From Candidatus Omnitrophota bacterium (GTDB lineage: Bacteria; Omnitrophota; Gorgyraeia; Gygaellales; Profunditerraquicolaceae): 64,000 nucleotides of DNA. Below, one piece after another: positions 1 through 64,000 of the stretch (the first letter of the stretch is position 1; every line of letters starts with the position of its first letter). Under the pieces are notes generated by a model, which was given only the letters and a program-made list of their open reading frames with translations, searched no databases and had not been told where the DNA came from. The translations under genes and the position numbers were made by a program. The stretch is taken from positions 140,756-204,755 of the forward strand of contig JAQUOV010000003.1 in the NCBI GenBank assembly GCA_028716965.1, given 5' to 3'.

Positions 1-3000
1 TCTTAATTACCCTTCCTTCATTTGCCGCATCATAACTCTCATGGACTGAACTCTTTGCGTTCTTATATTCTAAACTCTCAAAAACTTTCTCCGCGGCCTT
101 ATAATTCAAGTTTTTCATATGTTTCAATGCTTCCGGAACTGATACTAAATCCTTGTTTTCTACAACTTCAAACCTGGTATCGCCATTCTTATCCTGGCTT
201 TCAAAACGGGAAATCTTAAGGAATGCGCCGTTATTATAGGCTATTACAAAACGTATTACATTATGGCTGTCCCTAATGAATATTTCCGTAACAGTGTTGC
301 CGTCCTTAAGCGCTGTGACCTTGCGCGTAGCCAAATCATCCGACCTGTAAGATGTTGTAACCGACCTTTCATTGTTCTTTATAACCTTATTAATACGCTG
401 TATCCGGTAGGAATCTTTATTGCCGCTGGCCTTAAACGTGGCAACCTCTCTTTTTCCGGAATAAGCTGCTACCGGAACCTCCTTGCCTAATGTTTTATCA
501 AACCTGTAAATAGTAGTTTCTTTTGTCTTAGGAGAGAAGGTTTTAACCATATAGCCTTCTACGTCAAAGAATGCCTCAAAACGTTCTCCTGTTATAGCAT
601 TGGCAAAAATCAATACTTTGTAGACTGCTTTACCGGCTCCTTCATTCCCGGTAAGGTTCATAACCGCGTATTTCTCGCTGATTATGGCATTCATGAAATC
701 AATATAAGGATAAGGCGAGCCGTTGCGTAAGTTACTAATACCCCTGGTTAAATTCTTTAAGGCGCGCTGCAGGTTTTCTTCCTGATGGGCAAGGCGCTCG
801 ATCTCCGACTGCTCTTCAGGATTAAATACGAACTTATAAGTATTGTTCTCGGCTTGAGAATAAACTACCCAATCAAATTTATAAGGCGCCTGATAAATAA
901 GCCACAGCAGTTTGGCGTTAAGCTCTGAAGTGTCGGGGTTCTGCAACATGTACTGCCTAAGTTCCTTGACATTCCTGTCTTCATCATACCTTCCTAATAT
1001 TCTTATTGCCTGCTCCCAGGTAACTTTTTCACCGGGTTTTGTAAACCTGTAGAATTTCAAATAACCGTTTATTGCATCCAGGCTGTCTTTTGCGTCTAAC
1101 AATTGGTTCCTAAGCTGCTTAAATTTGGCCAATTGGTTAACGTTAGCGGCAATCTCAAAACCCTTGGCTGTTTCGCCTAACGAATAGAATTTACCTTCTT
1201 CATAGGGTATCTTCAGGAACCCGCCGCGTTTAATTACATCTTTCATAAGCTTAGCATTATTAAATGCCTGGATTAAATTCCTTGCTACCTCAAAAGCCTC
1301 ATCCACGCCGGTCTCAATCACTACATAATGCACATTCCCTTCTTTATCGGTAAATTTAAACTGCCCCTGCTCAATTGCGGCCTTTGCCTTTACCGCAAGC
1401 TTCCAGGCATTATCGCGTTCCTGCCTGCCAAAACCTATCTCTATATGCAGCTTGCCGGTTTTCTTATCAATCCACCAGGCCCTTACTATAGTCTTATCAA
1501 TATTCTGGTAACTCCTGATGCTATGTTCATAATTGATCGCCGAAGCCTCAAGCCCTCTTACGGCAAGATATATACCCGGGATAAACATTCTGTTGCCGTT
1601 TGCGTCTTTATAATAGAATTTCTCTGTGCGGGTAGGATTGCCTGTCCCCAAGAATCCCGTGAAGAACTTAAGCGGGTTCACCACTATTTCATTCCATAGC
1701 CAGTTCAACCCTCCCCAAGGGTCTTTAGCAAGCTTTAAATGTTTCGGCAGGCTCAATCCTTCTGGCATAGCCTCCACATTATAACCTCTGTCCGTGGATA
1801 CTATTTTACCTTTGGCGTCTTGAGGCACCTTTGGCCCGGCAACCGTTGCCTTTGCCCAGTCAGCTATGTCAAATTTCCCTCTGCCATTGCCTTTTCCGGC
1901 TGCCTTAGCGGTAAGCCAATGAGGGAATAGATAACCAAACAGGTCATGAACGGGTTTAGGTATAAAGCTCAAATCAACGTCTGTACCGCCCCAGCCGCTT
2001 AATATTGAATAATACTTAATGGAGTTAAGCAAAATCTGGATATTAATCGGATTAATGCCTTCAGTAAGGAAAGTCCTGATCGCCAGATCCATTACTGCGC
2101 CGCGGGTGGCAGTCTTCTGGTTCTCAAGATTTGCCTCTACATTCTTTTTGGACTTCCTATACAGATATTCGGCGGTTGAAAGTGTATGGGGCCAGACCAG
2201 ATTACCCCTTGTATCCCTGATTTCCAAGACTGGAGCTGCTGGGTCAATAGAGAATCTGTTGTAATTCAACCACTCCGCCTTCTTTTCTATAAGGTTTAAT
2301 ACCCTGAATTTAAAGTTCTTGCTGTCTGCATAAAATTCATCTTCATCTTTATATACGCGTGAGACCTTCCACCTGCTGGTCCTGGTATCAAAAGCCAGGG
2401 CGTAAAATTTATTGGCAATGAAATTACTGTTTATGGCCTCTTCTGATCCGAACCTTACAGCCAAGTTCTCCTCTACAGAGGAGATATTAAGCATAATCTT
2501 TTGTTTGTTAAATTTAACTGCCCTGGCCCTGGCGTAATCAAGTTTCATTACCGTATCATCATCGCCTTTGGTTTCTACTCTTACAGGTACCAGGTATGCG
2601 CTTTCGCCGGCAGTAAGAGGAGCAAGGATCATATATCCTTCCGGAAGCAAAGAGGTCTTCTTGCCTGCGCCCTTAAGAACCTGCCCAATGAAGTGCAGGA
2701 TATTCTTATATTTAACCCAGAAGCTCTCTTTTAATTCTAAGAATCCTGCGCCATAAACAACAAAGGTATCCTGTTTCTCCAGCAGCCTGGAGAGCTTGCC
2801 GTTTATATAATCATTGTAAACTTCCTGGTAATTGGTGTAGACCTTAAGCGCCTCAAATACTCCTCTTTCATTCAGGCGGATAATGCTGGCAATACTGCCT
2901 ACAATTTTCAATTCCATGACAAAAGCCCTGTTCTGGGCAATCTCCATCCCCCAGTCTTTCTGTACTTGTGCGCTCTTTTCTAAAGCAAAAACCTTTAAAC

Positions 3001-6000
3001 AATCTTTTTCCACCTGCTTAACATTGCTGTAGTAAAGCGCCCTTTTCCCTTCAGGAATTATATACTGATCAAAGGTACCAAAGGCCCTGCCTGTAATCTG
3101 GAATTTATTGAGCAACTGCGCAGGTTTTACACTAACATCCACATATACTACCCTGTCTAATGCCTGCAAATGCCTGATATCTATGATTACTTTTCCTTTT
3201 CCATCAACAAAGACTGGCTGCCAATCAATATCACCCTGGAGATGCGGGCCGAATAAATCCTTTAACCTGCCGTTATAATATCCATCGCTGAATAAACCAT
3301 CATATTGCCTCCAGGGCAGCGTCTTTGAAACTACCATTCCGCCGGAGCGCATCGCTTTGTTATAATCGTTAGGATTACGCCTTAATATGCTGAAAAATCC
3401 TTCTCTCTTGCTTTCAGGCACAATTACCGTAAGCTCTTTGCCTTTTACATTAAACCTATGCAACTCAAACCCGCGTGCCTTCAGGAAATCCTCATTAAGC
3501 TGCTCTATCCTGGACAAATATACTTTTGCTGAAGCAGGGTCATATACGAATACGCGGCCTTCAGGAGCAGACAGGTTCCATTTACCGGAAGTAACTAACT
3601 GCTCCAATACTTCATTGGAAACCACTCCTACGTCCGGATACTTGCCTAATCTTAGGTAAACACGCTGGTTATCCTTATCCAATAAAACCCCTAATTCTGG
3701 AAGGCCAACCATCTTGCTTAATCTCTTCCCTTTCTTAACATCACGTTCTATATTCTCTTTATGTTCATGGATTAGAGGTAATTGCTCTCGGGCCTTTTGG
3801 TAGGTTCTACTTAACTGGCCGGCCGATGGCCTTGTTTTCTTAACTGACGATTGGATTTGTTTGATAGGTTTAGCGGCTTTAGTTTTAGGAGGAGCACGGC
3901 TCTGTACAGGTTGGATCTCTTTCTTTGGCGTAACTATCTTTTCAGGCTGCACAGGAGCAGGTTCTGCTTTGCTGGCAACCACCGTTTTCTTTTTTGAAGG
4001 CCCTGCTTTTGGCTCCGGCTGAACAGGATTCTTTCCCTTCTGTTCCACAGGCTCCGCTTTAGCCGGGGCTGGATTATCAGCTTCTTCTTGTGGCTGTGCT
4101 ATCACGCCTAAAGCACCCCATGTTTCTTTACCCACAATACCATCAACCTTCTTAAGCTCTTTTGCTTTCTGGAACAACATTACAACTGCCTTTGTTCTCC
4201 ATCCGAACATTTTGTCAATAAACTTTCCTGTCTTCAGCCTGGTTACGATATCTTCTAAGCGGGCCCCTATTGCCTTATCAGACTCGCCTGGAAACATCTT
4301 CTTAAGAATCTTACTGAGATCCTGTTTCTGTGTATCGGTAAACTCTCCGGAATTAAAGAAAACTCTCAATTCCCCCTGTACATATACAATTTCTTTATTA
4401 GCCATGCCTATTTTTAACAACATATGCGCTGCTGATTCTTTATACCCTATGACTTTAACAGGAAGTGCTGGTTTTGCCTGAGATAGAGGCTTTGTTTTTA
4501 CGGCTTCCGTCGGCTTTACTGCGGGAGCTTCTGGCTTAGTTGTTTCTCCGGGTTTTACCACAGGCGCTTCGGGGGCCGGCTGTACTGCAGGGGCTTTTAC
4601 CGCAGGCGCTTCGGGTTGAGTTGGAGCGGCTGGTTTCTGCAATGCCTTTTCTGCAGCGGCAATTTCTTCCCTGAGCGGCTTGGTTATCTCTGTAATTTGC
4701 TCTAAGCTAAATCCCTTTTGCTGGCCCAATGCTATCAGCTTAGTTAACTTCGTTTTTATCTGGGGTAATGTGTTTGAATCCTTCTTAAGTTCTGCGATAT
4801 ACATACCGGCCTGCTTTAGCAATTCCTGCTTTTCCATTTCTAAAGTAACTGCCGGTTCTCTTGGTTGTACCGCAGACTCAGGCTTTGACGCTTCCGGCTT
4901 TACTGCCTTAGCTTCCTGCCCCAAAGTAACTTCTCCAGTAATAATATTCAACATATTACCACCTGTCTTCTGCAAAGAACCCTCGAACACAGGATAAAAT
5001 GCAAGCATATTTTCTGTATCGACGGCTATCACCAGCCCGATTCCGTTATAATAAGCATCAACGGTACCTGCGGTTGCCCTGAACAATTTAGCTTTTTCTT
5101 TATTTTTAAGAGTTTTCACATAATATGTCTGTTCATCGCCGAATCCCCAATACGATGTGACACAGTCATAATTTTTATCTTTCGCATACGCTAGTAAGAG
5201 GCGGTTTATGGTGGACTGATTAATGGGATGAGCGCCATTTGCTATGATATAACCTTTTGTTTGTTGCAGGTTTTTCTGCCTTGATACCCATGTTTTTTGC
5301 TCAAGGCGCTCTGCCTGCTCCGCGGTAAGGAAAATAGCATCGCCATTTCCTGCGGTATATAATTTATTGCCATTGTCGTAAACAAAAACTAAATTATTAT
5401 AGAAATTATCTAAGCGAATTTTCCCACCGTATTGAATTGTATACGACGTAATTTGCTTTGCATTATATTTAACATCAACGTAAACGTAGCCCTTCCTGCC
5501 TTTCTTAGTATTTTCGGGCATCCCCGTAAAGACTACATTATAAAGTCCATCTTTTACTTCTTTAAACGACTTAACTTCTGAACCTTGCTTTATAATTTGA
5601 CTGATGTTTACTGTGTTGGTATCAAGGTCTATGGTCTTTTCCTGCGCAACGCCAGCTTCTACCTTAGGCGCGACAGGCGCTTCCGGGGCCGGCTGTACTG
5701 CAGGAGCTTTTACCGCAGGCGCTTCGGGTTGAGTTGGAGCGGCTGGTTTCTGCAATGCCTTTTCTGCAGCGGCAATTTCTTCCCTGAGCGGCTTGGTTAT
5801 CTCTGTAATTTGCTCTAAGCTAAATCCCTTTTGCTGGCCCAATCTTATTAATTCGGATAAACGAGTTTTCTTCTCAGTTAATTCGCCTGGATTATTTTTA
5901 AGTTCCTTAGTGTATGCTTCGACTGTTTTTATAAATTCTTGTTTTGTTGTTTCTGCAGTTACTGCCGGTTGCGGCTGAGCTACTTTAGCCGGCTCTTCAC

Positions 6001-9000
6001 TTAATAATCTTTCTATATCCGCTTTGTTATCCGGATAAACAGCCAAACCATGCTTAGCCATTATGTACTGCTTTACCTGTTTTAATAGTTCCGGGTTGAT
6101 GGTTTCATTCTTAGCCTTAAACTGAGCAGTAAGTTTATTAACGGCATCGTTTAATTCCTGCTTGACAATCAGGAGATTGCCTGGTTCGGCAGCATGGGCA
6201 ACCGATGGGCTGAATATCGCTGTTTTTATGGCGGCGTGATTATGTTCGTAGAATGTTGCGGGTTTAACTAAATAGGGCTCAAATAACGAACTGACTTGAA
6301 GGAACAAACCGAAGAATACACTGGCTATCTTAGGAGGAGATTTGTTAAAATGGTTGGTGCTGTGTCCGGGTTTCTCTATTAATTCCATTGAAGATATTTT
6401 TAACATCGCGTTAAGCGAACCGCCTAATTTCACATGCCAAGCCTTAGGCCCGATCTGGAAGGCTATGCGCCTGAATTTACCGGAAGTTGGCACTGTAACT
6501 ACAATATTATCCTTACCCATAACATCGGGTACCACTACTAAATTGGCCCCGGGGAAACTATTCTCATTTGCATTTTCACCGAGGAATTGCACCCCTATCT
6601 TCATATTCTCAGGCCCGGAAAGGTTATATTTAATGCGCAGCTTTTGTCCTTGTACCAAATTAATCGCCGGCTCAAAATCATACCAAACTGCTCTTGCTTG
6701 CCATTGCGGGCCGGTATATTCCCCATATTGGCCTTTTGTAAGGATATTTTCTCCCGTTACGACGCTCTCTTGTTTTGTTATTGGCTGTTTAGGCGTATGG
6801 ACAACAGGAGGCATTACTTCTTGAGGCGCTGGTACCTGAGGCTGAACCTTTGCTGGCTCTGCGTTGATTCCCTTTGTAACAGCTTTGTATAAGTCAGGAT
6901 ACTCTGCCCGCATAGAGTTCTTCATCTGCCACATCCAGCCTTTTGGATCCCAGCACTGCGCCCAGGAATAATTATTAACTATCTCCTTGGCATGCTCTAA
7001 TGCTTTCGCTTTATTACCTATATGGTAATAAGCAACCATCAACTGCCAGTGTGCCGTGCCTAAATGATATAATGCCCAATATTTCCCGAATATAGGAGTA
7101 AGCTCTGCTTCAGTGCTTGCCTGCGGGTACCTGCCTTCTTTAGCCGCTTCTTTCTGCTGTTTTTTGGCAATCTCTACCCAATCAGGATGCTGCTTAAACA
7201 TACCCTCAAGGATTTGTATTACCTCATTCCACTGCCCACCCTGATATCTATACCAGGCCTTGATCACATAATCCTCTGCCTCGGTCATAATCTTCTTGGG
7301 ATCTAATGCCTTTTCTATCTTATCTTTTTCCGTAAGCGGCTTGGCAAGTTGTCCAGCTTCAACTTTAAGCCTATAGGATAGAGGCCCAAAGCCGGCAATC
7401 ATCGGGTCTGCTGACAACTGTGTCATTATCCTATATGATGTGCCGATGCTGCTTAGATTAAATTCGCCATTCTCTGCTTTCCATGGGGTATTCCAGCCAT
7501 ATCCGACTGGCCGGTCATGCCCGTCTCCGCTTCTTGCTTTTATCTGCTTCTTTTCCGCAACAGGTAGACTCTTAAGCACCCCTTCTGATAATGCCTCTTG
7601 CAAACCTTTAACTCTATTTTGGCCTATGGCATAAGGATAAGCAAGGCCGCCTTGAGTCTTAATTTGCGCTTTATCAATCTCTTTCAATATATTGCCATGC
7701 TCGTTCTTATAATAAAGCGACTTTTCCAGGTCCATCTCCTGGAAGCTATCTACAAACAAGCGTAAAGCGGCATTGGCAACCTCATTAGACCATTCAGGGC
7801 TTCCTAACGGCTCCCGGCCTTTCCCTATAGTTGCTTTCTTATCCGGTTTAGTATGTACATAGTTTGTTAACTGCTTGCGGTCAGAATGAGTAACATAATC
7901 AAATAATGTCACACTTACGTTTCCGCCTTCCGGATGGCTGAATTCAATATCCACCTTGTAATTATCAACAATAAACTGGTAAGTTTTATCTGCAGCTCCC
8001 GGCTCAAAAGCATCCATCTTTTTCTTGCCGAATACCGAAATTCCCCAGGCATTTGCATCTAACGGATACCACGGGACTATTCCGGCTTCAACCGAGACCC
8101 CTCTGTCACCGTCAACAAAAGCAACCTCTGTCGTGCCCCATCTTAAAGCATGCGCTGATTTATCGTATACCTTTCCAAGCCATCCGAACACGAGCTCGGC
8201 AGCTAACCTGTACTTTTCTTCTTTAGTTACCTGGTAAAGCATATTGAATAAAGCGTAACTGTCTACGTTATGCTCGGCGCAATACAGTTCATAAAAACTT
8301 GGGGCTTTGGGATCAAAGCCTGCTCTTTGCTCAACAGGATTTCTCCCCTTTGGCCCCATACGCACGCCGCCATAATTAAAATCGCCCTTGTTCTTGTTCT
8401 GTAAAGAAATAATCCAATCTGCCCTTCCTTTAGCAAACTCCAGGAAATGCTCTTTACCGGTGTTTAAATATGCCTGAATTCCGGTTATGCCCCAGAAAGC
8501 GTTAGGGCCGACATGCACTACCCACTCAATGCCTTTGCCTGCCCCCCTTGCATCAGAGGCATCCACAATATTAATGATTCCACCGTATTTCCAGATACCT
8601 GTATGGCTGGTAAAATATTTAAAAGACCTGTTAACCAGCTCAAACTTCTTCAGCAGAATATTTGCCATGGTCTTCATCGCATCGTCATATACGACATCCC
8701 AACCTTTGAGCCGCGGGTCTCCGACATGGCTGTCAACCAGGCTTGTTTCCGTACGGGTATGCGCGTCTAACCACTGGCTGAGTTCCTTTATCGTCTTTTC
8801 ATCGGGTGCCGGCAATTCTTTCCTCAGAAAATCTCTCTGGTTATCAAGCAGGTCTTTTGCGTCAGCAGTAGAGATAGAAAAAAGATTGCTTATGCCGCGG
8901 GCGATACTATCTACAAAATTTGGCGTCTGTTTTAAAGAAATATCCTTAACGGTTGGATTATTCCTGTTTTTCATTAGGCGAAAAACAGAAATTACCTTTT

Positions 9001-12000
9001 TCACATAGTTGTCGGATTTTCTATTAGAGTAACTTATTGCTGCTTCTCTCCCCAGGCGCTTAGCGCGGTTAGGCCCGATATTATAGGCAGCAACCGCATA
9101 TTCAACATCATTGTCAAATCTTTTTAACATCTCTTTTAAATATTTCACTCCGCCTCTAATATTCTGAGCCGGATCCATACTATTTTTAACACCCATATCA
9201 TTGGCAGTGCCGGGCATAAGCTGTGTAAGACCTTCGGCGCCTTTTGGTGAAACTGCTTTCGGCTCGAAGTTTGACTCGCAGCGTATAACCGCCTGCACCA
9301 ATGGCAAAGGCACATTATGACACTTAGCCTCCCTTGCCATAATCTTATAGAATTTTCCTTTATGGAAATACTTAGGTTTACTGGGTATAATTTCATTTGT
9401 ATTATTTAATCCGATGGAAGGCGAAATCTTCTTTGTAGCTATAACTTTTTGGGTAGGACTTATTTTATCTAAAGCCTTTTGCGTCTCCTTCATCCAATGC
9501 CCCTTTATCATAAAACGTGCGCCTTCGGGCAAATTAGTATCTTTTAAAGCCTCATTAAATTTACCAAGGGCTTCCTGGAACATGTTTTTCCTAAAAGAAA
9601 CTACCCCGGCATTATAATGATCCTTACCTATAAAGCCTTTTGTTTGTGCTTTTGTCTCTGCGCCAGAGGCATGTTTTACAAAAGAAAGGCTATTACTGAT
9701 AAAATCAGCAACTTTTCCGGCTATATTGTTAATCTGTTTTACAAATGAAGGCGGGCCCTTGTTATGTTCAGGCGCTAATGCCAGTTGTTTGGCCATAGTA
9801 GATTGCTGGATTCCAATACCGCCTGTTAACCCGGGGTCAGAATAAGCATATTGCTGAGGAAAATCCCCTATAACTATCTGGTTACCGCCAAATCCATAGA
9901 TGCCGGCGCTATCTGCCGAGAAAGGAATTCCTGCGCCATGTGCCGGTGTAATAAACATTAAAACTCCTGCTATCGCAACCAACCCTAAGGCCGCAAACCC
10001 TAAATTAAGCATTCTCACATTAGGTAAGGGCAATGGCGGAACCATCTGGTCAAGTTTTCTTGACGCCCCCTGGTATGCTTGCATAGCCTCAACATACATA
10101 GCGTGTTCCTGTACATAGCTATCATAAATAGCCTCTCCGCGGTTATAGCGTTCTTTAATATCAAGCACTTTCTTGCCTGATATAATGAGTTTTATATAGG
10201 CCAAGGCCTTATCTTGAACTTCATTTGAATCCTTACCCAATGCTTCGATATCCAAAGTTAAGTTCTCAAGCAGTTCTTCTGCATCTACTTGTTTACCTTG
10301 TAATTCATTGTTCGCAATCCGGGCATAATAATCAACAACTATGTCTGCCAACATCCTCTGTTTTTCTTGTTCAACTGGGGATTTCTTGTTATTGGCTAAA
10401 TACGCCTTTAACCACTTGTAGTAAGTTTCAAATATATTATAGCCCATCCATTCCTCTGAAGAGATAGGCTCTAACTCTTCAATCTTATTTTCTAATTGAC
10501 TAACCCTTTGCCTTAAATAGGATATTTTGCGTTTTAATAAAGATAGCTCTTTAGTTAAAACTTGCATGAGCTCCTCTTTACTCTGGCAACCGTCTACCTC
10601 CATGCTTAACTCTCCTGCCTTTACTTCTCCGCAAACCCAATCTCGTAGATATCCAAACTTCTCCTCCTCTAAAGACTTGTTCACAATATCTAAAATACTC
10701 TTTAAAGACCTTGCTTCTTTATACAGAGAAACAATCCTCTCTTTTATTCTGGCAATCCTTGCCCTTAAAACAGACTCTTGGGCTAAATAGTTCTCTATCT
10801 TCTCCACTAACCCCTTAAAATTACGCTTAAAAGCCGACAACTCTCTCCTACCTTCTTTATTTATAACTAATTTTACAGGTTTTTGTATCCTGGCTTCCTT
10901 GAATTCTTTATTTGACTTAATCAAAAGGCGATTCAAGGTTATATGAGCGACGATATATAATCCGATAACTGCAGGTATAAGGCCAAACAGAATAATACTG
11001 CCTGTGATCGTTGCAATAATCGCTATTCTCTTTACCGTATCCATGGTTGAAGAATAAGTATTCACCATCGCTCCGGTATCAAGCGGGCTGGAGCAGCCTG
11101 CCAAATGATTTTTATCCTGCAACCTTGGCTCTGAAGATTCACCCTGCTGCACAGAATTCTCTATACGGTTATCAGCATGCGGATTGATTTTGTGCGCTCG
11201 CCCCATCACAATCAAGCCTGCCATCATATTAATAAACATTGTTACAAATGGTATGCCTAATACGGCTCCTGCCAACCCCACACAAAATACAATCATTGAG
11301 AATATCACCTTGGCTTCCTTGGATCCGGCATCAGCTACTTTACTTGCCATAGCGCCTAGAACAAAAGCCACCAATCCTACGAATACATGCGAAAGAGGCA
11401 CGCCCAGAATTATTGTCACAGCAATCGCTAATACGAAAGTATTCACCACCGCGCCGGTATCAATGGCGCTGGAAACAGAAGAGCCACGATTATTTATTGC
11501 TGGATTGCTTTTAGACAATAACAAATTGATGATCGGGGCCATATTTACGGCAAGCTTCATCGCCATCGGGTCCTGCCCACATACTACAGATAATAAATAC
11601 ACTATCGGTATTAAACTCTTGCCTCCCTGGGTAAACCAACCAAGCCCGGTAGGCACTCTCTCTGCAGGGCTGCCATCAGGATAATAGGCATAAGCCATGC
11701 TATTGTCATACTGGTTCCTATAGCTAAGCAGCTTCTCCAATAGATTATCGGCCTGCGTTTTATATAAAGGATTCTTCCTTGCTAAAGCATATTTTGCTGC
11801 TACCATATGCGTAAAGAATTCCGTAGAGATAAACTCCTTACGGTCGGCTAAGAAGTCATACCCGATGATCTCATCGCTCGCATTCCTTAAAGCAATCCTT
11901 GCATCGGCCATTTGTATAATCTCTTCAGCGGCATTCTCCTCAAACCTGTCCATTCCTTTAACTCCAAATGCCGAGATTGCCCATGCCTGCACATCAGTGG

Positions 12001-15000
12001 GTATACTTGTATCTATACCGTAACCTTCAACATAACCGGAGTAGAAAGCGTGTTGGTTATTATCATAAAGCTTCTTTAAGAATGCTTCGATTTTGTTCGC
12101 GGATTCAAGATATTTAGCATCCCTGGTCAGAGCATGCAGCCAGCTAAATAATAGGTAAGCGTCAATATTGTGTTCAGCGCAATAAATCTGCCAATATCCT
12201 AATGCATTTTCATCCCAATTGATCCTCTGATCTTTGGGATTGCCTGGTTCTCCATGCGGCCCCATTGGGACTGCGCCATAGGCAAAATGGTTTGTATCAT
12301 TATTCTGTAAAGAAATGGCCCAATCAGCTTTTTGGCGAGCTAAGGCTAAATTCTGCTGATCTCTTCTCTTGCTATAAAGCCGTAAAGCCGCAATACCCAA
12401 ATGCAGATTCGGGCCTGTATGCACAAACCATTCTACGCCGCTGGCATCCAAAGCTCTTGCTGCATTAATCTGTCCCCCTAGCCTGGATGGGATTTTTGCT
12501 GATGAGTCAAGGAGGTTTTGAGCGCCTATTGCATCCCCTGCTGCCAACAAGCCCTGCACGGCAATCCCCTGGTCATAAGTTATTGCCCACCCGTCAACAA
12601 CCGGATCCCCCAGGCTGCTGGCTATCAAACCTGTGGGGTATATCTGGCTTTTTGCCCAATTAAACAGCTTTTGTTTTGCATCCTCTTTGTTCAAGCTGGC
12701 AAATACCTTGGCTACTTTTGAATTGCTCAAAGCTAAAGCCATGCCGCCAAAGAATACCCTTCTTAAAAATTCCCTTCTATCTATAGGCGAAGAGGTGCGT
12801 GTATTGGAGATACCGGAGGAGCCACGATGAGAAACCTCTAAATATAAACGGTAAAGTTTAGGAGTGGCTAAAATAATTCCTGCCACCTTAAATTCCACTA
12901 TACGATAAACACGTTCTTTCTCTATACGCTCAGCATATCCTTTTGTTCCAAAGTGGCCCACTAAACCCTGGATCTTATTTTCAGCAGCCGCAGTTATACG
13001 TTCCTCGCTGACTCCAGGCTTAATCCCCAACAATTCAAACAAGTCTGTCTTAAGAAATTTCTTGAAATCTTTAAGTTTGATCTTTTGGAAAGCAGGAAGC
13101 TTACTGTTTATTCCGCGCCAAAGTAAATCAATTTTCTCGCCAGAGGTAAGAGTCTTTTGTTTAGCCTCTACACAAATAGTATTTATAAGTTCTTGGACCT
13201 TCTGGTTATCAATACGTTCTGCCCCACGCCCAACATAAGCCGGCCCTAAGTTTAAATCCTCAATAAAGTCTATTACTTCTAACTTATCAATATCAGTAAT
13301 TCTTTGTAATTCCTTGGTCAAATCAGTAACAAAATCATCATAATTCTTATATTCTCTAGCGATCACCTCAAAATATTCCGCTATAATGGAATATATATTC
13401 ATGACTTCCCATTTGGACCTTGAGCTAATGGGGCTGCTGGAGGAAACCACCGGCTCCTGCCATAATTCAAAGTCAAAACCGTAAAAAGCTTCTATGAGCA
13501 GCTTATTGTCTTCGCGCATCACGGTAAGGATATCTTTTTGCTTGCCGCTGATATACTTTCTTACCTGCCAGACATCTTCTCCTCCCTGATAAACACCCTC
13601 TCCGCTAACCTCAAAAGGATTACCCGAAATTAACATTACTTCATTGTTTTCTTTATCTCCCTTTATCACGAACCTGAACTGTCCATCAGGCAATTCCACA
13701 TCTACGATGTTCCCGCCTTGAATATATTTAATAAATTCTAAACCTGCATCAGGAACAGATAGGCCATAATCGCCTAAACGAATTTCATTTCTACGGACCG
13801 CCCAGTCACCAACCTGCTTGTTTTTCCAGTCCTGAAGATGCGTTTTACGCTCTTCGCTGCGCGCGCCGCTCCAGGCCAAAAGTACCTTCGTGCCGTTTAC
13901 ATCCTTATAAAATCTGTATATTATTATACGGTTACCCGGAATAACAACCTGCCTAAACGTGGACAGCTTCTTATCGCTATAATCTGAACCGGCTGTTTCA
14001 GGAGCGTCAACAATATTCTGAACGGCTCTCTTTAAATTATTATCTCTTCTTAAATCATTAACCGGGAATTGAGGAAGGGCATATACAGTCAAGTTGTTCA
14101 CAGGGCTTGAGCTTGTCTCTAATACCACAACCGCTCCAATTGGAGAACCTGCCCTTCTAACATCCAAACTATTTTTCTCTAAGATTAATAAAGAATTGCC
14201 GTTAACAGTATTCGTTTCTATATTGAAGCCGAGTTTCGCGATTGATTTTGGCTCCCTTTGACTTAAGCAATTCTCCGGCCAGAATATTTTGCTGACTAAG
14301 ACTCCACCATCCTTAAGAGCCCCATTGCTCATCTGTCTTAGCGCCCCCAGCAAAGTCGCCTTTTCATCTATTTCAGTAAATACACTCTTTCCTGTAGCAG
14401 TAATGTGCCCTAATTCAAATGCGCCGATAGAAATAATGGCGTCAAACCTTACGGGGTAAACCTTGAGGAAATCAAGCATATCGGCTTTAAATATAGGATA
14501 ACCGTCTTCGGCTAAGCGGGAATCTACGCCATAAACTATTGCCCCCAGTTTACGCAATGCATCCATCGAATCTGTTTTTACCCCAGGGCCTATTTCAAGT
14601 ATCCAGGCGCCTTCAAACTTCTTGCCTTGTTTTTCAAATATCCTTTTTAGCGCCTCTACTATAGGGTTGGCACAAGCAGCTTCCACTGTACCGCTATCAA
14701 GAGGACTACCGGAAGATGGTTTTTCTAACAGTTTTAGTAAAGCCCTACATTCATCCTTGAGTTTCTTGGAAGTATCCTCATTGCTAATTAACGCCTGAAG
14801 GTCAGGCACTATTTCTTCTAATGTTGTTTTGAATCTTAGGTATTTAGGTGAATTTTTACGTTGATGATCCTCAAGCTTTTTTCTGAGTTTCTGTAAAAGG
14901 TTAGATTTGTTTCCCACAAGAAAAGAGCTAAATAGTATATCGTGAAGCATTTTATCTTGAAACGTATACCCCATCTCGATAAATTCAACTATCGTTTTAA

Positions 15001-18000
15001 TGATTTGAGCTATAAACTCTTGCCTGCGCTTTTCCGCATCCTTCTCTTGGGCCTTCATCTTTCTGTCAGGGTTTATCCGTGCCTTTTTATCTTGAACAGG
15101 ACTGGAGACCTTACCTGCTTTCCTGCCTTCAGCGCTGATCTCTACTATATCAACCGGATTCTCAATAACCGCAGCTACGCCCCTGCCTCTTCCTGCTTGA
15201 GATTTCTCAGAATACCAGTTAAACCTCCGATTATTTTGCCACGCTACTCCAGATACAGGCTTTATCCGCTGGATGGGGCTGGAAGGCCTATGGCCATGAT
15301 AATTTATTGCCCTGTCAGTATTGTCAAAACTCCCTTTTGTCCCACTATTCTTATTTTGACTGTAAATACCAAGCTTATACGCCAATATGCCTCCAACAGC
15401 ATAGGCTAAAATATCGTATATATCAGTATTCACGCCATATATCTCAATGATTGTCAATATGGTAAACCCGGCAAGAGTCGCCCAGCGAGTAGCTTTTTTG
15501 TTCATAAATATTAAGTCAGCGGTGCCGTTAAAATCACACGGAAGGGCTCTTAAAATATCAGACACCCTTCCTGTGCCGGAAATCGTATTTGCAAATCCCT
15601 TCAATAATCTCAAGAAGAACAGGGTCATAAAAACAAGCAAGGGGACAGATAAGAAATCATTAATATGGTTGGTCAATACCCAGCCCCATGAGGAATGCTT
15701 TAAAGGTACGTAGAAAATCTTTGCGATCAGGAATGTTACGGCGGTAAATATCGAAGTGAAAGCTGCCGGTTTAAGATACCTGGAAACATTGCTAATGGAT
15801 TTATTCTTCAATCCTTCGTGAAGTTTAACCAGATAAAAAACAGACATTGAGAAGATTGCCGCAAACTCCAGTCCAAGCAAACCGGTCTTTGCTCCAAATA
15901 TGCCGCCTATAAGGGTCGTCCAGCCGGCGAAGTTGGCCAGGTCTAATCTCTTCCTCTCGGGGAAACCATGGCTTTGGTCAAATTTATCCAATAAGAAGTA
16001 CATCAACGGGTATAATACCCACGCCCACATAGCAATACTCAATGGCATAATGAATAACATCAATGTACGCATTATGCCATTAACCACCAAGCTTTGTGCC
16101 AAAGGCTCAACGTTGGCCGCCCAATAGGTAAATCCAAAACCTAATAATACTCCGGACAATAGGAAGAGGCGGATAGAGGTTTTCTGTAGCAGCTTTGCTC
16201 CTCCCAAAACCATAGCAATTGTAAACCTGCTTAAGAAAGACCTCTCTTTTGTTAAAGCCGAGGAGGCCTCAGATGAAACATTATTGAGGCCTCTGGCTTG
16301 TTCCGTTAATCCTGTAGACGGGAATGTTATTGCTGCGTGCAGCAGCAATGCAGCCAATGACAGCGCTGGTATTAGCGCCAGAGAGCTCTTCCCAGGAATC
16401 AGCGCGGCCATTGCGAGTATAGACATGGCCGTTAGCTTCATTAATAAGGAAGAGCCTGATATGCCCATCGCCATATTTTGCGGCTGCAAAAACCGTGTTG
16501 TCCTTCTTAAACTCGACGATGTGGTCAAACACCAATTCGTTAAATCTGATAGGGGACATGATGCACCTCCTTTTTCTTGTTGTATCGGGGGCAACAGGGG
16601 GATCATCGCCTGGAGGGGGCGCCCTGCGTCCCCCGATGACAACAAAACCACTATCTCACACCTGCCACGGTAGATGAGATTAGTGGTTGGTTTAAAATTT
16701 AAAATGTTTTCCGGAATGATTACGATATTTCTTGCCTGGGATTGTTTCTCTAAGGAAGGGACAAGAATACTTACGCCATCTTCATTAGGCGCATTAGCCT
16801 GCATAATGTTGCGCAGGATCAATAAGCTAAAGCTTATGATGAAACCTAAGGATATTAACCTTATCAGCTCATTACCATAAACATTGGCAACTAAACCCGT
16901 GGCAATAGATAAGAAGCCAGTGTTAATAAACTGATTTATTATGAACCCATAATCATTGCTTGTATGCCGCTCTGTCTGATCTCCTCTAGTCTTCTTAAAA
17001 GGTACTGAGTCTCTAAAGCCTTTAATTCCTCTATGAATTCCAGTATCTTCAATGTTTTGCTCTCTGTTAGGTTTACCATTTTCTCCTCCATTTTTAATTA
17101 CTTCTTCGTTCAAGGTTGATCCGAACCCGTTGTTGAAACTAATAGGAGGAGCCTGTGAATTAACTTCGCCGATAATTCTTTCTTCCGGATGGACTTTAAT
17201 TTGCTCACGCGCCCTGGAATAAATATGATATTTGTCAAGGAATCTTATTAACGCGTTTAAGAATGAAGCGGCCGGCTTGTTAACAGGAGAACTGGTGGCT
17301 ATTACAATTCCTACCGGCATGCTGCTTGCTGATGCAGGCACTTCACTAATTGGAGAGGAAGGAGCTGTTTGGGGATTTACTTGGTCCCTGATGTCTTCCG
17401 GAACCTGGTTAATGTATTCCGGAATCGCATGGAGAACATCTTTGAATATATTAATCGCTCCTTCTTTATCACCTTTATTATATTTAATCATGCCAATCCC
17501 AAACTTATCTTCATTAAACTGAGTAAGCTTGCTATTCCTCTCTTCGAACATTAAGCTTTCATATACTTCCCATACCTTAATGGCCTTATTATCTTTCCCC
17601 TGTTTAACATAAACTTTATAAAGGATAAGGTATGCCTCAGCGTAATCAGAACTTAGATTAGTGGCTTCTCTTACGGCCTTGACTGCCTCATCATATTCCC
17701 CTGATTCTAAGTGTTTTTTGGCTATCACAACATAATCCTCTGCCGTAAGTTGTTTCTCCGCCCCTGCTTCAGCCTCAACTGGCGCCTGCGGCACAACAGG
17801 CTGCTCTTCTAATTTTACAATAAAGTCATTCTGTCCTGCAATGGCAGATAAAGGATAAAAAACTTCATTGCCATTCACATTCAGAACTACTGAAAGGACA
17901 ACCTCGCTATCATTGTACACGCAATCTTCCACATCCAACACCACGCCTGTTACTGTTTCCTTACCAAGTATAAATCTTACTTCCTTCCCTCTAAGCTGCG

Positions 18001-21000
18001 TAAACTCTAAGTAGAATACCCTTTCCTTAATTGCCCCTCTTGCTGCCTTGGGAGCGCATTCCATAGCATCCTCAAAATTAACGCTAGCCTCTTCGTATTC
18101 ACCAAGAGCCCACAAAGCTTCTCCGTTTTCACGGAATATATGATAGGTATCCTTCTTAAAAAAGTTCAATTTCCTTATATACCTACTAAGCCTTATCGCT
18201 GCATAGAATGCTCCGGTTGCTTCCTTATAATTGCCATTACGCAGATATGCTGTTCCTAAGCGATATAAAGCTAACCTGCTATTGGGGTTCAATACAGTTA
18301 TCTTGCTATAAAGGGCTATGGCCTGCTCAACTTTTGTCTTCCTCTCCTCGTCGTTATCCGCCTTCTGCTCTTCTTCTTCGGTTTTACCCGCTATCCTCCA
18401 AGCTGCACCTTCCAAAGCCTTCCTTACTTTATCGAAAGCTCTTCTATCTAAATAACCGCCTAAGGAGAACGCGTTCAAAAATGTATATGGCCTGAGTTCT
18501 TTCCTTAGCGCTTCTATATCTGCTTCCGCTGCTCTCAACTCATCTAATGTCTTCGCCTCTTTTAAGCTGTTGATAACCCCATAGGCTTTTTGCCTGAAAG
18601 TTAGCGGTTTAGGCACCTCTGGAGATTTTTCCTCTGCCGCTTCTTCTGCAGGAGCCTTCAAATCGCCTTTATCCTCCTCTGTTTCTGCCTTTGTTTTCCT
18701 TGCTTTAATAATCCTGATTACTCCAAGAATACCTAACCCAATAACCGCCCCTGTAATTACAATAAGGCTGATTGTGACGGCTGTCTCGGAGAATCCGGTT
18801 AACTGGCTTATATAACGAATATTCTTAGTGGCCCAGGATACCTTCTGACCATCAGGAGATTTTACCTGTTCAGATTGCTTGATTTCCTTTTTGCTATCGG
18901 TTGGTTTCTTGGGTTGCTCTGCTTCTTTCTTCTCTATTTTAGGTACGGGTTTTTGCTCAACCGGCTTAGTTTTTTCTTCTGGCGCAGTCAGTTTTTGCTT
19001 ACCTGCATAAATCTTCTGTTGAGGATATATGAGGTCGGGATCCTTTATATTATTATCACTGGCCAGCTTTCCTACGCCTTCGGGATATAGGGCTTTGTAG
19101 TCGTATATGCCTAATGCCTTGGCATCAACTGCAATGCCGCTAAGCGTATTCTCGGCAGGCCTATCCGACCTCCAGTTCTTCGTGGCCACTACATAGTGCC
19201 CCTCTTCATTATGGAATTTATGCCCATATTTCGGCCCGACAAGGGAATCTTTATTTAACGGCCCTTGCTTTGCTGCTTCTTTGGCTGAATCTTTAGCAGG
19301 AAACTTTGCTTTTATTTCTTTAGGTGCGGGTAACTCTTTGGGTTGCTGCTTAAAGGCTGATTTATTGCTATCTGCATTCTTATCAGTTGCCGGATTTGGT
19401 TTAGTCTTATTACCGGCAGGCATGCCGACAGCTTTATATTTCTTGCCATCTGCTTTAAAATCCCAATGCAGCGCTTCAGGAGAAGGACGGCTATCACGAG
19501 CTTCTTTGCTTATCTTATCTAATTTACCTGTGGTATCTTGTTTAAAACTGGATTCTCCTACGTTCATCCCCCCATCTACCGCTGCTATTGCGGGGTTTAC
19601 GCCATAAGCAATAGCCGCTACTGAAACCCCTATTAATGCCGTAAGCACGGGATGGCGCCTAAACCAGCCAAATATACCTGAACCTTCACTTATTTCAATC
19701 TCTGAATTTACTCTATCTAAATATAACTCAGGGAATGCTTTTTCGTGGGCGTCTTCAAAACCTGTGGCTTCAACCGCTATTTCTTTTCCAGAAGGATCCT
19801 CAAGAATCCAAGTTTCGGTAGCTTTTGAATACTCTATGCTGCTTTCAGGCGGACCACGGCGATAATGTGCTTCCGTGTTTTGAATACCAAAATTAATCTC
19901 TCTACCCGCATCAATGGATACTGCTCTATCGGAATTCAATCCTGTGTTATTATATATAACTCCCAGAGGGCTTGACCCTCCGCAATTGCCGCCGTCTCCG
20001 GCGCCTGTTGCCCCGGTTGCGCCGCCGCCCTGTGAACCGCCGCCGGTTGAACCTGCGCCTGCTCCACCTTGCGCGCCACCGGTTGATCCGCCGCCTTGGG
20101 CCCCACCGCCAAGCTGACCAACCTCCATTCCCTCCATCTCTTCTTCACTTAGCTCAACTTCTGTATCAAAATACTTGTCCTTAATCACTTTTTCTGTAAC
20201 TATAGTTACTCTCCCCGATGCGTCAGTTATCTCTGAAATATGAACCTTAAGTAATCTCCTTTCACCATTATCGTTATCAGAATAGCCATACACATAATCT
20301 CCCTCAATTCTTTCAAATCTAAAGAGATGCCAAATCCCTCCTTTAGTTTTATATACGATAAATACCTTGTTAGAGATCAACTCGGCACGGTCCCTTAATG
20401 TGTCCGCGCTAATCCTGAATGCAGTCAAAATGACCCCTGTTACCTCTTTGACCACTTTTATAAAGTCGCTTAACCTCACCAGATAAGAACCGCTAAACTT
20501 TTTAAGCCATATTCTGAAATGATCGTTTACTTTTTCTTTTTGACCCTCATCTTCTAAAATAGTACCCACTGCACAGTTACCTATAGCCTTAAATTCACGA
20601 ACCAATTGCTTCATTGCTTCAATGCGATACGCCTCTCTCTCGGTATAGCTAATTGAATCCCAGTCCTCTCCGGCATCCCGGGACAACTGCCTACCTCTTT
20701 CTTCAATCATCTCCTTTGTAATATAATCGCCGCCTCTGGTAACAAACCATTGTAAGTGTTCAACTTTCCTGGCTTCTTGTCCTAACCTTGTCTTTAGTTC
20801 TCCTACTTCTCCTTTTAGTTCTCCTACTTCTCCTTTTAGTTCTCCTACTTCTCCTTTTAGTTCTCCTACTTCTCCTTTTAGTTCTCCTACTTCTCCTTTT
20901 AGTTCTCCTAATGTTTCACCTTGTTCTTCTATGGCTTCACCTTGCTCTTTTATGGCTTCTTTTATTTCTCCTATTGCCTGGCGTTGCGCCTCTACCTCTT

Positions 21001-24000
21001 CAACCAATTTTGTCATTGCTTCCTTTACGCCTTCTAACTCACCCCTTCTAATACTATCTATTAAGCTTTCTACTAATTTTCTCCTTTCACTCTCTTCTTC
21101 CTTTATTTCTTTAAAGGCGCTCTTCAGCTCCGACTGCACTTTTAAAAACAAGGTCAAAGCATCCAGCCCTCTCTTAATCTTATCTTCTATAATATCGTCA
21201 CTCATTGCCTCTAAGAATCCGTTAATCATATTATCTGCGGCAAATTCTTTCAGGAAATTCTCACTAAGAGCAATATTGTCTCTGCTTGTATCTAATTCTC
21301 TAAGGCCTCTCGTTGTTATCCCCAAAAGTACAAAAGCCCTCGCGGCAAAACCATCGGCATGTATCCAGGCATCATCTTCCAAGAATTCGCTTTCTTTCAA
21401 TAATCTATATGCTCCTTTATGATATTCCTTCAGCTCAAAGTCAGACTTTTCCCTCTTACGGTATAATTGCTGAGCTACTAAGCGCCACAAATTATTCCAT
21501 ATTCTTGGTAAATCATCTGCAGAAATTGGTGAGGATGAATTGACGGGGATCCCAGACACAAAACGTCCGCCATCTGTTTTTTCAAGCGGTTTTAAGGCAA
21601 CACTCATAGAACCACTGGTTTCTGTAGTTTCTTGACCAACAGCAGTCTCAATAGCCCTTATGGTCGCTACTACATCACCTAAATCTCTTCCGGCTTCTTC
21701 AAGCCTTGTACCTATATTACTGGACGCACCTGCTGCACCCTGCCCTTCTTCTCCATTTCTGGAGGTTGCACTCTGGGCACCTGCATTTAATACATTTCTT
21801 GATTCTATTACTACTAATGAACCTAATTTGCCTCTCGTATTTAGAGCATCAAACTCTGAGAGAGAGCTCGATGTGTAAGCAGTAGGCGGGCCGTGGGCAG
21901 AAATTGGACCAGCCACTATAGGAATTTGTGACGTTATATCACCTAATTTGATCTCTCTTGAACCAAGTACTGGCATAATTGCCAAATTTCCATGTATAAC
22001 TGCCTGTTGTATTCCTAAATTGCCAACTATAGAGCCAACAATAATCGGGTTAACCCCGCTTATAGGCGTTACAGGCGGAGCCATAGGCCCAGGCACGGGC
22101 AGGCTTTCGGTATCATTAACCGGTGAGCTAGACTGGACAGGCCCTATATTCTTCTCCCATAGGCCTTTCAGGAATTTACCAAATTCACTCTTCTCAATTT
22201 GTCTTAGGGAAACATTATCACTCCAAATGATCTTTGCCGTTGCCGGCCAATCATTTCCCTGCGACTTCAAGTATCTAAGCTGATCAGTATACGCTTCCTT
22301 TTCCAAAGGATCCGCAAAATAGCCTTGTAGATTATCCGGAGAAAGGGTTGAAACAATGAACCTGCCCTCTTTCCATTGTTTATAATGCCTTAAAACATGC
22401 ACAATAAACGAGCGATTAGAAGCATTATCCATGCGAAGCATATCTTCAGTGAACAATATGGCATAGCCTGTGCCTCCGAAGATCTTTTTCAGTATCTTCG
22501 CGGTCCAATCAGTAAGATATGCGCTGTCTAATCCGTTCTTCGCCGCCTCTTTCCCTATTATATTGGTATTATGGCTTTGTTTAGGAGGGACAGCGAATGA
22601 CTCAACAAGCTCAAAATCGCCCTCTCCCTTTCCAAGTAAATAAGCCCCTAAACCTTGCATCAACTCCAGCGGGAGCACTGCGATATTTACTTTATTTAAT
22701 TCTGAAACGGTAATACCCAGGTTGGTTTCAATGAATTTAACGAGAGCGGGATCATTACGCAGCTTTTCCTGTAAATTTACTTCTTTTATTTGAGTAAGCA
22801 GTTCATTAAGCGCCTTTTTCAAAGCAGCGCTTTCCGAAGAAGAAACTCCTGCTAAAATAGTATTCGGGAATAAAGCAATCCCCAGTGCAAAGAGGCCTAT
22901 TGTCTTAAGGAACTCTCTGCGAGGTAATTTGCGTTTGAGCGCGTCTATTATCTTATTCAGCGCCAGAACGCTTTGCGGAGGGCTTCTTTCGGCCTGCTCT
23001 CTGAGCATAGGCGAACTTACCGGCTTTGCCTCCTGCGGCTTAATCTTTTCCGGCTGCCTCATAGATTTAGGCAATTCAGTTTTTCCACCAACCCCATTAC
23101 CATACCCTGCGTCCTTACCTATATAAGCGCCACCCTGACCTTGGCCAATGCCTCCTTTGCCACTAATTAAATTAGGATTCAAATACAGCCTCTGGAGGTC
23201 CCTAATCTCACCCATAGTTGAAACTACCACATCGGTTCGGCCGGAATCTTTAATAATCTTGGCCACAGTATCCAAATATCCCTCTGTCGTTGCGACAATC
23301 ATCGGAGATATCTTTTCAACACCTACTTCACCGCGTATATCGCCCTTAATATATCTTTCTTGCTTAGGAATACTGCCTTCTCCTAAAATGACAATAGGTA
23401 TTTGTGCACGCTTCTCAATCTTAGCAAGCTCAACCCTGCCTTCTTCGGTTAACTGCAATTGATTAAATCTCTCTTTTAACTGCGTAAGATTCTTCAGGCG
23501 GCCCTCAATTGCTCTTATCGTTTGAGCCAATATTGATGTTTCTGTATAATCTTCTGCTTTAAGCCTCTTCAAAGCATCTTGCATTTTATGCATTGTTCCA
23601 TCTATATTAGAAGGAGTTATAGCATTCCCAACAGATTTATCCGCATAGTTGATGGCATTGCCGACGTATCCTTCATTCTCGCCTGTCAGGTAATTTAACC
23701 CAAAGCGGTTTAATCCTATTGAAGAAATAAGATCTTGGTTAAGCCCTGTTTCGCCTCCATTTTCGCCACTCAAAGGAATAATGCCTAATTCCGCAAGTGC
23801 CTTTCCAGGTAATACTCCAACATTTAAGATACTCTCCAGGCCTGCTCCATTAGTCCCATGGGCAACATAAGTTACGTTTTTATCTTCAGCCATAGAAGCT
23901 GCTGTTCTTTGAAGATCCAACTTCTGAATATTAGACGAGCTTACCTTTTTTATTTCTGTGCCCGGGATTAATGCCTTAATCGCATTCGCCACCACTTCAA

Positions 24001-27000
24001 GCTGTTTCTGTTCGTTAAATTGTGCCATCGCCGAACTGGCGGACGCTGGGCTACTACCTGTAAGCTTTTTGGCTAATTCACCAATCAACTCATTTGCTGC
24101 TACATTTTGACCTTTACCTATATATTCAGCTACCCTATTAATAACTCTGGGATTAATCGCTAAGTCGCCATTATTTCTTGCTATATCTTCAACAGCTTTA
24201 GTTAAAATTATCTGGCCTACGTCTTTAAAAGCTTCCTGAGGCAATCTTTCTAATAAACCTTGCAATTGATCAAGCTCTTCTTGACTGTTAGCTTGTTGCA
24301 CTGCGATCTTAAACCCATTTACTCGCACCATTGTAGGTGGCAACGGATATTCTTGTTCTTGAGGCTGAAGGCGTTCGTGTACTATATTTATTGCTGACTG
24401 TATCTCTGGCTTCTTTTCATCCGGCGCATATTCAAGCGACTTCTCAAGGGCGGCTAAAGCAGAAATGTGGTCTCCTGCATCATAATAACCACAACCAAGA
24501 TTGTAATATGTAATATATGTAGACCTCCCTATACGATTGGCTTCTTCTATTACCCCTATCGCCTTTCTATATGCTTGTATACTTCCTTCTTCATCCCCAT
24601 CCTGCAGTCTTGCAAAACCGAGTTGGTGCCAAGCTAACTCGTTCTCTGGCTGCAGATTTACGACATTCAAATAAATATTCCTGGCAGCTTTATAATCTTT
24701 CTTGGTTATTGCAGCCTTACCTTTGGAAATAAGCTTCTCAACTTGCCTTTGCTGCAGGCTCATTGTTACTTTATCGCGAAGACGCCCTAAAAAGCCTTTA
24801 TTGGCTTTTTCTTTTAACATTCCTTGAGCTATTTCGACTACCGCTTCCTCTTCAGAGCTAGCTTGCGGCCTCTCCACTCCTATTGCCACTTCTGCTTCAG
24901 GACCGGCTTGAGGCTTATCCGCTTCTATTACCACTTCAGCTTCAGGGCCGGCTTGCAGCTGGATATCTTCGTTCACGGTTGGCTGACCTGCCGCTGCTAA
25001 ATACACATTCTGTAACTGCTCGGGATCGATATCTTCTGCTAGCGTTCTAAAATCAAGAAAGCTCTTGCGCGCGAACGGAGTCATAGAACCAAGATTGTCT
25101 TTTGCCACAACTGAATCTATTACGTCTTCGTTATCGGCATTACCGATTTTTAAACGCTCTATGCCTGCGAGATAACCAAAATAATCGCAGAAGGTATGTG
25201 TAATTTCGTGGAAAAGCGTAGTCCCCTTTACGTCTTCTCTCCACTGATGCGGTTCCAGCAGCACACCGTTAGTAGCCGGGTCAAAGAACAGCTTCAGATT
25301 CATCCTTATCAACCAGTTAGGTTTAACATCGCCTCTTCCAAAATCATCGCTCCTGCCGTTAATTTCCACTTTTTCCTGGTCTTCATAAGGAAGCACTTCT
25401 ATCTTTACCCTATCTGCCATCTTCGGGTCCAAGGTGCTATAGAAATCTCTCAAGGTAACGGAGTCTTTATCCTTTAAAACTTCCAATCTCGCGACAGCTT
25501 CCCAGCTTCTCGCCAACTGTTCTTGCTTTGCCTTGCGGTCATCGGCTTTCCTCATTCCCTTGGCTATCTGCTCTTCTTCCTTTAAGATTTCTTTAAGTCT
25601 TATTATCAAAACAGGAACAATCTTTTTGACATAATTACCGCCTATCGAGCCGAAATATATCTCTTTTTCCAGTTTATTTTTTAACTCTCCTGACGCATTA
25701 AAAAGCTCTTGCGGATAATCAATCAATCCCTGCATATACCTCTGCATCATCTCCGCCCTAAAATGCGGCGCATACCAATCATCCATTTTACCCTGGAGGC
25801 CGACATGATAATTTAACCATTCATATGTCTTTAGCGTCCTTATAGCCACCTGATGCTTTTCTCTTAAAGACGGGTCGGCTTCTAAAATATTCCTTAATGC
25901 CTGCATCGACAGGCCAAAATCGAAGTTCTCTTCATTGTAATCCACTCCTAAGATGTCAAACAGCCCTGTCAAATTGCCCTTAGATTTGTTGACCAGCCCG
26001 GCCATTACCTTGTAGCTTCTGAAATACCTATCTCTTAGCGTATTTGCCAGGATGTACCTTTCTACCCCTTTGTAACCGCTGATATCGGCAACGTTATTCA
26101 GGAAAACCCCATACCTTTCCTGGTTTTTCTCCAATTCCTTATCGCTTTCCAAAGCTGCCTGCGCATCCGCCAGATATTTTTTGATGGACTTCGCCTTTTC
26201 CTTATCCAAACCCGCCAAGAAACGGTATCTAAGCTTTAATTGATCAGCTTCTTCTTCAACATTGGTCTGGAGGTATTTCGTCAAAATAATCTCCAGTTCT
26301 GTTGAGGATAACGCCTTCAGGCTGGACTGGCTAAACGATGAATAATATATAGGTAAGATTACCTCTTTTTCAAAGTTTGTCTGGTCGCGGCTATCTTTAA
26401 GCGTGACCTCTTCAAAATAATCTCTGATCTTGCGGTCTTCGCGCAGGACTTTCGAAAATAATAATCCGTAAGCGGCGGAATAATAAGGTAAAGCGAAATG
26501 CGCTTCCTCTTCGGCAATGTTAAATTTACCGAAAGCTTCCAATGACTGCGACAGGAGGCTGCGTATATTACGGCTGGTGGAAAGCTTGTATTTATCGAGT
26601 TCCAGGGAATTCTTATTGTTAATCAAATCCGTAATCATGGCGGAGAAATTATTCACAGCATGGGTGATCTGCGCTGCCCGGCTTTCCGGCAATAGATTTT
26701 CTTTGGTAATGACCGATTTAAAGGTATCAATGGCATACACATATTTTTCGGGGCTGCTTAGGTAATCCAGGACATATTCCGGTTGAGATAAGAATATGCT
26801 GACTACACCCTGGCCTCCTCTAGGGTCATTCATAGCCTGGTTCAAGGCGCTTTGCGCTTCTGGAGAAAGCGTATTATAGACGCCTACGGCATTTTCTATT
26901 GTAGAAAAATTATAATTGGGGTTGATTAATGAAACCAGGGCGTCCGCAACAGTATATCTGCTGACTGGAGCGCCATCAAGGAAAGGAATGCTGAGGAATG

Positions 27001-30000
27001 CTTCTGCGTCTTCTTGAGGATTTATTATTTCATTTATAGTAGTGAGCAAACCGTGGTAATCGTAGACGATTGTTTCAAAATCAATGTTGCCGGTAAATTG
27101 CTCTATAATGTTTCTTAAGCCGAGCGAATGGTGTTCTGCGGTGGTTACTGAATTAGGTAGGTATTTCAATACAGCATTAACAAGATGCTGCCTTGCCTCA
27201 GGCGCGCCCCTTGAGCCATTAGGAATGTTTCTTAAATATTCTATTTTACCTAATATTTCCTGTCTGGTTTTCAAAGGCAATCTTGCAGCTTGTCCCCCCT
27301 GCGCATTGCCGGCTGTATTGGCTATGGCGTGCTCTATCAATTGAAGTAAGGGCATATGGACATTAGCGCTAGAGTTCTTAATTTCTTCGGTATAGATATT
27401 ACGCAGAAAATCCAGCCTCTTGGCTACCTGCGCTACTCCCATCAGACTAACTGCATGTTGTAATGACCAGCCATAATTGGCGTCTATGGCATCATAGCTG
27501 GCATCAGCCTTTACCTTAGCTGCTTCTCCCAGAATATGCTGAGCATATCCTTTAAGAAAAGAGGACATCTGTGGGTCATCGATTATCTCTCTCATTGTGG
27601 TTTCTATCTTGGAGGCTGACTGCCTTAAAGCTTCTTTTACCCTTACCTCGGGTGACTGTCCGATATCAGCCAACTCCAGATGATAATTTTCTTTATATTC
27701 TATGGCTTTCTTAAGCAAGTCCTCTATCTTTGCGACTTGCTCTGAGGTCTTGGCCTGTTGAAGCATATTTTTTAACTGCTCTATCAGCCCGCGGGAAATA
27801 GCCGCTTCCCCAATCTGGAACACTAAGGCATCGGAGATATCCAAGCCGTCTTTCATGAGCGCACTGCGCTCCAATTCTCGGGCGTTGGCATTAGTCAGCT
27901 TAAATGCTTCCATACGCTGATTCAATTCAGTCTTTGTAAGGCCAAAGACATTCTGTTCCGTCAACTTGCTCTTATCATACAATACTATTCTTTCACCTTC
28001 AGTCACGCCGCTTCTTCTGTTCCTGTTTATCGCCTGCACCAGGTCGGAATGTCCCCAATTATGCGCATCATATACGATAACGTCAAATTCGCCTTTATAA
28101 TCAATGCCGGTTGCCGCCCTTTCGTTAGAGATAACTATCCAGTCTTTATTCTGGCCGATGCAATTTTGAATCTTATCATTAATTTCGCCGGCTGAGGTGC
28201 TTTCATTAATAGGGATAATTTCTTTGCCTTTGAGTCGAGGCTCATCCGTTATCCTAGCTTTTAAAGCATTCATGGCTTCGCGGTCTTTTATGAAAATCAG
28301 CGTTGCCCGGTCCTTTATTAAGGTAGGCATGATCTCAGCATAAGCTGTTTCGCCGGACTTAGGCTCAACTCTCGCCGTCTCTAATCCTTTTGTATCTCCG
28401 GCATTAACAAAGCCTTTGCCTAAGTTAAAAAGAAGCATTGTCTCAACCGCATTCAAGGTACCTGAAGCGCCTAAGACATCCGCACCCTCTTTAAATCTTA
28501 AGACTTCCGATAAAGTAGCCTGGGAAGAAGAAGCAGAAGTCTTCAAATTACTCCTAATTGCCTCCATATCCAGGCCTGAATAGCCTAATTTCTTTTGTAC
28601 TTCAGGATCCGATAGCCTGGTAAAAGCCGCAGCCAGGAAATACCTGTCGCTGAATATCTTGCTTACTTCGGCATTGCCTTTTTCCCGCGGGACAATTTGA
28701 TCTTTTATATCTTTTTCGCCTGCAACTGTCCACCTGTTTGTGTTCCTTGCCTCAAAGAACCCGCCGATTTCATGCGTACTTAATCCTTCCTGCTTTAAAA
28801 GATCTATTGCTGCGCGCGTCAACCCCCATTTCCCATCACTATCCTGATAAAATAAAGATTTTGTTTCGTGATTGTCTCTGGCATATTCTAATGCATCTTT
28901 TGCGCTTGTTTTATCATCCTTTTCCCACGCCTCAGATGCTGGTTCTAATTCACCCTTATTCATAAGCTCCGTAATCTTTTTGTAAGCCTTTTCAGCGCCT
29001 ATGATAAACTCGGTCTGCAATTTAATTGGATTTCCTGCGGAAAGTATATAGGTTATTTTATCAGAGAAGGGAATATGGAACTCGTCAAACCTGACGAAGT
29101 CCTGGTTGATAATCCTGTCTATCAATGTCGACTCCTGGTTCCTGTTGCGCAGATGCCCAAACTGCTCCATGCTGAATACCGTAATCGTATTGCCTTCACC
29201 TAACTTGTTCTCTAACCCACCATTGTTTGCGTTAGATAGGGATAGGTCATCACCGTTTGCCAGTTCCACCCCGAACATTTTTAAGAATTCCACCATATTA
29301 GCGCTGCCTTTATTGCCATTTACAGTAGACTCCAATTCTACTCCATCTTTTACAACTAAAGTCTGATTAGGTATGTTACCCATCTTCCTTCCATACAAAT
29401 AATTAACCAACATTTCCACCAGGTAGGCATCGCTCTTGCCGCCTCCGGCAGTAAGATGAACGTTAAATCCTTCCTTTAAACCGAGGATCATCTTTAGCTG
29501 ACCGGTTACTGTTTCTTCTTTATACGCTTTAGATGGATCTTTCGCCGCCTTTTCTATATTGTATTTAGCAAAAGCAATATAAGTAGCAAATACCAAAGGC
29601 ATGATTTCTTCTTTTGTTATCTTTACGCTATTTTTATCTTCGCCTTTAGCAATGAACCGGCCGATGAATTCTTCCAACCTGGAAACATCGGCATTCTTTC
29701 CTAATAAATTCTCCTGTTTTAACTGCTTAAGATAAGCATTCAAGTTATCAACGAAATCATTAATTTCCTTTTGCTTCTCCTTAGCTATCGGTTTAGTTAA
29801 TTTGCTTTCATTGAATTCTGCCATTACATCCCCGCTATCTTTGCCAACTTTCATACTTAATACACCTGATTCAAAGTAACCCCTATATCCCTCACCCTCA
29901 CCTTTGATCATACGCTCAGCATAGCGGCTTCCAATCTGAGGAGAGAGACGCGCCAGTACAGGGATCAAAAGATCAACCTTCTCCCCCTTAATGTTTAATG

Positions 30001-33000
30001 TGATCACCCTGTTTTCTTTCTTTCCCCCTATAACTTTCTCAATTTCTGCTCTTCTATCATTTACAAATGTGGCGAGGTCATCGAATTTCTCCCCTGATTG
30101 CCTAAGCTCATTCTTAAAGTCTTGCAACTTTCCTTCCATTGCTTCAATTTGTTCCTTAATCAGCTTTTTCCTGCTGCTGTCAATTTCTTTAGATAGATTT
30201 TCATTTAACAATTTTATATCCTTAAATAAACCATTAATCCTGTTTAATTTGGCGGATTCACCAGCTACTTTCAGAAGAGAATGTTCCTCTAAAGCCGCCT
30301 CTAATTTTTTTACGGATAATTTCTCCAATTTCTCCAGGTGGCTTGCCGACAGCATATCCAGAATGTCCTCTACACGCTCTATAGGCTTGGAGGCGCCGTT
30401 TCTTTCTACGTAATCTAACAGATGCCGATCTTTAAATGATTCTAACGCATCTTTCTCTCCCTCAGAAAGCTCCACGCCAAACCGCCGGTTATAAGCTTCA
30501 ATAAGCTCATCGGTTTTCCCTTCTCTTATCCCTTGTAAAGCGGCTTTCTTCAGGAAATCTTTTTCTTCTTTTCTTAACTCACCAAGTTTTTCATAAGGCT
30601 TCCCTTCAAGATAGGCCTTTTGCCAAGCCTCGTTTGCCTTCCAATAATCCTTGTTATAATCTTTTACGCCTTCACGGCTGGCATTCTCCCTGGCTGTCTT
30701 TATTCCCTCAACCAACAGCATCAAGTGCTCGACTCTTTGATCGCGTAATTTTTCATTGGGTATTACGCCTTTTAAATTATCTTGGAACTGCCCTTTGATT
30801 GTCTTCAGGTGCTCTTGTTTCTGTTCAGTAGTAGCGGTAACCGAAACATCAAGATTTACTCCATTCAGCAGCCTTCCCTCTGAACGCTCTTTATCAGCAA
30901 CTATTCTTGATGCTTCAGTAAGAAACCTGCTGTTAACAGGCAGTTCTAATTTTACCGTTTCCTTGCCAAAGGCAAATTCGATCTGACGACTCTTCCCCAT
31001 AACATCCTCTAATGACTTATCGCTGTCTTTCATTAATCCTTCGGCTGAGCTACCGGACATAAGCAGTCTCTGAAGCTCAATACCTCTTTCTACGCCCTCC
31101 CTTACCCTGCTTAAGTCATTATATGTTTCTTTAGACAAGACTTGAAAATCACCTAAGGTATCCTTACCAAGGATTTCCCGCGCATTGTCTGTAGCAGGAT
31201 TAAAATCCGGCTTGAGTTCCTGGGCCGCTATTCCTAATGCCTGATCAATGACTTTCCCTACTTCCGCGATGTTAGCCTGGCTGTTTTCTGATTTACCATA
31301 AATTCCTTCTGCTTCGGAAATTTTATCCAAGAACTTCTGCGCGGCATCGAATCTTTCCAGATAAGTCTGCTTTAACATGGAAGTAGTGCTTTCAGGGCGA
31401 ACACCTTCCGAGGCGATTTTCGCGTGCTCTGCGCTAAAACCAAAAACATTCTGCAATACATTTTCTGTCAGGCCCCTATTGGTCTGTTCAAAAGAGGTAT
31501 AAATATAGCCCTGTTTTACCGCTTCCGCAAAACTGCCGGCTTCCCTAGTTGCGTTCATCCAACTATGGAAATTGTCTTTTTCCTTGCACAACTGCGCTCC
31601 CAGCCGCTCACCTAAGGAAGCCTCGTAAGTCGGCACCATAAAGAAAGGAAGCCAGTTGGCGTAAGATTTGACGCCTTCTGATATATAACCTGCGCGCTGA
31701 TAATTGACAATTTCTCCGTGATCATTATAAACCGGATTAGTCTTTGATTCAAAACCAACCCAATCACCGACTTTTTTATCTACAATATCAACCACAGCGC
31801 TAACGCCGGTCACAAACCCGGGCATCCAGAGTACCGAAGAATCCACCCAGCGCCCGGCCGCCATCAGGGTATTCGACAGGTTTATCTGTCCCAGCCTGAT
31901 ACCGTCGGCAAATTCAACTCTATCTTTCGCAAAAACTGACCTTACGATATTAACAGCCCTTTCCACTAAGCCTCCGGAGGTATAAATAGGGCTGGTAGCC
32001 CAGGACTCAAGCGAAGGCTTGGCCTGGAACAGCTCGATCATCGGCTTCATCCACATACCTGACTTCGGGCCTTCTATTGCCGAAAACGCAAGATCACCGG
32101 CTATCATGGTCTTAAAATTAATGTTCCCATTCTCAGCATACCCTGTTTTCATCAGCCAGGTACCAGGATTAAAAACTGAGAAATTATTGATCATGCCCTG
32201 CATTGCAGGAGAAACCTCTCCATTATAAAGACCAAAATACTTTGCTTTTACGCCTTCCCAAAAAGCTCCGCCAAACGTAAATGCCGGCGATACTACTGTC
32301 CACTCAGCCGCTCCTGCCAAGGCGCGGTAAAATAACAGGTTAGGGCCGCTGAAAGTCCCCAATTCCAATCCGAATAAGGTTCTCACGGGTTGCGCCGCTG
32401 TTGCTTCTGTGGCTACCCCTGAGTATCCTTTTAAAACATTGCCTATCTGGCTACCCTGCATACCTAAATATATTCCAGTTGCTCCACCCATAAGACCATA
32501 ACCTAAGGTGTCAGAGAAAACTCTCTTACCCCAATTATCGCTCATCGCATAATTAAATGCCTTTGGATCTCTAATTCCAGCCAAATAATAATTAACGCCA
32601 TCCTGCGCAATATTTACGCCTGTTCCTGCAAAGACGCCAGTAATTCCGCCATATACAAATCTGCCAAGCATTGCTGAATCGCCATAACGCGTCAATATTC
32701 CCCTACCTACTCCTTGAGCAAAATTAGGTATGAGAGCACCTTTTGGCGTAAGATTGCCGACAGGCGTGCTAAAACCCCATCCCAAAGCAGCACCAATGAT
32801 TCCACCTCGCACATAATTCCAGGGATTAGAATATGCGTCAGCAACGCTTTTCCCGCCCAGAAGCACTGCTGCCAGCGGAAAAGCCGACATCCCTGCGCCT
32901 GTATAGGTGGCCATAGAACGGCCTAGTCCCTGCATTCCAAATCCTGTTAGCCCGCCGCCTAAAATTGATAATCCATATGAAGACAGTTTTGCCGCATCCA

Positions 33001-36000
33001 AAGAACCATCTTGTCTGAATAAAAGATTCTGTCCGGAGATGATATTTGAGCCAACGTTCATACCTAAATTAAATCCTGACACAATGCCTGCTCTTACCAA
33101 GGAAGATTGTGTCAAAAGGCCTGCGCTGCCAAAAAGCGCGCCTGCCGCTGCACCGGCACCAAAACCTTGGCCATATAGTTTGGCCACGCTCAAATAGCTC
33201 ATATCAGAGCCTTGTCCTTGGAACGCCGCCGCAGTAGTTCCGCTCAAAGCGTATATCTGACCACCGGCAAGCGCTTGAGAAGTAATACTCGTCAAGAGCC
33301 CACTCCCAAGTAGGGTTTCTCCGGCTGCCACTTTGCTGGCAATGGGAATACTTGCTCCCGCGACAACCAAAGCGGCATTCACATCCCAAGGCAACACCCC
33401 TGCCCAAATTGATTCCAAGCTTAAACCGTTATTATAAACAGATGCCCCAATACTGACTGCGTTGGGGATACCCACCGTGGCTATCTCATTAAATACAAAT
33501 GAACCGGCTGCTCTTTTGGCAGCTTCGCCTACTGTCCCCCGGGTAATACCTCCCGCGACTCCGAGCGTACCAACCGTAATAACAAGCTGAGCGCCGGCAA
33601 GCCCCAACTCTAAATTTGCATTTTGAATCTTATTTTCCAGCTTTTCTTGGTCCGGGAGCGTAATCCCGCGTATCTCTGCATCATATAGCTTAAGCTGATC
33701 GTCCACAATCGTTCTGGCAAGATTAGAATGCGGGTCATCTTGAATAGACATTGTAATAGGATTAAAATATTTATTGTTACCTAAATCAACAGGGTCCCTG
33801 CCAGATATTTGCGCGAAACTATCAACGAAATACCTAAAACTCTCCACTCCCCATTCCTTATTGTCAGCAGTAATAGCCACAATAGATTCACCGCCGTTAT
33901 AAACTGCTCTAGCAAAACCAACCACCGTGTTAACTAAAGACGCCGGTATACCAAAAGATATAGGCCTATCTTCTGCAAGTTTCTGAGTTAAAAGCACTCG
34001 TGTAAAGTTTAAAGCTGGATCGCCGCCTATATCATCTTCTGACGAAAGTCTAAAGTCGTAAAAAACATCTTTCATCTCTGCGATAACATCCTGATTATAA
34101 CCCATTGCTGTCAATCCATTCTCCAATAAAGGAGCCCAATCATGTTTAATTTTTGAACCTTCAAAATACAAATTATTTTGTAACATTTCACCCGTACCAT
34201 AAAGATTAGAAATCTCTGTACCTTTTTCAGTTAATAACTTTATCTCCGGAGACTGTAAATATCTGTTATCAAGGCGGCCATATTCATCTATTGGTACACC
34301 AGCAAAATTTATGCCGGTAATATTAGCGCCCGAGAGCCGCGCAAAAGTCATCCCCTTATCTACAATTGTCTTATCTGTTGAATCTCTCTCTCCAACCTCC
34401 ACTGGGTCAGTCCAAATCTTTCCTCTTAATACAACCCTAGCCTCAGCCGTATCTGCTCCTGGCATCAAAGTAAATCTAAACTTCAAGGCGCCTTCTGTGC
34501 CTTTAGAATCTGCGGGAAGTTGCGAATTTATCAACCACATGCCTGTTTCAGTATCCTGTCCGATTGCTTTGTAATAACTTTGAGGCCCATCCATCCCGGC
34601 ATTCTGCGCCACCTGATCAGGATTAAGCCTTAGACCGCTATCAGATGGTTTTGCAAATCGCACAGGCAAAGGAGTAGAATCATTTTTCATGACATAAGGA
34701 TCCTTTAAATCGTGCCATTTGCCATCTGAAGTAACTGAATATTCTCCTTTTTCTAAGGTATCCATGATTTTCATATTAAAACCATCCACAGGATGCTTGT
34801 AATATGCTGTAATGTCTTTGGTTGCGATGAAATCGCTGTTTTCTTTGGTAGCGCGTATCTGTAAACCCTGATTATTTTCCTGGTTGATGAGCTCTGTACC
34901 CCCGCTTATCAAAATACGATCATGCAAAGGAGTAGAAGTATAAGAGCCGTCTTCAGAGATATACCTAGTATAAGCACTGGTAGTATTGAGTTGCAGAGGC
35001 TGCTCTTTACCTCCGGCGATAATGGAACCAAACATAAGCTGGCCGTTTGCCTGAGGAGTCATTCTCCAAGTATTGAGGCCTCCGGTAACTGCGGCTGCGG
35101 TTGCTAAATCCTGGCCTACACGATTACCAAAAATATCATAACAGGCGGGCTTACCTTCTTTAGGGGTAGTATAAATTACACTCTGTGCATTCTCGGGGGT
35201 ATTGGTTACTTTATCTACCCTTGCGAACGCTACGTTTGGATCTTCCCAATTTCCAGTTTTTGCAAACGTTACCGGAGTTATTCCTAATTCCGCTGTTAAG
35301 TTGGTCCCTTCATAATTTATCGGACCACTTAAGCCAAGCGAATGAAAATGTTTCTGTTCGAAATTGAACGTAGATAATCCTTCGGGATCAGAAAATACTA
35401 CGCCTTCGAGTTTATTGGACTCATAGTATTCTGCAACTTCTACTTCCCTGCCAAGGACTGTTTTATCAGAAAAATCAATATTAATCTTACCGGAGTCTGA
35501 TTGCGCTCCGGCTATTCCCCCATCTACGCCAGGAACCGCATTAAACGAGTCCAGATAACGCGGGCTAAAAACTTTTACTTCATCCTTTTCGTTAAGAAAA
35601 ACTGAATGGCCAGCTATTTGGGATACGACGCTGTTACCATCTATAGTTTCTATGGAATAAGACTGCTTTAAGGAAGGATAGAGATTTAACCCTAATTTGA
35701 TATCTTTTGTGCCCTCATCACCTTTCTCTAAAGAACTTACATGCGCGATAACCTCAGAGCCTGGCTCAATAGACATATCAGTAAGCAAATTCCCATACCA
35801 GCTTGTTCCATTAACTAAATTGTCAACCACTAAGTCTTTTCCCAGCGCCTGCTCTAACTTCCCCCTTGCCCATGTAGAGACATACTCTAAAGTGGAAACA
35901 TCTCGAAGAGACCCTAGGCTTGACCATAATGAACCTTCTCTATCAGTCTGCCAAGTTACATAATTATTGTCTCCGATATCTACTGTTTTAGTATCGCTTC

Positions 36001-39000
36001 CACCTTCAACCTTACCACTCGGATTATTAATAGCAACAAAACTTGTATCGTTTATTTTACCGGTCTTAGGGGCCCTATTATCGCCTTTATACGTATTGTT
36101 TGCATCCGGAGTAAAAATTAAAGAAGACTTGTTGGAACCTGCGCTATCAGAGTTACCAGGTAATACCCCGATAGCCTCTCCTAATAATGCTGCCTGCGGC
36201 CAGTCAACTTCTTGAGTATTTATTTTTCCGATTTGTGAGGAAACTTGCGCCAACAAATTAGACGCTCCTCGATAATCTCCATTACCCATGCGATCATACA
36301 TCTCATTTAAGGAACCTTGTATTTCTGGGTTTTGCTGATAAATAGGATTGTTGGCGACTTTATCTGTCAAGATACCTGCCTGAGTCTCAAGCGACTTTTG
36401 TGAAGAGAGGAGAACCTTGTTGGCCTGAATCTGAGTATCGATTTGGCCCAATGTTACTTGAGCATCCTTTAACTTGCCATTATTTAATTGGTCTTTGGCA
36501 ATATTAATTAATTGCTCATACTTAGCATAATTTTCAGAGTCTTTCTGCTTTAAATCCTGCGCATAATTATTAAGATTAATCAGAGCGTCCTTTTTAATCT
36601 TATTATTATTAGCAGCAATCTCGGCATTGCGGGCCTTGATCTCAGAATTACGGACATTAATCGCTCTCCTTAATTCGCTAAATCCGTTTTCCGCATCGCT
36701 TAAAGCATCGTAATTATTTAGTTTCATCTTTCTGGCTGTCTCTTGATTACGACTCAATACAGAAGTAAGCACGAATGTGTCTCCTACGCTTGTATAATGC
36801 CTGCCAGTAGGATTACCTATAAACTTGACCCCTGTGGGCCTGCTTATCTCACCGTCTTCAACTGTAGCCGTGTAATCCTCAAGCGGCTTAAGTTTTCTAC
36901 CATCGTTCAGGTATACATTTGAACCTTGATATTCATAGCTTAAGCCTTTTGCACGATTGATTATATTGAAGCTGGCGATGTTTCCGGATTGATCAGTATT
37001 GATAATGGCGGGCATTAAACCTTGCGCGGTCAGAATTCCTTTGTCATTCTCAAAAGCCTTGGCTTGGCCTCTATGGTCCAAGGTATAACCCAAAGCATAA
37101 GAAGCTACTGAAGGTGCCCCACCTATTTCTTTCCCGGGTTCCACCAAAAATGGATTTTGGACCAGGTAATGTAGAATCGGAGTGGATTCTCCCTGGGTAA
37201 GCCTGGTATCCTGGGCAACTATCCGTTTTACCTGTTCACCTTCCCCATTTTTATTCTGACGAATATTAAAGTCCATGCTTTCGGCAAAATTAATTCTTCC
37301 CTGGGGCGCCTGCCAGCCTGTTTTATCATTGTATTCCTTGTATACTACCAGCCTATCCACAGATGTTTTAAGAACACCGTCTTCTTTTGTTAACACTGAA
37401 AATACGCGTGCCTGACTAAGCTGGGTATCAGTAAGCATGCCTGCGCTTTGCTTGGAAGAACCCAGGACGCTTTCAATCTTGCCGTTATTACCGAAAACCA
37501 GTTCAGCTCCGTGAATAGTATTACCCACAAAATTTGCGGTGCTCACCTGATTACTTGCGGTGATCTGAGTTACCAGCAGATTTGTAGTCCCGATATTGCC
37601 CTGCCAGGTTACATTATTATCAACTGTGTCGCCTTTTCTTATATCGCCTACCCCGCTCCATCTTGCGCCGGGACCAAAGGCAAGAGCGGAAGAAACAGCC
37701 ACATCTACCGCATAATTACCGGCTTTATCCCTGCTAAGAAGGATTGGGAAGGTACCCTGCCCTAAAGCGACAGCCTCTTTGTAAAGCTTGCCTTCCCTTA
37801 CAATTGTAGTCCCTGTCAAGTTCATATTTGTGGGATTGAATTTTATTCCTCCAGCAATAGCTTCCCTTTTTCCCGCCATCATCTTGCCATCGCTGACTAC
37901 GGCGGGAACAAATGCTTCGCCTTTTCCCACAAAACCAAAATCGCTGCCTCTTCCCAATACTGACTCGGTATTCAATGCCCCGGTGCGGGAAGTCATGCCT
38001 GTAATAACACCTTCCTTAATTATTCCAGTCCCAAGATTCTGCGAAGAATAAGTACCGGTGGCTGTACTGCTGCTGTATCCAATAATTCCTCCGTTAGCTC
38101 CGGAGAAATTTATCTGTCCCGAGGCGTCTTTAATGGAATCCTTGACGCCATTAGCGCTCCCTACAGCATTAATATGCTCCAATCCGATATTAACATTGGT
38201 GACGCCTGTGTTTAATGAATAAAGGCTGAGTGATGTTCCGTGGGTTTCAAATCCTGCGTTCTGCCCGGAAATCTTTGCTATACCACCATAAGCAATTGAG
38301 CTGGTAGGGGTTGCGGTAGGAAAAGTCATCCTGCCCTGGTTAAGCAACATCTCTCCGCCGCGGCTTAAGACTACTTTATAAGCATCATTAAAACTTCCGG
38401 TATCTACATGCCGCGATTGAAACTCCGGCGTAGCCCCGATTCCATAAAGCTGTTGTCCCCCATATCCGTACACAGTATCACCAGGCATCATCTTGGCGCC
38501 GGTAGATAAATCCCAGGCAATATTATCATTACCGCTCAAGCTTACGCGTATAATATTATCCGTAACATTAAAAGCGTTATATTGGCCATGTGGGCCTTCA
38601 GAAGCCCCTCCTGATTTATTACCCTCAACACTAAAGGATTTGTTGTTCTGCGCCGCATTAACATAGCTATCGCCTGTAACATTAGCCCCCAATGCCTGTT
38701 TTGCAGCAACCGGAGAAAGGCTTATCATCATATTAGCATTTTCCGTAGTAAATGCCCTGCCGGCATTAGCTTTACCACCCATAAAGCTTACCAGGACGCT
38801 TTTCTCTGACAGCCCATCTTCTTTGGCATAGCCTATAGCTACAGGGTTAACAATCTGCCGGGTACCCAAATCAACCAGGTTTCCATTTGCCGTAAGGCCA
38901 AAATCTTGAGAAGCAACTATTGATCTCGAGGATACATCGCCAGTGGGACTAAAACGAGTCCCGGCAGGTATGGTTCGCACGACTTGGCTGTTATCGGTGC

Positions 39001-40798: not shown

Positions 40799-41081
40799 TA
40801 CCTAATGGTATAGAAAACAAAAAAAGTCTTCCCCTTACCCCAGCAGATACTTTCATAATCTTGGCTTTATTTAAGGACATTGTTTTTATTTATTAAAAAG
40901 TTTCTAAAACTTCTTAATAAGATATTAAATAAAAATCCGAGTTGTCAAATATCCTTATTTCCCTTCGACATTCGGCAGCCCGGCTATCCTTTACTTCTGC
41001 TTTTTTAATTTTGGATCCGTGGCTTTGCGCCCCCCGATTACTCGGAGTTTACCTTTTCGTTACTTAACTCTTTACGTTCAA

Positions 41082-41110
41082 AGTATATATATATTTATTA
41101 TACTTGTCAA
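41082..41110 (-). promoter_or_regulatory. Candidate sigma70-like promoter for the giant gene (TTGACA, 17 nt, TATACT)
   Basis: Minus-strand -35 at 41110..41105 and -10 at 41087..41082; this implies a leader of about 275 nt. Confidence 0.3.
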
Positions 41111-41314
41111 GTAAAAATTGCCCTAAAAAAGGTAGCGCTTTCTTATGATAAGATTCTATAACCCATATACAATTGAAGTACTTTCTAGCCTACAAGAAAT
41201 AGAACTTGTTTGCTAGGTAATAAACAAAAAATTAGAGTCTAGGATAAAAGCTTTAAGTTGATATCAAACCAAAAATGTCAATTTTATTAATTATTTGATG
41301 AGGATTAAATAAGC

Positions 41315-41372
41315 GGGGACAGTTCTCCGATTGGCTCAAGAAACGTCCTTGCTTTAGGGTCAGAAACGTCCC
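41315..41372 (+). repeat. REP-like element copy A
   Basis: About 85% identical to 53541..53598 and to the reverse complement of 52933..52990. Internal GGGAC/GTCCC and AGAAACGTCC sub-repeats. Confidence 0.8.
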
Positions 41373-41445
41373 TTTTTTAGGCTAGATTGGACATTAATTT
41401 GTAGGTTATCTGATAAATTTAACAGATTGGACATTAATTCTATGA

Positions 41446-42519
41446 TTATTGCTTCAAATTATTCTTGTAGCTATCTTTGAAAGTCTGGTCATAATTCTTA
41501 GCCGCAGGATAGGATGGTAAACTCCGGAACTGTGATTGCAAATTACTGATATCTTGATTATTTGTCTGTTGATTAGCAAACATTGAAGACATAGCCTTAT
41601 CTACCGCGTAATTCGTAGGAGTATTTACAACATAGTAGAGCCCCGAAAAAGCATTCTTTATAATATAAGCGTCCTGCTTATCCACCATATTCTTCGTGAT
41701 ACTTAGCACCCCATAATTAATCAAAGCTGAAGGGACACTTCTTAAAGTAGTTATCGCGGCTCCTTGCAGCCCTTGGGTCACCCTACTAAGGTCAAAGCTG
41801 CCAATATTGGAAAAACTAAATCCGTCTGAAGAGCTACTAAGCCCTCCTACCAAACCACCTGTAACAAGACTTCCTGTTAAATTTGCTAAGCTTCTCGTTA
41901 AGGGGTCGACATTTCCTTCTTTATCCGCGCCGCTCATAAGTATAGCACCTTCAACGCTCCCTTCAAGAAGCCCTATGCCCATACCTTCAAAAGCGCTTAT
42001 TGTGCCGGCAATTGATCCGTTAAGAGTTTGAGCTACCCCTAAACCACTGCCAAAAGAACTACCATAATGTCCTGGGCTCAACCCACCACCGACAACTCCG
42101 CCTGCTATCGAGCTTATAAGAAGAGTTGACCTCGGGTCCCAACCATAATAGCTGCCTGCGACCCCTATAGCATTCTGCACCTGTCCCACAGCCGTGCTAT
42201 TTATAAAGTTAGTTCCCCAGCTATTAATGGTACTTAGGCTAGAAATCGAGTTCATAAAACCAGTTCCAAAGGTGGAATTTGGAGAAAGCGCGCCTCCAAT
42301 ACCTTGAGCGATAGCTCCACCGATTGCGGAAGAAACCAGCCCTATTGCTGTGCCTGCTGCCCATTTCCCAAAGTCAAACTCTACAAGATCCCCTCCGCCA
42401 TCCCTGCTCCTGTAAGCCAGTGAATCTCTTGGGAAAACAAATGACAAGGCAAAGGAAAATATAACGCAAACTGCGAAGACCTTAAATGCCTTTCCTTTTT
42501 TATTGCCTGAATTATACAT
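41446..42519 (-). CDS. Exported glycine/serine-rich protein (signal peptide), unknown function
   Basis: ATG 42519 with GGAGAG Shine-Dalgarno. N-terminal signal sequence, then a long G/S/A/N-rich sequence like the Gly-rich segments of the giant protein. Confidence 0.65.
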   Translation of the reverse strand: MYNSGNKKGKAFKVFAVCVIFSFALSFVFPRDSLAYRSRDGGGDLVEFDFGKWAAGTAIGLVSSAIGGAIAQGIGGALSPNSTFGTGFMNSISSLSTINSWGTNFINSTAVGQVQNAIGVAGSYYGWDPRSTLLISSIAGGVVGGGLSPGHYGSSFGSGLGVAQTLNGSIAGTISAFEGMGIGLLEGSVEGAILMSGADKEGNVDPLTRSLANLTGSLVTGGLVGGLSSSSDGFSFSNIGSFDLSRVTQGLQGAAITTLRSVPSALINYGVLSITKNMVDKQDAYIIKNAFSGLYYVVNTPTNYAVDKAMSSMFANQQTNNQDISNLQSQFRSLPSYPAAKNYDQTFKDSYKNNLKQ

Positions 42520-42554
42520 TTATTTCTCTCCTATACGCATAACCCTAAGAACTT

Positions 42555-43796
42555 TTAGGGAAAACATTTAGGGTAATCTATTTTAAACTGGTCTATCTGC
42601 TCCTGCTTCTTTTCAGCCGCGCTTCTGGCTTCAGCCGCTTTTTCTTGAAAATCTTTAGCCTGATCCTCCAAGCTTGGGATCTGTGTTTCTTCTAAATCAT
42701 CAGCTGATTGGTCTGCCTTATCCGCGGATGCATATAAAGAAGCTGCCTTATCGTGTAATTCCTGCGCTTCATCCTCCAATAACGCCGCCGCCGCATTAGC
42801 TAAAGCTGCCTTACTGCGTAGGTCCGCTATATCAAACTCCAGTTGCGCTGCTTCTTCAAGCACACAACAACAACTGCCTTCCCCATCCTCTTCACAACTA
42901 ATCATACAACCACTGCCGCTATAACAGCCCGGGATAGTTGCTTTCTTGATATTGGCTTCATTGCCTTTGTTAGCCGCTTGTGTGTTTAATTCAGCCCCGT
43001 CACTGCGCAGAAGGCCTATCTCTCCTTCCAGTTTAGCTACAATCTCCATCATATAAGGGCAAGACTGGGCCCCTGAGAAACAACCCGGGAAGTTGGTTTT
43101 GTAGAAATCAATATCCGCTTGCTTAGCATTCGCTTGCGCTTCTTTTTCCGCTGCCTGACTGTACAAAGAATCCCTTTCTTTCTCTAATACCGCTATTTCA
43201 TTCATTGTCTGGCAAGCTGGCTCGCTTCCTGATACACAACCACAACCGCTATAACAACTTGGGTTGGCTCTTTTTAAAGCATCCAACTCATTCTTTTTAA
43301 TATCTGCTTGGTCATTAAAACTCTTTGCCTCATTCCTTTTAGCCAGGGCTTGGCTGTCTTTTTGATTAGCCTTGCTTTCATAATCAGCTGCCCGAGTCCT
43401 CAACTGTTCGGCCTGTTCTCTTAATATGGCAATCTGTTTATCTAAATCCGTTGCCGCAGTATTTAAATCAAGCGCAGATTGCTCAAATGATTCCGCGCGC
43501 TCATTTAACTCCTTTATTTCGCCTTCTAATACCTCTATCTTACTTAACAGCCCGGGGCATATATCTTTAGGAGGGATAATCGGTATCGGAGGAGTACCCG
43601 GGGTATCATTATAACTAACCTCCGTAACACCTTTTGCATATTGCTCTCCTTCTCCAAATACATCCGCGCTTTCCCGAAACTTTTGCTGCATTGCCCTTAC
43701 AATATATATCCTCATCCCTATCAGCACTGCCGCTACTATGGCAATCAGGATAACGTACTCTGTAAAAACCTGCGATTTATTTACCTGCTTTTTCAT
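42555..43796 (-). CDS. Flp-family N-terminal module fused to a 360-aa coiled-coil region with repeated Cys motifs (candidate pilus-associated adhesin or tip protein)
   Basis: N-terminus SQVFTEYVILIAIVAAVLIGMRIYIVRAMQQKFRESADVFG is the same family as the small pilins. Repeated ANPSCYSGCGC, FPGCFSGAQSCPYM, IPGCYSGSGC, YPKCFP motifs between coiled-coil blocks. Confidence 0.65.
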   Translation of the reverse strand: MKKQVNKSQVFTEYVILIAIVAAVLIGMRIYIVRAMQQKFRESADVFGEGEQYAKGVTEVSYNDTPGTPPIPIIPPKDICPGLLSKIEVLEGEIKELNERAESFEQSALDLNTAATDLDKQIAILREQAEQLRTRAADYESKANQKDSQALAKRNEAKSFNDQADIKKNELDALKRANPSCYSGCGCVSGSEPACQTMNEIAVLEKERDSLYSQAAEKEAQANAKQADIDFYKTNFPGCFSGAQSCPYMMEIVAKLEGEIGLLRSDGAELNTQAANKGNEANIKKATIPGCYSGSGCMISCEEDGEGSCCCVLEEAAQLEFDIADLRSKAALANAAAALLEDEAQELHDKAASLYASADKADQSADDLEETQIPSLEDQAKDFQEKAAEARSAAEKKQEQIDQFKIDYPKCFP

Positions 43797-44682
43797 ATTG
43801 CACCATCACGGTAGTCGTATTCTTTAATATGCCTACGGATGCCTCTTTCGGTCCGGAATCTGCCAGGACTACAATACAAAGGTCGCCATGTTGATTGGAA
43901 AAATTAAGCTCTGACACAACCAAGCTCGCAGGCTTAATTGCCTGCTGCACCTTATCATTCTTCGGGTAATCATGTAACATCCCGGTTAGGTCAATCTCTC
44001 CTGAAGCCAGCTCCTTAAGAGGTTTTTCCTCTGCAAGAGACCAGCCATAATCAAGCATTTTATCCTTATAGAACTCCTTTACTTTATCAATATTATCTTT
44101 GACAAAATAGGTTGCCTGCATAAACCCCGGATTCTCCGATAGCGCGATTAAAGCAGCATCCGGATAAACCGGGGCAACATCAATTTTAGGTTTCCCCGAT
44201 AGTTTAGGAATAAAATCATCTTCAGACCGGGGCTTTTTCGTTATCCCCTTCTTTCCTCGCGCGATAGTAAATCTTGTCTTGCCATCCTGAATTGCCCCTT
44301 GCGGAAGAAAATCTATCATAAGGATCTCCCCATCTTTTTCAAAAATAGAATTCAATGTCATTATATCCTTTAAGGATTCCGGTATCTTTAAATTAGGTAT
44401 TTTTTCCATCTCTTTTAATAATTCTTTTTCCTCCCAGTCCAAAGCAGGAAGCTTTAAACGGAAAAAATCGCTTATGGCTTTGGCATCCTGGCTGCTGGCA
44501 TAATGTTTTAATACAAACTCTGTGCCGGCAATATTCCTTGTTTCCTGAAAAACTTCCTCGGCCCCCCAAGGAAGAGGGATAGAATTCCTATCCCACCATG
44601 CAGAATACAAAGGATGCGTTGATAAAAACATTATTAAAAGAAAAAAGCCGGTTAACCACGCAACTTTAAGCCTAAAAAACAT
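43777..44682 (-). CDS. Hypothetical exported protein
   Basis: ATG 44682 with AAGGAGG Shine-Dalgarno; N-terminal hydrophobic signal sequence; 20-nt overlap with the downstream gene. Confidence 0.6.
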   Translation of the reverse strand: MFFRLKVAWLTGFFLLIMFLSTHPLYSAWWDRNSIPLPWGAEEVFQETRNIAGTEFVLKHYASSQDAKAISDFFRLKLPALDWEEKELLKEMEKIPNLKIPESLKDIMTLNSIFEKDGEILMIDFLPQGAIQDGKTRFTIARGKKGITKKPRSEDDFIPKLSGKPKIDVAPVYPDAALIALSENPGFMQATYFVKDNIDKVKEFYKDKMLDYGWSLAEEKPLKELASGEIDLTGMLHDYPKNDKVQQAIKPASLVVSELNFSNQHGDLCIVVLADSGPKEASVGILKNTTTVMVQYEKAGK

Positions 44683-44691
44683 TTAACCTCC

Positions 44692-46074
44692 TTAGTACTT
44701 ATCAACATCTACTATATCGGAACCATACCTTGGATTAGGCGGATCTATGCTTCCTCTTCCTGAAAAATCAGCAACAGCATAACTGGCAGTATCGGGATAA
44801 CGGGTCTTCCATAACCCGAGGTCTGCTCCCTCATGGCTCTGTTTTGTATCAACCCGCGCGAAATGGTCATGGTCAATATCATTTATCCAGCAATCAAAAA
44901 GAAGCAAGGTATCCGCTTCACTACTGCTGCTGAATGTAAGGCCGGGCAATAATCCTGCCAAAGCTAAAACTAACAAAGCAAATGCTGCTGTTCCTGAAAC
45001 AATCGCCGCAGAGTTGCCAGCTATACCGGCAGGCAGCTCAAGCTGTGCCATCGCAGCCAAATCTATACAAGCAGCGCAACAAACAGCCGTTGGGGGCGTA
45101 GGAGGACAGCATGGAGTCTGAGGACAAGCACCAGCTAACTGATCACTAGCGAAACTGTATACTCCTGAAGCTTCAGCTAATTCTAAAGCCGCAGAATCAA
45201 TCAATAACCTGCTCGGAAGAAGTAAAAGAGTTGATATTGCCAAGGGTGGCAAGACCGTAATAGTTAACTCAAACGTATTGACATTTTTAGTAAACACATT
45301 GGAATCCACTGAATGGGACCTTCCCGGAACATCTTTCTGTCCGTCTTTCCAGGAATAATTATAGTGCCCGTTATCTCCTATGCCATCCATAAAATCAACG
45401 TAGGAATCCCTATAGCCGTTCTTTTTTAAGGTATCTGTGACATCTTCGGGAGAGCTTCCTGCCTTTAATTTAGAGCTAATACCGCTGTTAGAGAAAACAA
45501 ACCCATGCCCATTCTTGATAGCCGAACTCCTGCCTTTTATTGCCATGCGCCTGATACGAAGATAAAGATAATACTGGGCAATGCTGGCAGCGGTAATCGC
45601 AAGCCCAATAGCAATAATAGCAGTGCTGGCATCTTCTAATATTCCTGCTGCCGTCAGAGAAAGTCCGGTTGCAACATAAGCGTCGGACGCTGCAGCGCAA
45701 GAAGTAGTGCAAAAGGATGTTGCTTCAGCTGTTATTCCAAGAGATAATGCAGTTGATGCGTACGAATAAGCCATTACCAAGTTATAGAAAACAAACATGA
45801 AGGAAAGGGCTATGGACATATAAGCTGACCAATATGTAGTTATCATAAGGCTGTTTTGCACAGCCACGCTGTTAAACACATTTGCCATTATCGCCCCTGT
45901 TGCCAGGGCTCCGGCATCAGCAGCGTTGGAAGTATCTGTCTTGGTCATCGCCACCTTAGATAAGTTAACAGTAACCAGAGCCATAATTATCACGATCACC
46001 AGGACCAGTATGTATACAGGGGCAAGCTGGCCTTTGTTGTATTTATTTTTGTGATCATGGAAATACGTAAACAT
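44692..46074 (-). CDS. Membrane protein, possibly TadG-like pilus assembly protein; Cys/Pro-rich segment
   Basis: ATG 46074 with GGAGAG Shine-Dalgarno. N-terminus NKGQLAPVYILVLVIVII resembles the Tad_N/TadG N-term; CPQTPCCPPTPPTAVCCAAC. Confidence 0.45.
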   Translation of the reverse strand: MFTYFHDHKNKYNKGQLAPVYILVLVIVIIMALVTVNLSKVAMTKTDTSNAADAGALATGAIMANVFNSVAVQNSLMITTYWSAYMSIALSFMFVFYNLVMAYSYASTALSLGITAEATSFCTTSCAAASDAYVATGLSLTAAGILEDASTAIIAIGLAITAASIAQYYLYLRIRRMAIKGRSSAIKNGHGFVFSNSGISSKLKAGSSPEDVTDTLKKNGYRDSYVDFMDGIGDNGHYNYSWKDGQKDVPGRSHSVDSNVFTKNVNTFELTITVLPPLAISTLLLLPSRLLIDSAALELAEASGVYSFASDQLAGACPQTPCCPPTPPTAVCCAACIDLAAMAQLELPAGIAGNSAAIVSGTAAFALLVLALAGLLPGLTFSSSSEADTLLLFDCWINDIDHDHFARVDTKQSHEGADLGLWKTRYPDTASYAVADFSGRGSIDPPNPRYGSDIVDVDKY

Positions 46075-46076
46075 AA

Positions 46077-46349
46077 CTACTCTCCTCTTAAAACCTTATC
46101 TTCCGTCAGCTCCTCCGGTTTATGAACCGGCCACTGCAGGGTATAAGTATCAGAGGATGTCCCCGCGATTACCCTGCCGGCATTATAACTCTGCTGGCGC
46201 TGCACAATCTGCTTATTTGCCCAGAACCATATCTGCATTATCGCAGCAAACAAGAGCACTATCCCGGCAAAAACAAATGCTATTTCAATCATGCTTTGCG
46301 CAATTTCATCGCGCTTTAACTTTTTTAACCCTAAAACGGAGTAACCCAT
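46077..46349 (-). CDS. TadE-like pseudopilin
   Basis: RDEIAQSMIEIAFVFAGIVLLF matches the TadE_N consensus. Confidence 0.6.
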   Translation of the reverse strand: MGYSVLGLKKLKRDEIAQSMIEIAFVFAGIVLLFAAIMQIWFWANKQIVQRQQSYNAGRVIAGTSSDTYTLQWPVHKPEELTEDKVLRGE

Positions 46350-47113
46350 GTCTTCTCCCTGACTACCTCATTACCTGAATTACTCTGGCTATATTTATAC
46401 TGCCCGTCTGGATCAAGGTACACACCCTGCTTCACCTCATACAATATTCCCTCTTCTATTGGGGGGCTTTCATAATCGTTATCACCGGACTTCTTCTCTA
46501 CTATCTTGTACGGCACGGCAGTAACAATATCATCTTTAAGCCTAGAGGTCCTTTTATTGGTAATAGCATAGGTATCCTCGCTCTTCACATTCGTCTCGTT
46601 AAAAAGAGTATCGGACTCGGTATTCATATTTTCAGTTTGCAATACCCAATACGTCGCTCTTTCCTCGCCTGTTTCCGGATCTATCCTTTCGTGCCCTTTA
46701 ATATAATCATTATACTTAAATACTCCTTCGTCTTCATTGACCCTGAATACAAGCAAGCTGTCCGCAGATGAGCCTTTTGCCGATTTAGGTATAGCCCAAT
46801 ATACACTGGCAGAACCTGTTTGCGTAACATTACTGCCCTGCCTATAACCACCTGCCAGGTTTATCTGGTGCCTGTTCTGTAGAAGGGTATACTGCACAGA
46901 TGCCCCTGCGCCGTCTTCAGCGTATCCAGTATAGGAGTTAGCCTTCTCTAACGCCCTGCGAAAAGCCTCCATCTGCACATATTGCCTGTCATTAAGTTGC
47001 TGTATAAAAGAAAGCAGCGCCCCAAATACAAGCAATATCAAGGTGCCGAATATTGCCATCTCCGCTACTGCCTGGCCTTTCTTATTCGCGCATATCACTT
47101 TAATCACCGCCAT
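46331..47113 (-). CDS. TadE/TadG-like pseudopilin (start trimmed to ATG 47113; track ORF extended to 47227)
   Basis: KKGQAVAEMAIFGTLILLVFG, a TadE-like motif right after the chosen start. Confidence 0.55.
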   Translation of the reverse strand: MAVIKVICANKKGQAVAEMAIFGTLILLVFGALLSFIQQLNDRQYVQMEAFRRALEKANSYTGYAEDGAGASVQYTLLQNRHQINLAGGYRQGSNVTQTGSASVYWAIPKSAKGSSADSLLVFRVNEDEGVFKYNDYIKGHERIDPETGEERATYWVLQTENMNTESDTLFNETNVKSEDTYAITNKRTSRLKDDIVTAVPYKIVEKKSGDNDYESPPIEEGILYEVKQGVYLDPDGQYKYSQSNSGNEVVREKTWVTPF

Positions 47114-47540
47114 CCTCTTCAATCTCTTCGCCTGTTTCAGGGTCGTATTCAATCTCCGGGCCAGGAGCAACATATCCTTCTGAAGCAGGGACAAGATTTC
47201 CCGGCGTATCAGGAACATCTGTATCAACTATTCTACTTGTTACCTTATAGCTCACTTCCTCCAAACCTGAAACGCGCAAACCTCCACCCGTGAATAATTG
47301 GGTATCGGTAGTTAAATCATATTTACTTTCAGCATTACTTTCAGTTCTAGCAGTAGGGGAGATATCCGTCTCCTGTCCCTTTCCTATAAATACATCTGTT
47401 AAATCTTTGACCTTCCCCTGTATGCCGCGCTTAACATAAATATTCATTCCCCACAGCACCGCGGAGATTATTCCTAAAACTATCATATACTCCGCAAAAG
47501 AAGCAGAGGCCCTGCTTAGAATAACCTTCCCCTTTTTCAT
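47100..47540 (-). CDS. Flp-family pilin paralog with C-terminal acidic extension (start ATG 47540)
   Basis: MKKGKVILSRASASFAEYMIVLGIISAVLWGMNIYVKRGIQGK; starts 2 nt after the stop of the upstream gene. Confidence 0.6.
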   Translation of the reverse strand: MKKGKVILSRASASFAEYMIVLGIISAVLWGMNIYVKRGIQGKVKDLTDVFIGKGQETDISPTARTESNAESKYDLTTDTQLFTGGGLRVSGLEEVSYKVTSRIVDTDVPDTPGNLVPASEGYVAPGPEIEYDPETGEEIEEDGGD

Positions 47541-47541
47541 C

Positions 47542-47886
47542 TTACCACCTCGCCGGCTCCGCGCTAAAAGGCAAAACCTCTTCTTCGCGGCTGGTTGCGC
47601 GGCCACTTTCTATCTTGGTATCCATAATACTTTTCTTGTAATCAGTGCTATCCTCCAAATCAGTAACATAAGAATTACTTTGTATACTGACTGTGGTATC
47701 AATCGTAGTAGTAGAATCCTGCATTGCCCCGGGAGAATAAAAATAACCTCCTCCTACCTCATCAGCTGAACTCCGCATCCTGCCTGCAAGGCCACGTTTA
47801 AGATAGACCTGCATAGCGAAAAGCGCGGCCACGATTAAACTGACCATAACCACATATTCTATCGTAGATTGGGCAATATTCTTCAT
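47542..47886 (-). CDS. Flp-family pilin paralog (start ATG 47886)
   Basis: MKNIAQSTIEYVVMVSLIVAALFAMQVYLKRGLAGRMRSSADEVGG. Confidence 0.65.
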   Translation of the reverse strand: MKNIAQSTIEYVVMVSLIVAALFAMQVYLKRGLAGRMRSSADEVGGGYFYSPGAMQDSTTTIDTTVSIQSNSYVTDLEDSTDYKKSIMDTKIESGRATSREEEVLPFSAEPARW

Positions 47887-47896
47887 TTTCGCCCCT

Positions 47897-48061
47897 TTAT
47901 CTCTTGGATTCATTTAATTCCACCTGAATCTGTTTTAAGCGCGCGTTTATGGAGCGTTGTATATACTGGCGCATCGCCAATAAGGCCGTGACAATAACCA
48001 TAATCAGCATAGTATATTCCAGAAAATTCTGTGCGCGCCTGTTGTAAAAGGTATTTAACAT
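47897..48061 (-). CDS. Small Flp-family pilin, 54 aa (below the ORF-track length cutoff)
   Basis: Hand translation: MLNTFYNRRAQNFLEYTMLIMVIVTALLAMRQYIQRSINARLKQIQVELNESKR; GGGGAG/AAGGGA Shine-Dalgarno. Confidence 0.6.
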   Translation of the reverse strand: MLNTFYNRRAQNFLEYTMLIMVIVTALLAMRQYIQRSINARLKQIQVELNESKR

Positions 48062-48078
48062 TCCCTTACTCCCCTTCT

Positions 48079-48228
48079 TTATTTTAGATACGCCACACCC
48101 TTGTTGAAGTAATTATAAAAGGCGTCGCGTACGGTATCTATAAAGCCAGTAGATACTGCCAATGCCATCAGCAATGCAAGGACCACGAAATATTCAATTA
48201 CACTTTGCCCCTTAATCTTTCTTTTCAT
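48079..48228 (-). CDS. Small Flp pilin, 49 aa, canonical G/QSVIEY motif (below the ORF-track cutoff)
   Basis: Hand translation: MKRKIKGQSVIEYFVVLALLMALAVSTGFIDTVRDAFYNYFNKGVAYLK; starts 2 nt after the TadC stop. Confidence 0.65.
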   Translation of the reverse strand: MKRKIKGQSVIEYFVVLALLMALAVSTGFIDTVRDAFYNYFNKGVAYLK

Positions 48229-48230
48229 CT

Positions 48231-49139
48231 TTAAAACCCAAAGTTAATCCCGCCGCGGGCAAACTGCAGGATGATCGGGCCTCCCACAATAATCATTACT
48301 ACCGGCAAAATAAAGGCAAACAAAGGAAAGAGCAGTTTAATCGGCGCTTTTAATGCCATTGATTCGCCGTGCTGGAACCTCCTTACCCTCATCTCCTCTG
48401 CCTGTACATTTAAAGCCTCGGACATAGGCGTACCCATGCGGTCAGCCTGTATAAGCGTACGCACAAAAGAATGCACTTCAGGGATATCCACGCGCCAACC
48501 GAAATTCTTTAAGGCCTCCCGCCTGCTTTTGCCGACCTGCGTCTCGCGGTAAACCTCCCCTAATTCCCTGGTCAGGTCGCATGGTTTCAAATCTTTAACC
48601 ACGCGGTTTACCGCCAACATGAAATCCATACCACCGCTGACACAAAGGGTCAATAGGTCAATGATATTGGGCAGGTCACGCCGTATATTGTGCACTCTTT
48701 TGGATATCTTTTGATTAAGCCACATCTCCGGGATAAAGAAACCTATGGCCAAAGAAATAATCAAAATCATATTCGTCGGCATGTTGCTGCTAAAGAAGGT
48801 AAACGCAATAACCGGAACAAAGATTATCGCCAACACCTTAAATGCCAAGAACTCCAGCACCCCCATCGGCAACCCGGCTTTAATCAGCCTCCTCCTTATC
48901 GCCTCTATTGAAAAAGGGATACGCCTTTCAAAATCCTTAAACCTGGCGGTAAGAGGCAGCCAAGCATTCTCCGGCTTTACCGTGTATTTGTCCTGGCTTA
49001 ACTCCATCTCTACCTTATCATTATCAAATATCTGAGCAGGCAGGCGCATCTTTTCCAGGCCGAATATCTTAGAACCGAACTGCAACAGCACAAGATAGAT
49101 GCTGGCAGTTAAAAGTAAAACCACTAAAGCTAATGTCAT
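48231..49139 (-). CDS. TadC-like inner-membrane platform protein (T2SS-F domain)
   Basis: T2SSF-like LPNIIDLLTLCVSGGMDFMLAV ... TPMSEAL plus TM helices. Confidence 0.75.
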   Translation of the reverse strand: MTLALVVLLLTASIYLVLLQFGSKIFGLEKMRLPAQIFDNDKVEMELSQDKYTVKPENAWLPLTARFKDFERRIPFSIEAIRRRLIKAGLPMGVLEFLAFKVLAIIFVPVIAFTFFSSNMPTNMILIISLAIGFFIPEMWLNQKISKRVHNIRRDLPNIIDLLTLCVSGGMDFMLAVNRVVKDLKPCDLTRELGEVYRETQVGKSRREALKNFGWRVDIPEVHSFVRTLIQADRMGTPMSEALNVQAEEMRVRRFQHGESMALKAPIKLLFPLFAFILPVVMIIVGGPIILQFARGGINFGF

Positions 49140-49151
49140 CCAGATTCTCCT

Positions 49152-50003
49152 TTATATATCCACCCTGCTTAATTTACGTATAAAAATAATACCAAGTATT
49201 TCAGAAACAATCGCGTAACCCATAAGGCCTCTTCCGAAGTTATCTTTAATGAACACGTCAAAAAAACCTGGATTCACCTTATACACAAATATCCCGAATA
49301 AGATAGGCAATATCGACATAATTATCCCCTGCATGTTTGCCTGCACGCAGAGGGCCTGGACCCTTCCAATAAGCTTATTCCTCTCCTGGATAGTATAGAT
49401 TACCCTGGAAAATGTCTGGGTAAGGTCTCCTCCGGTCTCCCTGGCTACCAGCATCGCGGTTACAACCATATCCAGTTCATCCAGGCGCATACGCTTCTTA
49501 AGCTTAGTCATCGCCTCCTCAAGAGAAACACCCATCTGCATCTGGCGTATGACAAGGCCAAACTCCTGGCTGATGGGGTTAGGCATCTCCTGCGCCAACT
49601 CCTCAAATGACTGCAAGAGGCTTAACCCCGCCTTAAGAGAGCTGGATAGAATCATTAACCCGTCAACAAGCTGCGAGGCGAATTTTTGCCTGCGTAAAGC
49701 TTCAAGCCGCTTGACGACAAAAATAGGAATAGCCAACCCCGCTGCTGCCGCCGCCGCGGCAACCCATATATTATAGGTAATGAAAAAACCCAATAACCCA
49801 CTTATTATAGGTGAAAGCACATCGATCAGCAGCAGCTTGTTTAACGTGATATCCAGAAACATGCTGTTTAACTTCGGGGTTATTTTATCCAACCTTTTCC
49901 TTTGCCAGCGATCCATTAAGGTTTCAAGAAAAGGATAAGACAGATTAATAAGATAAAAAACCCCAAAGAAGACCACTGCGAACAACAGTATCTTTGTCAG
50001 CAT
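49152..50003 (-). CDS. TadB-like inner-membrane platform protein (T2SS-F domain); alternative GTG start at 50009
   Basis: ILSSSLKAGLSLLQSFEELAQ ... VARETGGDLTQTFSRV; GGAG Shine-Dalgarno before ATG 50003. Confidence 0.75.
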   Translation of the reverse strand: MLTKILLFAVVFFGVFYLINLSYPFLETLMDRWQRKRLDKITPKLNSMFLDITLNKLLLIDVLSPIISGLLGFFITYNIWVAAAAAAAGLAIPIFVVKRLEALRRQKFASQLVDGLMILSSSLKAGLSLLQSFEELAQEMPNPISQEFGLVIRQMQMGVSLEEAMTKLKKRMRLDELDMVVTAMLVARETGGDLTQTFSRVIYTIQERNKLIGRVQALCVQANMQGIIMSILPILFGIFVYKVNPGFFDVFIKDNFGRGLMGYAIVSEILGIIFIRKLSRVDI

Positions 50004-50033
50004 TTGCACAACTCCATATTTGTACTTATCGCA

Positions 50034-50360
50034 TTACTTCCACCAGAACTCCTGGTCAGAAGTAGCAACTGATTCGCTTGTAGTTTTATCACTCGTTTGG
50101 CCATCAGTCGGGATCGTAGATACAGTTTGCTTATCTTTAAGTACCTCGCTAGATTCGGTACTGCTGGTAGTTGTATAATGCCCCGTGGTGTAACCCGGTG
50201 AAAACTGTTGGCCCATACTATCGGCACTTTCTCTTAATTTACCCTGGTATCCTCTCTTAAGATAAACCTGCATTGCGATAAGTCCGGCGACGATCACCCC
50301 GATCAAAATAGCATACTCCAATGTTGTCTGCGCCTTATTCCGCTTAAATTTGTTAAACAT
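50034..50360 (-). CDS. Flp-family pilin paralog with S/T-rich C-terminal extension (start ATG 50360)
   Basis: MFNKFKRNKAQTTLEYAILIGVIVAGLIAMQVYLKRGYQGKLRESADSMG; AAGGAGGTGA Shine-Dalgarno. Confidence 0.7.
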   Translation of the reverse strand: MFNKFKRNKAQTTLEYAILIGVIVAGLIAMQVYLKRGYQGKLRESADSMGQQFSPGYTTGHYTTTSSTESSEVLKDKQTVSTIPTDGQTSDKTTSESVATSDQEFWWK

Positions 50361-50388
50361 AAAACTCACCTCCTTAATCATTATATTT

Positions 50389-50727
50389 TTATTCTTCCTT
50401 AGGTACCAATATCGTCTGAGAACCACCTCTCCTGCTAGCATCGGTAGAACTCCTGGTGACCGCACCTCCAGTTAGCAAATCTTCATCTTCACTTGAGTTG
50501 CGCTTGCTGCTAAAATCTGATTCTAAATAATAGGGCTCATATTGCTTAGTTGTAAAGGTCACCGAATCTCCTGATGCGCCTCCGTAGTCAACATAATTCA
50601 CCGCGTCCTTGATCCTGCCCTGGAAACCCCTCTTAACATAAGTCTGCATACCTATTACTGCAGCAACTATTAACCCCAGCACGATAACATACTCTGCCGT
50701 GCTCTGCGCTCTTATATTCCTTAACAT
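50389..50727 (-). CDS. Flp-family pilin paralog (start ATG 50727)
   Basis: MLRNIRAQSTAEYVIVLGLIVAAVIGMQTYVKRGFQGRIKD; GGAGGTGA Shine-Dalgarno. Confidence 0.7.
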   Translation of the reverse strand: MLRNIRAQSTAEYVIVLGLIVAAVIGMQTYVKRGFQGRIKDAVNYVDYGGASGDSVTFTTKQYEPYYLESDFSSKRNSSEDEDLLTGGAVTRSSTDASRRGGSQTILVPKEE

Positions 50728-50753
50728 TTTCAATCACCTCCTTAAGAATTGCC

Positions 50754-50927
50754 TTATTCGAAATTAACATGGTTGACCGCGGTCTCCGCCTGCGTCGCCA
50801 CATGATCAAGCATATTATTCATTTTCGGCTTGATAATCGAGTTTGCGGCCAAGATTACTGCCCCTATAATCGCCGTGAAGATAATAATGTATTCAAGAGT
50901 ACTCTGCGCCTTTTTCTGCTTTAACAT
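50754..50927 (-). CDS. Flp-family pilin, 57 aa (start ATG 50927); candidate major pilin
   Basis: MLKQKKAQSTLEYIIIFTAIIGAVILAANS...; GGGGGTGA Shine-Dalgarno. Confidence 0.7.
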   Translation of the reverse strand: MLKQKKAQSTLEYIIIFTAIIGAVILAANSIIKPKMNNMLDHVATQAETAVNHVNFE

Positions 50928-50961
50928 TTTTCTCACCCCCTCTCTAAGATTTTCTGAAACT

Positions 50962-51021
50962 TTACCAGTATAAAAAATAAAAAAACCGAAGTTTCAATCT
51001 CCGTTACAAGAATCTTCGGTT
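50962..51021 (-). terminator. Rho-independent terminator (minus strand) downstream of the transposase gene
   Basis: Stem AACCGAAG (50984-50991) / CTTCGGTT (51014-51021) with a 22-nt loop, then on the minus strand a U-tract of 7 T, A, 6 T. Confidence 0.6.
50967..50997 (-). promoter_or_regulatory. Possible promoter for the pilin genes, overlapping the terminator (TTGAAA, 19 nt, TATACT)
   Basis: -35 at 50997..50992 and -10 at 50972..50967 on the minus strand; spacer longer than optimal. Confidence 0.25.
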
Positions 51022-51230
51022 CTCGCTAAGCCGGCTAATATTCTGGCCTGACCTAATATAAGATAATCAAAGAAAACAAATTTTGGCGTATATAGTCCCG
51101 TGGCCTTGCGCATCCACTTTCCTCCGATAGCGGAATTGCTTTTTTCTTATTACTTTTAAAATGCACCTAAAATATAACACCTATTAGTAAGCATGTCAAT
51201 AATACTTAACCTCCTTTAAGAAAGCGTTTT

Positions 51231-52844
51231 CTAAAGCAGGCACCAAAGGCGGCTGCTGTCCGCGAAGATGATTTCCCTCTCGTTTATCCTATGACAGGCA
51301 TATTCCAGTTCTTTTAGGAAAGGATACCCCGCAGGAGGGTAGAATTTCACTATGGAGCAGCCATCCCCTCTCTTTAGAATTGTATTAAGGCTATAAAAAT
51401 GTTGTTTTGCCTCCGGAAAACACTTGTCTTTAAAGACCTCGGGCAGAAAATACCAACGCACATACAAATCCAGGATCTGCAGATAATTCTCAAAAATTGC
51501 CTTTGTTTGAGGGGGGTTTTGAAGCTGCTCTGCACATTCCGCTGATAAAAAACGTTGGGAGTTGCCTGTATAAGTAAAGAACTCTATCTTCCTGCTGTAA
51601 TCCTTGAATGTTTCCCCTAAATTCGGCCAACGGCTAAGATATATATTTGCCAGCTTTTCAGGCTGGCTACTATCAAAAACAAGGTTACTTAAAATAACCA
51701 TCCTGGTTTTTTCTGAAAGTGTGTTTCTTATTGCGCAGCCCTTTAATGTAACTGACTGTCCTGCATCTGGTTGAGATATTTCAATCTCTATTTCAGAGAG
51801 GAAAAATTTTAGCCCCACCGGCTCGAAAACGAATGGTTTGAATTCTCCTATATTTAAGATCTTACGATAATCTACAAATTGCCAGGGCCACATTGCAAAG
51901 ACAAAAAAACGCTTTTTGCCGGAATTTAACTGGATTGAGTTTAACTCTTCAAGCTTGTTCCCATAAATCTTTAAACCGGCAACATCTCTACCTTTTAACT
52001 CCAGCCCTAAGATAAAATTAAAAAATTCCTTAGTAGGGACATTGTGCCCTGGGGCGGTAAATAAAACTAAAGGGGCATTATCTTTGAAGTGCCTATTTAT
52101 GTAACGACTTGTATTGCATATAGTTGTAGAAAAAGAATATGGCGTATGGGGGGTGGACCAAACAGTATACATATTGCCATCTACATATGAACTTTCATTG
52201 TTTGAAAAATCAATTCTCATACAACGGGCCTCTTTAAACACATTCCTGGTTGCCTGGGATATAACCTTATCTAATGACGTAACTGATTGTAAATCATTAT
52301 GATACGACATTATATCTTCAAAAGAGAGATTCTTGCCAATTAGCGCCTGTAAACCACTGATCTGGTTTTCTTGAGATTTCTCAAATAAAGGGAGATAAAT
52401 TAAGCCTTCTGTCTTTGCCATAATATCGTCTATGCCAATCTTCAGGCTATTCTTAACCGATTCTATGATACTTAGGCTGCCACCGATTAAGCTATCTGCA
52501 GCTTTCAGAAGGATTGCTCCTGTACACTGTATTTCCGGCTGTGGCTGAGCCTGAAGGCTGACTTTTGGCAGTTCTTCAGCCAGCTTTTCGGGCTCAGGCA
52601 CTAATCTCAAAACCTCCTGTATGGACTCTTTTATCGAATCCTTTTTCCTAAGCCTGGACCTTCCTACAGGCATGCTCAAGCCAGCCTCCTTAAACACTGA
52701 ATTAATGCTGGATTTGGATACCTCTATCTGAAATTTCTGTAAAATTAGATGAGATAGGCTCCTACAGCTTAGCGCGGGATTGGCTCTTTTCTGATCAAGG
52801 ATAAATTGCCTTGTTTCTGGCTTTAGTTTATGAATTACACCCAT
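51231..52844 (-). CDS. Putative DDE transposase (IS4/IS1634-like) with N-terminal HTH; start at ATG 52844 (track used TTG 52874)
   Basis: N-terminal HTH-like KPETRQFILDQKRANPALSCRSLSHLIL; C-terminal YLSRWPNLGETFKDYSRKIE resembles the IS4-family YxxRxxxExxxxxxK region. Confidence 0.5.
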   Translation of the reverse strand: MGVIHKLKPETRQFILDQKRANPALSCRSLSHLILQKFQIEVSKSSINSVFKEAGLSMPVGRSRLRKKDSIKESIQEVLRLVPEPEKLAEELPKVSLQAQPQPEIQCTGAILLKAADSLIGGSLSIIESVKNSLKIGIDDIMAKTEGLIYLPLFEKSQENQISGLQALIGKNLSFEDIMSYHNDLQSVTSLDKVISQATRNVFKEARCMRIDFSNNESSYVDGNMYTVWSTPHTPYSFSTTICNTSRYINRHFKDNAPLVLFTAPGHNVPTKEFFNFILGLELKGRDVAGLKIYGNKLEELNSIQLNSGKKRFFVFAMWPWQFVDYRKILNIGEFKPFVFEPVGLKFFLSEIEIEISQPDAGQSVTLKGCAIRNTLSEKTRMVILSNLVFDSSQPEKLANIYLSRWPNLGETFKDYSRKIEFFTYTGNSQRFLSAECAEQLQNPPQTKAIFENYLQILDLYVRWYFLPEVFKDKCFPEAKQHFYSLNTILKRGDGCSIVKFYPPAGYPFLKELEYACHRINEREIIFADSSRLWCLL

Positions 52845-52932
52845 ATTTTCTCCAGATTGGACATTATTAGCCAATATTAATGTACAATAAAATAGTCAAT
52901 ATGTCAACAATAATTCAGTTTGGACATTATTA

Positions 52933-52990
52933 GGGACGCTTTTGCACCTAAAGCAGGGACGTTTCTTAGCCTAATCGGAAAACTGTCCCC
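52933..52990 (-). repeat. REP-like element copy B (inverted relative to A and C)
   Basis: Reverse complement GGGGACAGTTTTCCGATTAGGCTAAGAAACGTCCCTGCTTTAGGTGCAAAAGCGTCCC matches copies A and C. Confidence 0.8.
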
Positions 52991-53057
52991 CCCCCTCCAG
53001 GAATATTTTGTTAGATTTTATTATATTGCAGCGTCTATTATAGCGGAGGTGATAAAT

Positions 53058-53540
53058 ATGCCAAGAAGTGCAAGATTAATTCTAGATAACGCATGCTATC
53101 ATTTGATGGCACGAGGGAATCAAAGACAATATACTTTTATTGAAGATGAAGATTTCAATAAATACCTTGAGCTATTAAAACATTATAAAAACAAGTATTA
53201 TTTTAAACTGTATGGTTATTGCTTAATGCCAAACCATGTGCATTTAATAGTAGAGCTTAATAAATCATCTATACTGGGAAAGATTATGCAAGGACTGAAC
53301 TTAGCATATACAATCTGGTTCAACAAAAAATATAATAAAGTGGGCCATCTCTGGCAGGGAAGATATAAGAGTAAGCTGATTCAAAAGAATAAATACTTGT
53401 TAGATTGCATAGAATATGTGGAGTTTAATCCAATAAGATCAAATATGTGGAAATCTCCTTTTGACCATCCTTGGAGCAGCTGGAAAGAACGCATGGGATA
53501 TAAAGAAAACAGCCTCGTAGATACTCCTAACTTAAGCTAA
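53058..53540 (+). CDS. REP-associated tyrosine transposase (RAYT, IS200-like Y1 HuH transposase)
   Basis: HuH motif LMPNHVHLIVE; catalytic Tyr region WQGRYKSKLI; GGAGGTGA Shine-Dalgarno 6 nt before ATG 53058 (track start 52920 is an over-extension); flanked by inverted REP copies B and C. Confidence 0.85.
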   Translation: MPRSARLILDNACYHLMARGNQRQYTFIEDEDFNKYLELLKHYKNKYYFKLYGYCLMPNHVHLIVELNKSSILGKIMQGLNLAYTIWFNKKYNKVGHLWQGRYKSKLIQKNKYLLDCIEYVEFNPIRSNMWKSPFDHPWSSWKERMGYKENSLVDTPNLS

Positions 53541-53598
53541 GGGGACACTTCTCCGATTGGGTAGGGAAGCGTCCCTGCTTTGGGTTCAGAAACGTCCC
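53541..53598 (+). repeat. REP-like element copy C
   Basis: GGGGACACTTCTCCGATTGGGTAGGGAAGCGTCCCTGCTTTGGGTTCAGAAACGTCCC, immediately after the RAYT stop codon. Confidence 0.8.
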
Positions 53599-53942
53599 TA
53601 ATCTATTAAGGTGATGTGGTCGCCTGTTTGGGTAGAGGTTCTTTCCAGGGTTCCTGCGGGAAGTTCAATACTAAATAGCGCGTTTAAATAAATACCGCTT
53701 ATCCTAAACGGCCGCATACTGCGGATCTCCCTTGTAATTCTGTTATTGGAATCAACAAAGATTACGTCTATGGCAAATTGCATAAAGAAAGTGTGGATTG
53801 AATTACAGGGTTTGATTATTAAAGCTTGTCCTTGTTTAAGCTCCCTGCGGTTTAACAAGCCAACCATCCTTCTTAACGGAGTTTTGGCAATAGCCGCATC
53901 CTCTGCTAAGCTTGTACCGCGGTCTTTGTTGATTATTTTCAT
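53598..53942 (-). CDS. DUF192-family protein
   Basis: HTFFMQFAIDVIFVD matches the DUF192 core; the ATG overlaps the TGA of the upstream ATPase gene (ATGA). Confidence 0.65.
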   Translation of the reverse strand: MKIINKDRGTSLAEDAAIAKTPLRRMVGLLNRRELKQGQALIIKPCNSIHTFFMQFAIDVIFVDSNNRITREIRSMRPFRISGIYLNALFSIELPAGTLERTSTQTGDHITLID

Positions 53943-56101
53943 AAAGAAGGGTTAAAAATATCGTCGGAGATCGAGATGCCCTGCACCCTGAGCTGTTCCA
54001 CAAAAGAGGGGATGTAACCTGTAGGTTTGAATTCACCAAGGACTTTGCCGTCCTTGTCCACTCCTGTCTGTTTGAATATAAAAATATCCTTTAAACCAAC
54101 ATGCACCTCATCAATCATGCCGATCATCTCTGAAACCTGCGTTACCTTTCTTGAACCATCGGATAACCTGGCAGTATGGATAATAATATTGATTGCCGAG
54201 GCGATCATCTCCCTGATTGCACGCACAGGAAGTTCTGCCCCCGACATAAGGATCATAGAATCCATCCTGGAGATAACGTCCCGGGTTGAATTCGCATGTA
54301 TCGTAGTCATAGATCCGTCGTGGCCTGTATTCATTGCCTGAAGCATATCCAGAGTCTCCGCCCCACGGCACTCGCCGATTATAATCCTATCGGGGCGCAT
54401 ACGCAGAGAATTGCGGAAAAGGTCCCTGGAGGTAATCGCGCCTTTCCCTTCAACGTTAGGAGGCCGTGATTCAAGGCGCACCCAATGTTCCTGTTTTAAT
54501 TTCAATTCCGCAGCATCTTCAATAGTGATAATACGCTCAGTAGGCGGGATAAATACTGACAGCACATTCAATACGGTTGTTTTACCCGAGCCCGTCCCAC
54601 CGGAAACAATTGTATTCTTTCTGGATAAGATACATGCCTGCATAAAATCAGCCATGGGTTTGGTTAAAGTATTTAAACGTAATAAGTCGTCCGTAACCAG
54701 CCGCTCGCGTCCAAATTTTCTTATAGTCAGCGTAGGGCCGGTTAAAGAAAGCGGAGGGATGATCGCGTTAACGCGTGAGCCGTCGGAAAGCCGGGCGTCC
54801 ACCATGGGGGCGCTTTCATCAATGCGCCTGCCTAAAGGAGCGATTATACGTTCAATAACCTGGCGTACCTGTTCATTGGAAAGGAACCTCTTGGGGGATA
54901 ACTCTATTCTGCCGTGGCGCTCAATGTATATCTGGTTTTTATTATTGACCATGATATCGGAAATATCCGAATCATTGACTAAATCCTCCAGTGGCCCAAG
55001 CCCCAATGCCTCATCAATTATCTCTTTGACCAGCCTTTTCCTTACATCGGAAGGAGAAAGGAACACCCCGGTTTCTTCCGCCAGGGCATTGGTAATTACC
55101 TTCTCGGTTTTTTCTTTTACGGCCTGAGCCTTGGCCGGGTCACTCATATCAATCTCTAAATGCTTAAGGTCAAGTTTTTCAATCAACCTTTGATGTATGC
55201 GCTTCTTTAATTCAATGATCTCATCCGGCTCCCTATCTTCACCTTCCGGGGTAAAAGCCTCATGGCCTAATTTAAATTTCTTCCAGAAATCCCCCTCTTT
55301 TGCAAAAAAACCCTCGCCTGCTGCAGAAGGCAAGGCAATCTCCTGTCGCTTAAGAAATAAACTCTCATCCTCGCTAAGCAGTGTGGCTAATTTCTTAATA
55401 CTTTGGCTGGCTCTACAATTAAGGTTGTCTATGACAAGTGGTATCCGCCTGTTTAATGCTAAACCCGCAGCCTTGCCTTCTGAAGATATACGGCTGATTA
55501 TCTCGCATGGCACAGCAGCACGCACCTCCTGCCAGATAACCCCGCCTAAGCTCTGGGCGCGGTTTAAAATGATCTTAATCATGCCCAAGGGGATATAGAG
55601 CGACTGCAAAATATCCAAAGACCACTTTGTTTGATAGACGGATAATATATCCGGTGTTACTACCAAAAGTACAAGGTTGGCGTGGTTGAAGACGGAAAAC
55701 AGGCTTTCGGTAAAAGCGCGTCCGGCGTCTATGATTATATAGTCATACTCCTTTTCCAACGCATCCAGAACAAGCTTGATCTTTTCGCTGTCTACACGAA
55801 ATATCTGGTTGGGTTTTAATACTGCGGGAAGGAAATCAATACTGTATTTCTCAATATAAATCAGGTCTCCTTTTACGGAGGCCTTTGTGGGGTCCTTTTT
55901 CAATGCCTCTGCCAAATCAAGCAGCGATTTGTCAGCCGTAATATCAAGCCAGCGGGGCATGTCTCCTGCGCCCTGTAAATCTAAATCAATAAGCGCTACT
56001 TTTTTACGCAGGTAATAACCCAGGCTGACAGCCAAATTCGTCGCAAGCAAGGTTTTGCCTACCCCGCCCTTTGTGCTGAATATGACTATTGTTTTTGACA
56101 T
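53939..56101 (-). CDS. Fusion protein: N-terminal TadZ/CpaE-like ParA/MinD ATPase domain plus C-terminal TadA/CpaF secretion ATPase
   Basis: N-term IVIFSTKGGVGKT (deviant Walker A). C-term VSGGTGSGKTT, RMRPDRIIIGECRG, AMNTGHDGSMTTIHANS (VirB11/CpaF family). Confidence 0.85.
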   Translation of the reverse strand: MSKTIVIFSTKGGVGKTLLATNLAVSLGYYLRKKVALIDLDLQGAGDMPRWLDITADKSLLDLAEALKKDPTKASVKGDLIYIEKYSIDFLPAVLKPNQIFRVDSEKIKLVLDALEKEYDYIIIDAGRAFTESLFSVFNHANLVLLVVTPDILSVYQTKWSLDILQSLYIPLGMIKIILNRAQSLGGVIWQEVRAAVPCEIISRISSEGKAAGLALNRRIPLVIDNLNCRASQSIKKLATLLSEDESLFLKRQEIALPSAAGEGFFAKEGDFWKKFKLGHEAFTPEGEDREPDEIIELKKRIHQRLIEKLDLKHLEIDMSDPAKAQAVKEKTEKVITNALAEETGVFLSPSDVRKRLVKEIIDEALGLGPLEDLVNDSDISDIMVNNKNQIYIERHGRIELSPKRFLSNEQVRQVIERIIAPLGRRIDESAPMVDARLSDGSRVNAIIPPLSLTGPTLTIRKFGRERLVTDDLLRLNTLTKPMADFMQACILSRKNTIVSGGTGSGKTTVLNVLSVFIPPTERIITIEDAAELKLKQEHWVRLESRPPNVEGKGAITSRDLFRNSLRMRPDRIIIGECRGAETLDMLQAMNTGHDGSMTTIHANSTRDVISRMDSMILMSGAELPVRAIREMIASAINIIIHTARLSDGSRKVTQVSEMIGMIDEVHVGLKDIFIFKQTGVDKDGKVLGEFKPTGYIPSFVEQLRVQGISISDDIFNPSL

Positions 56102-56110
56102 GGCAAACGA

Positions 56111-57718
56111 TTAATTATTTCTAAAGTCTATCGGTACATCAACCCAAAGTTCCTGAGATTCTATCTGGGGAGGGAAAGGAGGATAAGGCGCCTGTTTTTT
56201 GGCTATATCATAAGCAGCGTCATCTAAAACCTTATAGCCCGAAGATTGCACTAATTTGATGCCTTTTAAAGCCCCGCTTGCGGTAATATTAAGGTTCAGC
56301 CGTACATTACCTTCCCAACCCGCGTTCTTGGCTTGTTGGGGATAATAAGCTGATTTAACTATCTTTGATTTAACTATCCGTACATAATTTCCGAGACTTC
56401 CCGGTAACTCCGGCTCGTTAAAAGATTCTTGTTTTTTCTCCGCGACAGAATCGGAAGAAGGTTTCTTCCCTTTAGGCTCATCCCGAGCGACTATAGTAGG
56501 TACGAGTGTAACGAATAATTCCGTATCATCTCTTGCCCCTTGCCCTTTCCCTATTTTAGTTACTCTTTGCCTGAAGAATAAGCCTAAAACCGGGATATCC
56601 GCAAGCCAAGGGAATTTACGCAGGTCTTCTTCTGTCTTTTGCTTAATCAAGCCGCCTATTGCCATGATCTGGCCGTTATTAAGGTAAAGTTCGCTGGAGA
56701 CGGAACGCTTGCTCAAAGGATATGCCTTAGCAGTAGGCGCGTCTTCTGATCCCAGGATCTCAGCTTCCCCTACGTCACTGACCTCTACATACAAATTTAA
56801 TTTTATTCGGTCATCTTCGGTTACAGAAGGCTTTATCTTTAACTTAATGCCGTATTCTTTATATTCCACGTTTGTGGAGGAGCTGCCTCCTGTTGACACG
56901 GCTGTAGTGAAAACAGGTTTTTCACCTCCCACAAGCAATTGTGCTTCTTTATTAGTTTGACAAGATAGCCGAGGACGAGAGAGAATACGCGCCTTGCCTT
57001 CCTGTATTAAAGCATCCAGCTTTAAAGTAAATGCGGCGCGGGTTATATTGGCAACATGAAATAACTTTCCCCAGGTTGTCCCTGCCGCTTGAATACCTGA
57101 AGAACCCACTTCAGTTAAGGTCATTGAACCCGGCCATGAAAACCCAAGGGTCTTGGTAGCATCTTTATTAAGCTCCAGTATCTGCACATCAATTTCTATT
57201 ACTGTTTCCTCTTCTTTGACCTCGACAAGATCAGATATCTTATCTTTAAGGTCGTTTAAGGCCAAGGCGATCCTTTCTTTATCCTTGGAAGTCTTTACCC
57301 TGCCCAAAATAATGACTTTTCCTTCGTCCTCTTCTGCCTTGGTATAAACCTCCGGCAAATCCAATTGGCCTAATAAATTATCCACCCGCTGCTTGATCAA
57401 GGTCATATCTTCCCTTATTACTTTTATATTTTCGGACTGCTCGCCAAAAGTATCCCAGTATACCAATGAAGTCTGTCCTGGTGATTTTGCGGAAAGAGCG
57501 ATCTCTGTTTCAGTGACATTAGAAATATCCGCTACCAGGGGATTACCGATAATGACCCTGGTGGGCATTTGCGTAGGGATTATTTTGGTCTCCCCCACAA
57601 GTAATTTTAATGTTTCCTGCGGGGCGTCGCCGGCTAATATGGGACCCACCAATACCAGCATCAAGACCGGAATCAAGCTTACCATGATAAAAGCGTTTAT
57701 TTTCTTACACATATTCAT
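56111..57718 (-). CDS. Secretin (CpaC/RcpA-like) with C-terminal TonB_C domain
   Basis: Secretin core LLVGGEKPV ... FPWLADIPVLGLFFRQR ... ELFVTLVPTIV. C-terminus YYPQQAKNAGWEGNVRLNLNITASGALKGIKLVQSSGYKVLDDAAYDIAKKQAPYPPFP matches the TonB C-terminal consensus. Confidence 0.85.
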   Translation of the reverse strand: MNMCKKINAFIMVSLIPVLMLVLVGPILAGDAPQETLKLLVGETKIIPTQMPTRVIIGNPLVADISNVTETEIALSAKSPGQTSLVYWDTFGEQSENIKVIREDMTLIKQRVDNLLGQLDLPEVYTKAEEDEGKVIILGRVKTSKDKERIALALNDLKDKISDLVEVKEEETVIEIDVQILELNKDATKTLGFSWPGSMTLTEVGSSGIQAAGTTWGKLFHVANITRAAFTLKLDALIQEGKARILSRPRLSCQTNKEAQLLVGGEKPVFTTAVSTGGSSSTNVEYKEYGIKLKIKPSVTEDDRIKLNLYVEVSDVGEAEILGSEDAPTAKAYPLSKRSVSSELYLNNGQIMAIGGLIKQKTEEDLRKFPWLADIPVLGLFFRQRVTKIGKGQGARDDTELFVTLVPTIVARDEPKGKKPSSDSVAEKKQESFNEPELPGSLGNYVRIVKSKIVKSAYYPQQAKNAGWEGNVRLNLNITASGALKGIKLVQSSGYKVLDDAAYDIAKKQAPYPPFPPQIESQELWVDVPIDFRNN

Positions 57719-57726
57719 CCTTAATT

Positions 57727-58599
57727 TTATTCCAGAACCTTGATTTCCTTGTTTAAGCCACGGTAAATCTCAACGGTTTTCTTGGGTTTAGGAGGCACAA
57801 CTACAGGTTTTTCCTGCTGCTGAAAAGCCTGCGGCATCACGGTTCTGAACAAAGTATCCCAGCTTGCCGGAGTTACCTGTTGCAACTGCGTATCCCCGGG
57901 AGAACGCAGGATCAGCCGGATTTTACCCTGCTCTTGCACAAAAACAATAAGGTTCGCCTCCTGAGGCGATAAAGCAAAGGTTATGGCCGGAGCTATTGCT
58001 GCCGCTTTTTCTTCTTTTTTCCCACCCTGCATAAACTCCTGGCCGACAGCTAAAACTAAGACATCCTGGAATAAAGGCATAGTAGCCAATTGATTTACTT
58101 GTTTTCCTTCAGCATTCATTGCCGGAATAGGCACCATACCTACGATATCAACATGATCCCCAGGCCTGATCATACCTCCGACTGAAGAGATGTTATCTAC
58201 GGGAACAGTTACCGCTCTTTTGCCTGCAGGTACCTTCATGGATAAAGACCCTATCTCGCCGGAGATTGTAACCTTGTTCAAAAGCACCTGTTCACCTTTG
58301 TCTATAGGAGCAATGGTAATCTTATCCACAACCCTGTCTATGGATGCCGCCGAGCGGGGCTGAACCATATTCCTATTAACCGTTATCTCTGCAAGCATGG
58401 ATTCTTTTATTGCGGTGCCGGCCGGTATACTCTGCTTAGCCACTACTACGGTAGTGAGATTCTTCTGGCTTTGCGCTACCATCCTTTTTGCTTCTTCGGT
58501 CTGATGCTGGATATAATTATTGATCAGCACTACCGCAATTAAACCGCAAACTCCGCTAATCAGCAACGGCAGGTATTTCTTAAAGGCTTGAATTTGCAT
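57727..58599 (-). CDS. CpaB/RcpC-like Flp pilus assembly protein (SAF domain)
   Basis: N-terminal TM; VVVAKQSIPAGTAI; RAVTVPVD...GGMIRPGDHVDIV. Confidence 0.75.
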   Translation of the reverse strand: MQIQAFKKYLPLLISGVCGLIAVVLINNYIQHQTEEAKRMVAQSQKNLTTVVVAKQSIPAGTAIKESMLAEITVNRNMVQPRSAASIDRVVDKITIAPIDKGEQVLLNKVTISGEIGSLSMKVPAGKRAVTVPVDNISSVGGMIRPGDHVDIVGMVPIPAMNAEGKQVNQLATMPLFQDVLVLAVGQEFMQGGKKEEKAAAIAPAITFALSPQEANLIVFVQEQGKIRLILRSPGDTQLQQVTPASWDTLFRTVMPQAFQQQEKPVVVPPKPKKTVEIYRGLNKEIKVLE

Positions 58600-58602
58600 A
58601 TT

Positions 58603-59529
58603 CTATCGTACCTTTTCTTCGTAAATTTCTATTTTCGTCTCGCCGGATAGTTTATTGGCAAGCTCGACTATTGCCTTCTGCTGCTTTTCAAATAACAACC
58701 ATGATTTTATGTTATCCCGTAACTCAGCCAGGGATTTAGGCTCAGATTTCTTTATACTATCAAGTTTTATTATGTAAAATCCGTCCGGCCCCTTGAATAT
58801 ACTGCTAACTCCGCCAACCTCCAGCGAGGGAGAAAAAGCTACTTCATAAAATTTTTCAGGCCTTATCCGTTTTTCGGGACTTACCTCGTAAGTCATCAAG
58901 CCTACATCGCCGCCGCGGGATGCGGTATTAGCTTTCGAATATTGCCTGGCTAAAGAAGAAAAATCCATGCCTTTAAGCAATTCAATATAAACCTGCTTGG
59001 CCTCCTCTTCGGTAGGAGTCATAATCTCCAGAATCTTCCTCTGCTCAGGATCTCTAAGCATGTCTTTATTTTGTTCATAAAAATCTTCTATCTCTTTACT
59101 GCTTACATCAATTTTCTCAATTTCCCTGCGTAATAATTCCGCGATCAAAAGGTTCATCTTGGCAGCCTCAAGCTCTTTTGCGATCTCGGGCTTTTTATCC
59201 AAACCTCTATCCAAGGCTTCCTGATATAGGATATATTTACGCACAAGCTCATCTCTCAAATATTTCACTTTCTTTTCGCTGGTATCAATCTTGTTCTTGT
59301 CCATCTTTTGCGCGGAGGCCAAAGAATTAAAATTATCAACTTCCTTGTTCAAGTCTGAAGCCGTGATATAAAAATCCCCTACCTTGGCAACTATAGTCTC
59401 GCCTACAGGAGGGAGATTTTGCTTGATTTGCTTCACAGGTTTAGCTGTGTCCATAAAAGGTATCTTGTCGCAACCCGAGAATAAAAATACGGTAAACAGG
59501 ATTACTAATAAATTTTCTAGCTTGCGCAT
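58603..59529 (-). CDS. Lipoprotein, parvulin-type peptidyl-prolyl isomerase (SurA/PrsA-like)
   Basis: Lipobox LFSGC; PPIC-type motifs RGGDVGLM ... GPDGFYIIKL; AGGAGG Shine-Dalgarno. Confidence 0.65.
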   Translation of the reverse strand: MRKLENLLVILFTVFLFSGCDKIPFMDTAKPVKQIKQNLPPVGETIVAKVGDFYITASDLNKEVDNFNSLASAQKMDKNKIDTSEKKVKYLRDELVRKYILYQEALDRGLDKKPEIAKELEAAKMNLLIAELLRREIEKIDVSSKEIEDFYEQNKDMLRDPEQRKILEIMTPTEEEAKQVYIELLKGMDFSSLARQYSKANTASRGGDVGLMTYEVSPEKRIRPEKFYEVAFSPSLEVGGVSSIFKGPDGFYIIKLDSIKKSEPKSLAELRDNIKSWLLFEKQQKAIVELANKLSGETKIEIYEEKVR

Positions 59530-59798
59530 TTATCCTCCTTGTCCGTTCCATTATTTTTTATATTGTGGACCTCGGTGATTATCTTGGTCAAAAGGTCGGC
59601 GATTTTAGCGATGAGGTATAAAAAGAAAAACAGGAATGCGTATATTGCCAAAACTACAAATCCCATCCAGCGAGGATTGGATGGGACCAAACCCATTAAT
59701 AAGGAAGCTCCTCCGGTAATGCCTAAACATAAAAAAATCCAAGCAGCAACTTTTACCGCTGTGCTGGATATACGCAAGAACCCTAAATGTTCGCGCAT
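59517..59798 (-). CDS. Small two-TM membrane protein, hypothetical (ATG 59798; track used TTG 59801)
   Basis: AAGGAGGG Shine-Dalgarno; hydrophobic helices WIFLCLGITGG and FVVLAIYAFLFFFLYLIA. Confidence 0.5.
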   Translation of the reverse strand: MREHLGFLRISSTAVKVAAWIFLCLGITGGASLLMGLVPSNPRWMGFVVLAIYAFLFFFLYLIAKIADLLTKIITEVHNIKNNGTDKEDKCAS

Positions 59799-59924
59799 CA
59801 ACCCTCCTTATTGTTTTACTTGTATCATAAAGTAATTAAAAAAGCAAGAAAAATAATTACGGGTATCTTTATTATCATCAGTACCTTCATACTGAAGGAT
59901 TAATTACGAATCTTATTGCCCCCT

Positions 59925-60108
59925 CCAACCGGCCCTCCTGCGGAGGACTCGGTTGAAAACTTTAATAGCCCCAACCGGCCCTCCTGCGGAGGACTCGGTT
60001 GAAAACTTTAATAGCCCCAACCGGCCCTCCTGCGGAGGACTCGGTTGAAAACTTTAATAGCCCCAACCGGCCCTCCTGCGGAGGACTCGGTTGAAAACTT
60101 TAATAGCC
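59925..60108. repeat. Four perfect tandem 46-bp repeats (ccaaccggccctcctgcggaggactcggttgaaaactttaatagcc) abutting the tRNA 3' end
   Basis: Copies at 59925, 59971, 60017 and 60063. Each starts with ccaaccgg (the tRNA 3' acceptor/T-arm bases) and carries the palindrome CCTCCtgcGGAGG. Confidence 0.9.
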
Positions 60109-60178
60109 CCAACCGGATTTGAACCGGTGTTTACAGGCTGAGAACCTGACGTCCTGGACCAGGCTAGACGATGGGGCC
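60104..60178 (-). tRNA. tRNA-Glu (anticodon CUC)
   Basis: Minus-strand GGCCCCATCGTCTAGCCTGGTCCAGGACGTCAGGTTCTCAGCCTGTAAACACCGGTTCAAATCCGGTTGGGGCTA. D-arm and T-arm (TTCAAAT) very similar to bacterial tRNA-Glu; anticodon loop TTCTCAG. G1-U72 wobble and a 27:43 mismatch lower the score. Confidence 0.75.
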
Positions 60179-60286
60179 GTGAAATTAAACAAAGTTATAC
60201 ATTCGCTGCCAATGGCGCTCTCCGGTTTTTAAGCCGGGGAACCGTAGTTGATTTTACTATATCCGCGCCTTTAGTCAACAATTTTA

Positions 60287-60315
60287 TTGACCACCCCATA
60301 TTTACATTATATACT
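60287..60315 (+). promoter_or_regulatory. Sigma70-like promoter TTGACC, 17 nt, TATACT for the FIST operon; predicted near-leaderless start
   Basis: -35 at 60287-60292 and -10 at 60310-60315; ATG at 60323, so about 7 nt from the -10 to the start codon. Confidence 0.4.
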
Positions 60316-60322
60316 GTCTGCC

Positions 60323-61510
60323 ATGAATGTAAGTTTTGGTTTTAGCCAGACCAAAGACCATATCCGGGCAACCAATGAAGCGGTCGGGCAGGCGATAATC
60401 GGCCTTAGGGGTATGCACGCGGACCTGGCAATTATCTTCACTACAATAGAATTTACACATCCTCTTGTATTAAAAACCGTCAACAACCTGCTTGGCGAAA
60501 TTCCCATATTAGGCTGCAGCAGCCTGGGAATTATAACTAACAAAGGGATATTTAAGCATGGGTTTGCCATACTGCTTATCGGATTAAGCCAGCAGATGTT
60601 CTTTAATGTCGCCTCGGTCAGGGATATCAATAAGAAAACCGCTCTCCTGGCCGGAAGAGAACTGGGAGAGAAACTGCTTTATGGATATAAAACTGTGCGC
60701 AGGAATTTAAGCATAATCTTTTCGGATGGTCTGATCTCCGAAGGAACCAGCCTGATCAACGGACTACAGGAAAATTTGGGCAGGAGCTTTCCTCTTATCG
60801 GAGCACTTGCCTCGGATAACTTTACCTTCCAGAAAACATTTCAATATTTCAATAAAGAACTGCTTAGCGAATCCTGCTGCGGGGTACTTTTCGGCGGCGG
60901 GATAAATTTCAGCCTGGGCATCAAACATGGTTGGAAACCCTTGGGGAAAGTACGCTGCGTTAATAAATCGGAGGGAAATGTAGTTAAAGAGATCGACGGC
61001 CGGCCGGCGGTAAAACTTTATGAAGATTACCTGGCTAAAGATACGCTTGAATTATCCGAAGAGCTGCGGCGCATATCCATCTTTTACCCTCTGGGGATTT
61101 ACTTGCCGGGAGAAAAAGAATACTTGCTGCGCAACATCATCTCCATAAAAGATGACGGTTCGCTGGTCACCCAAGGGGACATACCGCAGGATAGCAAAAT
61201 CAGATTAATGATCGGCACCAAAGATTCCTGCCTTGAAGCCGCAGCTGAATCCTGCGAAGACGCAGAAAGAAACCTTATGGGCCAAAAAGCAAAATTTGTG
61301 ATGGTCTTTGATTCCGCGTCAAGGTTTTCGCTTTTAGGCAGGCAATGCGTAAAAGAACTTGAGATAATAAAGGAAACGTTCGGCGAAGAAACCCCCTTAG
61401 TAGGCATTTATACTTATGGGGAACTTGCCCCCCTTCAATCCATAAGTTATCTAGGGCACAGCCATTTCCATAACCAGAGCATAGGCGTTCTGGCTGTAGG
61501 AGGTCAATAA
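60323..61510 (+). CDS. FIST domain sensor protein (start ATG 60323; track TTG 60287)
   Basis: FIST_C-like VGIYTYGELAP...SHFHNQSIGVLAV, and a FIST_N-like N-terminal half. Confidence 0.7.
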   Translation: MNVSFGFSQTKDHIRATNEAVGQAIIGLRGMHADLAIIFTTIEFTHPLVLKTVNNLLGEIPILGCSSLGIITNKGIFKHGFAILLIGLSQQMFFNVASVRDINKKTALLAGRELGEKLLYGYKTVRRNLSIIFSDGLISEGTSLINGLQENLGRSFPLIGALASDNFTFQKTFQYFNKELLSESCCGVLFGGGINFSLGIKHGWKPLGKVRCVNKSEGNVVKEIDGRPAVKLYEDYLAKDTLELSEELRRISIFYPLGIYLPGEKEYLLRNIISIKDDGSLVTQGDIPQDSKIRLMIGTKDSCLEAAAESCEDAERNLMGQKAKFVMVFDSASRFSLLGRQCVKELEIIKETFGEETPLVGIYTYGELAPLQSISYLGHSHFHNQSIGVLAVGGQ

Positions 61511-61511
61511 A

Positions 61512-62990
61512 ATGTTAAACCTGATGTTCATTGCCATTTGTATGGTTATTGCCAGCATGGGTATATCGCTGCTGTTTAAGATGCAACGCTTAAAGGAACT
61601 GGAAAAACGCGCGGATGCCTTAAACGCCTCGCTTGAAGAGATGGACGAACAAGCCAAATTGATTATTCGAACGGACATAGAATTAAATAAAACCCAGGAG
61701 GAGCTGGACAAAAAGATCACTGGACTTTCCACCTTGCAGCAATTATCCCGGGAGATAAGCACTACTCTGGAAGAAAAACAGATCTTCAAGAAGATAGGCA
61801 AGTTCTATCTGGAAGAGCTTGGTTTTGAGAAATCATCTGCTTTATTATGGGATAACCTGACAAGGGAATTCCACTTATACCTAAGCATTGGCTATAGCGA
61901 AAGCGAGTCGCTAAGAATAAAAGATGCGGTTAATACAGACAAGGATTACTACCTGGATTTGATGCACGGGGGCAAAACCGCATCCTCTGTTTTTATCCCC
62001 GAAGGCTTCCTGGACAAGGATAAAATTTGCCAGTTATTCCAGGCGAATGAATTTATTATCTGCCCGATCACCCCCAAGGAAGGCAATCAAGGGTTTATCT
62101 TTGTGGGCACGCAAAATATAGAAACCCGCATAACTGAAGGCGAACGTGAAATCATCACCATACTAGCCAATCAAATCGGCCAAAGCTTGGATAATGCCAG
62201 GCTATTTGAAAAAACCTGGAGGTCACAGCAGGAGCTTGAGATAAAAGTTGAAGAAAGGACGCGCCAGCTTACTGAAACCATGGAGGAATTAAAAAAGATC
62301 AGCAAGCGTAAAAGCGATTTCATCTCCAGTGTTTCCCATGAGTTAAGAACCCCCCTTACCTCTATTAAGGGATATGCGGCGATATTGCTGGCAGGCAAAT
62401 TAGGGGCTATCCCTGATGAGATCAAAGAACGCCTTGCCAAGATTAACCGCCACAGCGATGAATTAGTGCATATGGTAAATGACCTCCTTGATATTTCACG
62501 CATTGAATCCGGAAAAGTAAACATGCACGTAGAAACCCTGGAACTTGCCCCGATAGTTGAAAAAGTAGCCGATCTGCTTTCCGAACAGTTCAAAGCAAAG
62601 AATATCACCTTTAATATGCTTATTCCTGAGGATTGCAAGAAAATAATGGTTGACCGCAGCCAGATAGAAAGGGTTTTTATTAACCTGATAGGCAATGCCT
62701 TAAAGTTTACCCCTGAAAATGGCTCTATCAGCGTGGGCGTGCATTGCTCAAATAAAACAATTCAAGTCGATGTCAAAGATACCGGCTTTGGTATCCCCCA
62801 AGAGGCCCAGGAAAAGATATTTGAAGAATTTTACCGCGTGGACAACACTATCAACCAGGGGGTAAAAGGTACCGGCCTTGGGCTTACGCTGGTTAAGCAC
62901 ATCATTGAGGCACACCGGGGGAATATATGGGTAACCAGCAAACTGGGAGAAGGTGCAACTTTTAGCTTTACCCTCAACTGCACCGAATAA
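61512..62990 (+). CDS. Sensor histidine kinase (TM, coiled coil, GAF, HisKA, HATPase_c)
   Basis: H-box SVSHELRTPLTSIKGYAAIL; N/G boxes NLIGNALKFTP, DTGFGIP, GTGLGLTLVK; AGGAGG Shine-Dalgarno. Confidence 0.85.
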   Translation: MLNLMFIAICMVIASMGISLLFKMQRLKELEKRADALNASLEEMDEQAKLIIRTDIELNKTQEELDKKITGLSTLQQLSREISTTLEEKQIFKKIGKFYLEELGFEKSSALLWDNLTREFHLYLSIGYSESESLRIKDAVNTDKDYYLDLMHGGKTASSVFIPEGFLDKDKICQLFQANEFIICPITPKEGNQGFIFVGTQNIETRITEGEREIITILANQIGQSLDNARLFEKTWRSQQELEIKVEERTRQLTETMEELKKISKRKSDFISSVSHELRTPLTSIKGYAAILLAGKLGAIPDEIKERLAKINRHSDELVHMVNDLLDISRIESGKVNMHVETLELAPIVEKVADLLSEQFKAKNITFNMLIPEDCKKIMVDRSQIERVFINLIGNALKFTPENGSISVGVHCSNKTIQVDVKDTGFGIPQEAQEKIFEEFYRVDNTINQGVKGTGLGLTLVKHIIEAHRGNIWVTSKLGEGATFSFTLNCTE

Positions 62991-62994
62991 AACT

Positions 62995-63930
62995 ATGGGA
63001 ATCAAGATACTTATTGCTGATGACGACCCGGATATACGAGACATACTTAAGCTTACCCTTTCCGAAGAGAATTATGAAACCATTGAAGCCGGTAACGGCG
63101 AAGAGGCACTCAAGATAATCCGTGCCAAGCCCCTTGACCTGGTCCTTCTGGATTACAAGATGCCTAAGATGGACGGACGGCAATTGTGCAATTTAATCAA
63201 AAAAGACTTGTTGCTGCAGCACCTTCCGATAATCATGGTAACGGGGAAAGGCGAGGTAAGTGATAAAATCGATGGGATCGACTCCGGAGCGGATGATTAT
63301 ATCGTTAAGCCGTTTGAGCCTAAGGAGCTTTTGGCCAGGATACGCATGGTCTTAAGGCGCACAAAAAGAGACCTGGAGGCAAACCCGCTTACCCGCCTTC
63401 CGGGAAACGTAGCTATCCTTAATGAACTTTCCGACCGTATAGAAAATAAGAAAACTTACGCGGTTTGTTATGTAGACCTGGATAAATTCAAGGCTTATAA
63501 TGATAAATACGGATTTGAGCACGGAGACACCGTTATCCGGGAAACTGCGCGCATACTGCTTGGGGCTGCAAAAGAATACGGTAGCCTTCTTGATTTTGTC
63601 GGGCATATCGGGGGAGATGACTTTGTGGTAGTAACTACGCCTGAGATGTCGGATAAGATCTGCGAGAAGATAATCCACGATTTTGATAAAATATCCCCCT
63701 CCTTCTACAACCAAGAAGACAGACAAAACGGTTATATTATCGGCAGGGACCGTCAGGGAGAGATCCAGAAAATCCCCCTCCTTTCAGTCTCCATAGGCGT
63801 GGTGTCCAATGAAACGCGCAATATCACGCATGTAGCCCAAATCGGCGAGATCGGAGCAGAGTTAAAAAAGATCGCCAAGAGTGTTGAGAAAAGTAATTAC
63901 GTTAAAGACAAACGGCAAAACAAAGTTTAA
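62995..63930 (+). CDS. Response regulator with REC domain plus GGDEF-like domain (motif GGDDF)
   Basis: REC: ILIADDDPDIRD, LDLVLLDYKMPKMDG, VTGKG. GGDEF-like: YAVCYVDLDKFKAYNDKYGFEHGD ... HIGGDDFVVV. Confidence 0.8.
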   Translation: MGIKILIADDDPDIRDILKLTLSEENYETIEAGNGEEALKIIRAKPLDLVLLDYKMPKMDGRQLCNLIKKDLLLQHLPIIMVTGKGEVSDKIDGIDSGADDYIVKPFEPKELLARIRMVLRRTKRDLEANPLTRLPGNVAILNELSDRIENKKTYAVCYVDLDKFKAYNDKYGFEHGDTVIRETARILLGAAKEYGSLLDFVGHIGGDDFVVVTTPEMSDKICEKIIHDFDKISPSFYNQEDRQNGYIIGRDRQGEIQKIPLLSVSIGVVSNETRNITHVAQIGEIGAELKKIAKSVEKSNYVKDKRQNKV

Positions 63931-63935
63931 AATAA

Positions 63936-64000
63936 TGCGCGAGGGGGGAGTTGAACCCCCAAGCCTTTCGGCACAAGCCCCTCATGCTTGCGTGTCTGCC
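63936..64000 (-). tRNA. Partial tRNA-Leu (anticodon GAG), type II with long variable arm; 5' part beyond window end
   Basis: Minus-strand anticodon stem-loop CAAGC-ATGAGGG-GCTTG, variable arm GCCGAAAGGC, T-arm GGGGG-TTCAACT-CCCCC, acceptor 3' strand CTCGCGC then A. Confidence 0.55.

Follow-up and report, generated by a model that had tools for sequence, protein, structure and literature searches.

Very long genes are already known from the Omnitrophota. West-Roberts et al. (2023, bioRxiv 10.1101/2023.11.21.568195) described a set of giant genes of > 90 kb encoding proteins of > 30 kaa, the type example being a protein of ~39,000 aa from Velamenicoccus archaeovorus LiM (Kizina et al., 2022, as cited in West-Roberts et al., 2023). 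These giants have a C39 or S8 peptidase near the N-terminus, adjacent to a signal peptide, as well as many transmembrane regions. Most of them, although not all, carry a divergent SecA_DEAD/SecA preprotein-binding domain, and they are followed downstream by small PilZ genes together with solute-binding or glycoside-hydrolase genes (West-Roberts et al., 2023). Nielsen & Lui (2026, bioRxiv 10.64898/2026.06.07.730766) recorded 5,761 Omnitrophota proteins of ≥ 10 kaa and, among 916 long Omnitrophota proteins, a 24-protein architecture cluster with the C39 peptidase signature (PF03412); of the clusters into which they sorted long proteins, 80% are singletons.

In the window studied here, by which we mean the whole 64-kb stretch of DNA that was analysed, frame 0 of the minus strand (the strand of every feature given below with coordinates) contains no stop codon from 40801, which is preceded by a TAG, to position 2. 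Over these 13,600 codons ~888 stops would be expected from base composition (p = 0.065 per codon), giving a probability of ~e^-918 for a run without any, and the remaining five frames have 446–1,289 stops each across the same 40.8 kb. This six-frame check bore out the original prediction of a single stop-free ORF, as it did the claim that the 3' end lies outside the window, the frame being still open at the window edge. Two details of the same prediction required correction. The GC content, put at about 38%, is ~0.43 overall and 0.41–0.47 per 2-kb tile; and the start codon, placed at ATG 40798, probably lies at the second in-frame candidate, ATG 40792. Where the giant has ATG 40798, its relatives L005 and L007 read ACG or AAG. 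ATG 40792 is shared with all six of the closest relatives (L002, L005–L008 and L015), although absent from the more distant L030/L031, and it is this conservation in the closest relatives, together with a better spacing to an AGG Shine–Dalgarno sequence than that of ATG 40798, which makes the second ATG the more likely start. The window thus holds the 5' part only of the giant ORF (2–40798), amounting to 13,599 codons from ATG 40798 or 13,597 from ATG 40792.

Several properties of the ORF were examined with regard to its integrity. The codon-position signature is uniform along its length (GC1 > GC3 > GC2 in most tiles); RNY periodicity peaks in frame 0 in all 1,000-codon tiles but two, which are ties; and codon usage correlates with that of the neighbouring genes (RSCU correlation 0.73–0.89). 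A repeat search found no long direct or inverted repeats in the region, which are the sites where misjoins would be expected. L005, which comes from an independent assembly (MAG) and is itself open over 3,674 codons, is collinear with the giant over aa 2–1481 and 3056–4447, ~2,900 aa in all, and the head ORF is open to the end of the retrieved DNA in 77 of 82 related loci. Around 9,000 codons have no collinear relative, with aa ~4,760–13,599 almost without any relative. We consider it probable that these 40.8 kb are the front part of a single, genuine and very long gene of an uncultivated Omnitrophota bacterium, belonging to a family with a C39 head and closing a Tad-pilus/secretin locus.

The conserved head of the protein matched 56 proteins and 110 genomes, nearly all named ones being from Omnitrophota; it is 50–90% identical in at least 110 species genomes, mostly labelled Omnitrophota. 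The closest loci, with 79–90% head identity and ~79% nucleotide synteny, are labelled Candidatus Omnitrophota. The window itself is without marker genes, and the host is assigned to the phylum Omnitrophota on this indirect evidence. The suggestion in the original prediction that this was an Omnitrophota-type giant gene was therefore well founded, as the named head homologues are nearly all Candidatus Omnitrophota/Omnitrophica MAGs and the published hallmarks were found: a C39 domain at the N-terminus with a signal-like segment adjoining it and, upstream, a secretin/GspE/GspF/RcpC/Rotamase_2 locus that includes pilins with class-III signals. The accompanying claim that genes of this size are rare was overstated; given the 5,761 proteins of ≥ 10 kaa already recorded in the phylum (Nielsen & Lui, 2026), a giant gene is to be expected there. 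With at least 13,599 codons inside the 64-kb window, the present ORF lies above the ≥ 10 kaa threshold of that study and is a truncated member of the already described Omnitrophota giant-gene family. Sequence comparison shows conservation across Omnitrophota for the head as well as for the Tad locus upstream of it and the 5' leader.

The upstream locus (41446–59529, on the same strand as the giant) resembles a Tad (type IVc pilus) system by Pfam analysis. It encodes a PPIase with a Rotamase_2 domain (58603–59529), RcpC/CpaB (57727–58599), a secretin fused to TonB_C (56111–57718), a TadZ–TadA fusion (ParA + T2SSE; 53939–56101), a DUF192 protein (53598–53942), two T2SSF proteins (48231–50009), approximately seven Flp-like pilins with class-III signals (AQSTxEY; 46077–50936), a TadE/G-like protein (44692–46074) and three conserved ORFs of unknown function (41446–44682). 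The set of CpaB/RcpC, secretin, TadZ, TadA ATPase, TadB, TadC, Flp pilins and TadE/G pseudopilins is thereby all represented. No match to the prepilin peptidase TadV (Peptidase_A24) was obtained among most minus-strand ORFs of ≥ 100 aa at 41446–59529, the overlapping ORF 50389–50733 being left out of that search, and TadV may be encoded elsewhere. The locus has ~79% nucleotide identity with L002 and an identical gene order in L003. It also contains an IS200 transposase.

Like the giants of West-Roberts et al. (2023), the present gene is one ORF of very great length whose N-terminal region is mostly unannotated. It too has a C39 peptidase next to a signal-like segment, numerous membrane segments, a helicase-type ATPase and domains active on the cell wall, and it is preceded by a secretion locus of over 10 genes, among them gspD/E/F-like genes, rcpC, a gene for a Rotamase_2 PPIase and small genes with class-III signals. 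It differs in that SecA_DEAD and SecA preprotein-binding domains had no match in the present giant. The Archaeovorin set of glycosyltransferase, methyltransferase, NUDIX and GGDEF domains is likewise absent from the present 13.6 kaa; in Pfam scans made with two offset sets of 1,000-aa tiles over this length, none of the domains of the Archaeovorin subtype (glycosyltransferases, methyltransferases, glycosyl hydrolases, SAM-dependent methylases, NUDIX) was found, although they could sit further downstream, nor were the dockerin/TSP3 repeats of the dockerin-type subtype. The C39 cluster of Nielsen & Lui (2026), compared by description and not by sequence, is similar in having few Pfam domains, the C39 signature, membrane anchoring, unique sequences and Tad or T2SS genes with transposases in its flanks.

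The head (aa 1–290; 39929–40798) contains, by sequence and structural model, a C39 (double-glycine-type) cysteine-peptidase domain of papain-like fold with a predicted activity. This domain matches PF03412 above the cut-off (E = 3e-9) and carries the motifs KPC135GSKAL, DH227YVLV and FAD243E. Neither C135 nor H227 varies across a set of 20 sequences; among 57, H227 remains invariant and C135 is at least 90% conserved. The AF2 model has pLDDT values mostly of 85–96 in the core of the domain, and a Foldseek search with it returned the peptidase domains of LahT150, PCAT1 and ComA (6mpz, 7n87, 5xe9 and 3k8u) with target-normalised TM scores of 0.70–0.76 and a probability of 1.00. The giant shares the C39 fold and the conserved Cys and His with PCAT1, ComA and LahT; unlike in these proteins, its C39 domain is not joined to an ABC transporter and, as it follows a hydrophobic segment, is predicted to be periplasmic rather than cytoplasmic. 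This segment (aa ~33–52, VVAFIVIAVFLPEQVAQA; 40643–40702) is preceded by K/R residues, has an invariant A50 and A52 (AxA) and lies within a helix in the AF2 model (aa 29–52); it is a putative signal peptide or signal anchor for membrane targeting. An AVEY motif prompted us to consider a class-III (Flp-type) signal at the N-terminus of the giant, which was rejected because the hydrophobic stretch precedes this motif rather than following it.

Beyond the head, the body is Pfam-dark over ~94% of its length, with Pfam domains covering ~6% of residues. The original prediction had described an extreme mosaic of enzymatic, membrane and repeat modules. Its mosaic and membrane components were confirmed but their extent was exaggerated, with ~6% Pfam coverage and only three enzyme-like domains seen in the giant (C39, an SF2 ATPase and SLT). 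Repeats proved to be a minor component: self-BLAST and TRF yielded only TPRs, a ~300-aa duplication at 36%, a ~110-aa duplication at 72% and a 5.6-copy 21-nt tandem, which rules out a reading of the giant as mainly a repeat protein. As far as can be told from sequence, the body is a non-repetitive mosaic of mostly orphan modules.

A Tyr/Asp/Asn-rich low-complexity linker (aa ~300–345; 39764–39901) separates the head from this mosaic, and it is here that the resemblance to P0001/L004 and L002, the closest relatives, ends abruptly. A Gly-rich hydrophobic module (aa 2396–3118; 31445–33613), which at least eight relatives have in common out of register, had no Pfam or PDB match, a profile search against the PDB giving chance-level hits only. 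It is followed by a divergent, putative SF2 helicase/translocase-like ATPase (aa ~3730–4363; 27710–29611; Helicase_C at aa 4162–4264, E = 6e-6), whose motifs TAGGGKS, DEFH, GASGTL, ATGIDY and QAINRNRR (I, II, III, V and VI) are invariant in L005, L048 and P0057. SecA_DEAD (PF07517) had no match at E ≤ 0.05 in the tiles, nor at E ≤ 1 in the ATPase module with three orthologues. A phmmer search of the module against the PDB gave no match, nothing beyond a marginal DEAD-box hit (DBP2, E = 0.016) came from a four-sequence profile, and the AF2 model from a two-sequence alignment had a pLDDT of 43.8, too low for a fold search.

Further along the body are two TPR blocks identified by Pfam (aa ~5359–5460, 24419–24724; and aa ~7486–7794, 17417–18343) and, between them, a coiled-coil stretch (aa ~6550–6680; 20759–21151) that includes the perfect 21-nt tandem, with GEVGELK heptads (20793–20910). 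Candidate transmembrane helices, defined as Kyte–Doolittle 19-residue windows of ≥ 1.6 and hence by a crude predictor, comprise a strong one at aa 7343–7361, approximately seven at aa 7977–8403 (15590–16870) and four strong ones at aa 9796, 9831, 9935 and 10266 (9947–11413; hydropathy 2.4–2.6). In total there are ~12 strong hydropathy peaks besides the N-terminal one, in agreement with published DeepTMHMM results for the class (Nielsen & Lui, 2026). Counting strong hydrophobic segments only, the ATPase module falls on the same side of the membrane as an SLT lytic transglycosylase domain (PF01464, E = 4e-26; aa 10490–10605, 8984–9331), a placement that is implausible for an ATP-using domain. 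The SLT catalytic motifs are intact (CE10509S, GLTQLMP and AYNIG), and a PG_binding_1 peptidoglycan-binding domain (E = 7e-8) lies at aa 12194–12230 (4109–4219). The 1,200 aa nearest the window edge (aa 12400–13599; 2–3601) have a coding signature and are orphan, a search of 1.84 billion representatives giving no match at E ≤ 1e-3; a word-indexed search with aa 12100–13599 found no homologue either.

Near-identical heads bear unrelated bodies in relatives of the giant, and relatives share body modules out of register. A head and locus that are conserved, followed by unrelated sequence once similarity has broken off at a linker, are reminiscent of Rhs, CdiA and similar polymorphic surface/toxin proteins, in which the N-terminal part is conserved and the distal parts can be exchanged. 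Rhs/YD, FHA and toxin–immunity features were, however, not found in the giant, and the likeness is one of evolutionary pattern only. The body may have diversified by recombination downstream of the low-complexity linker.

In bacteria such as Vibrio cholerae and Clostridioides difficile, riboswitches of the c-di-GMP-I class precede genes for pili, adhesins, motility and virulence. A 93-nt putative aptamer of this clan (40970–41062) lies in the 5' leader here. Among Rfam models the GGC variant, RF03167 (c-di-GMP-I-GGC), fits it best, scoring 62.7 bits against a gathering score of 59 (E = 2e-12), the ligand assignment being predicted. The Rfam gathering score was passed in 19 of 20 related loci tested, and in 70 of 79 loci our own covariance model located the aptamer upstream of the head, no more than 600 nt away and at a median distance of 157 nt. 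In the aptamer alignment 97.8% of cells are paired, compared with 26–50% when the partners are slid, and there are 159 double-change cells versus 39.8 in shuffles, a result somewhat favoured by the fitting of the alignment to the covariance model; the tetraloop helix has double changes in all six of its pairs. The element thus resembles the c-di-GMP-I (GEMM-I) clan CL00126 (RF01051, RF03167) in its two helices with a GNRA tetraloop, its covariation, its position in a 5' leader and its terminator-like platform. It differs from known cases in preceding a gene of > 40 kb, and from the RF03167 consensus CGAAgCc in having CAAAGCC in the giant leaders (A for G in 19/19 seed sequences).

A sigma-70-like promoter (TTGACA-17-TATACT; 41082–41110), assigned from 11 of 12 consensus matches only, lies ~20 nt upstream of the aptamer. 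On the other side is a predicted terminator-like expression platform (40927–40981), in which the 3' strand of the aptamer, GGGCUGCCGA (40981–40972), can pair with UUGACAACUC (40948–40939), after which comes AUUUUUAUUU (40936–40927). RNAalifold on 36 leaders gave nine pairs in the platform hairpin, two with double changes, and a conserved U-run; the MFE fold of the leader gives the same hairpin. A simple terminator scan did not call the platform hairpin, and the UUGACA within it could instead be a -35 box. No riboswitch appears in the descriptions of giant genes by West-Roberts et al. (2023) and Nielsen & Lui (2026); the kind of giant ORF is already known, and a riboswitch in front of such genes is probably unreported.

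We propose that c-di-GMP would stabilize the aptamer, thereby blocking the competing terminator hairpin, and that only then would transcription read through into the 40-kb-plus gene; the ON direction of this switch is suggested by predicted folds. A broader proposal is that across Omnitrophota a dedicated c-di-GMP ON riboswitch gates C39-head giants by blocking a terminator while their bodies are swapped between lineages by recombination. It builds on the conserved aptamer, the competing hairpin and the unrelated bodies after near-identical heads, and we regard it as evenly poised between right and wrong. The product itself would be inserted into the cytoplasmic membrane and passed across it, and would work with the Tad-like pilus as an apparatus for cell-surface attachment and cell-wall cutting, aimed at a host or prey cell, or at the cell's own wall so that the apparatus can pass. 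The C39 head may cut the giant itself or a partner protein, and the ATPase may assist export or remodelling of the chain.

It is possible, if on balance doubtful, that the giant is a polyprotein, one chain cut by the C39 head or by other proteases into many working proteins, in which case 'giant' would be apt for the gene but not for what functions in the cell. A C39 domain of the double-glycine-leader type, with conserved Cys and His, heads every family member, the modules have no functional relation to one another and occur in reshuffled form among relatives, as separable units would, and the same idea was raised by West-Roberts et al. (2023). However, no cleavage sites were identified in the giant, and the C39 domain of PCAT transporters cuts cargo rather than itself. 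This reading is in any case compatible with the explanation preferred here rather than opposed to it. We think it unlikely that the wall-cutting parts serve self-assembly instead of attack, with SLT and PG_binding_1 opening the cell's own peptidoglycan for passage of the pilus or the giant. Dedicated lytic transglycosylases are well known in type II, III and IV secretion and pilus systems, the giant gene stands at the end of a Tad locus, and peptidoglycan synthesis is intact in these genomes (Nielsen & Lui, 2026); but a task of ~100 aa leaves > 13,000 further residues unexplained, as well as the hypervariability of the body, which suggests interaction with changing partners.

An assembly artefact, in which several shorter genes or strains were joined by misassembly or errors removed stops and frameshifts, is very improbable: giant genes often break assemblies, nearly all homologues are 'partial', a neighbouring ORF was matched only in a 2.5-kb Logan contig from SRR22315507, and collinearity is hardly checkable over aa ~4,760–13,599, where a frameshift or chimeric join is possible, yet 13,600 stop-free codons from unrelated genes would need every join to be in frame, and the even codon signature and usage matching the neighbours, the absence of long repeats, the collinear independent MAG L005 and complete-genome long-read studies supporting such genes as real in Omnitrophota all argue against it.

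As one more truncated example in a class with thousands of members, the giant ORF alone changes little. Any wider interest would come from the conserved, readily synthesized 93-nt aptamer, which provides a handle on regulation that is open to simple in-vitro binding and termination work, and which links the PilZ and GGDEF associations published for giant genes, hitherto without explanation, to a definite c-di-GMP circuit. Used as a search pair, riboswitch and head offer a means of finding giant genes in fragmented assemblies, and the pairing of a fixed head with an exchangeable body offers one of studying their diversification. If bodies are exchanged as in polymorphic surface/toxin systems, this would imply an arms race with hosts. 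Regulation bears on when and why uncultivated episymbionts and predators express so costly a gene: if the proposed gating is true, the cell would embark on a transcript of more than 40 kb and a surface machine of several megadaltons only when a second messenger gives the signal, for example on contact with a surface or host.

Analysis of the window established one long coding frame, together with a peptidase head, a Tad locus and a riboswitch that are all conserved. The minus-strand frame carries no stop codon from plus-strand coordinate 40801, just before which lies a TAG, to the window edge; this run of 13,600 codons bears out the uninterrupted ORF of the original prediction. From the base composition, 0.065 stops would be expected per codon (approximately 888 in total) where none was observed, and the five remaining frames of the same DNA contain 446–1,289, so the frame is open far beyond chance. 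G+C content was measured at approximately 0.43 overall (0.41–0.47 by 2-kb tile), not the 38% first estimated. The coding signature is even throughout the ORF (GC1 ∼0.50, GC2 ∼0.38, GC3 ∼0.41); RNY periodicity ranked frame 0 top in all 1,000-codon tiles, two ties excepted, and RSCU correlated with that of neighbouring genes (r = 0.89 overall; 0.73–0.89 by 2,000-codon tile). DNA repeats are confined to a 233-nt pair (88% identity), a 71-nt pair and one 21-nt tandem, a content that offers nothing to invite a misjoin, and internal repetition was almost absent when the protein was compared with itself. The tandem (20793–20910; 5.6 copies, 100% identical) gives rise to GEVGELK heptads within a coiled-coil region, and copies this uniform suggest that it recently expanded or contracted in frame.

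Two ATG codons, at 40798 and 40792, are candidate starts. An ATG is indeed present at 40798, where the start was originally placed, but two close relatives, L005 and L007, have ACG or AAG there (L-handles denote related loci and P-handles proteins carrying the same head). All six of the closest relatives (L002, L005–L008 and L015) retain the ATG at 40792, which is absent from the more distant L030 and L031 and has better spacing to an AGG Shine–Dalgarno sequence; translation therefore probably begins at 40792. An invariant element, GGGGTAAGGGG, lies approximately 45 nt before the start codon (40845–40855, minus strand) and was found in 9/9 aligned leaders, distant ones included; its distance from the ATG is too great for a Shine–Dalgarno sequence.

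A search with the first 900 amino acids matched 56 proteins, nearly all labelled 'partial' and, where the source was named, nearly all from Candidatus Omnitrophota/Omnitrophica. Only amino acids ∼1–290 (the head) could be aligned, with 50–65% identity in most and 80–88% in the closest. Cys135 (KPCGSKAL) and His227 (DHYVLV) are invariant in 20/20 aligned sequences; in a 57-sequence alignment His227 remains invariant and Cys135 is at least 90% conserved. The same 20 sequences also show no variation at P46, A50 and A52 in the PEQVAQA segment, and the alanine pattern fits a putative AxA signal-peptidase site. An AF2 model of the head built from the 57 sequences (core pLDDT mostly 85–96) retrieved the double-glycine leader peptidases LahT150, PCAT1 and ComA with Foldseek (probability 1.00; target-normalised TM 0.70–0.76), with which the C39 domain shares a predicted fold. 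With each species represented by a single genome, a scan using the head alignment yielded 110 confirmed relatives, of which 80 were retrieved. The head ORF was open to the end of the retrieved DNA in 77/82 loci, for up to ∼3,680 codons. The other five (L008, L038, L051, L081 and L083), in which it stops early, after 214–2,766 codons, may represent short members of the family, pseudogenes or frameshifts introduced in assembly.

Downstream of the head the protein is a mosaic. Resemblance to P0001/L004 (88% identity in the head) and L002 (80%) breaks off abruptly at a Tyr/Asp/Asn-rich linker (amino acids ∼300–345), ending at window position 39764 in the DNA, and their ORFs run 500–1,000 codons further. 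L005, with an equally similar head, is collinear with amino acids 2–1481 (62–72%) and 3056–4447 (56%), while residues 1482–3055 lie opposite an unrelated, shorter stretch. Other matches are shifted: amino acids 2396–3118 correspond to 2815–3247 of L010, 3158–3614 of L052, 842–1319 of L047 and 432–934 of P0035, and in a quarter of all matches between loci the two positions differ by more than 500 amino acids. Past amino acid ∼4,760 there is essentially no match among the available ∼3,300-residue bodies of relatives. A word-indexed search with the last 1,500 amino acids gave no match at E ≤ 1e-5, and an exhaustive search of 1.84 billion representatives with the last 1,200 gave none at E ≤ 1e-3. 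In line with this, singletons make up 80% of the long-protein clusters in a published catalogue (Nielsen and Lui, 2026; bioRxiv 10.64898/2026.06.07.730766).

Pfam scanning of two offset sets of 1,000-residue tiles gave six kinds of match in all, covering approximately 6% of residues: Peptidase_C39 (amino acids 182–266), Helicase_C (4162–4264), TPR blocks (∼5359–5460 and ∼7486–7794), weak coiled-coil matches (∼6550–6680), SLT (10490–10585; E 4e-26) and PG_binding_1 (12194–12230). The SLT domain retains its catalytic Glu-Ser motif (CES), GLTQLMP and AYNIG. Around Helicase_C, the SF2 motifs TAGGGKS, DEFH, GASGTL, ATGIDY and QAINRNRR are invariant in an alignment with three orthologous segments; SecA_DEAD gave no match in this ATPase module even at E ≤ 1, sequence and profile searches of the PDB gave a marginal DEAD-box match at best, and AF2, given two aligned sequences, produced a model too poor to use (pLDDT 43.8). 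Hydropathy analysis identified an N-terminal segment (amino acids 33–52) and strong candidate membrane segments at 7343, 7977, 8116–8403 (a cluster), 9796, 9831, 9935 and 10266, after the last of which come the predicted wall-active domains (SLT and PG_binding_1). A topology drawn from these strong segments alone would place the ATPase and SLT on one side of the membrane, which is implausible.

The 5′ leader of the giant gene contains an aptamer of the c-di-GMP-I clan (40970–41062, minus strand; best Rfam model RF03167, 62.7 bits where the gathering score is 59, E 2e-12). It ends ∼170 nt from the start codon and is preceded by ∼20 nt by a promoter-like TTGACA-17-TATACT (41110–41082). Rfam gathering thresholds were passed in 19/20 related loci (14 by RF03167, five by RF01051). 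By a covariance model built from these aptamers, 70 of the 79 loci with enough upstream sequence carry the aptamer no more than 600 nt upstream of the head (median distance 157 nt; for example L002 9723–9819 and L031 1479–1572), and three more carry it 1.2–3.5 kb upstream. In the aptamer helices 97.8% of cells are paired, with 159 double-change cells versus 39.8 in shuffles, and pairing falls to 26–50% in a slid-partner control. In place of the CGAAgCc of the RF03167 consensus, every one of the 19 seed aptamers has CAAAGCC, a difference at the position that defines the GGC variant; with A there, these RNAs may be canonical c-di-GMP binders. RNAalifold of 36 leaders predicted pairing of the aptamer 3′ strand GGGYUGCCGA with a conserved UUGACARYYC downstream of the aptamer, followed by conserved UUUUUAUUU, and the single-sequence MFE fold of the window leader gave the same hairpin. 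A simple terminator scan did not flag this hairpin, and a −35 box is an alternative reading of the UUGACA. Should the hairpin act as a terminator, it would not form once ligand is bound, which would make this an ON switch.

Neither giant-gene paper mentions a riboswitch (West-Roberts et al., 2023, bioRxiv 10.1101/2023.11.21.568195; Nielsen and Lui, 2026), and a literature search returned nothing relevant on riboswitches in Omnitrophota/Omnitrophica or c-di-GMP in Velamenicoccus. PilZ genes downstream of giants and GGDEF domains inside some giants have been described (West-Roberts et al., 2023).

Upstream of the giant gene and on the same strand is a Tad-type pilus locus, a neighbourhood already reported at Omnitrophota giant genes (West-Roberts et al., 2023; Nielsen and Lui, 2026). 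It encodes a PPIase (Rotamase_2), RcpC/CpaB, a secretin unusually fused to a C-terminal TonB_C (56111–57718; E 2e-18), TadZ (ParA/MinD-like ATPase) fused to TadA (T2SSE) in one 720-residue protein (53939–56101), DUF192, two T2SSF proteins, approximately seven small Flp-like pilins with AQSTxEY before a hydrophobic helix, as in class-III/Flp-type signals (46077–50936), a TadE/G-like protein and three ORFs of unknown function. TonB C-terminal content is known from two giant-gene flanks (Nielsen and Lui, 2026). The window ORFs that were scanned yielded no Peptidase_A24 prepilin peptidase. Gene order is identical in L002 and L003, and L002 DNA is ∼79% identical across the locus. An IS200-type Y1 transposase gene (52920–53540, plus strand) lies on the opposite strand between TadZ-TadA/DUF192 and the pilins, adjoining a 547-residue ORF (51231–52874, minus strand) with no Pfam match. 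The window contains a single aptamer copy; second copies occur several kb upstream in Tad-like loci of relatives (L024 1441–1562, L016 1441–1577, L032 870–968, L075 5783–5940 and L050 2545–2641), which suggests that the pilus genes of those relatives may also be under c-di-GMP riboswitch control. A tRNA-Glu (CTC; 60104–60178, minus strand) separates the Tad locus from divergently oriented two-component genes (60287–63930, plus strand). Their products, a FIST-domain protein, a histidine kinase and a GGDEF-containing response regulator (motif GGDDF), could supply the c-di-GMP signal locally.

We propose that the N-terminal segment targets the chain to the membrane, through which it would be woven, and that c-di-GMP would decide transcription of the gene. 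The C39 head may process the giant chain or a partner protein, and the ATPase may drive export. Together with the Tad-like pilus, the protein would form a surface machine that attaches to a host or prey cell and cuts peptidoglycan there, a role already proposed for the giant class (see Nielsen and Lui, 2026). Bodies would be swapped by recombination at or beyond the linker.

Of the features that define Omnitrophota giant genes, SecA_DEAD is the only one tested that is lacking here. The domain sets of the Archaeovorin and dockerin types are absent from the available part of the protein; the closest class is the C39-signature cluster of Nielsen and Lui (2026). As thousands of proteins of at least 10,000 residues are already listed for the phylum (Nielsen and Lui, 2026), the giant ORF is one more member of a known family. 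Two points are worth following up: the riboswitch, which is phylum-wide, and the conserved head, which is sharply bounded and joined to exchangeable bodies.

Follow-up and report, generated by a model that had tools for sequence, protein, structure and literature searches.

Giant genes of the Omnitrophota encode proteins with many transmembrane (TM) helices and Sec-related domains, a divergent SecA_DEAD domain being a feature of "most" of them, and a Tad/T2SS pilus locus is their typical neighbor (10.1101/2023.11.21.568195). The authors of that study propose that C39 or S8 peptidases cleave the giants, no cleavage points being known, and the topology predictions for these proteins conflict with each other (10.1101/2023.11.21.568195). 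In the main text of the two papers on giant genes (10.1101/2023.11.21.568195, 10.64898/2026.06.07.730766), no mention of twin-arginine motifs was found, nor any defined cleavage points or signal cassettes at the start of modules. Internal Tat motifs do have precedent in the dual Sec/Tat proteins, among them the actinobacterial Rieske protein Sco2149, Sco3746, polyferredoxins and YkuE-like proteins (PMC3471235, PMC5449189). In the characterized examples, the Tat-dependent helix is always the last one, of 3-5 TMs, and a C-terminal cofactor domain is exported (PMC3471235, PMC5449189). The criteria given for this class also include an even number of Sec-dependent TM domains before the motif, corresponding to an N-in orientation, and positive charges just C-terminal of the Tat-dependent TM domain (PMC5449189).

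In the 64,000-nucleotide stretch of Omnitrophota DNA analyzed here (the window), a giant open reading frame (ORF) occupies positions 2-40798 of the minus strand, which carries all features given below unless stated otherwise. It is a single stop-free frame (2-40801, with the first ATG at 40798), and since this frame exits the window at the left edge, at least 13,600 aa are encoded and the C-terminal end lies beyond the edge. Pfam matches within the ORF are Peptidase_C39, TPRs, SLT and PG_binding_1. A hydropathy scan located an N-terminal Lys/Arg-type signal or anchor, WIRVVAFIVIAVFLPEQVAQA/V (aa 33-54, 40640-40705; here and below the slash marks a putative cut), which is followed by the Peptidase C39-like domain (aa 183-267, 40001-40255; PF03412, E 1.3e-08, 35.2 bits with the cutoff at 22). 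After the last strong in-to-out segment (aa 10267-10285, 9947-10003) comes the SLT lytic transglycosylase domain (aa 10491-10586, 9044-9331; PF01464, E 1.4e-26). Upstream of the gene, a Tad/T2SS-like pilus locus (41446-59529) was recognized by Pfam matches to Rotamase_2, RcpC, Secretin with TonB_C, T2SSE, two T2SSF, and Tad. The likeness to the described giants includes the length of more than 10,000 aa, the N-terminal signal with a C39 peptidase, the many TM segments, the cell-wall domains (here SLT, PG_binding and a weak LysM match), and the adjoining T2SS/Tad locus with its Rotamase_2 PPIase, RcpC, secretin and GspE/F-like genes; two relatives, L002 and L003, are labeled "MAG: Candidatus Omnitrophota bacterium". 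Pfam detected no SecA match (E <= 0.01) among the 13,600 aa within the window, and because the ORF exceeds the window, a SecA domain may lie further toward the C-terminus. The ORF is an Omnitrophota-type giant gene beside a Tad/T2SS pilus locus.

A preliminary description of this DNA had reported a near-consensus Tat motif at 22850-22925, some 6,000 residues into the ORF, and both statements hold: RREFLK is encoded at 22904-22921 as aa 5961-5966 of the giant. The reverse complement of 22844-22960, which we refer to as cassette 1, reads LNKIIDALKRKLPRREFLKTIGLFALGIALFPNTILAGVSSSES. It comprises an n-region, LNKIIDALKRKLPRREFLK (aa 5948-5966, 22904-22960), ending in KRKLPRREFLK, a Gly-containing h-region of 12 residues, TIGLFALGIALF (aa 5967-5978, 22868-22903), and a c-region, PNTILAG (aa 5979-5985, 22847-22867), with putative cleavage before V5986. 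This c-region resembles that of the neighboring secretin's own signal peptide, GPILAG/DA. Upstream of the cassette lies a variable Gly-rich linker (GKGGIGQGQGG...GNGVGG...VSSPM...; aa 5880-5947, 22961-23164), and on the plus strand, ORFs are limited to two of 65 aa next to the site, with none on it. A TM helix had been placed after the motif; the hydrophobic stretch is there (aa 5967-5986, 22844-22903), but its core spans only about 12 residues and is then broken by Pro-Asn, so that it looks more like the h- and c-region of a signal peptide than like a standard 20-residue helix. The cleavage site, earlier called AxS-like, is better read as ILAG/V. In approximate sums of Hessa values, which serve for ranking only, aa 5968-5986 reached +2.4, compared to -1.75 to +1.5 for strong TMs. 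The N-flank has a net charge of +4, and the C-flank, SSSESAALKKALNEL, with two Lys and two Glu, has a net charge of 0. Judged by its sequence, cassette 1 looks like a full signal-peptide cassette with n-, h- and c-region and not like a plain TM helix.

The occurrence of the cassette exceeds chance. RR.FLK is expected 0.007 times from composition, and the pattern RR.F[LI][KR] occurs twice, at aa 5961 and aa 9342, with an uncharged hydrophobic run behind both (23 residues in cassette 1, 13 in cassette 2), while block shuffles yielded a mean of 0.025 and none of 2000 reached two occurrences. The protein contains 23 RR and 59 KK dipeptides; of its 40 hydrophobic runs, 3 have RR within the 14 residues ahead of them, compared to 1 for KK in the same test. 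Module duplication does not account for the two RREFL cassettes, since self-BLAST detected no internal repeats in the giant. The second Tat-type cassette, SSPIDRREFLRRVFFGGMALALSNSKVAKVFA/S, contains RREFLRR (aa 9337-9368, 12698-12793) and has a weak counterpart in L002, EGRRQVIRILFLGALGLTLSNTIVVEA. A looser RR signal-like cassette, FRRHPVLTALIGVSVAAIAYGVNPAIA/AV, is found at aa 7047-7076 (19574-19663), and its counterparts in L002 and in a related giant fragment, P0002, have K- or R-type n-regions; a weak LysM match lies behind it (19010-19078; E 0.013, 15.9 bits, under the cutoff of 20.9). P0002 has a further cassette at aa 2770, TTRRQFIKISLAIAAAIGFGFPSVVKSE, that contains TTRRQFIK; a positional homology of this cassette to LRRTTRFLQ at aa 8099 of the giant was considered, and the alignment spoke against it. 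Read by eye, the candidate cleavage sites are ILAG/V in cassette 1, without a basic residue, and KVAKVFA/S in cassette 2, with two Lys, and Lys is also present in the c-region of the P0002 cassette. The ordinary secreted proteins encoded in the window have Lys-rich signals. Compared to these K-type signals, the h-regions of the RR cassettes are richer in Gly, Ser and Thr, and their best 11-residue Kyte-Doolittle means, in a small sample, range from 1.94 to 2.62 (the latter in cassette 1) versus 2.63 to 3.53.

The other TM blocks of the preliminary description were reproduced by hydropathy scans, namely a strong TM helix at aa 7344-7362 (18716-18772), a multi-TM block at aa 8117-8404 (15590-16453) and TM segments at aa 9783-9946 (10964-11455), in addition to aa 10267-10285, and the claim that the protein crosses the membrane many times agrees with these scans as well as with the published giants. 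Ahead of cassette 1 there are one strong N-terminal segment, a weak Gly/Ala-rich cluster at aa 2281-2654 and a weak segment at aa 2989; behind it follow about 7,600 residues with approximately 15 or more hydrophobic segments. The next strong TM after cassette 1 is that at aa 7344, predicted to run out-to-in, with five Lys/Arg in its C-flank, RIIKARKTK. No hydrophobic segment was found in the hydropathy scan between the cassettes at aa 5961 and aa 7047. Gly-Gly-rich linkers lie 50-100 aa upstream of these two cassettes, and the cassettes at aa 5961, at aa 9342 and in P0002 are each preceded by an SSP site at a distance of 2-30 aa. A DNA-level cause for the SSP motif was ruled out because the codons vary.

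The module behind cassette 1 (aa 5986-6642, 20876-22846) is homologous to part of another Omnitrophota giant, L002 (aa 3334-4013, about 50% identity), in which the cassette is embedded as well, and this homology begins together with the n-region, at aa 5948. On the other side, the upstream module (aa 5594-5879, 23165-24022) is common to other giants that continue differently after it; it is 78% identical to L003 (aa 1707-1989) and 43% identical to P0004 and P0005, and the homology stops at aa 5875-5879. The linker at aa 5880-5947 could not be aligned with L002 or L003, save for a loose gapped stretch before column 42 of the L002 alignment, and in L002 this position is taken by a different Gly-rich linker. 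Finally, the downstream domain has a short homologue, L005, which is bounded by stops and carries no signal; its in-frame stop corresponds to aa ~5993. Taken together, the three comparisons place cassette 1 exactly on the N-terminal edge of its module, supporting the earlier suggestion of a second-module export signal at a module boundary. The same type of cassette is found at other module starts, at aa 9342 here, at aa 7132 of L002 and at aa 2770 of P0002. In P0004 and P0005, the same upstream module is linked to exported domains through Lys-type anchors, indicating that RR is not obligatory at that junction.

The motif itself is kept in the close homologue: ALKR.LPRREFL and FPNTILAG are invariant between cassette 1 and L002, which makes the cassette one of the best-conserved stretches at an overall identity of about 50%. 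In the n-region, five codons differ by synonymous changes, which leave the residues R, L, R, E and L intact. As this codon comparison with L002, the only close homologue of the region at hand, indicates, cassette 1 is conserved under purifying selection. Word-indexed homologue searches with aa 5901-6600 and aa 9327-9800 yielded no matches, and a three-sequence profile of aa 5948-6225 had P0111, already known, as its sole match. An exhaustive HMMER search with aa 5761-6960 yielded 356 matches, mostly coiled-coil matches to aa 6580-6690; its true relatives were a few mosaic fragments, none of which spans cassette 1, and the library evidently lacks the L002 giant. A metagenome scan returned the same contig as L002. 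PDB sequence searches with the two modules and the C39 region returned nothing usable, Pfam at E <= 1 on the modules gave only coiled-coil noise and the sub-threshold LysM match, and AlphaFold2 on aa 9371-9800, run with no alignment, reached a pLDDT of 35.5.

Overall, we favor the reading, to which we assign a probability of roughly 0.5, that cassette 1 is a selected, module-initial, in-to-out export signal of Tat type at the N-terminal edge of a module of about 700 aa in a mosaic giant; the interpretation given in the preliminary description is, as a whole, partly supported. The cassette would serve as a topogenic or export signal of in-to-out type within the chain, in which the charged n-region would remain cytoplasmic, the h-region would insert into the membrane N-in/C-out, and the module behind it would reach the periplasmic side, with the cassette then either retained as an anchor or cleaved after ILAG. 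Membrane insertion of the cassette in this orientation is probable, the cues being the charges of its two flanks and the basic C-flank of the TM at aa 7344. Actual use of Tat is put forward more tentatively, with somewhat more doubt than confidence. The near-perfect consensus at aa 5961 and aa 9342 and in the relatives, in a window whose secreted proteins have Lys-rich signals, suggests recognition by a TatC-type receptor, now or until recently. No tat genes were found in the window or in the loci of relatives that were examined, and no mention of Tat in Omnitrophota was found in the literature. Among the points against the Tat reading of cassette 1 are that Pro and not Ser/Thr precedes RR, that the cassette lies about 6,000 residues from the N-terminus with about 7,600 residues and many TMs behind it, and that P0004 and P0005 have Lys-type anchors at the same junction, as well as the topology conflict described next.

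Since the cassette at aa 7047 is also of the in-to-out type and no hydrophobic segment lies between the two, a simple alternating topology is impossible for one uncut chain. Successive in-to-out cassettes with no TM between them are what independent export of the modules predicts, and the giant may be a polyprotein, a possibility that we consider unlikely, in which the precursor would be cut in the Gly-rich/SSP linkers by its own N-terminal C39-like peptidase or by another protease. The RR cassettes would then become true N-terminal Tat signals, and each module would be exported on its own in folded form, in some cases with the next TM helix as a tail anchor. The giant does contain a C39 domain, known relatives of this peptidase cut after Gly-Gly, and both the Gly-Gly-rich linkers and the SSP sites are located upstream of cassettes. 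The order of cassette, weak LysM match and TM with a basic tail resembles that of known Tat tail-anchored substrates. Cleavage by C39 or S8 peptidases is also what the authors on giant genes propose (10.1101/2023.11.21.568195). However, cleavage is putative here, and the C39 domain follows a signal-like segment at the N-terminus and may therefore be separated by the membrane from the sites to be cut. In addition, no SSP is found ahead of the L002 cassettes, and export would have to begin with a piece of about 1,060 aa. More doubtful still is the general form of this proposal, that the giants are bacterial polyproteins whose modules, each with its own embedded Tat- or Sec-type cassette, would be split at Gly-rich/SSP[IV] linkers or at the c-regions and exported one by one.

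Tat would not be needed if the cassette were a Sec-type start-transfer element, an ordinary internal signal-anchor that SecYEG and YidC insert during translation; the arginines would serve the positive-inside rule only, and the likeness to Tat signals would have no present function. The flank charges suit N-in/C-out insertion, the Lys-flanked anchors of P0004 and P0005 occupy the same junction, and the giants have been described with many TM helices and Sec-related domains (10.1101/2023.11.21.568195). Nevertheless, charge alone fails to explain why cassettes 1 and 2 keep E-F-L-K/R and P0002 keeps Q-F-I-K, and this account leaves unexplained both why hydrophobic runs are preceded by RR more often than by KK and why the hydrophobicity is below that of the Sec signals in the window. 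The cassette at aa 7047 poses the same topology conflict for this account, which, like the polyprotein, is held to be unlikely.

It is quite improbable that cassette 1 is the inert relic of a once-independent Tat-exported gene that was fused into the giant and now forms a linker or a buried helix with no role in export. The location of the cassette exactly on a module edge and the nature of the giants as mosaics of shuffled modules would fit such an origin, as would the degenerate zincin-like motif of the module, HVLRH (22385-22399), which has lost the catalytic Glu of the HELTH found at the aligned position in P0111 and L005, hinting at decay. However, the cassette is among the best-conserved stretches, its peptide has been kept through synonymous codon changes, and the same type of cassette recurs at unrelated module starts, weakening the gene-fusion relic that had been proposed. 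Moreover, L005, the only short homologue of the downstream domain, is without the signal, which means that the cassette was not brought in along with that domain. Very improbable, and ruled out for lack of start codon, ribosome-binding site or promoter support, is a hidden gene start from which the downstream 7,600 aa would also be made separately with cassette 1 as an N-terminal Tat signal: Met codons do lie 29 and 47 residues upstream (aa 5932 and 5914) and long Tat n-regions are possible, but neither Met has a properly spaced Shine-Dalgarno (GGAGG is 20 nt from ATG 5932, compared to about 5-9 nt in the genes of the window), promoter-like sites are no commoner than in shuffles, cassette 2 has no nearby ATG, and the equivalent stretch of L002 has no Met. 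Among the homologues, no independent gene starting with this signal was found, and in L002 the cassette is embedded.

Under the favored reading of a module-initial export signal, the cassettes offer testable landmarks for the question of how a protein of 10,000 to 150,000 residues comes to lie in or across the membrane, and whether it works as one chain or as cut pieces. Their location on module edges predicts exported segments, possible cut sites for signal peptidase or another protease, and a Tat system kept in these bacteria. If the giant is a polyprotein, the RR cassettes would be the first landmarks of processing and export to be identifiable in giants, and the first multiple internal Tat signals in a single polypeptide. 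If they are plain Sec start-transfer elements, they would be an ordinary feature of a polytopic giant protein.

When the cassettes are compared to Tat signal peptides (consensus S/T-R-R-x-F-L-K), RREFLK and RREFLRR fit the core consensus, the h-regions are likewise short, moderately hydrophobic and Gly-containing, the c-regions start with Pro or Asn, and Lys is present in the c-region of cassette 2; the candidate cleavage sites, as read by eye, would have small residues at -3 and -1. In Tat signals, the uncharged h-region spans about 12-20 residues and is less hydrophobic than that of Sec signals, and the c-region often has a basic "Sec-avoidance" residue. They differ in that they are located at aa 5961 and aa 9342 of at least 13,600 and not at the N-terminus, and that the residue before RR is Pro (aa 5960) or Asp (aa 9341); in addition, machinery and export are known for Tat signal peptides, whereas the cassettes are candidates by sequence likeness. 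With the dual Sec/Tat proteins (PMC3471235, PMC5449189) they share an internal RR motif directly before a segment of low hydrophobicity, which is predicted to be N-in/C-out and to be followed by an extracytoplasmic domain. In contrast to those proteins, the motif here lies thousands of residues deep, occurs more than once, and is followed by many TMs and about 7,600 residues. Cassette 1 lacks two defining features of the known internal-Tat proteins, since it is not the final TM domain and no C-terminal cofactor domain was found behind it by Pfam. Repeated internal Tat-type signals at such depth would widen this small class beyond proteins of 3-5 TMs. In the polyproteins of eukaryotic viruses such as flaviviruses, internal n-h-c signals between modules re-initiate translocation and are cut by signal peptidase, and we know of no established bacterial equivalent. 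Those signals belong to eukaryotic systems, work through Sec61 at the ER and differ from the Tat type, but the arrangement of n-h-c cassettes embedded between the modules of one long precursor would be analogous to that proposed here.

The preliminary description had placed a Tat-like RREFLK motif with a hydrophobic stretch about 6,000 residues into the giant ORF, and we found it there on the minus strand: the reverse complement of window 22844-22960 encodes LNKIIDALKRKLPRREFLKTIGLFALGIALFPNTILAGVSSSES, in which RREFLK forms residues 5961-5966. The motif was thus confirmed; the term signal-peptide cassette (cassette 1), with n-, h- and c-regions, fits the whole element more closely than the earlier one of a motif followed by a transmembrane (TM) helix. 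The n-region carries six Lys/Arg with RREFLK at its end, the h-region is only 12 residues long and contains two Gly (TIGLFALGIALF), and a Pro-Asn helix break then leads into the c-region TILAG↓V (the arrow marks a putative cleavage site). It is plausible that signal peptidase acts at ILAG in this organism, because the window also encodes a secretin whose own N-terminal signal ends in GPILAG↓DA. Our main reading, to which we assign a probability of about 0.5, is that cassette 1 is a Tat-type signal under selection, which stands at the start of a module and directs export or sets topology in the in-to-out sense. Derivation from a signal peptide together with a position on a module edge is highly probable, action in membrane insertion or export is probable, and use of the Tat pathway is proposed tentatively.

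The giant gene occupies a single stop-free frame (2..40801, minus strand; first ATG at 40798), and because this frame continues past the left window edge, the product has at least 13,600 residues. Two relatives from genome contigs, L002 and L003, both from Candidatus Omnitrophota MAGs, likewise have long open frames (uninterrupted for 21.5 kb and 6.5 kb, respectively), and on this comparison of sequences the giant ORF is real. The L002 protein was returned by no protein search; protein libraries evidently miss many giant ORFs. Pfam searches identified TPR blocks, PG_binding_1, an SLT lytic transglycosylase domain (E 1.4e-26) and, immediately after the hydrophobic segment at the N-terminus, Peptidase_C39. 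Hydropathy scans recovered the other TM regions named previously and added two, one at the N-terminus that resembles a signal (aa 33-54) and a strong one further on (aa 10267-10285). The giant gene is immediately preceded by a complete Tad/T2SS-like pilus locus (41446-59529, minus strand), which encodes a Rotamase_2 PPIase, RcpC, a secretin fused to TonB_C, a ParA-T2SSE fusion ATPase, two T2SSF proteins and a TadE/G-like protein; several small ORFs of the locus match nothing in Pfam and contain signal or TM segments. A divergently oriented regulatory trio (60287-63930, plus strand), consisting of a FIST-domain sensor, a histidine kinase and a GGDEF-containing response regulator, may connect the locus of pilus and giant genes with signalling by cyclic di-GMP, and PilZ genes near giants have been noted in published work. 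The architecture and neighbourhood are the same as those of published Omnitrophota giant genes (10.1101/2023.11.21.568195; 10.64898/2026.06.07.730766). The main text of these two papers, as searched, makes no mention of twin-arginine motifs, and in one of them, where four giants were split for prediction, signal-peptide calls inside the proteins on later chunks were suppressed as chunking artefacts.

As read from the alignments, cassette 1 marks a module edge, and three independent comparisons concur. Homology with L002, a close homologue spanning the cassette, sets in where the n-region does, at aa 5948, and upstream of it the giant and L002 carry Gly-rich linkers unrelated to each other. The module before the linker (aa 5594-5879) shows 78% identity with L003 and 43% with the related giant-protein sequences P0004 and P0005, and all three diverge from the giant past aa 5875-5879; L003 continues with 185 residues free of any hydrophobic segment, and in P0004/P0005, 'ASSPA' and a TM segment flanked by Lys come next, ahead of an HExxH peptidase or SLT-like domain. 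The domain directly behind cassette 1 has a distant short homologue (P0111/L005; 28% identity), whose stop-bounded frame of ~170 codons is followed by a tRNA-Arg gene and whose in-frame stop on the upstream side corresponds to giant aa ~5993. On the suggested comparison with shorter homologues, this one thus has a frame boundary near the cassette edge and carries no signal; on its contig of only 776 bp, it may be either a free-standing gene or a decayed fragment. The domain is zincin-like, and at the position where P0111/L005 (L005 281-649) has an intact HELTH, with PLEKEA downstream, the giant and L002 have HVLRH (aa 6135-6139; window 22385-22399, minus strand), so that to judge from these residues the HExxH is degenerate in both giants. 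BLAST of other relatives showed that the giants are mosaics with individual modules in common and in differing order; internal repeats were not found in the giant ORF.

Gly-rich, Gly-Gly-containing low-complexity linkers at aa 5880-5947 (window 22961-23164) and ~6895-6945 (~19960-20110), both on the minus strand, precede the cassettes at aa 5961 and 7047 by 50-100 residues. Known members of the C39-like peptidases, the type of the giant's N-terminal domain, cut after Gly-Gly. In addition, the giant ORF has 11 copies of the tetrapeptide SSP[IVL] (0.48 expected), often as SSSP[IV] and then N, S, D or Q. The sites span aa 5929-9904 (window ~11090-23020, minus strand), nearly all in the giant's second half, and the motif is also present in L002 and in P0002, P0004, P0005, P0008 and P0112 (related giant-protein sequences or fragments). 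Since its codons vary, it is a peptide-level motif; it lies at module junctions (P0004 and P0005 differ by an insert with ASSPA on either side) and 2-30 residues upstream of several RR cassettes. It is a candidate linker, processing or modification site.

The preliminary observation can be extended, as the cassette is confirmed to recur, to be conserved and to mark a module boundary. From composition, 0.007 occurrences of RR.FLK are expected; RR.F[LI][KR] occurs twice in the giant ORF, against a block-shuffle mean of 0.025, and none of 2000 shuffles reached two. The giant has only 23 RR and as many as 59 KK dipeptides; of its 40 hydrophobic uncharged runs, three have an RR in the 14 residues before them and one has a KK there. 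The second embedded Tat-type cassette (12698-12793, minus strand; aa 9337-9368; SSPIDRREFLRRVFFGGMALALSNSKVAKVFA↓SL, RR motif at aa 9342) has the n-h-c layout of cassette 1, with Lys in the c-region, and heads a ~410-residue helical module that gave no Pfam or PDB match and has TM helices behind it (aa 9783-9946). A looser, RR-preceded third cassette (FRRHPV...NPAIA↓A) is located at 19574-19663, minus strand (aa 7047-7076; FRRHPVLTALIGVSVAAIAYGVNPAIA↓AV). RR-type cassettes, all internal, were also found in relatives: two in L002, and SSSPATTRRQFIKISLAIAAAIGFGFPSVVKSE in the 3,754-residue fragment P0002.

Flank charges (six Lys/Arg and net +4 on the N-flank, net 0 on the C-flank) suggest an N-in/C-out orientation for cassette 1. 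The next strong helix (aa 7344-7362, C-flank RIIKARKTK) would run out-to-in, and that at aa 10267 in-to-out, which would put the SLT and PG_binding domains on the outer side, where their function needs them. Weakly hydrophobic segments rich in Gly/Ala cluster at aa 2281-2654 and 2989-3007 (window ~31780-33960, minus strand), the rest of the first 6,000 residues being TM-free; on whether any of these spans the membrane depends the side on which the 3,000 residues ahead of cassette 1 lie. The aa 7047 cassette, too, belongs to the in-to-out type, and between it and the strong TM anchor with a basic tail at aa 7344 (18716-18772, minus strand) lies a weak LysM match (19010-19078, minus strand; E 0.013, below the Pfam cutoff), a layout common to L002 and P0002, there with Lys/Arg-type n-regions. 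The stretch from aa 5987 to 7047 contains no hydrophobic segment, so simple alternation in one uncut chain cannot satisfy both cassettes, and this conflict is the main argument for models with independent export of modules. An unlikely variant is that the giant is processed as a polyprotein and that Tat export from true N-terminal signals follows.

That cassette 1 is a plain Sec start-transfer element is likewise improbable. Tat signals are less hydrophobic than Sec signals and richer in Gly/Ser/Thr. The best 11-residue hydropathy was 2.62 for cassette 1 and 1.94-2.62 for RR-preceded signals, versus 2.63-3.53 for signals with Lys-rich n-regions (the window's ordinary secreted proteins and the giant's own N-terminus), and an approximate Hessa-type sum, good for ranking only, was +2.4 for cassette 1 versus -1.75 to +1.5 for strong TM helices of the giant. 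The earlier interpretation is supported in part: the module boundary is borne out (homology breaks at aa 5948 and 5875-5879), but an inert relic of gene fusion is very improbable given purifying selection. L002, the one close homologue spanning the cassette, is 49% (BLAST) or 51% (MAFFT alignment) identical to giant aa 5948-6642, with ALKR.LPRREFL and FPNTILAG invariant; the codons for R, L, R, E and L of the conserved stretch differ synonymously, indicating that the peptide is under purifying selection. The L002 counterpart of cassette 2 is weakly alignable (E 0.008, small search) and keeps RR, with QVI instead of EFL. Least probable is an internal gene start with cassette 1 as the N-terminus of a separate protein: neither of the Met codons, 29 and 47 residues before the cassette, has a properly spaced Shine-Dalgarno sequence (in real genes of the window, AGGAG or GGAGG stands ~5-9 nt from the start), no ATG lies near cassette 2, promoter-like sites are as frequent as in shuffled sequence, and the plus strand opposite cassette 1 showed nothing relevant.

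Among known systems, the dual Sec/Tat proteins (actinobacterial Rieske, Sco3746 and polyferredoxins) have an internal Tat motif with RR before a low-hydrophobicity, Tat-dependent helix (PMC3471235, PMC5449189), and cassette 1 shares the low-hydrophobicity helix with RR in front. In that class, however, the Tat-dependent helix is the final TMD and there is a C-terminal cofactor domain, neither of which applies to cassette 1, and ordinary Tat signals are N-terminal, whereas cassette 1 is internal. Cassette 1 therefore resembles these systems in working at most and is not a member of either; what is new here is the presence of internal Tat-type signals, a known kind, in a giant mosaic protein.

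Follow-up and report, generated by a model that had tools for sequence, protein, structure and literature searches.

The window, that is, the whole stretch of 64,000 nucleotides analysed here from a Candidatus Omnitrophota contig (JAQUOV010000003.1), carries on its minus strand a reading frame that stays open from position 40801 to position 2, with zero stops in 13,600 codons, and that exits at the window start. Residue numbers count the codon at 40801 as 1, so that the ATG at 40798 is codon 2. An artefactual ORF was ruled out, as chance cannot produce 13,600 codons free of stops at a GC content of 43%. Directly upstream, on the same strand, lies a Tad/Flp-type gene cluster containing genes for a PPIase, RcpC, a secretin-TonB_C fusion, a TadZ-TadA fusion, two T2SSF proteins and a TadE/G-like protein. 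The features of the locus are:

41446..59529, minus strand: Tad/Flp-type pilus or secretion gene cluster (Pfam matches)
2..40798, minus strand: giant ORF, at least 13,599 aa counted from the ATG at 40798, with its C-terminus beyond the window start
40643..40735, minus strand: N-terminal signal-peptide-like or anchor segment, residues 23-53 (hydropathy scan and direct reading)
40001..40255, minus strand: Peptidase_C39 domain, residues 183-267 (Pfam E 1.3e-8, 35.2 bits against a cut-off of 22)
24992..33484, minus strand: conserved core of about 2,800 aa, residues ~2440-5270, with the ATPase module inside (BLASTP with the ORFs of loci L002-L005)
9947..22900, minus strand: about 14 strongly hydrophobic segments, residues 5968-10285 (hydropathy scans)
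9044..9331, minus strand: SLT lytic transglycosylase domain, residues 10491-10586 (Pfam E 1.4e-26)
4109..4219, minus strand: PG_binding_1 domain, further downstream of SLT (Pfam E 4.8e-7)

The N-terminal segment consists of a K/R-rich stretch followed by a short hydrophobic core (V36-L46, 11-13 residues), P47 and the sequence AQA|V, and it is kept in L002, a close relative with about 96% DNA identity to the window at the gene start. Hydropathy scanning of the whole visible ORF detected about 15 hydrophobic segments; the first strong one downstream of the module (residues 5968-5986) has six K/R in its N-terminal flank, and conserved Gly/Ala-rich hydrophobic segments occur at residues 2399-2560. 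The downstream SLT and PG_binding_1 domains must work outside the cytoplasm.

The core (residues ~2440-5270) is common to four Omnitrophota giant ORFs, L002-L005, with 31-56% identity. Profiles of the core regions flanking the ATPase module (residues 3100-3740 and 4290-4800) had no significant match among PDB sequences, and Pfam and PDB profile searches found no nucleic-acid-binding accessory domain in these conserved flanks.

The ATPase module and its motifs

The original prediction placed a SecA-like DEAD motor at positions 28000-29470, on the basis of five peptides. All five occur in order on the single open minus-strand frame, and hhalign paired each of them with the SecA motif for which it had been named. 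They belong to a two-RecA SF2 ATPase at residues ~3741-4300, in which motifs I, II, III, V and VI are all present:

29039..29581, minus strand: first RecA-like domain (NBD1-like), residues 3741-3921 (AF2 model; hhalign to SecA 85-225)
29458, minus strand: predicted peptide HLTAGGGKS in frame, residue 3782
29432..29455, minus strand: Walker A (motif I) LTAGGGKS, residues 3783-3790, aligned to SecA MRTGEGKT
29185, minus strand: predicted peptide ITVFSMEQFGH in frame, residue 3873
29138..29185, minus strand: ITVFSMEQFGHLRNRN, residues 3873-3888, counterpart of the SecA motif ITYGTNNEFGFDYLRDN (hhalign)
29086, minus strand: predicted peptide DEFHIPFSD in frame, residue 3906
29075..29086, minus strand: Walker B (motif II) DEFH, residues 3906-3909 (alignment, hhalign)
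28526..29038, minus strand: insert of about 170 aa separating motifs II and III, residues 3922-4092, at the site of the SecA preprotein cross-linking domain (PPXD)
28442..28525, minus strand: return strand and motif III, SQATLSEVLRF...LGASGT, residues 4093-4120, matching SecA ASITFQNYFR...LAGMTGTA
27932..28441, minus strand: second RecA-like domain (NBD2-like), residues 4121-4290 (Pfam Helicase_C; aligned to T. maritima SecA 408-608)
28097..28132, minus strand: predicted peptide ISNERAATGIDY in frame, motif V, residue 4224
28007..28042, minus strand: predicted peptide LVQAINRNRRSG in frame, motif VI, residue 4254
27362..27904, minus strand: conserved C-terminal extension, residues ~4300-4480 (16 family members; helical where the AF2 model reaches)

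The predicted span corresponds to residues 3778-4267 and covers the catalytic core, but it falls short of the family profile (residues 3753-4349) and of the extension, which reaches residue ~4480. Likewise, the module does lie inside the giant protein, although in the first third of the 13,600 visible residues rather than in the middle; the nearest strong transmembrane (TM) segment is 1,619 residues downstream, and a scan with the family profile found no further copies in the visible protein.

Four motifs (Q, Walker A, FGHLRN and Walker B) fall in the NBD1-like domain, which the AF2 model shows with alternating β and α elements. The G-H-L-x-N of ITVFSMEQFGHLRNRN is conserved across the family, and the TYILSAG that follows Walker B matches SecA TPLIISG. 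In the NBD2-like domain, Pfam Helicase_C matched residues 4163-4265 with 27.2 bits (E 5e-6) against a gathering cut-off of 23.5. Where motif V reads GRGTD in SecA and ARGID in DEAD-box proteins, the family has T or A in place of the arginine (AATGID), and the module also has no DEAD-box SAT motif. The C-terminal extension is marked by the motif S-x-A-L...REAA-x-SR-x-x-IE-x-LK-x-M.

Conservation within the family is low, with a mean column identity of 26% in an alignment of 21 sequences and pairwise identities of 21-40%. The columns K3789, D3906, E3907, one motif III Gly, Q4256 and R4260 are nevertheless invariant and, from these catalytic residues, we predict that the module is a catalytically competent SF2 ATPase.

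Remote homology to SecA

In searches against PDB sequences, the family profile found SecA as the best match (E 4.4e-7, in three collinear stretches), followed by Mss116 at 1e-4. In a database of 5.8e9 sequences it also reached, at E 2e-4, the canonical SecA P0057, which carries PF07517, PF01043, PF07516 and PF02810. Profile-profile alignment of the module with P0057 by hhalign gave a probability of 97.0% (E 1.2e-10), with 422 collinear columns that start at the Q motif and end at motif VI (SecA 85-540), and a two-sequence SecA profile gave 96.7% (E 3.8e-10). As controls, E. coli SecA aligned at 87% over 322 columns, whereas five E. coli SF2 proteins aligned over a single domain only (RhlE 60%, RecQ 21%, DeaD 14%, DinG 8% and RapA 3%); collinearity over both RecA domains and the insert was seen with SecA alone (322-425 columns, up to 97%).

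Structure prediction agreed with the profiles. An AF2 model of the module built from the 21-sequence alignment had a pLDDT of 78.5, as compared with 46 from a two-sequence alignment, and Foldseek ranked SecA or SecA2 structures in all positions from 1 to 17, the best TM-scores (0.60, 0.58 and 0.54) being those of SecY-bound SecA. SecA was top-ranked in every profile and structure ranking that we ran. Because both kinds of method link the module specifically to SecA, what they describe is not a generic P-loop lacking SecA or SF2 topology, and the SecA-like identity originally proposed is upheld.

Detection by standard models was only partial. Of the three profile models named as a check in the original prediction, Helicase_C matched but SecA_DEAD and SecA_SW did not, so that this check does not by itself support the SecA identity, and neither these two models nor SecA_PP_bind had any match in the window protein or its 21 relatives, even at E <= 10; all Pfam matches of the module in these proteins were generic (Helicase_C, DEAD, ResIII and Helicase_C_2). 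There was no match for the module in NCBIfam, none by single-sequence phmmer against PDB sequences, and nothing meaningful with a two-sequence profile against PDB. We conclude that the module is a very divergent, remote homologue of the SecA DEAD motor.

When the whole module is aligned by hhalign, the insert runs collinear with the SecA PPXD. Taken alone, it had its best local match on the PPXD core in three out of three tests, although not significantly (E 0.12-0.25), and it is modelled by AF2 as mixed helices and strands with a pLDDT of ~65-90. The C-terminal extension was rejected as a scaffold or wing at the sequence level: hhalign against the C-terminal half of SecA gave E 0.3-1, with neither element recognised, PF07516 (scaffold, two-helix finger and wing) had no match among the 21 members, and the extension profile, A3, had no match in PDB. 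The extension may be an analogue of the scaffold, though neither the helical scaffold nor the wing of SecA can be recognised in it. The zinc-binding SEC-C tail (PF02810), which is not universal in SecA, had no Pfam match in residues 1-5000. Canonical SecA requires the two-helix finger and the scaffold for translocation; since neither was detected, its push mechanism is not simply transferable to the module.

Together, these comparisons define what the module shares with canonical SecA (E. coli, B. subtilis and T. maritima; PF07517, PF01043, PF07516): the same two RecA-like SF2 domains, a domain inserted at the PPXD position, and collinear motifs (Q motif, T-G-x-G-K-[ST], FG..LR.N, DE plus TxLIxxG, ATLxE..R...G.SGT, motif V and Q..xR..R). 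The module is only ~13-19% identical to canonical SecA and scores under every Pfam SecA threshold. Unlike SecA, which is soluble and ~850-900 aa long, it has no detectable scaffold with two-helix finger, wing or SEC-C tail, lacks the motif V Arg, and forms part of a membrane protein exceeding 13,600 aa. The isolated DEAD motor, or SecA-N68 (PDB 5k9t, 3bxz), is an artificial truncation, whereas here a different, conserved extension follows the second RecA domain; SecA-N68 is a deregulated ATPase that is unable to translocate. The SecA2 proteins, specialised SecA paralogues that serve particular substrates beside the housekeeping SecA, rank high in structural and profile searches with the module (M. 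tuberculosis 4uaq, C. difficile 6sxh), but they are stand-alone, possess the scaffold and are caught by the Pfam SecA models. DEAD-box RNA helicases (RhlE, Mss116 and the DDX family) have in common with the module the SF2 two-RecA core and the Helicase_C match, but only their C-terminal RecA domain aligns (~100 columns, at most 60%) and DEAD-box proteins are not known to carry a large insert between motifs II and III.

Searched exhaustively with HMMER, a set of 1.84 billion representatives yielded 55 relatives, counted as representatives at 50% identity, 33 of them at E <= 1e-10. Many are thousands of residues long, and the shorter ones, devoid of other Pfam domains, appear to be fragments. 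Ten weak matches had no SecA or helicase Pfam domain and resembled fragments of giant proteins, and no canonical SecA was found among the weak matches. A word-index homologue search with the single module retrieved one fragment only. A genome-locus search, based on a two-sequence alignment, found the module in four Omnitrophota MAGs, inside a giant ORF in all four.

Topology and candidate roles

Topology was judged from hydropathy and K/R counts alone. At the first strong TM segment downstream of the module, the K/R counts summed over 14 homologues are 35 on the side of the module and 12 on the other; the excess lies on the module's side in 11 of the 14 (p = 0.029) and, by the positive-inside rule, this side would be cytoplasmic. 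The homologues also keep the TM clusters downstream of the module, and the ~2,800-residue core appears to lie in the cytoplasm, with TM helices marking its downstream boundary. Conversely, the N-terminus resembles a cleavable Sec signal peptide and, taken alone, would place the motor and all of the 5,900 residues that come next outside the cytoplasm. The hydropathy-based topology is thus internally contradictory; the Gly/Ala-rich segments at residues 2399-2560 could supply an extra membrane crossing that reconciles the two signals.

The explanation that we favour, and to which we give about an even chance, is that this SecA-related SF2 ATPase is a cytoplasmic, membrane-tethered motor that handles polypeptide during the biogenesis of the giant protein; we infer its cytoplasmic location, the polypeptide nature of its substrate and its action in cis. 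The giant protein's own hydrophobic segments would tether the motor at the inner membrane, the insert and the second RecA domain would act together as a clamp that binds an unfolded polypeptide, and cycles of ATP hydrolysis would feed or hold this polypeptide while membrane insertion and export proceed. The likely substrate would be the ~9,000 residues that follow the motor in its own chain, comprising ~14 TM segments, the lytic transglycosylase and the peptidoglycan-binding domain, although a partner protein is a possible alternative, and the export route could be either SecYEG or the neighbouring Tad-type machinery. Counting against a cytoplasmic motor of this kind are the silence of the Pfam SecA models, the non-significant match of the insert, the undetected finger and scaffold, the loss of the motif V Arg and the signal-peptide-like N-terminus.

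It is rather unlikely that the SecA-derived ATPase has instead a job unrelated to export, as a cytoplasmic remodeller or switch that might unfold parts of the chain, or partners, and present them to the C39 peptidase, or might control assembly of the 2,800-residue core. Such a role would fit the undetectable two-helix finger, scaffold and wing, the C39 peptidase on the same chain, and the position of the module within a large conserved core and not beside a TM segment. However, nothing positive points to a particular alternative substrate, the downstream TM clusters are retained in the homologues, and the export-related context is conserved, with the Tad cluster upstream and periplasm-acting enzymes downstream. 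We consider it unlikely that the module is a generic SF2 helicase or translocase of nucleic acids, for instance an RNA helicase aiding the transcription or translation of the very long mRNA, or a domain acting on DNA. The likeness to SecA would then reflect just the shared two-RecA core, in line with the exclusively generic Pfam matches and the RhlE C-terminal domain aligning at 60% probability. Against it, SecA comes first in every ranking, the alignment is collinear across both RecA domains and the insert with SecA only, the SecA-specific motifs FG..LR.N, DE....TxLIxxG and QATLSE..R...G.SGT are shared, and the conserved flanks contain no nucleic-acid-binding accessory domain.

The conflicting topology signals bear on a further scenario, which we regard as improbable, whereby a cleavable signal peptide and the adjacent Tad-type secretin take the N-terminal ~5,900 residues, with the motor, out of the cell to act as an injected effector that uses the ATP of a prey or host to unfold, extract or thread prey polypeptides. 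The signal-peptide-like N-terminus with its AXA cleavage site, conserved in L002, the secretin-containing cluster upstream and the predatory or parasitic lifestyle proposed for Omnitrophota (PMC10066038) are consistent with it, but the K/R bias in 11 of 14 homologues puts the module side in the cytoplasm, and the segments at residues 2399-2560 could add the membrane crossing that accommodates both signals. If true, a protein-translocation motor would be used as a weapon; we know of no precedent for a SecA-like motor as an injected effector. Lastly, the very high divergence among family members and the loss of the motif V arginine might suggest a decayed, non-catalytic relic kept as a structural spacer. 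This is very improbable, and we rejected an inactive relic because the sole invariant columns among the 21 sequences coincide exactly with the catalytic K, D-E, motif III Gly, Q and R, the pattern of a working ATPase.

Divergent SecA_DEAD and SecA preprotein-binding domains have already been described in giant proteins of Omnitrophota and some actinobacteria, together with the hypothesis that they mediate self-export (West-Roberts et al. 2023, bioRxiv 10.1101/2023.11.21.568195), and giant proteins with PF07517 form an architecture group (bioRxiv 10.64898/2026.06.07.730766). The original prediction had called a motor of this type within an apparently exported giant protein unexpected, which the literature does not bear out, and the existing picture is unchanged: SecA-like motors in Omnitrophota giant proteins were known, and the present one is more divergent. 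Overall, that first reading is partly supported: the SecA-like identity holds, and self-export by the motor, or threading of a substrate, is a hypothesis.

The giant protein shares with those of West-Roberts et al. the phylum, the giant host with many TM helices, the C39 peptidase and cell-wall-degrading domains, type II-family secretion genes nearby, the lack of scaffold and wing, and very long branches. By comparison with the published description, however, those domains were found by Pfam SecA models, whereas the present family was not. In addition, the SecA-related domains of the published Dockerin-type and Archaeovorin-type proteins come after TM anchors near the C-terminus, whereas the module lies in the N-terminal third and the first strong TM segment follows ~1,600 residues later.

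For the way in which a cell makes, inserts and exports one polypeptide tens of thousands of residues long, a SecA-derived motor built into its own substrate offers the sole concrete mechanistic lead. New here are a clear statement of the topology conflict of the giant protein and a well-delimited subfamily, with its 55 representatives invisible to Pfam; because Pfam misses it, surveys based on PF07517 undercount such motors. Also new is the residue-level map of the motor, with its invariant residues, insert and non-SecA extension, which is useful for the design of constructs and mutants.

SecA-type identity of the ATPase module

The minus-strand open frame of the giant protein runs from window position 40801 to 2 (13,600 codons, no stops) and leaves the window at its start; the codon at 40801 is numbered 1, hence the ATG at 40798 is codon 2. 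The span 28000-29470, where the original prediction placed a SecA-like motor, corresponds to residues 3778-4267, and the five peptides that it quoted were all found, in the same order, at residues 3782, 3873, 3906, 4224 and 4254. The family profile detected a single copy of the module in the visible giant protein, at residues 3753-4349.

The check proposed at the outset, comparison with the Pfam SecA models, failed: neither the window sequence nor any of the 21 full-length members of the ATPase family matched SecA_DEAD, SecA_PP_bind or SecA_SW even at E ≤ 10, and the Pfam matches of these members were to Helicase_C (7 members), DEAD (4) and ResIII (3). In the window sequence, Helicase_C matched residues 4163-4265 (27.2 bits against a gathering score of 23.5, E 5e-6). 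Searched against all PDB sequences, the 21-sequence profile placed three T. maritima SecA chains on top (E 4.4e-7), with collinear stretches at Walker A, inside the preprotein-binding domain and from motif III through NBD2, followed by Mss116 (1e-4) and SecA2 (2e-4). A word-indexed search of 5.8 billion proteins with this profile returned one family member and one canonical SecA, P0057 (847 aa; PF07517, PF01043, PF07516, PF02810; E 2e-4). The hhalign alignment with P0057 spans the Q motif to motif VI, crossing the preprotein-binding domain; those with five non-SecA E. coli proteins are each limited to a single domain.

Comparison of the module with SecA and other proteins by hhalign (probability; E; aligned columns)
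Canonical SecA P0057, residues 85-540: 97.0%; 1.2e-10; 422
Two-sequence SecA profile: 96.7%; 3.8e-10; 425
E. coli SecA: 87%; 3.8e-6; 322
E. coli RhlE: 60%; 8.6e-5; 102
E. coli RecQ: 21%; 1.1e-3; 128
E. coli DeaD: 14%; 2e-3; 101
E. coli DinG: 8%; 4.3e-3; 85
E. coli RapA: 3%; 1.3e-2; 96

Motif pairs aligned by hhalign (window; SecA)
1: GQLKMILGLKEGFNVHLTAGGGKS; counterpart of 24 residues
2: ITVFSMEQFGHLRNR; ITFGTNNEYGFDYLRDN
3: DEFHIPFSD--KITYILSAG; DEVDSILIDEARTPLIISG
4: SQATLSEVLRF...LGASGT; ASITFQNYFRM...LSGMTGT
5: ISNERAATGIDY; IATNMAGRGTDI
6: QAINRNRRSG; QLRGRAGRQG

An AlphaFold2 model of the module, built from the 21-sequence alignment, had a mean pLDDT of 78.5 and a pTM of 0.63. Foldseek ranks 1-17 for this model against the PDB were all SecA or SecA2 (top, 6itc_A, E 2e-13), and the best TM-scores (0.60, 0.58 and 0.54) were to SecY-bound SecA, as compared with 0.34-0.47 for non-SecA helicases. 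Judged by profiles and predicted fold, the module is a remote yet specific relative of the SecA DEAD motor.

The SecA-like reading thus stood as to identity, favoured by profiles, hhalign and Foldseek, but not as to its being unexpected, because both the domain type and the idea of self-export had already been published. Divergent forms of the SecA DEAD helicase and preprotein-binding domains, lacking scaffold and wing, are encoded by most Omnitrophota giant proteins; they form a long-branched clade apart from the genomes' own housekeeping SecA, and the authors suggest that their task may be to export the very protein that carries them, while genes for type II-like secretion frequently lie close by (West-Roberts et al., bioRxiv 10.1101/2023.11.21.568195). 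A 2026 preprint lists, for the long proteins of Omnitrophota, an architecture group defined by PF07517 and discusses the topology of these proteins as unresolved (bioRxiv 10.64898/2026.06.07.730766); Tad clusters and giant ORFs have been documented across the phylum (Seymour et al., PMC10066038). The window module is therefore a further example of a known domain type, although it is placed differently in the chain and, as its escape from the Pfam SecA models shows, has diverged further than those already published.

Conservation and domain content of the family

A profile of the module and its single word-index homologue, scored against 1.84 billion representative proteins, recovered 55 relatives (33 with E ≤ 1e-10), many within proteins or fragments thousands of residues long (maximum 7,803 aa). 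The 21 aligned modules show 21-40% identity to the window sequence, with a mean column identity of 26%. Invariance is confined to K3789 (Walker A), D3906 and E3907 (Walker B), Q4256 and R4260 (motif VI) and two glycines, of which one belongs to motif III; this pattern marks an ATPase whose activity selection has maintained. The arginine of SecA motif V is replaced.

Segments of the module flanking or interrupting the RecA domains
Residues 3922-4092: ~170-residue insert separating motifs II and III, where SecA has its preprotein-binding domain
Residues ~4300-4480: conserved family-specific extension after the second RecA domain, with the motif S-x-A-L...REAA-x-SR..IE-x-LK-x-M

The insert is collinear with the preprotein-binding domain in whole-module comparisons and, tested alone, gave its best local match on the core of that domain in all three tests, at E of only 0.12-0.25; it is not clearly included in the structural superpositions. 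Its homology to that domain is plausible but unproven. By hhalign the extension resembled neither the scaffold nor the wing of SecA, its profile had no matches in the PDB, and Pfam found no SEC-C tail in residues 1-5000 of the giant protein. In family terms the module does not count as a SecA; it is a SecA-type motor whose C-terminal partner domain is a different one.

Architecture of the giant protein and side of the membrane

Features of the giant protein (minus strand)
Residues 183-267: Peptidase_C39 (Pfam)
Residues ~5390-5460 and 7490-7740 (window ~24419-24634 and 17573-18343): TPR blocks
Residues 5968 to 10285: ~14 strongly hydrophobic segments
Residues 10491-10586 (window 9044-9331): SLT lytic transglycosylase, E 1.4e-26
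Residues ~12195 (window 4109-4219): PG_binding_1, E 4.8e-7

Within window 40001-40420 (minus strand, residues ~128-267), the C39 match covers profile positions 46-128 only, and a candidate catalytic Cys motif, GKPCGSKALYDF (residues ~133-145), lies N-terminal to the matched stretch. SLT and PG_binding_1 are both C-terminal to the last strong transmembrane helix, and this part fits a peptidoglycan-degrading exterior portion.

An ATPase requires cytoplasmic ATP. The first strong transmembrane helix downstream of the module has six K/R on the module side and two beyond it; summed over 14 homologues, the counts are 35 and 12, with the bias in 11 of 14 (binomial p = 0.029), which by the positive-inside rule places the module side in the cytoplasm. 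Conversely, the N-terminus resembles a Sec signal peptide (K/R-rich stretch, hydrophobic core of 11-13 residues, P47, AQA|V) that, taken alone, would export everything after it, so that the evidence on location is mixed. Where the conserved core begins, at residues 2399-2560 (33122-33607, minus strand), lie conserved, moderately hydrophobic Gly/Ala-rich segments; these may be membrane segments of an unconventional kind that bear on ATPase topology, and could provide the extra crossing that reconciles the two. They coincide with a local GC maximum (0.47) at 32-34 kb.

The conserved core (residues ~2440-5270), which contains the module, is shared at 31-56% identity with four other giant ORFs, all from Candidatus Omnitrophota MAGs. 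One of these, L002, is a close relative: its giant gene is ~96% identical in DNA to the window over the initial ~750 nt, which comprise the signal-like segment and the C39 peptidase (40001-40798 versus L002:259-1100), despite which the ATPase modules share only 61% protein identity. Residues ~700-1500 are 76-94% identical, residues ~300-650 almost unrelated, and ~1,570 window residues (1483-3056) lack a counterpart in L002. This mosaic conservation suggests recombination or hypervariable cassettes inside the giant gene. In a related Omnitrophota contig, L004 (CAKKQB010000017.1), a frameshift (L004:11314-11422) breaks the giant frame inside the module, within NBD2, at the equivalent of window residues 4165-4167; either misassembly or a genuinely split gene could account for it.

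Possible function and neighbouring genes

The comparisons establish a SecA-type module; its function is inferred. An account joining this identity to an export-related role has, in our estimation, about an even chance of being correct. The motor would be cytoplasmic, held at the membrane by the giant protein's own hydrophobic segments, and would spend ATP on clamping unfolded polypeptide and feeding it along as insertion and export proceed; either the chain's own downstream part or a partner protein would be the substrate. We consider it rather unlikely that the module is a SecA-derived remodeller serving some other role. A nucleic-acid helicase, to which the Helicase_C and DEAD matches would point and against which stand the single-domain alignments and lower TM-scores of non-SecA helicases, is unlikely. 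An exported effector motor would agree with the signal-like N-terminus and disagree with the K/R bias, and is very improbable; an inactive relic, for which low overall identity might speak, conflicts with the invariant catalytic residues and is scarcely credible.

Immediately upstream of the giant gene, and on its strand, is a gene cluster for a Tad/Flp-type pilus or secretion system, which is complete (window 41446-59529, minus).

Genes of the Tad/Flp-type cluster (minus strand)
58603-59529: SurA-like PPIase
57727-58599: RcpC/CpaB
56111-57718: secretin fused to a TonB_C domain
53939-56101: ParA/TadZ-like domain fused to a T2SSE ATPase (TadZ-TadA fusion)
48231-50009: two T2SSF genes
44692-46074: TadE/G-like protein

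The two fusions are unusual, and several ORFs of the cluster had no Pfam match. An IS200-like Y1 transposase ORF (52920-53540, plus strand, opposite to the cluster; Y1_Tnp E 5e-18) lies inside it, flanked by the ATPase gene and a 547-aa ORF without a Pfam match. A divergently oriented signalling operon (60287-63930, plus strand) encodes a FIST sensor protein, a histidine kinase (HisKA and HATPase_c) and a response regulator fused to GGDEF; it might regulate the neighbouring Tad and giant-gene locus through c-di-GMP.

Follow-up and report, generated by a model that had tools for sequence, protein, structure and literature searches.

Does a Tad/Flp pilus cluster that ends 650 bp upstream of a gene for a giant protein form one functional module with that gene? 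The question is raised by the window (the whole 64,000-nucleotide stretch of Omnitrophota DNA that was analysed), for which a sequence-only reading had proposed such a module, serving prey or host attachment and attack, or with the machine displaying or exporting the giant protein. The answer that we favour, and consider moderately probable, is a Tad/Flp-type (type IVc) pilus locus in separate transcription units, which together with the giant gene makes up a c-di-GMP-coordinated regulon for attachment and attack.

Both the association of Tad loci with giant genes in Omnitrophota and its reading as prey attachment plus wall degradation have already been published (West-Roberts et al. 2023, 10.1101/2023.11.21.568195; Seymour et al. 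2023, PMC10066038; Nielsen & Lui 2026). Also published are a 3-fold rise of giant-protein peptides in attached V. archaeovorus cells and expression of the Tad complex in co-culture. In the parts of the three cited texts that we consulted, promoters and riboswitches have zero mentions, and c-di-GMP figures only through PilZ genes downstream of giants and GGDEF domains inside them. The literature searched contained no report of a giant-gene promoter, riboswitch or competing terminator, a pilin-operon riboswitch or a FIST-kinase-GGDDF neighbour. This study adds the leader anatomy, the neighbouring FIST-HK-GGDDF module, orf547 as a conserved member of the cluster, and the existence of two layouts.

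Content of the locus

According to Pfam and NCBIfam, the Tad cluster runs along the minus strand from 59801 to 41446, upstream of the giant ORF (Table 1). The families supported are CpaB, secretin, a TadZ-TadA fusion, TadB, TadC, a TadG-like protein, eight Flp-like pilins, PPIase and DUF192, and together with the ORF coordinates they bear out the gene order given by the sequence-only reading. Calling the cluster "complete" was too strong, since neither an A24 prepilin peptidase nor TadD/RcpB was found in the window or in the 10-kb flanks of relatives.

Table 1. Positions, strands and supporting evidence of features in the window, from the neighbouring regulator to the giant gene.
Feature	Position	Strand	Basis
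Response regulator with GGDEF-family domain, motif GGDDF	62953..63930	+	Pfam; motif read
HisKA/HATPase kinase	61512..62990	+	Pfam
FIST sensor, divergent	60287..61510	+	Pfam
tRNA-Glu(CTC), upstream boundary of cluster	60104..60178	-	Rfam and ARAGORN
Small membrane (TM) protein, 94 aa	59517..59801	-	ORF list; Pfam: no match
Parvulin-type PPIase lipoprotein (Rotamase_2, SurA_N)	58603..59529	-	Pfam
CpaB/RcpC	57727..58599	-	PF16976, E 4e-26; TIGR03177, 173 bits vs cut-off 71
Secretin (RcpA/CpaC-like) with C-terminal TonB_C	56111..57718	-	PF00263, PF13629 (T2SS-T3SS_pil_N), PF03544
TadZ-like ParA/MinD domain fused to TadA/CpaF ATPase, 720 aa	53939..56101	-	Pfam, NCBIfam
DUF192 protein	53598..53942	-	PF02643
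RAYT (REP-associated tyrosine transposase)	52920..53599 including flanks; likely start 53058, stop 53540	+	PF01797, NF047646
orf547, HTH protein, 547 aa	51231..52874	-	Likely start ATG 52844; distant Tn5-like fold
Sigma-70-type promoter of pilin operon, TTGACA-17-TATATT with TG	51171..51199	-	Sequence motif
Leader homologous to c-di-GMP-I-like aptamer family	51016..51154	-	Model R2
Terminator-like hairpin ACCGAAG...CTTCGGT and U-run, ahead of first pilin gene	50974..51021	-	Sequence; same arrangement in relatives
Three Flp-like pilin genes (50754-50936, 50389-50733, 50034-50357)	50034..50936	-	ORFs, motif
TadB	49152..50009	-	PF00482 T2SSF
TadC	48231..49139	-	PF00482 T2SSF
Four further Flp-like pilin genes	47100..48228	-	ORF list, motifs read directly
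Two TadE-like pseudopilin genes (46331-47227, 46077-46349)	46077..47227	-	PF07811, only E 0.09
TadG-like gene	44692..46074	-	PF13400, 29.1 bits vs cut-off 22.3
Exported protein, 301 aa	43777..44682	-	ORF list and Pfam run
Pilin-headed Cys-rich coiled-coil protein, 413 aa	42555..43796	-	ORF list and Pfam run
Gly-rich exported protein, 357 aa	41446..42519	-	ORF list and Pfam run
Two copies of AATGTCCAATCT, spacer	41384-41395, 41424-41435	-	Repeat search
Solo copy of RAYT-flanking element, spacer	41315..41373	-	blastn
Sigma-70-type promoter of giant gene, TTGACA-17-TATACT	41082..41110	-	Consensus match
c-di-GMP-I-class riboswitch aptamer (predicted)	40965..41067	-	RF03167, 62.7 bits vs gathering 59, E 2e-12
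Intrinsic terminator and U-run; 5' arm is the aptamer 3' strand	40927..40983	-	Hairpin folding
Conserved leader motif GGGGTAAGGGG	40831..40841	-	Leader comparison
Giant gene, at least 13,599 aa	2..40798	-	ORF open from 40801 to position 2, runs off window edge

The TadZ-TadA fusion comprises an AAA_31/ParA domain (aa 2-172) and a T2SSE domain (aa 366-646), and its best NCBIfam match, TIGR03819 TadA, reaches 330 bits, below the cut-off of 373. The fusion of secretin and TonB_C is kept in relatives L164-L168, DUF192 follows TadA in every relative in which that stretch was inspected (L053, L164-L167), and the slot of the small membrane protein is occupied by an ORF of 80-88 aa in L164, L165, L166 and L168. 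The PPIase is 100% identical to a protein of an NCBI "Candidatus Omnitrophica bacterium" MAG. Ahead of a hydrophobic helix, each of the eight pilin-like N-termini has the motif [G/A]-Q-x-x-x-E-Y, in the set of three as an A-QSTLEY-type motif. Within that set, the first and third pilins match PF04021 Class_IIIsignal (26.1 and 18.8 bits) and the second has no match in the Pfam search, which also returned nothing above threshold for the four further pilins. Homologues of the three exported proteins lie upstream of giant genes as well (26 loci for the 301-aa protein, 37 for the coiled-coil protein, 11 for the Gly-rich protein).

The segment between DUF192 and the pilins had been read as an IS/RAYT insertion, and everything as lying on one strand. 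A RAYT gene is indeed inserted there, as the sole insertion; it runs on the plus strand, and therefore the single orientation does not hold. The 547-aa ORF taken for an IS is a different matter: homologues of orf547 sit at the same site in relatives without RAYT (L053, L166, L167), and the 354 proteins of its family, all from Omnitrophota where the source is named, occur on 1-3 contigs per cluster, which together rule out an IS insertion. Judging by these comparisons, orf547 is a single-copy member of the cluster that is conserved across Omnitrophota. Foldseek searches with its AF2 model (pLDDT 80) match Tn5 transposase at E 3e-4, with a TM score of only 0.2. The RAYT protein scores 73 bits against NF047646, just under the NCBIfam cut-off of 80. 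Its gene lies between inverted copies of an element of 45-59 nt (52947-52990 and 53541-53599 by blastn), of which only three copies are visible in the 64 kb. Relatives whose PPIases are 69-84% identical have the RAYT gene at this site as well.

Conservation of the Tad-giant pairing

Conservation of synteny in relatives had been named beforehand as the refuting test for the proposed module, and the pairing is kept in both directions. We considered 46 starts of related C39-type giant genes for which the upstream sequence extends to 9 kb or more; in 39 of these, a TadB, TadC or TadG gene in the same orientation lies no more than 10 kb upstream. In the opposite direction, of 17 metagenome loci anchored on TadC whose downstream sequence reaches at least 8 kb, 15 are followed by a giant N-terminus, its riboswitch leader or both. 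No Tad gene was detected within 10 kb upstream of the other seven giants, and some MAGs carry several such giants; adjacency is therefore frequent, not obligatory. The gene order of the Tad part is rearranged between lineages, giving two layouts, in both of which the adjacency and co-orientation of Tad and giant genes hold to about 50% protein identity. Named homologues of the giant N-terminus are all from Candidatus Omnitrophota, as are nearly all of the 80 genome loci. We read the locus as the Tad/Flp-type pilus locus that is typically kept directly upstream of a C39-type giant in Omnitrophota.

Leaders of the giant gene and the pilin operon

Within the 650-bp spacer between the Gly-rich gene and the giant gene lie a promoter, a predicted riboswitch, a terminator and repeat elements. 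The window's aptamer and those of L001-L003 score above the gathering threshold of Rfam, and searches with model R1 found the aptamer in 70 of 76 evaluable relatives, leaving six giants without a riboswitch. Pairing holds in 97.9% of the cells of the aptamer alignment, and 10 base pairs are changed on both sides; none of 500 shuffles reaches the observed pairing or covariation score, and one reaches 10 such pairs. The pocket positions G20, A47 and C92 are occupied by G in 73, A in 81 and C in 80 of 81 sequences, and the pocket of the window's giant-gene aptamer is canonical. Of the 80 aptamer hits that were scored, most of which are giant-gene leaders, 77 have a promoter like that of the window's giant gene 3-26 nt (mostly 12-21) before the start of the hit. 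Of 81 leaders, 73 form the competing terminator hairpin; for the window, the folding energies of the terminator (-38 kcal/mol) and of the aptamer (-37.3 kcal/mol) are almost equal. The stretch from the last Tad gene to the giant promoter yielded no terminator, and some read-through is therefore possible.

The leader of the pilin operon reaches 86.4 bits (E 3e-20) against model R2, which was built without the window, and only 17 bits against Rfam RF01051 (gathering score 35). Covariation is present in this aptamer family, and all pilin-leader aptamers inspected are followed by a U-run, mostly with a recognisable terminator hairpin, and then by the first Flp gene; the hairpin and U-run ahead of the first pilin in the window have the same arrangement in relatives. 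The window's copy lacks the 5' strand of P1. It departs from 11 relatives at three positions at which these do not vary, the C92 equivalent among them, and also at the G20 equivalent, at which the relatives themselves vary. It looks degenerate, which may mean that the pilins of this genome have lost c-di-GMP control or that the control has changed.

Three units can be distinguished. The first comprises the small TM gene, PPIase, CpaB, secretin-TonB_C, TadZ::TadA and DUF192, and is followed by the RAYT interruption. The second starts with orf547 or at the promoter at 51199, and consists of leader and terminator, pilins, TadB, TadC, further pilins, TadE/G-like genes and the three exported proteins. 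The third is the giant gene, with its own promoter, its aptamer, and a terminator that competes for the aptamer 3' strand. Given the giant's own promoter and riboswitch, and the related, eroded pilin leader, the Tad genes and the giant gene look co-regulated, not co-transcribed. The proposal of one functional module thus gains from the two-way synteny, but the evidence does not support a single transcription unit.

Separate promoters and leaders could also mean that giant gene and Tad locus are neighbours without mechanistic partnership, with independent surface functions and separate c-di-GMP responses within one conserved, repeat-rich region. The shuffled gene order of the Tad part, the RAYT genes and repeat elements that turn up again, in several lineages, at the Tad-giant junction or close to it, and the seven giants located elsewhere would all fit. 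We nevertheless consider this unlikely, as adjacency and co-orientation persist over the identity range given above in both layouts, related riboswitches precede both units, and one 12-mer is shared by orf547 and the region of the giant promoter.

A possible source of a common signal lies next to the cluster. The divergent FIST-HK-RR module adjoins the Tad cluster in L164, L165, L167 and L168, with GGDDF kept in all four, and stays beside it down to 53% PPIase identity. With GGDDF instead of GG(D/E)EF, the cyclase activity of the regulator is uncertain.

A model for the locus and the role of the giant protein

Together, these features suggest a coordinated regulon in which the three units appear to share one signal, c-di-GMP. 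Binding of c-di-GMP to the giant leader would block terminator formation and thereby activate the giant gene; the pilin operon would be switched on likewise in those relatives whose pilin leader is intact. The c-di-GMP might come from the neighbouring FIST-kinase-GGDDF response regulator. The pili would mediate attachment, and the giant protein, probably Sec-targeted and membrane-anchored, would act at the contact site. That these steps amount to prey attachment and wall attack we infer from domains and from literature on another species.

The giant protein contains a C39 peptidase-like domain (aa 182-266) with invariant Cys and His, TPRs, one SLT domain (about aa 10,490-10,585) and one PG_binding_1 domain (about aa 12,194-12,230). 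Its N-terminus has the appearance of a Sec-type signal/anchor, and about 15 hydrophobic segments are predicted, none of them, with the model used, in the first ~5,900 aa past TM1. Such a stretch, the C39 domain and the tight synteny in both directions would suit a secretion or display system, in which the giant protein or fragments released by C39 pass through the secretin; West-Roberts et al. 2023 (10.1101/2023.11.21.568195) indeed describe the locus as type II secretion-like. We regard this as very unlikely: the parts are those of a Tad pilus (a CpaB equivalog, a TadA-type ATPase, eight Flp-like pilins, TadE/G-like proteins), the giant N-terminus is unlike a prepilin or T2SS substrate signal, the hydrophobic segments favour an inner-membrane-anchored protein, and some giants have no adjoining Tad locus.

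The epithet "wall-degrading" is founded on one SLT domain and one PG_binding_1 domain in 13,599 aa, both positioned after membrane segments. Dedicated lytic transglycosylases commonly accompany envelope-spanning machines, and the two domains might instead remodel the cell's own wall for assembly of the pilus or the giant. A published abstract reports the peptidoglycan pathway of Omnitrophota to be intact, which would suit this alternative, as would the fact that the protein has just one of each domain and that both come after membrane segments. This alternative seems decidedly unlikely to us, given that the published reading favours degradation of prey walls and that a Methanosaeta archaeon is the sole experimentally studied prey in the parts of the literature on the locus that we consulted.

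Comparison with known systems

The closest counterpart of the coordinated pilus locus that we propose is the "type II secretion-like" locus of Omnitrophota (West-Roberts et al. 2023; the V. archaeovorus Tad complex of Seymour et al. 2023 and Nielsen & Lui 2026 belongs here too), which shares the secretin, ATPase, two GspF/T2SSF genes, RcpC, Rotamase_2 PPIase and many small class-III-signal genes, the position upstream of a giant with N-terminal C39, and the phylum. With the Tad/Flp systems of Aggregatibacter and Caulobacter (Cpa), the locus in the window has in common CpaB, an RcpA/CpaC-type secretin, a TadA/CpaF ATPase, a TadZ-like ParA, TadB, TadC, Flp-type pilins with G/A-XXXX-EY and TadE/F/G-like proteins. 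Unlike these, it has TadZ fused to TadA, secretin fused to TonB_C and eight pilin paralogues, lacks TadV and TadD, and includes a conserved PPIase, DUF192 and orf547; its pilins match the class III signal model PF04021, not an Flp model. The RAYT gene resembles RAYT/REP elements (Y1 transposase family) in its Y1_Tnp domain, in being a single gene with inverted short repeats and in the solo repeat elsewhere, and differs by its score below the NCBIfam cut-off, its few repeat copies and its recurrence near the Tad-giant junction.

The giant-gene leaders share with c-di-GMP-I (GEMM-I) riboswitches (Vibrio cholerae Vc2; RF01051, RF03167) the two-hairpin architecture with covariation and the G20/A47/C92 equivalents, and they pass the Rfam gathering threshold where stated above. 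The best model here is the "GGC" variant RF03167, yet position 47, which defines that variant, is A throughout; to our knowledge, no ligand has been established for that variant family. The gene predicted to be controlled is, moreover, tens of kilobases long. Type IV pili of Clostridioides difficile are reportedly under c-di-GMP riboswitch control, in that case by a class II riboswitch acting on a T4a-like pilus of a Gram-positive bacterium. The likeness lies in a c-di-GMP riboswitch in the leader of a pilin operon, and in an ON switch, predicted in our case, that ties high c-di-GMP to attachment; the locus described here differs in its class I-like aptamer, its Tad-type pilus, its diderm host and the giant gene with which it is paired.

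Results

Gene content of the Tad cluster and the giant gene

A six-frame scan of the window finds a compact series of minus-strand open reading frames directly upstream of the giant gene, whose own frame encodes at least 13,599 aa and exits the left window edge (coordinates in the table). Families assigned with Pfam and NCBIfam show that the sequence-only reading had given the gene order correctly, and that the locus is of a known type. The series comprises a parvulin-type PPIase (Rotamase_2), a CpaB/RcpC protein (matched by PF16976 and, at 173 bits for a cut-off of 71, by TIGR03177), an RcpA/CpaC-type secretin (PF00263 and PF13629) that carries the pilus N-terminal domain and has TonB_C at its C-terminus, a 720-aa protein in which a ParA/MinD-like (TadZ-like) domain is joined to a TadA-type ATPase, a DUF192 gene, and TadB and TadC. 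The TadA/CpaF-type ATPase matches PF00437 at E 1e-60, and its best NCBIfam match, TIGR03819 TadA at 330 bits, lies under the equivalog cut-off of 373. Eight frames start with the Flp processing motif [G/A]-Q-x-x-x-E-Y followed by a hydrophobic helix; PF04021 (Class_IIIsignal) matches two of them, one above and one below its cut-off, and the Flp model of Pfam matches none of the eight. A TadG-like protein (PF13400, 29.1 bits against a cut-off of 22.3) is accompanied by putative TadE-like proteins, suggested by a weak Pfam match (E 0.09) and the N-terminal motif. The series closes with the genes of an exported protein, of a pilin-headed Cys-rich coiled-coil protein and of a Gly-rich exported protein; to none of these three did the Pfam search assign a domain. 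For the PPIase, NCBI has a full-length identical protein from a 'Candidatus Omnitrophica bacterium' MAG.

The cluster cannot be called complete, as it had been at first. Neither it nor the flanks of its relatives contain a prepilin peptidase or TadD: an A24 prepilin peptidase (TadV/CpaA) is absent from the window ORFs and from the flanks of the related loci L001-L003 and L164-L168, and TadD/RcpB is absent from the window. A TadV/CpaA gene may lie in another part of the genome. Three relatives carry genes for TPR proteins of 628-756 aa (L165 7824-9710, L166 1199-3469, L168 7457-9649) at the cluster's upstream end, and these could be TadD/RcpB analogues. The window has no counterpart of these genes; upstream of its small TM gene there is only a tRNA-Glu gene, which forms the cluster boundary. 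Both gene fusions, secretin with TonB_C and TadZ-like ParA with TadA, are kept in every relative inspected, and TonB_C could serve to link the secretin with peptidoglycan or another partner in the envelope.

In the giant protein, Pfam finds nothing beyond the C39, TPR, SLT and PG_binding_1 matches listed in the table. The Cys and His of the C39-like domain are invariant. Of the proteins encoded downstream of the riboswitches described below in L002, L038, L044, L059, L060, L065, L074, L077 and L078, many begin with a basic stretch that has (W/G)G-x-KG(G/E) directly before the hydrophobic segment, and the C39-like domain might conceivably process these Gly-rich N-termini.

Positions of the main features in the window and in the giant protein
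Feature	Position	Strand	Remarks
Response regulator	62953-63930	+	GGDDF motif
Tad series	59801-41446	-	compact series of ORFs
Secretin + TonB_C	56111-57718	-	fusion
TadZ-like ParA + TadA	53939-56101	-	fusion
45-59-nt element, inverted copies	52947-52990, 53541-53599		flank RAYT
AATGTCCAATCT pair 2	52854-52865, 52917-52928	-	just upstream of likely orf547 start
orf547	51231-52874	-	547 aa
Pilin-operon promoter	51199-51171	-	upstream of R2 element
R2 element	51154-51016	-	86.4 bits
Terminator-like hairpin	about 51021-50974	-	downstream of R2 element
TadB	49152-50009	-	PF00482 (T2SSF)
TadC	48231-49139	-	PF00482 (T2SSF)
AATGTCCAATCT pair 1	41384-41395, 41424-41435	-	between last Tad gene and giant promoter
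45-59-nt element, solo copy	41315-41373		spacer upstream of giant promoter
Giant-gene promoter	41110-41082	-	consensus match
c-di-GMP-I-class aptamer	40965-41067		Rfam match 41062-40970
GGGGTAAGGGG(R)A motif	40831-40841	-	giant-gene leader
Giant ORF	40801 to 2	-	open to left window edge
Giant protein N-terminus		-	hydrophobic segment, then VAQA|VEY
C39 peptidase-like domain	aa 182-266		giant protein
TPR repeats			giant protein
Hydrophobic segments			giant protein, about 15
SLT domain	near aa 10,500		giant protein, one
PG_binding_1 domain	near aa 12,200		giant protein, one

Conservation of the neighbourhood

The conserved N-terminus of the giant protein was used to gather 83 related loci. Its named homologues all come from Candidatus Omnitrophota/Omnitrophica, as do nearly all of the 80 genome loci recovered with that N-terminus, and some MAGs contain two or three such giants. 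Where at least 9 kb of upstream sequence was available, a co-oriented TadB, TadC or TadG gene lies within 10 kb upstream in 39 of 46 giant loci; for the other 7 of the 46 no Tad neighbour was detectable. In most loci TadB-TadC lies 1-3 kb from the giant start. A second layout, in which TadB-TadC is followed by pilins, TadE/G-like genes and three exported proteins, is found in the window and in L006, L007, L012, L034, L035, L044, L047, L060 and L077. The association also appears in the reverse direction. Among 80 metagenome loci anchored on TadC, 17 have at least 8 kb of downstream sequence; the giant N-terminus is present in 14 of these and its riboswitch in 12, and one or both in 15. The two counts (39/46 and 15/17) therefore show the synteny to be conserved among relatives, and not lost, as the sequence-only reading would expect if its proposed link were wrong.

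The leader of the giant gene

An aptamer of the c-di-GMP-I class precedes the giant gene, matching RF03167 at 62.7 bits against a gathering score of 59; L001, L002 and L003 have a match to the same family ahead of their giant genes (60.8-63.8 bits). R1, a covariance model made from these four sequences, detects the element in 70 of the 76 evaluable giant loci. Its end lies at most 700 nt from the giant start codon in 65 loci, and in 5 loci an exported-protein gene intervenes. The stop codon of this intervening gene overlaps or abuts the giant start (L044 8603-9962, L060 6319-9990, L038, L059, L074). In L044 and L060 it is a homologue of the window's Gly-rich protein, so that the riboswitch-controlled unit can take in genes that in the window lie upstream of the riboswitch.

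The structure of the aptamer is supported by an alignment of 81 sequences, in which pairing holds for 97.9% of the cells and both sides change in 10 pairs. Among 500 shuffles, none reached the observed pairing or covariation score and one reached the 10 both-side-changed pairs; controls with a slid register gave 28-50% pairing. The columns that we take to be equivalent to Vc2 G20, A47 and C92 carry G in 73/81, A in 81/81 and C in 80/81 sequences, respectively. Because of this conservation the pocket of the giant leader is taken as canonical, despite the fact that the 'GGC' variant model scores best. An altered ligand specificity, as a match to that variant might imply, is unsupported, position 47 being A throughout.

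Promoter and terminator elements accompany the aptamer. In 77 of 80 scored aptamer matches a consensus promoter (CTTGACA, 16-18 nt, (TG)TTATACT or TATATT) ends between a few and about 26 nt, mostly 12-21 nt, upstream of the match start. On the other side, the 3' strand of the aptamer (CCGGGYUGCCGAAU) can pair with the segment directly before a U-run, and in 73 of 81 leaders the fold of lowest energy is the hairpin that uses this strand. For the window, the terminator fold is calculated at -38 kcal/mol versus -37.3 kcal/mol for the fold that keeps the aptamer, a difference of 0.7 kcal/mol. By the usual logic of riboswitches, binding of c-di-GMP would block termination, making the element an ON switch.

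Unfiltered scoring with the covariance model brought up no hidden riboswitch in the five riboswitch-less giant loci. The leaders of L015, L023, L029 and L053 keep the promoter in 4/4 cases and cleanly miss aptamer and terminator, and most of them retain the downstream leader motifs. Most giant-gene leaders conserve the motif GGGGTAAGGGG(R)A some 95-160 nt past the aptamer, followed by a pyrimidine-rich stretch and then by TATTAGGTAA immediately ahead of the ATG; in some loci, GGGGTAAGGGG(R)A and the bases after it could form a hairpin. L002, a locus without Tad genes, has a second c-di-GMP-I riboswitch (2334-2415, RF01051 37.5 bits) 7 kb upstream of its C39 giant gene, preceding a short protein with a weak C39 match (2601-3497).

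The leader of the pilin operon

TadC-anchored loci have weaker R1 matches about 2 kb upstream of TadC. A U-run follows each of them, a terminator hairpin can be recognized in most, and the first Flp gene comes next. R2, a second covariance model, was made from 11 of these pilin-leader sequences with the window left out, and its alignment shows covariation in the first hairpin. It matches the window between a promoter and a terminator-like hairpin (see the table), and L164-L167 and many metagenome loci at the equivalent position.

The window's own copy is clearly homologous to the intact ones of relatives and looks degenerate. On RF01051 it scores 17 bits against a gathering score of 35; it has lost the 5' P1 strand; and it is substituted at A48, G121 and C125, which are invariant in 11 relatives. 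The changed invariant positions include the equivalent of C92, which is G; CAAGGCC replaces CAAAGCC; and A stands at the equivalent of G20, a position that also varies among the relatives (G, A or C). The ligand pocket of this leader family seems to be drifting, and in this genome the window's pilin leader may have lost its activity or be changed in it. The A at position 20 could also be read as the mark of a cGAMP-type (GEMM-Ib-like) element; we did not adopt this reading, since position 20 varies and other core positions are changed as well. In the close relative L164 the pilin leader carries G at position 47 and is a true 'GGC' type.

The FIST-kinase-GGDDF module

Beyond tRNA-Glu, the opposite strand encodes a FIST sensor, a histidine kinase and a response regulator with a GGDEF-family domain. 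L164, L165, L167 and L168, with PPIase identities down to 53%, have this divergent module beside their Tad cluster as well. The response regulator reads GGDDF and not GG(D/E)EF, and does so in the same four relatives, a conservation that suggests a functional yet non-canonical cyclase family. The module is a possible source of c-di-GMP, with a non-canonical motif and a putative cyclase activity.

orf547, the RAYT gene and their repeats

The sequence-only reading had listed an IS/RAYT insertion here, and we asked whether orf547 and the RAYT gene together are a recent IS insertion that splits the operon. An insertion is confirmed for RAYT alone, and in this lineage it is an old one; the idea fails for orf547, which is conserved, single-copy and syntenic. 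RAYT is encoded on the plus strand (PF01797 E 5e-18; NF047646 73.2 bits, under the cut-off of 80) between inverted copies of a 45-59-nt element, of which a solo copy, 85% identical, lies ahead of the giant promoter. Its insertion is not recent, because it occupies the identical site in relatives with 69-84% PPIase identity. Nine related loci also have RAYT genes, in either orientation, in the stretch from TadC to the giant gene.

Wherever a locus extends far enough, orf547 is found behind DUF192 (or the inserted RAYT) and ahead of the pilins; L053, L166 and L167 have the order TadA, DUF192, orf547 homologue and pilins with no RAYT. The family has 354 members, each cluster of which is on 1-3 contigs, and stems from Omnitrophota wherever a source is named. 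It has no Pfam domain, and orf547 shows no similarity to the 576-aa ORF of L003. The window's protein is identical to PHT50_02535 of the same 'Candidatus Omnitrophica bacterium' MAG that has the identical PPIase over the 480 aa annotated there. An AlphaFold model (33-sequence alignment, pLDDT 80) has as its best PDB match in Foldseek the Tn5 transposase (E 3e-4, match probability 0.95), with a TM-score of only 0.2, and the N-terminus is a Pax-like HTH. A stretch Y-x2-R-x5-E-x7-K resembles the IS4 YREK signature, and D232 and E421 are invariant. The structural model makes orf547 possibly a transposase-derived, domesticated member of the cluster.

The 12-mers that flank orf547 are in direct and not in inverted orientation, so they are not the terminal inverted repeats expected of an IS. 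This 12-mer, AATGTCCAATCT, has four copies in the window against 0.44 expected, arranged as two pairs and all on the minus strand. Exact copies turn up in 43 out of 168 related loci, for the most part co-oriented and largely at the two places they occupy in the window; they are therefore direct repeats that bracket a module from orf547 to the last Tad gene. The 12-mer could be an operator for the HTH protein orf547, or a recombination site.

Discussion

Together, our data describe a conserved neighbourhood in which Tad locus and giant gene belong to separate transcription units, at least two of which have predicted c-di-GMP-type riboswitches. As each has its own leader anatomy, their adjacency does not require that a message of more than 40 kb be co-transcribed with the pilus genes. 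The link between Tad genes and giant genes is already known and the window is one more instance of it; what we add is the regulatory anatomy of the two leaders. The full-text literature that was searched yielded no paper that joins 'riboswitch' and Omnitrophota giant genes, although this is not proof of novelty.

The giants of Omnitrophota rank with the longest genes known, and we know of no account of how they are expressed or triggered. We tentatively suggest a model in which a contact or attachment switch based on c-di-GMP operates throughout the Omnitrophota, and consider it possible but rather doubtful in this full form, which includes control of the cassette by a domesticated transposase. 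The signal would come from the FIST-sensor kinase and the GGDDF response regulator. It would be sensed by class I riboswitches in front of the Flp pilin operon and of the giant gene, each of them equipped with a consensus promoter and a terminator of its own, and c-di-GMP would turn on the pilus and the protein of more than 13,000 aa jointly. The Tn5-like HTH protein orf547 might regulate or rearrange the cassette bracketed by AATGTCCAATCT. The model predicts that expression of pilus and giant protein rises jointly with c-di-GMP. The riboswitch of the giant leader is a short RNA that can be synthesized and tested for c-di-GMP binding without culturing, and in vitro assays are open to the leader's promoter and terminator as well.

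The locus itself agrees with what has been published for the phylum. West-Roberts et al. 2023 (bioRxiv 10.1101/2023.11.21.568195) described a phylum-wide locus with gspD/E/F, rcpC, a Rotamase_2 PPIase and numerous small genes with class III signals, found SLT domains and N-terminal C39 domains in the giants, and proposed prey adhesion and wall digestion. The window matches it both in content (more than 10 genes, including gspD/E/F-like genes, rcpC, Rotamase_2 PPIase and class-III-signal genes) and in position, immediately ahead of a giant gene whose product carries C39 at its N-terminus. Nielsen & Lui 2026 found secretion/pilus genes beside 13/14 of the largest giants, along with numerous genes of mobile elements. 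Seymour et al. 2023 (PMC10066038) named the system Tad and reported its expression in V. archaeovorus co-culture. The sequence-only idea of one functional module of pilus and wall-degrading giant protein therefore re-derives, from raw sequence, a hypothesis already in print. Seymour et al. 2023 also found giant-protein peptides to be up 3-fold in attached V. archaeovorus cells, and the arrangement with two predicted riboswitches fits both an attachment-linked switch and these proteomic data. A pilus under this kind of control would have a parallel in C. difficile, whose type IV pili are likewise controlled by a c-di-GMP riboswitch, according to Bordeleau et al. 2015 as cited in PMC13234629.

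Follow-up and report, generated by a model that had tools for sequence, protein, structure and literature searches.

CofB of ETEC and TcpB of Vibrio cholerae are modular type IV pilins, while the Caulobacter proteins CdzC and CdzD are glycine-zipper, surface-associated contact-killing proteins; these small peptides carry double-glycine leaders, leave the cell by type I secretion and are matured by a C39-domain transporter. The giant genes of Omnitrophota rank with the largest on record, some coding for more than 40,000 residues, and the locus described here bears on the way in which their products are put to use. PilB and PilC of Streptococcus sanguinis likewise belong to the modular type IV pilins (PMC8179133, PMC9934059). 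In the Kil/Tad predation pilus of Myxococcus xanthus, the 'adapter' Flp minor pilins KilO (59 aa) and KilK, which is similar, couple a TadE/F/G-like tip complex to the pilus shaft, and the tip complexes KilL/M/N (TadE/F/G-like) vary in their distal domains and are predicted to contain many disulfides (Herrou et al. 2025, PMC12075869). The window analysed here (a stretch of 64,000 nt from an Omnitrophota contig) carries a locus of the same type as the Omnitrophota giant-gene locus of West-Roberts et al. 2023 and Seymour et al. 2023 (10.1101/2023.11.21.568195, PMC10066038): gspD/E/F-like genes, rcpC, a Rotamase_2 PPIase, small class III signal peptide genes and an N-terminal C39 domain in the giant protein are common to both, the remaining locus proteins are termed 'less well conserved', and the portions of these reports considered here describe neither a rod-bearing pilin nor the B family presented below nor a riboswitch.

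Two unannotated genes at the junction of the Tad-like machine and the giant gene, here called A and B, are now defined (Table 1). Both ORFs had been placed correctly in the first-pass annotation, which also took them for the last genes before the giant one; they are indeed the final two ORFs ahead of a frame of more than 13,600 aa, but a conserved 644-nt spacer, containing a promoter and a riboswitch, intervenes between B and the giant gene. The explanation towards which we lean, if by a little, is that A is a modular Flp-type minor pilin and B the short form of an exported protein family of Omnitrophota.

Table 1. Features at the junction of the Tad-like machine and the giant gene, in window coordinates
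Feature	Position	Strand	Basis
TadE-like protein	46331-47227	minus	minor-pilin block
p90	46077-46349	minus	minor-pilin block
TadG-like large minor pilin, Pfam Tad PF13400	44692..46074	minus	Pfam
p301, exported protein of ~300 aa	43777..44682	minus	ORF; contig synteny
Gene A, 413-aa modular Flp-type minor pilin (proposed)	42555..43796 (stop codon included)	minus	ORF
A residues 1-33: basic leader, putative prepilin cleavage site, hydrophobic alpha1N helix	43698..43796	minus	sequence
A residues 34-58: invariant head extension RAxQxKxRxSADVFGxGEQYAKG	43623..43697	minus	alignment of homologues
A residues 59-79: Pro-rich low-confidence linker	43560..43622	minus	AlphaFold2; variable in alignment
A residues 80-181: long helix H1, from C80 (CPG) to NPSC181YSG	43254..43559	minus	AlphaFold2
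A residues 182-308: Cys-rich junctions and short helices H2 (193-235) and H3 (247-286)	42873..43253	minus	AlphaFold2; alignment
A residues 309-413: CCC start, long helix H4, terminal YPKC411FP	42558..42872	minus	AlphaFold2
Gene B, 357-aa exported Gly/Ser-rich helical protein	41446..42519	minus	ORF
B residues 1-35: Sec-type signal peptide (KKGK, hydrophobic core, SLA↓Y)	42415..42519	minus	sequence; family consensus AxA
B residues 36-52: conserved motif xRSxxGGGxxxEFDxGK after the signal peptide	42364..42414	minus	family alignment
B residues 53-230: Gly-zipper-like low-charge helical core	41830..42363	minus	composition; profile
Sigma-70-like promoter of the giant gene: TTGACA, 17 nt, TATACT	41082..41110	minus	11/12 consensus positions
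c-di-GMP-I-GGC riboswitch aptamer, giant-gene 5' leader	40970..41062	minus	RF03167
Giant ORF, >13,600 aa, continuing past the window edge	2..40798 (open frame from 40801 to 2)	minus	open frame

The same gene order recurs along some 35 contigs, namely TadE-like, p90, TadG-like, p301, A-position pilin, B-family gene, a gap of about 600-700 nt and the giant ORF, and it is also found around distant homologues of B. In all of this material the A-position gene closes the minor-pilin block formed by the TadE-like, p90, TadG-like and p301 genes; p301, the stop codon of which overlaps the start of A by 20 nt in the window, always lies directly upstream of it, and gene B is always found between the Tad genes and the giant gene. 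Both proteins have matches of 100% in a 222-kb Candidatus Omnitrophica contig, A and B homologues bear adjacent locus tags in four genomes, and every taxon-named homologue of either protein belongs to Omnitrophota (for A, all six that carry a taxon name among 14 homologues). Homologues outside a Tad context, the existence of which would speak against a tie to the pilus, were looked for and none was found, Tad genes being present in all nine look-ups, in five loci from species-representative genomes and in all 38 metagenome loci long enough to judge. Among the neighbouring genes, p301 of the window has no Pfam match, and for its homologues the precomputed Pfam listings contain only faint or weak matches, all to AF_1845; no gene for a prepilin peptidase (peptidase A24) was recognised among the window ORFs scanned.

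Both hexamers of the giant-gene promoter are identical in five aligned loci. The riboswitch of the 5' leader matches model positions 1-80 of RF03167 with 62.7 bits, against a gathering score of 59, and the c-di-GMP-I riboswitch class occurs in the same region of eight of nine other loci; from these sequence elements, the giant gene would be a transcription unit of its own. In one locus, L025, the riboswitch is located between A and B, and B, downstream of it, abuts the giant gene. At the N-terminus of the giant protein, a signal anchor precedes a Peptidase_C39 domain that retains both its Cys (PCGSKAL) and its His (DHYVLV); of 17 neighbouring giants, 15 have C39, and in the other two (L050 and L051) the sampled stretch of the next large ORF has no C39 match.

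The Flp-like N-terminus ascribed to A from the start is borne out. The protein begins with MKKQVNKS followed by QVFTEYVILIAIVAAVLIGM, with a putative cleavage site between KS and QVFTEY that leaves Glu at +5 and Tyr at +6; the short basic leader, the small residue at -1 and the hydrophobic alpha1N helix of about 20 residues (Kyte-Doolittle maximum 2.76) follow the same layout in all orthologues. Residues 1-80 match five pilins of the same locus, with E values from 1.4e-14 to 2.8e-7; Pfam calls no Flp or Class_IIIsignal domain in A, and one pilin paralogue of the locus matches Class_IIIsignal below the cut-off (18.3 vs 23.7 bits). The 25-residue extension behind alpha1N, whose columns from R34 to T58 are invariant in the homologue alignment, is the sole part common to all orthologues, and those that consist of a bare head stop just past it; in the AlphaFold2 model residues 34-76 have pLDDT values below 50 and residues 47-79 are without predicted secondary structure. 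Glu+5 is present in 112 ORFs of structural pilins and always absent from the TadG-like protein; among 34 distinct A-position sequences it is kept in 27 and replaced by Q, G, A or M in the others, and its loss in about seven of the 34 fits a low-copy subunit near the tip. The homology of the head to the neighbouring pilins, together with the place of the gene at the end of the minor-pilin block, supports the assignment of A as a probable pilus-type protein.

Behind the head, about 360 residues of coiled coil punctuated by Cys motifs had been expected. The four motifs are found, NPSCYS, FPGCFS, IPGCYS and YPKCFP at residues 178, 236, 288 and 408, and the pattern P.C[YF] occurs four times in A, compared to 0.03 matches expected from composition, and once in the 13,600 aa of the giant protein. 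Heptad helices are present as well, AlphaFold2 placing helices at residues 80-177, 193-235, 247-286 and 309-407, with a hydrophobic period of 3.5 in the long helices H1 and H4; by these helix bounds and this period the coiled coil measures about 330 aa, not 360. The monomer model (mean pLDDT 75.5, pTM 0.47) reaches pLDDT values of 87-97 over most of the long helices and falls below 50 in the head and the junctions; it is made up of the N-terminal helix, a disordered linker and then helices only, with no beta structure. A, with 14 Cys, and the TadG-like protein, with 9, stand out from the other envelope proteins of the operon (0-2); C80, C239, C309 and C411 are invariant in the 14 homologues, the junctions contain Cys 185, 187, 195, 239, 246, 291, 297 and 301, and the number of Cys is even in 21 of the 22 complete Cys-bearing tails found at the A position. 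Residues 182-308 form a distal insert, missing from homologues of 242-327 aa. For A, Pfam and NCBIfam return nothing beyond generic coiled-coil noise; Foldseek matched the model to no PDB entry at E <= 0.001, and all that it gave were coiled coils whose antiparallel strands belong to one chain, such as those of chemoreceptors, MukB, Rad50 and dynein stalks.

The AlphaFold2 model and the covariation in length of the two Cys-bounded segments among homologues (87/87, 87/87, 87/85, 94/94, 94/91, 101/100 and 109/107) favour a tail that would fold as an antiparallel, disulfide-stapled rod of about 14.7 nm. Both long helices have a Pro or Gly that would break them at 36-43 residues from the base, and in the antiparallel H1/H4 model the breaks of the two arms line up; a fold in which each Cys-bounded segment is a hairpin of its own, with unequal arms (39/55 and 62/33), is retained only as the less likely alternative. 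This would be a tandem-hairpin topology with three disulfide-closed units of about 100 aa, and the single-unit orthologues clearly have a mid-segment loop.

The gene at the A position is highly variable in its tail: bare heads of 56-72 aa, which keep the 25-residue extension, single hairpins of 158-176 aa with 2 Cys, two-helix forms of 265-314 aa with 4 or 8 Cys and four-helix forms of 410-413 aa with 14 Cys have been observed, besides a form of 475 aa with 2 Cys and one of 308 aa with an HExxH domain. The rod is thus an addition specific to some lineages, and across loci, related ones being discounted, tail length shows no consistent pattern with the length or form of B. Since A closes the minor-pilin block and its orthologues are tailless, hairpin-bearing or of the HExxH form, the best match is a modular 'adapter' Flp minor pilin of the kind found at the tips of predatory Tad/Kil pili. 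By analogy with KilO and KilK, the head would be processed and built in at the junction between a TadE/G-type tip complex and the pilus shaft; the tail would form the single 14.7-nm rod, with H1 and H4 clasped at the base by a predicted C80-C411 disulfide, the opposite end, thickened by the H2/H3 hairpin, would be closed off by the Cys cluster, and the whole may stand out from the tip of the pilus as a rigid probe, spacer or adhesin, stabilised by oxidation and directed towards prey. The Cys-rich tip or adhesin borne on the pilus that had been suggested for A persists in this form, as a pilus-type protein whose Cys-rich coiled coil might be exposed at the tip or close to it; the replacement of the tail in sister lineages, by nothing, by shorter or longer hairpins or by an HExxH domain, would make it an exchangeable tip accessory and not a core adaptor.

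B is both G/S-rich and exported, as the first reading of the sequence had it: Gly accounts for 14% and Ser for 13.4% of the protein (18% Gly in residues 36-300), and the classical Sec signal consists of KKGK, an 18-residue hydrophobic core (Kyte-Doolittle maximum 2.33) and SLA↓YRS. It is Cys-free and low in charge, with 14 GxxxG motifs; its AlphaFold2 model (pLDDT 50) is all-helical, with helices that are only moderately hydrophobic (Kyte-Doolittle 1.0-1.45). There are 25 close homologues, and the family, the consensus of which is AxA↓xRSxAGGG...FDxGK, comprises 118 clusters at 50% identity, with only Omnitrophota-labelled or unlabelled sequences; a homologue search with a broad N-terminal profile retrieved only close relatives already found. 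G41, G42 and G43 are kept in 94%, 90% and 87% of 141 members, and the related GGG motif occurs in 17 of 17 loci, in L050 as an SGGG recognised by eye and missed by the regular expression. The core is common to the short forms, among which is B, and to the long forms of up to 2,435 aa, and the profile matches at the N-terminus of nearly all members. No Pfam family is matched by B of the window even at E <= 10, and no NCBIfam model; Pfam searches with 21 family members gave one isolated weak match, to unrelated families, in each of three, and in the long forms one ChaN/Tiki-type haem-binding domain and one sub-threshold match, nothing general. The Pfam models of glycine zippers do not match B, which has only the GxxxG composition in common with them, and the B profile finds nothing meaningful among PDB sequences. 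B as a polymorphic effector with a variable payload was rejected, since the extensions of the long forms are homologous to one another (50 of 51 fall in one BLAST component) and so are not a varied payload set; nor does B belong with the double-glycine leader substrates of C39 peptidases, the leaders of which are non-hydrophobic, 15-30 residues long and hydrophobic at -4, -7 and -12 before GG, whereas B has a hydrophobic Sec signal and Y-R-S-R-D before its GGG, so that the Gly run is all they have in common. B had been said to mirror Gly-rich segments of the giant protein, and in composition it does resemble one of them, a single Gly-rich hydrophobic stretch at residues ~2380-2860 (about 480 aa, 20% Gly); neither BLASTP nor the B-family HMM with all filters off detects homology between the two, so that the resemblance is compositional only. 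B is perhaps not a pilus subunit, and may tentatively be seen as an envelope- or membrane-associated exported partner, acting with the giant protein or handled by the Tad-like machine.

A and B had been proposed as adaptors between pilus and giant protein, an idea that is partly supported: sister lineages with a bare head at the A position still keep B and a giant with a homologous N-terminus, and the coiled coil is not obligatory. The more literal version, in which A and B physically tether the giant protein to the pilus or hand it over, the Cys-rich end of A or the Gly-rich core of B binding its Gly-rich segments, may call on the A-position gene, B and the giant gene adjoining in nearly every locus with enough flank, on the giant segment of B-like composition and on the arrangement in L025; set against the separate promoter and riboswitch of the giant gene, the lack of detectable homology between B and the giant protein, tail forms that do not track those of B and the many lineages that dispense with the coiled coil, it appears unlikely. 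The antiparallel coiled coil proposed by AlphaFold2 and Foldseek might also recall a needle-tip protein, with B as the membrane-active translocator destined for the prey envelope, possibly matured at GGG by the C39 domain that the giant protein bears outside the cytoplasm; in favour, B is an exported protein of low charge and rich in GxxxG, GGG is conserved directly after its signal peptide, the C39 domain behind the signal anchor has its Cys and His, and Omnitrophota are reported as predators or parasites (PMC10066038). Such a pair is nevertheless improbable, given that tip proteins, translocators and Gly-zipper families gave no match in sequence or fold (A as an LcrV/IpaD/SipD protein was rejected, with no Foldseek PDB match at E <= 0.001 and no Pfam match), that the residues before GGG depart from the double-glycine leader consensus, that the helices of B are only weakly hydrophobic and that its long forms hold no varied payload. 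The persistence of GGG in L050 and L051, where C39 was not matched in the sampled next large ORF, counts mildly against a link between the two, there being little variation among the 17 loci. Carried further, the Tad machine would be a contact-dependent attack device, with the rod of A at its tip, B released at GGG by C39 and inserting into the prey envelope, and c-di-GMP riboswitches placing the pilin block under joint control with the giant gene; this would turn A and B into a pilus-based counterpart of the needle-tip/translocator pair of type III secretion, and the giant 'Archaeovorin' would be deployed on contact, a scenario to which we give little credence.

That A is not assembled at all, and serves instead as an uncleaved inner-membrane anchor with a periplasm-spanning strut or ruler of about 15 nm, in a T2SS-like machine exporting B or parts of the giant protein, would agree with a modelled rod length comparable to the width of the periplasm, with the missing prepilin peptidase among the ORFs scanned and with the designation of the locus as type II secretion-like by West-Roberts et al. 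(bioRxiv 10.1101/2023.11.21.568195). It is very doubtful, because the head keeps the cleavage and assembly motif of pilins and is homologous to structural ones, because bare-head orthologues of about 60 aa cannot be struts, and because a tail that ranges from 0 to about 400 residues is a poor fit to a fixed ruler. As for A and B being low-complexity or coiled-coil artefacts without specific function, to which the coiled-coil noise given by Pfam and NCBIfam for A and their silence on B might lend colour, the chance is negligible: sequence, order and reading frame of both are kept over dozens of contigs, at 34-84% identity and with invariant motifs.

With A as a modular Flp-type minor pilin and B as the short form of its family, A is put in the framework of exchangeable Tad pilus tips in predators, to which it would add a tip accessory of a new type, in which an adapter-type pilin bears an all-helical Cys-stapled rod, and B is recognised as an orphan component that is conserved; with the c-di-GMP riboswitch before the giant gene, they are concrete, testable parts for the study of contact-dependent predation in an uncultured phylum. 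Compared to CdzC and CdzD, B is similarly Gly-zipper-rich, exported and genetically linked to a C39 domain, the use in antagonism being that of the Caulobacter proteins; it differs from them in its 357 aa (up to 2,435 in the long forms), in its Sec signal and in matching no Gly-zipper Pfam model. A shares with PilB, PilC, CofB and TcpB the design of an N-terminal pilin module with a C-terminal graft, which in those proteins, of low abundance and often at the tip, functionalises the filament; membership of their family was rejected, since the AlphaFold2 model has no alpha/beta pilin domain, and where they combine a full globular alpha/beta pilin domain with vWA, lectin or beta-rich modules, A combines a helical Flp-type head with an all-alpha Cys-stapled rod. 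The likeness to Kil/Tad extends to several features: both machines are of the Tad type and belong to bacteria that are predatory or host-dependent, both have a short Flp-like pilin, helical throughout, whose gene accompanies a TadE/TadG-like minor-pilin cluster, and in both the tip proteins have variable distal modules and many predicted disulfides; the bare orthologues of A (56-72 aa) are likened to KilK and KilO by size, type and gene position. The Omnitrophota block differs in the exported non-pilin p301 intercalated in it, and in the protein that carries the distal module: in Myxococcus the variable domain is borne by the large KilN/TadG-like pilin, whereas here a rod of about 330 aa is borne by the adapter-type head of A.

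The locus, of an already known type, is a Tad-type (type IVc) pilus locus that occupies the minus strand of the window between about 59.5 and 41.4 kb (see table), and its last two genes encode A, a probable Flp-type minor pilin of 413 aa with a coiled-coil tail, and B, a 357-aa exported Gly/Ser-rich helical protein, each with a 100% match in a 222-kb Candidatus Omnitrophica contig. B is separated by 644 nt from the giant gene, whose frame of more than 13,600 codons continues beyond the window edge. Giant genes of Omnitrophota have been described as preceded by a type II secretion-like locus including gspD/E/F-like genes, rcpC, a Rotamase_2 PPIase and small class III signal peptide genes, and their products as starting with a C39 domain (West-Roberts et al., bioRxiv 10.1101/2023.11.21.568195); Seymour et al. 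(PMC10066038) reported that the phylum has Tad complexes as well as giant ORFs. In the passages searched, A and B are described in neither of the two papers. The giant protein of the window carries, after an N-terminal signal anchor, a Peptidase_C39 domain (residues ~130-270, 37 bits, E 3.6e-9) with both the Cys (PCGSKAL) and the His (DHYVLV) present, and this domain is kept in 15 of the 17 neighbouring giants compared.

The gene order is invariant in about 35 independent contigs: TadE-like protein, 90-aa protein, TadG-like protein, ~300-aa protein, the pilin occupying the position of A, a B-family gene and then, 600-700 nt further on, a giant ORF whose N-terminus is homologous. The stop codon of the ~300-aa protein gene and the start of the A-position gene overlap by 14-20 nt; two or three distant loci differ in having TadB and TadC after the A-position gene. 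The giant ORFs of three neighbouring loci, as called, measure 41,759 aa (L003, 14488 onward), 31,023 aa (L005, 11703 onward) and 9,914 aa (P0126 locus), and all three share homology with the giant of the window over their first ~900 residues (E down to 1e-272). An IS200-like Y1 transposase gene lies on the opposite strand at the same spot, between DUF192 and a 547-aa HTH protein, in three different genomes, and is thus a conserved resident of the locus rather than a recent insertion.

Coordinates of the features in the window and in related metagenome loci
Feature	Locus	Position	Strand
FIST-domain protein, histidine kinase, response regulator with GGDEF domain (GGDDF variant)	window	60287-63930	(+)
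Machine genes: Rotamase_2 PPIase, RcpC/CpaB, secretin, ParA-like/CpaF fusion ATPase, DUF192, two T2SSF platform proteins	window		(-)
Secretin with C-terminal TonB_C domain	window	56111-57718	(-)
CpaF-type ATPase with fused N-terminal ParA/MinD-like (TadZ/CpaE-like) domain	window	53939-56101	(-)
IS200-like Y1 transposase	window	52920-53540	(+)
IS200-like Y1 transposase	L003	493-975
IS200-like Y1 transposase	L006	286-768
Sub-threshold counterpart of second aptamer	window	51022-51150	(-)
Seven small or medium pilin ORFs: (A/G/S)↓QxxxEY, then hydrophobic helix	window		(-)
Minor-pilin block: TadE-like, 90-aa protein, TadG-like (Pfam Tad, PF13400), exported 301-aa protein	window		(-)
TadG-like minor pilin	window	44692-46074	(-)
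A, next after minor-pilin block	window	42555-43796	(-)
B, next after A	window	41446-42519	(-)
ATGTCCAATCT motif, 2-3 copies	window	~41385-41440	(-)
Promoter TTGACA-17-TATACT, near-consensus, B-giant spacer	window	41082-41110	(-)
c-di-GMP-I-GGC aptamer, 62.7 bits (gathering score 59)	window	40970-41062	(-)
31-codon upstream ORF	window	40785-40880	(-)
31-codon upstream ORF	L006	11633-11728
Giant protein, Peptidase_C39	window	37202-40801	(-)
Giant-leader c-di-GMP-I(-GGC) aptamer	L001	11400-11496
Giant-leader c-di-GMP-I(-GGC) aptamer	L003	14233-14320
Giant-leader c-di-GMP-I(-GGC) aptamer	L006	11446-11542
Giant-leader c-di-GMP-I(-GGC) aptamer	L024	4940-5035
c-di-GMP-I(-GGC) aptamer, upstream of B	L025	11046-11149
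Giant-leader c-di-GMP-I(-GGC) aptamer	L028	15125-15219
Giant-leader c-di-GMP-I(-GGC) aptamer	L035	12353-12445
Giant-leader c-di-GMP-I(-GGC) aptamer	L044	11327-11428
Second c-di-GMP-I aptamer	L003	2932-3062
Second c-di-GMP-I aptamer	L025	2131-2264
Second c-di-GMP-I aptamer	L028	2107-2234
Second c-di-GMP-I aptamer	L035	1506-1626
A-position head with HExxH domain	L051	7020-7946

The first-pass annotation had read A as a pilin-headed, Cys-rich coiled coil, and each element of this description holds. The head, MKKQVNKS↓QVFTEYVILIAIVAAVLIGM (↓, putative prepilin cleavage site), has Glu at +5 and Tyr at +6 and is homologous to five pilins of its own locus (E 1.4e-14 to 2.8e-7), although a pilin domain is not called in A by Pfam; in 14 homologues (34-100% identity) it is near-invariant up to ...SADVFGEGEQYAKG (residues 34-58), and C80, C239, C309 and C411 are the invariant cysteines. 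A scan of metagenome contigs with patterns derived from this head yielded 38 loci. The A-position gene always keeps the head and varies in the tail: the tail may be absent (bare pilins of 56-72 aa), or consist of one helical hairpin with two Cys, at its start and in a terminal Y-P-x-C-F motif (158-176 aa), of a pair of long helices carrying 4 or 8 Cys (265-314 aa), or of four helices with 14 Cys (410-413 aa, the form of the window); in a 475-aa form, the only two Cys are separated by about 390 residues. In one lineage, the head is fused to a ~250-aa domain devoid of coiled coil and of any Pfam match, whose HExxH motif reads KIAHEATHII.

The tail of A carries four matches to P.C[YF], where composition would predict 0.03: NPSCYS (residue 178), FPGCFS (236), IPGCYS (288) and YPKCFP (408). 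The 14 Cys of A amount to 3.4% of its residues, compared with 0.22% in the giant protein. Within the operon, the TadG-like protein, with nine Cys including the clusters FCTTSC and ACPQTPCCPPTPPTAVCCAAC, is the sole other Cys-rich envelope protein (0-2 in the remaining ones, none in mature B); this concentration, together with an even Cys number in 21 of the 22 Cys-bearing tails that are complete, speaks for structural disulfides between paired Cys. AlphaFold2 (mean pLDDT 75.5) predicts helices at 80-177, 193-235, 247-286 and 309-407 (H1-H4), two of them continuous over ~98 residues (~14.7 nm) with a hydrophobic period of 3.5, and two of ~40 residues.

How such helices are arranged could be read in two ways, as three tandem disulfide-closed hairpins or as a single antiparallel rod, and the rod is favoured by the predicted helix lengths, by structural matches, by the covariation of segment lengths and by the positions of helix breakers. 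In particular, all Foldseek matches of A are antiparallel coiled coils of the intramolecular kind (among them chemoreceptor hairpins, the MukB elbow, Rad50 and dynein stalks), none of them at E <= 0.001; in two-unit homologues the Cys-bounded segments covary in length (87/87, 87/87, 87/85, 94/94, 94/91, 101/100, 109/107), with a single exceptional pair of 87/95; and the conserved breakers Q-I-P-x-L in H1 and T-Q-I-P in H4, both 36-43 residues from the base, align only if the two helices are antiparallel. In the antiparallel rod, C80 and C411 would clasp the base, the Cys clusters 181-195 and 291-311 would close off the far end, and the distal half would be thickened by the H2/H3 hairpin, which shorter homologues lack.

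B had been described as a Gly/Ser-rich exported protein, and it has indeed a classical Sec signal peptide and a core poor in charged residues, of which 18% is Gly and 14% Ser; it is not a pilin. It belongs to an uncharacterised family (25 close homologues of 43-100% identity, 118 clusters at 50% identity), found here only in Omnitrophota-labelled or unlabelled sequences, all those with a taxon name being Omnitrophota, and without relatives in Pfam, NCBIfam or the PDB. Homologues and clusters share an N-terminal module of ~220 residues, composed of the signal peptide, the motif AxA↓xRSxAGGG(D/E)xxxFDxGK and Gly-zipper-like helices, including QVxxAVGxxGxYYGWxP and SSIAGGVVGGGLNPG; the AlphaFold2 model is unreliable (pLDDT 50). 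Lengths are bimodal (~300-450 aa and ~800-1,555 aa, with one of 2,435 aa); the extensions of the long forms are homologous to each other, and were therefore rejected as a varied payload in favour of a conserved addition. The same Tad-plus-large-ORF neighbourhood was seen in each of nine context look-ups, five of which concerned distant members. The resemblance in composition to the giant protein extends to one ~480-residue Gly-rich hydrophobic stretch (~2380-2860) and stops there, neither BLASTP nor an unfiltered profile search giving any link in sequence. Tentatively, B may be an exported protein that associates with the envelope and partners either the giant protein or the machine. The ATGTCCAATCT repeats, right after the B stop codon, are kept in five of five aligned loci (alignment A3 columns 40-95).

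Two regulatory elements occupy the spacer that separates B from the giant gene: a promoter, with both hexamers identical in five of five aligned loci, and a c-di-GMP-I-GGC riboswitch aptamer; riboswitches of the c-di-GMP-I class occur in the same region in eight of nine other loci tested. A hairpin 3' of the aptamer, overlapping its 3' side and followed by a U-run, suggests a terminator-type switch. B can belong to either transcription unit, since in L025 it abuts the giant gene and is preceded by the riboswitch, which there separates it from A. Four loci have a second aptamer directly upstream of the first small pilin gene (17 bits for the sub-threshold counterpart in the window), and thus the operon of pilins, TadBC, minor pilins, A and B may also respond to c-di-GMP. 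The word "riboswitch" is absent from the West-Roberts preprint, no mention of a giant-leader riboswitch was found in the Omnitrophota giant-gene papers searched, and a literature search on Omnitrophota, riboswitches and c-di-GMP combined returned only unrelated ComFB papers. A conserved 31-codon upstream ORF (MSLNKAKIMKVSAGVRGRLFLFSIPLGNDNA), whose stop codon overlaps the giant ATG (40796-40798), is a candidate leader peptide or translational-coupling element. The FIST, histidine kinase and GGDEF genes, divergent from the Tad locus, might locally supply the c-di-GMP read by the riboswitch.

As to function, A and B had been proposed as adaptors between pilus and giant protein, and no homologue outside a Tad context was found in any locus examined. 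The coiled coil of A is dispensable in many lineages, which leaves this role unsupported for it; for B, the basis of the proposal is synteny. Glu+5 is present in all 112 correctly registered structural pilins, is lost in about 7 of 34 A-position sequences and is lacking from the TadG-like minor pilin (G↓QLAPVY) in every locus, a pattern that fits A as a low-copy subunit near the tip. Among systems studied by experiment, the closest is the Kil/Tad predation pilus of Myxococcus. Its tip complexes, built from TadE/F/G-like proteins, are interchangeable, have distal domains that vary and are predicted to contain many disulfides; encoded with these proteins are KilK and the 59-aa KilO, short, fully helical Flp minor pilins acting as adapters between tip and shaft (PMC12075869). 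This precedent supports the proposed disulfide-rich, pilus-borne tip element, which is plausible for A. The bare-head orthologues of A match the description of such short helical adapters, and by analogy A most likely works as an adapter Flp minor pilin onto which a rod has been grafted; the proposed likeness is one of working, and in these terms A would be the rod-bearing variant of a modular or adapter minor pilin of the Tad tip.
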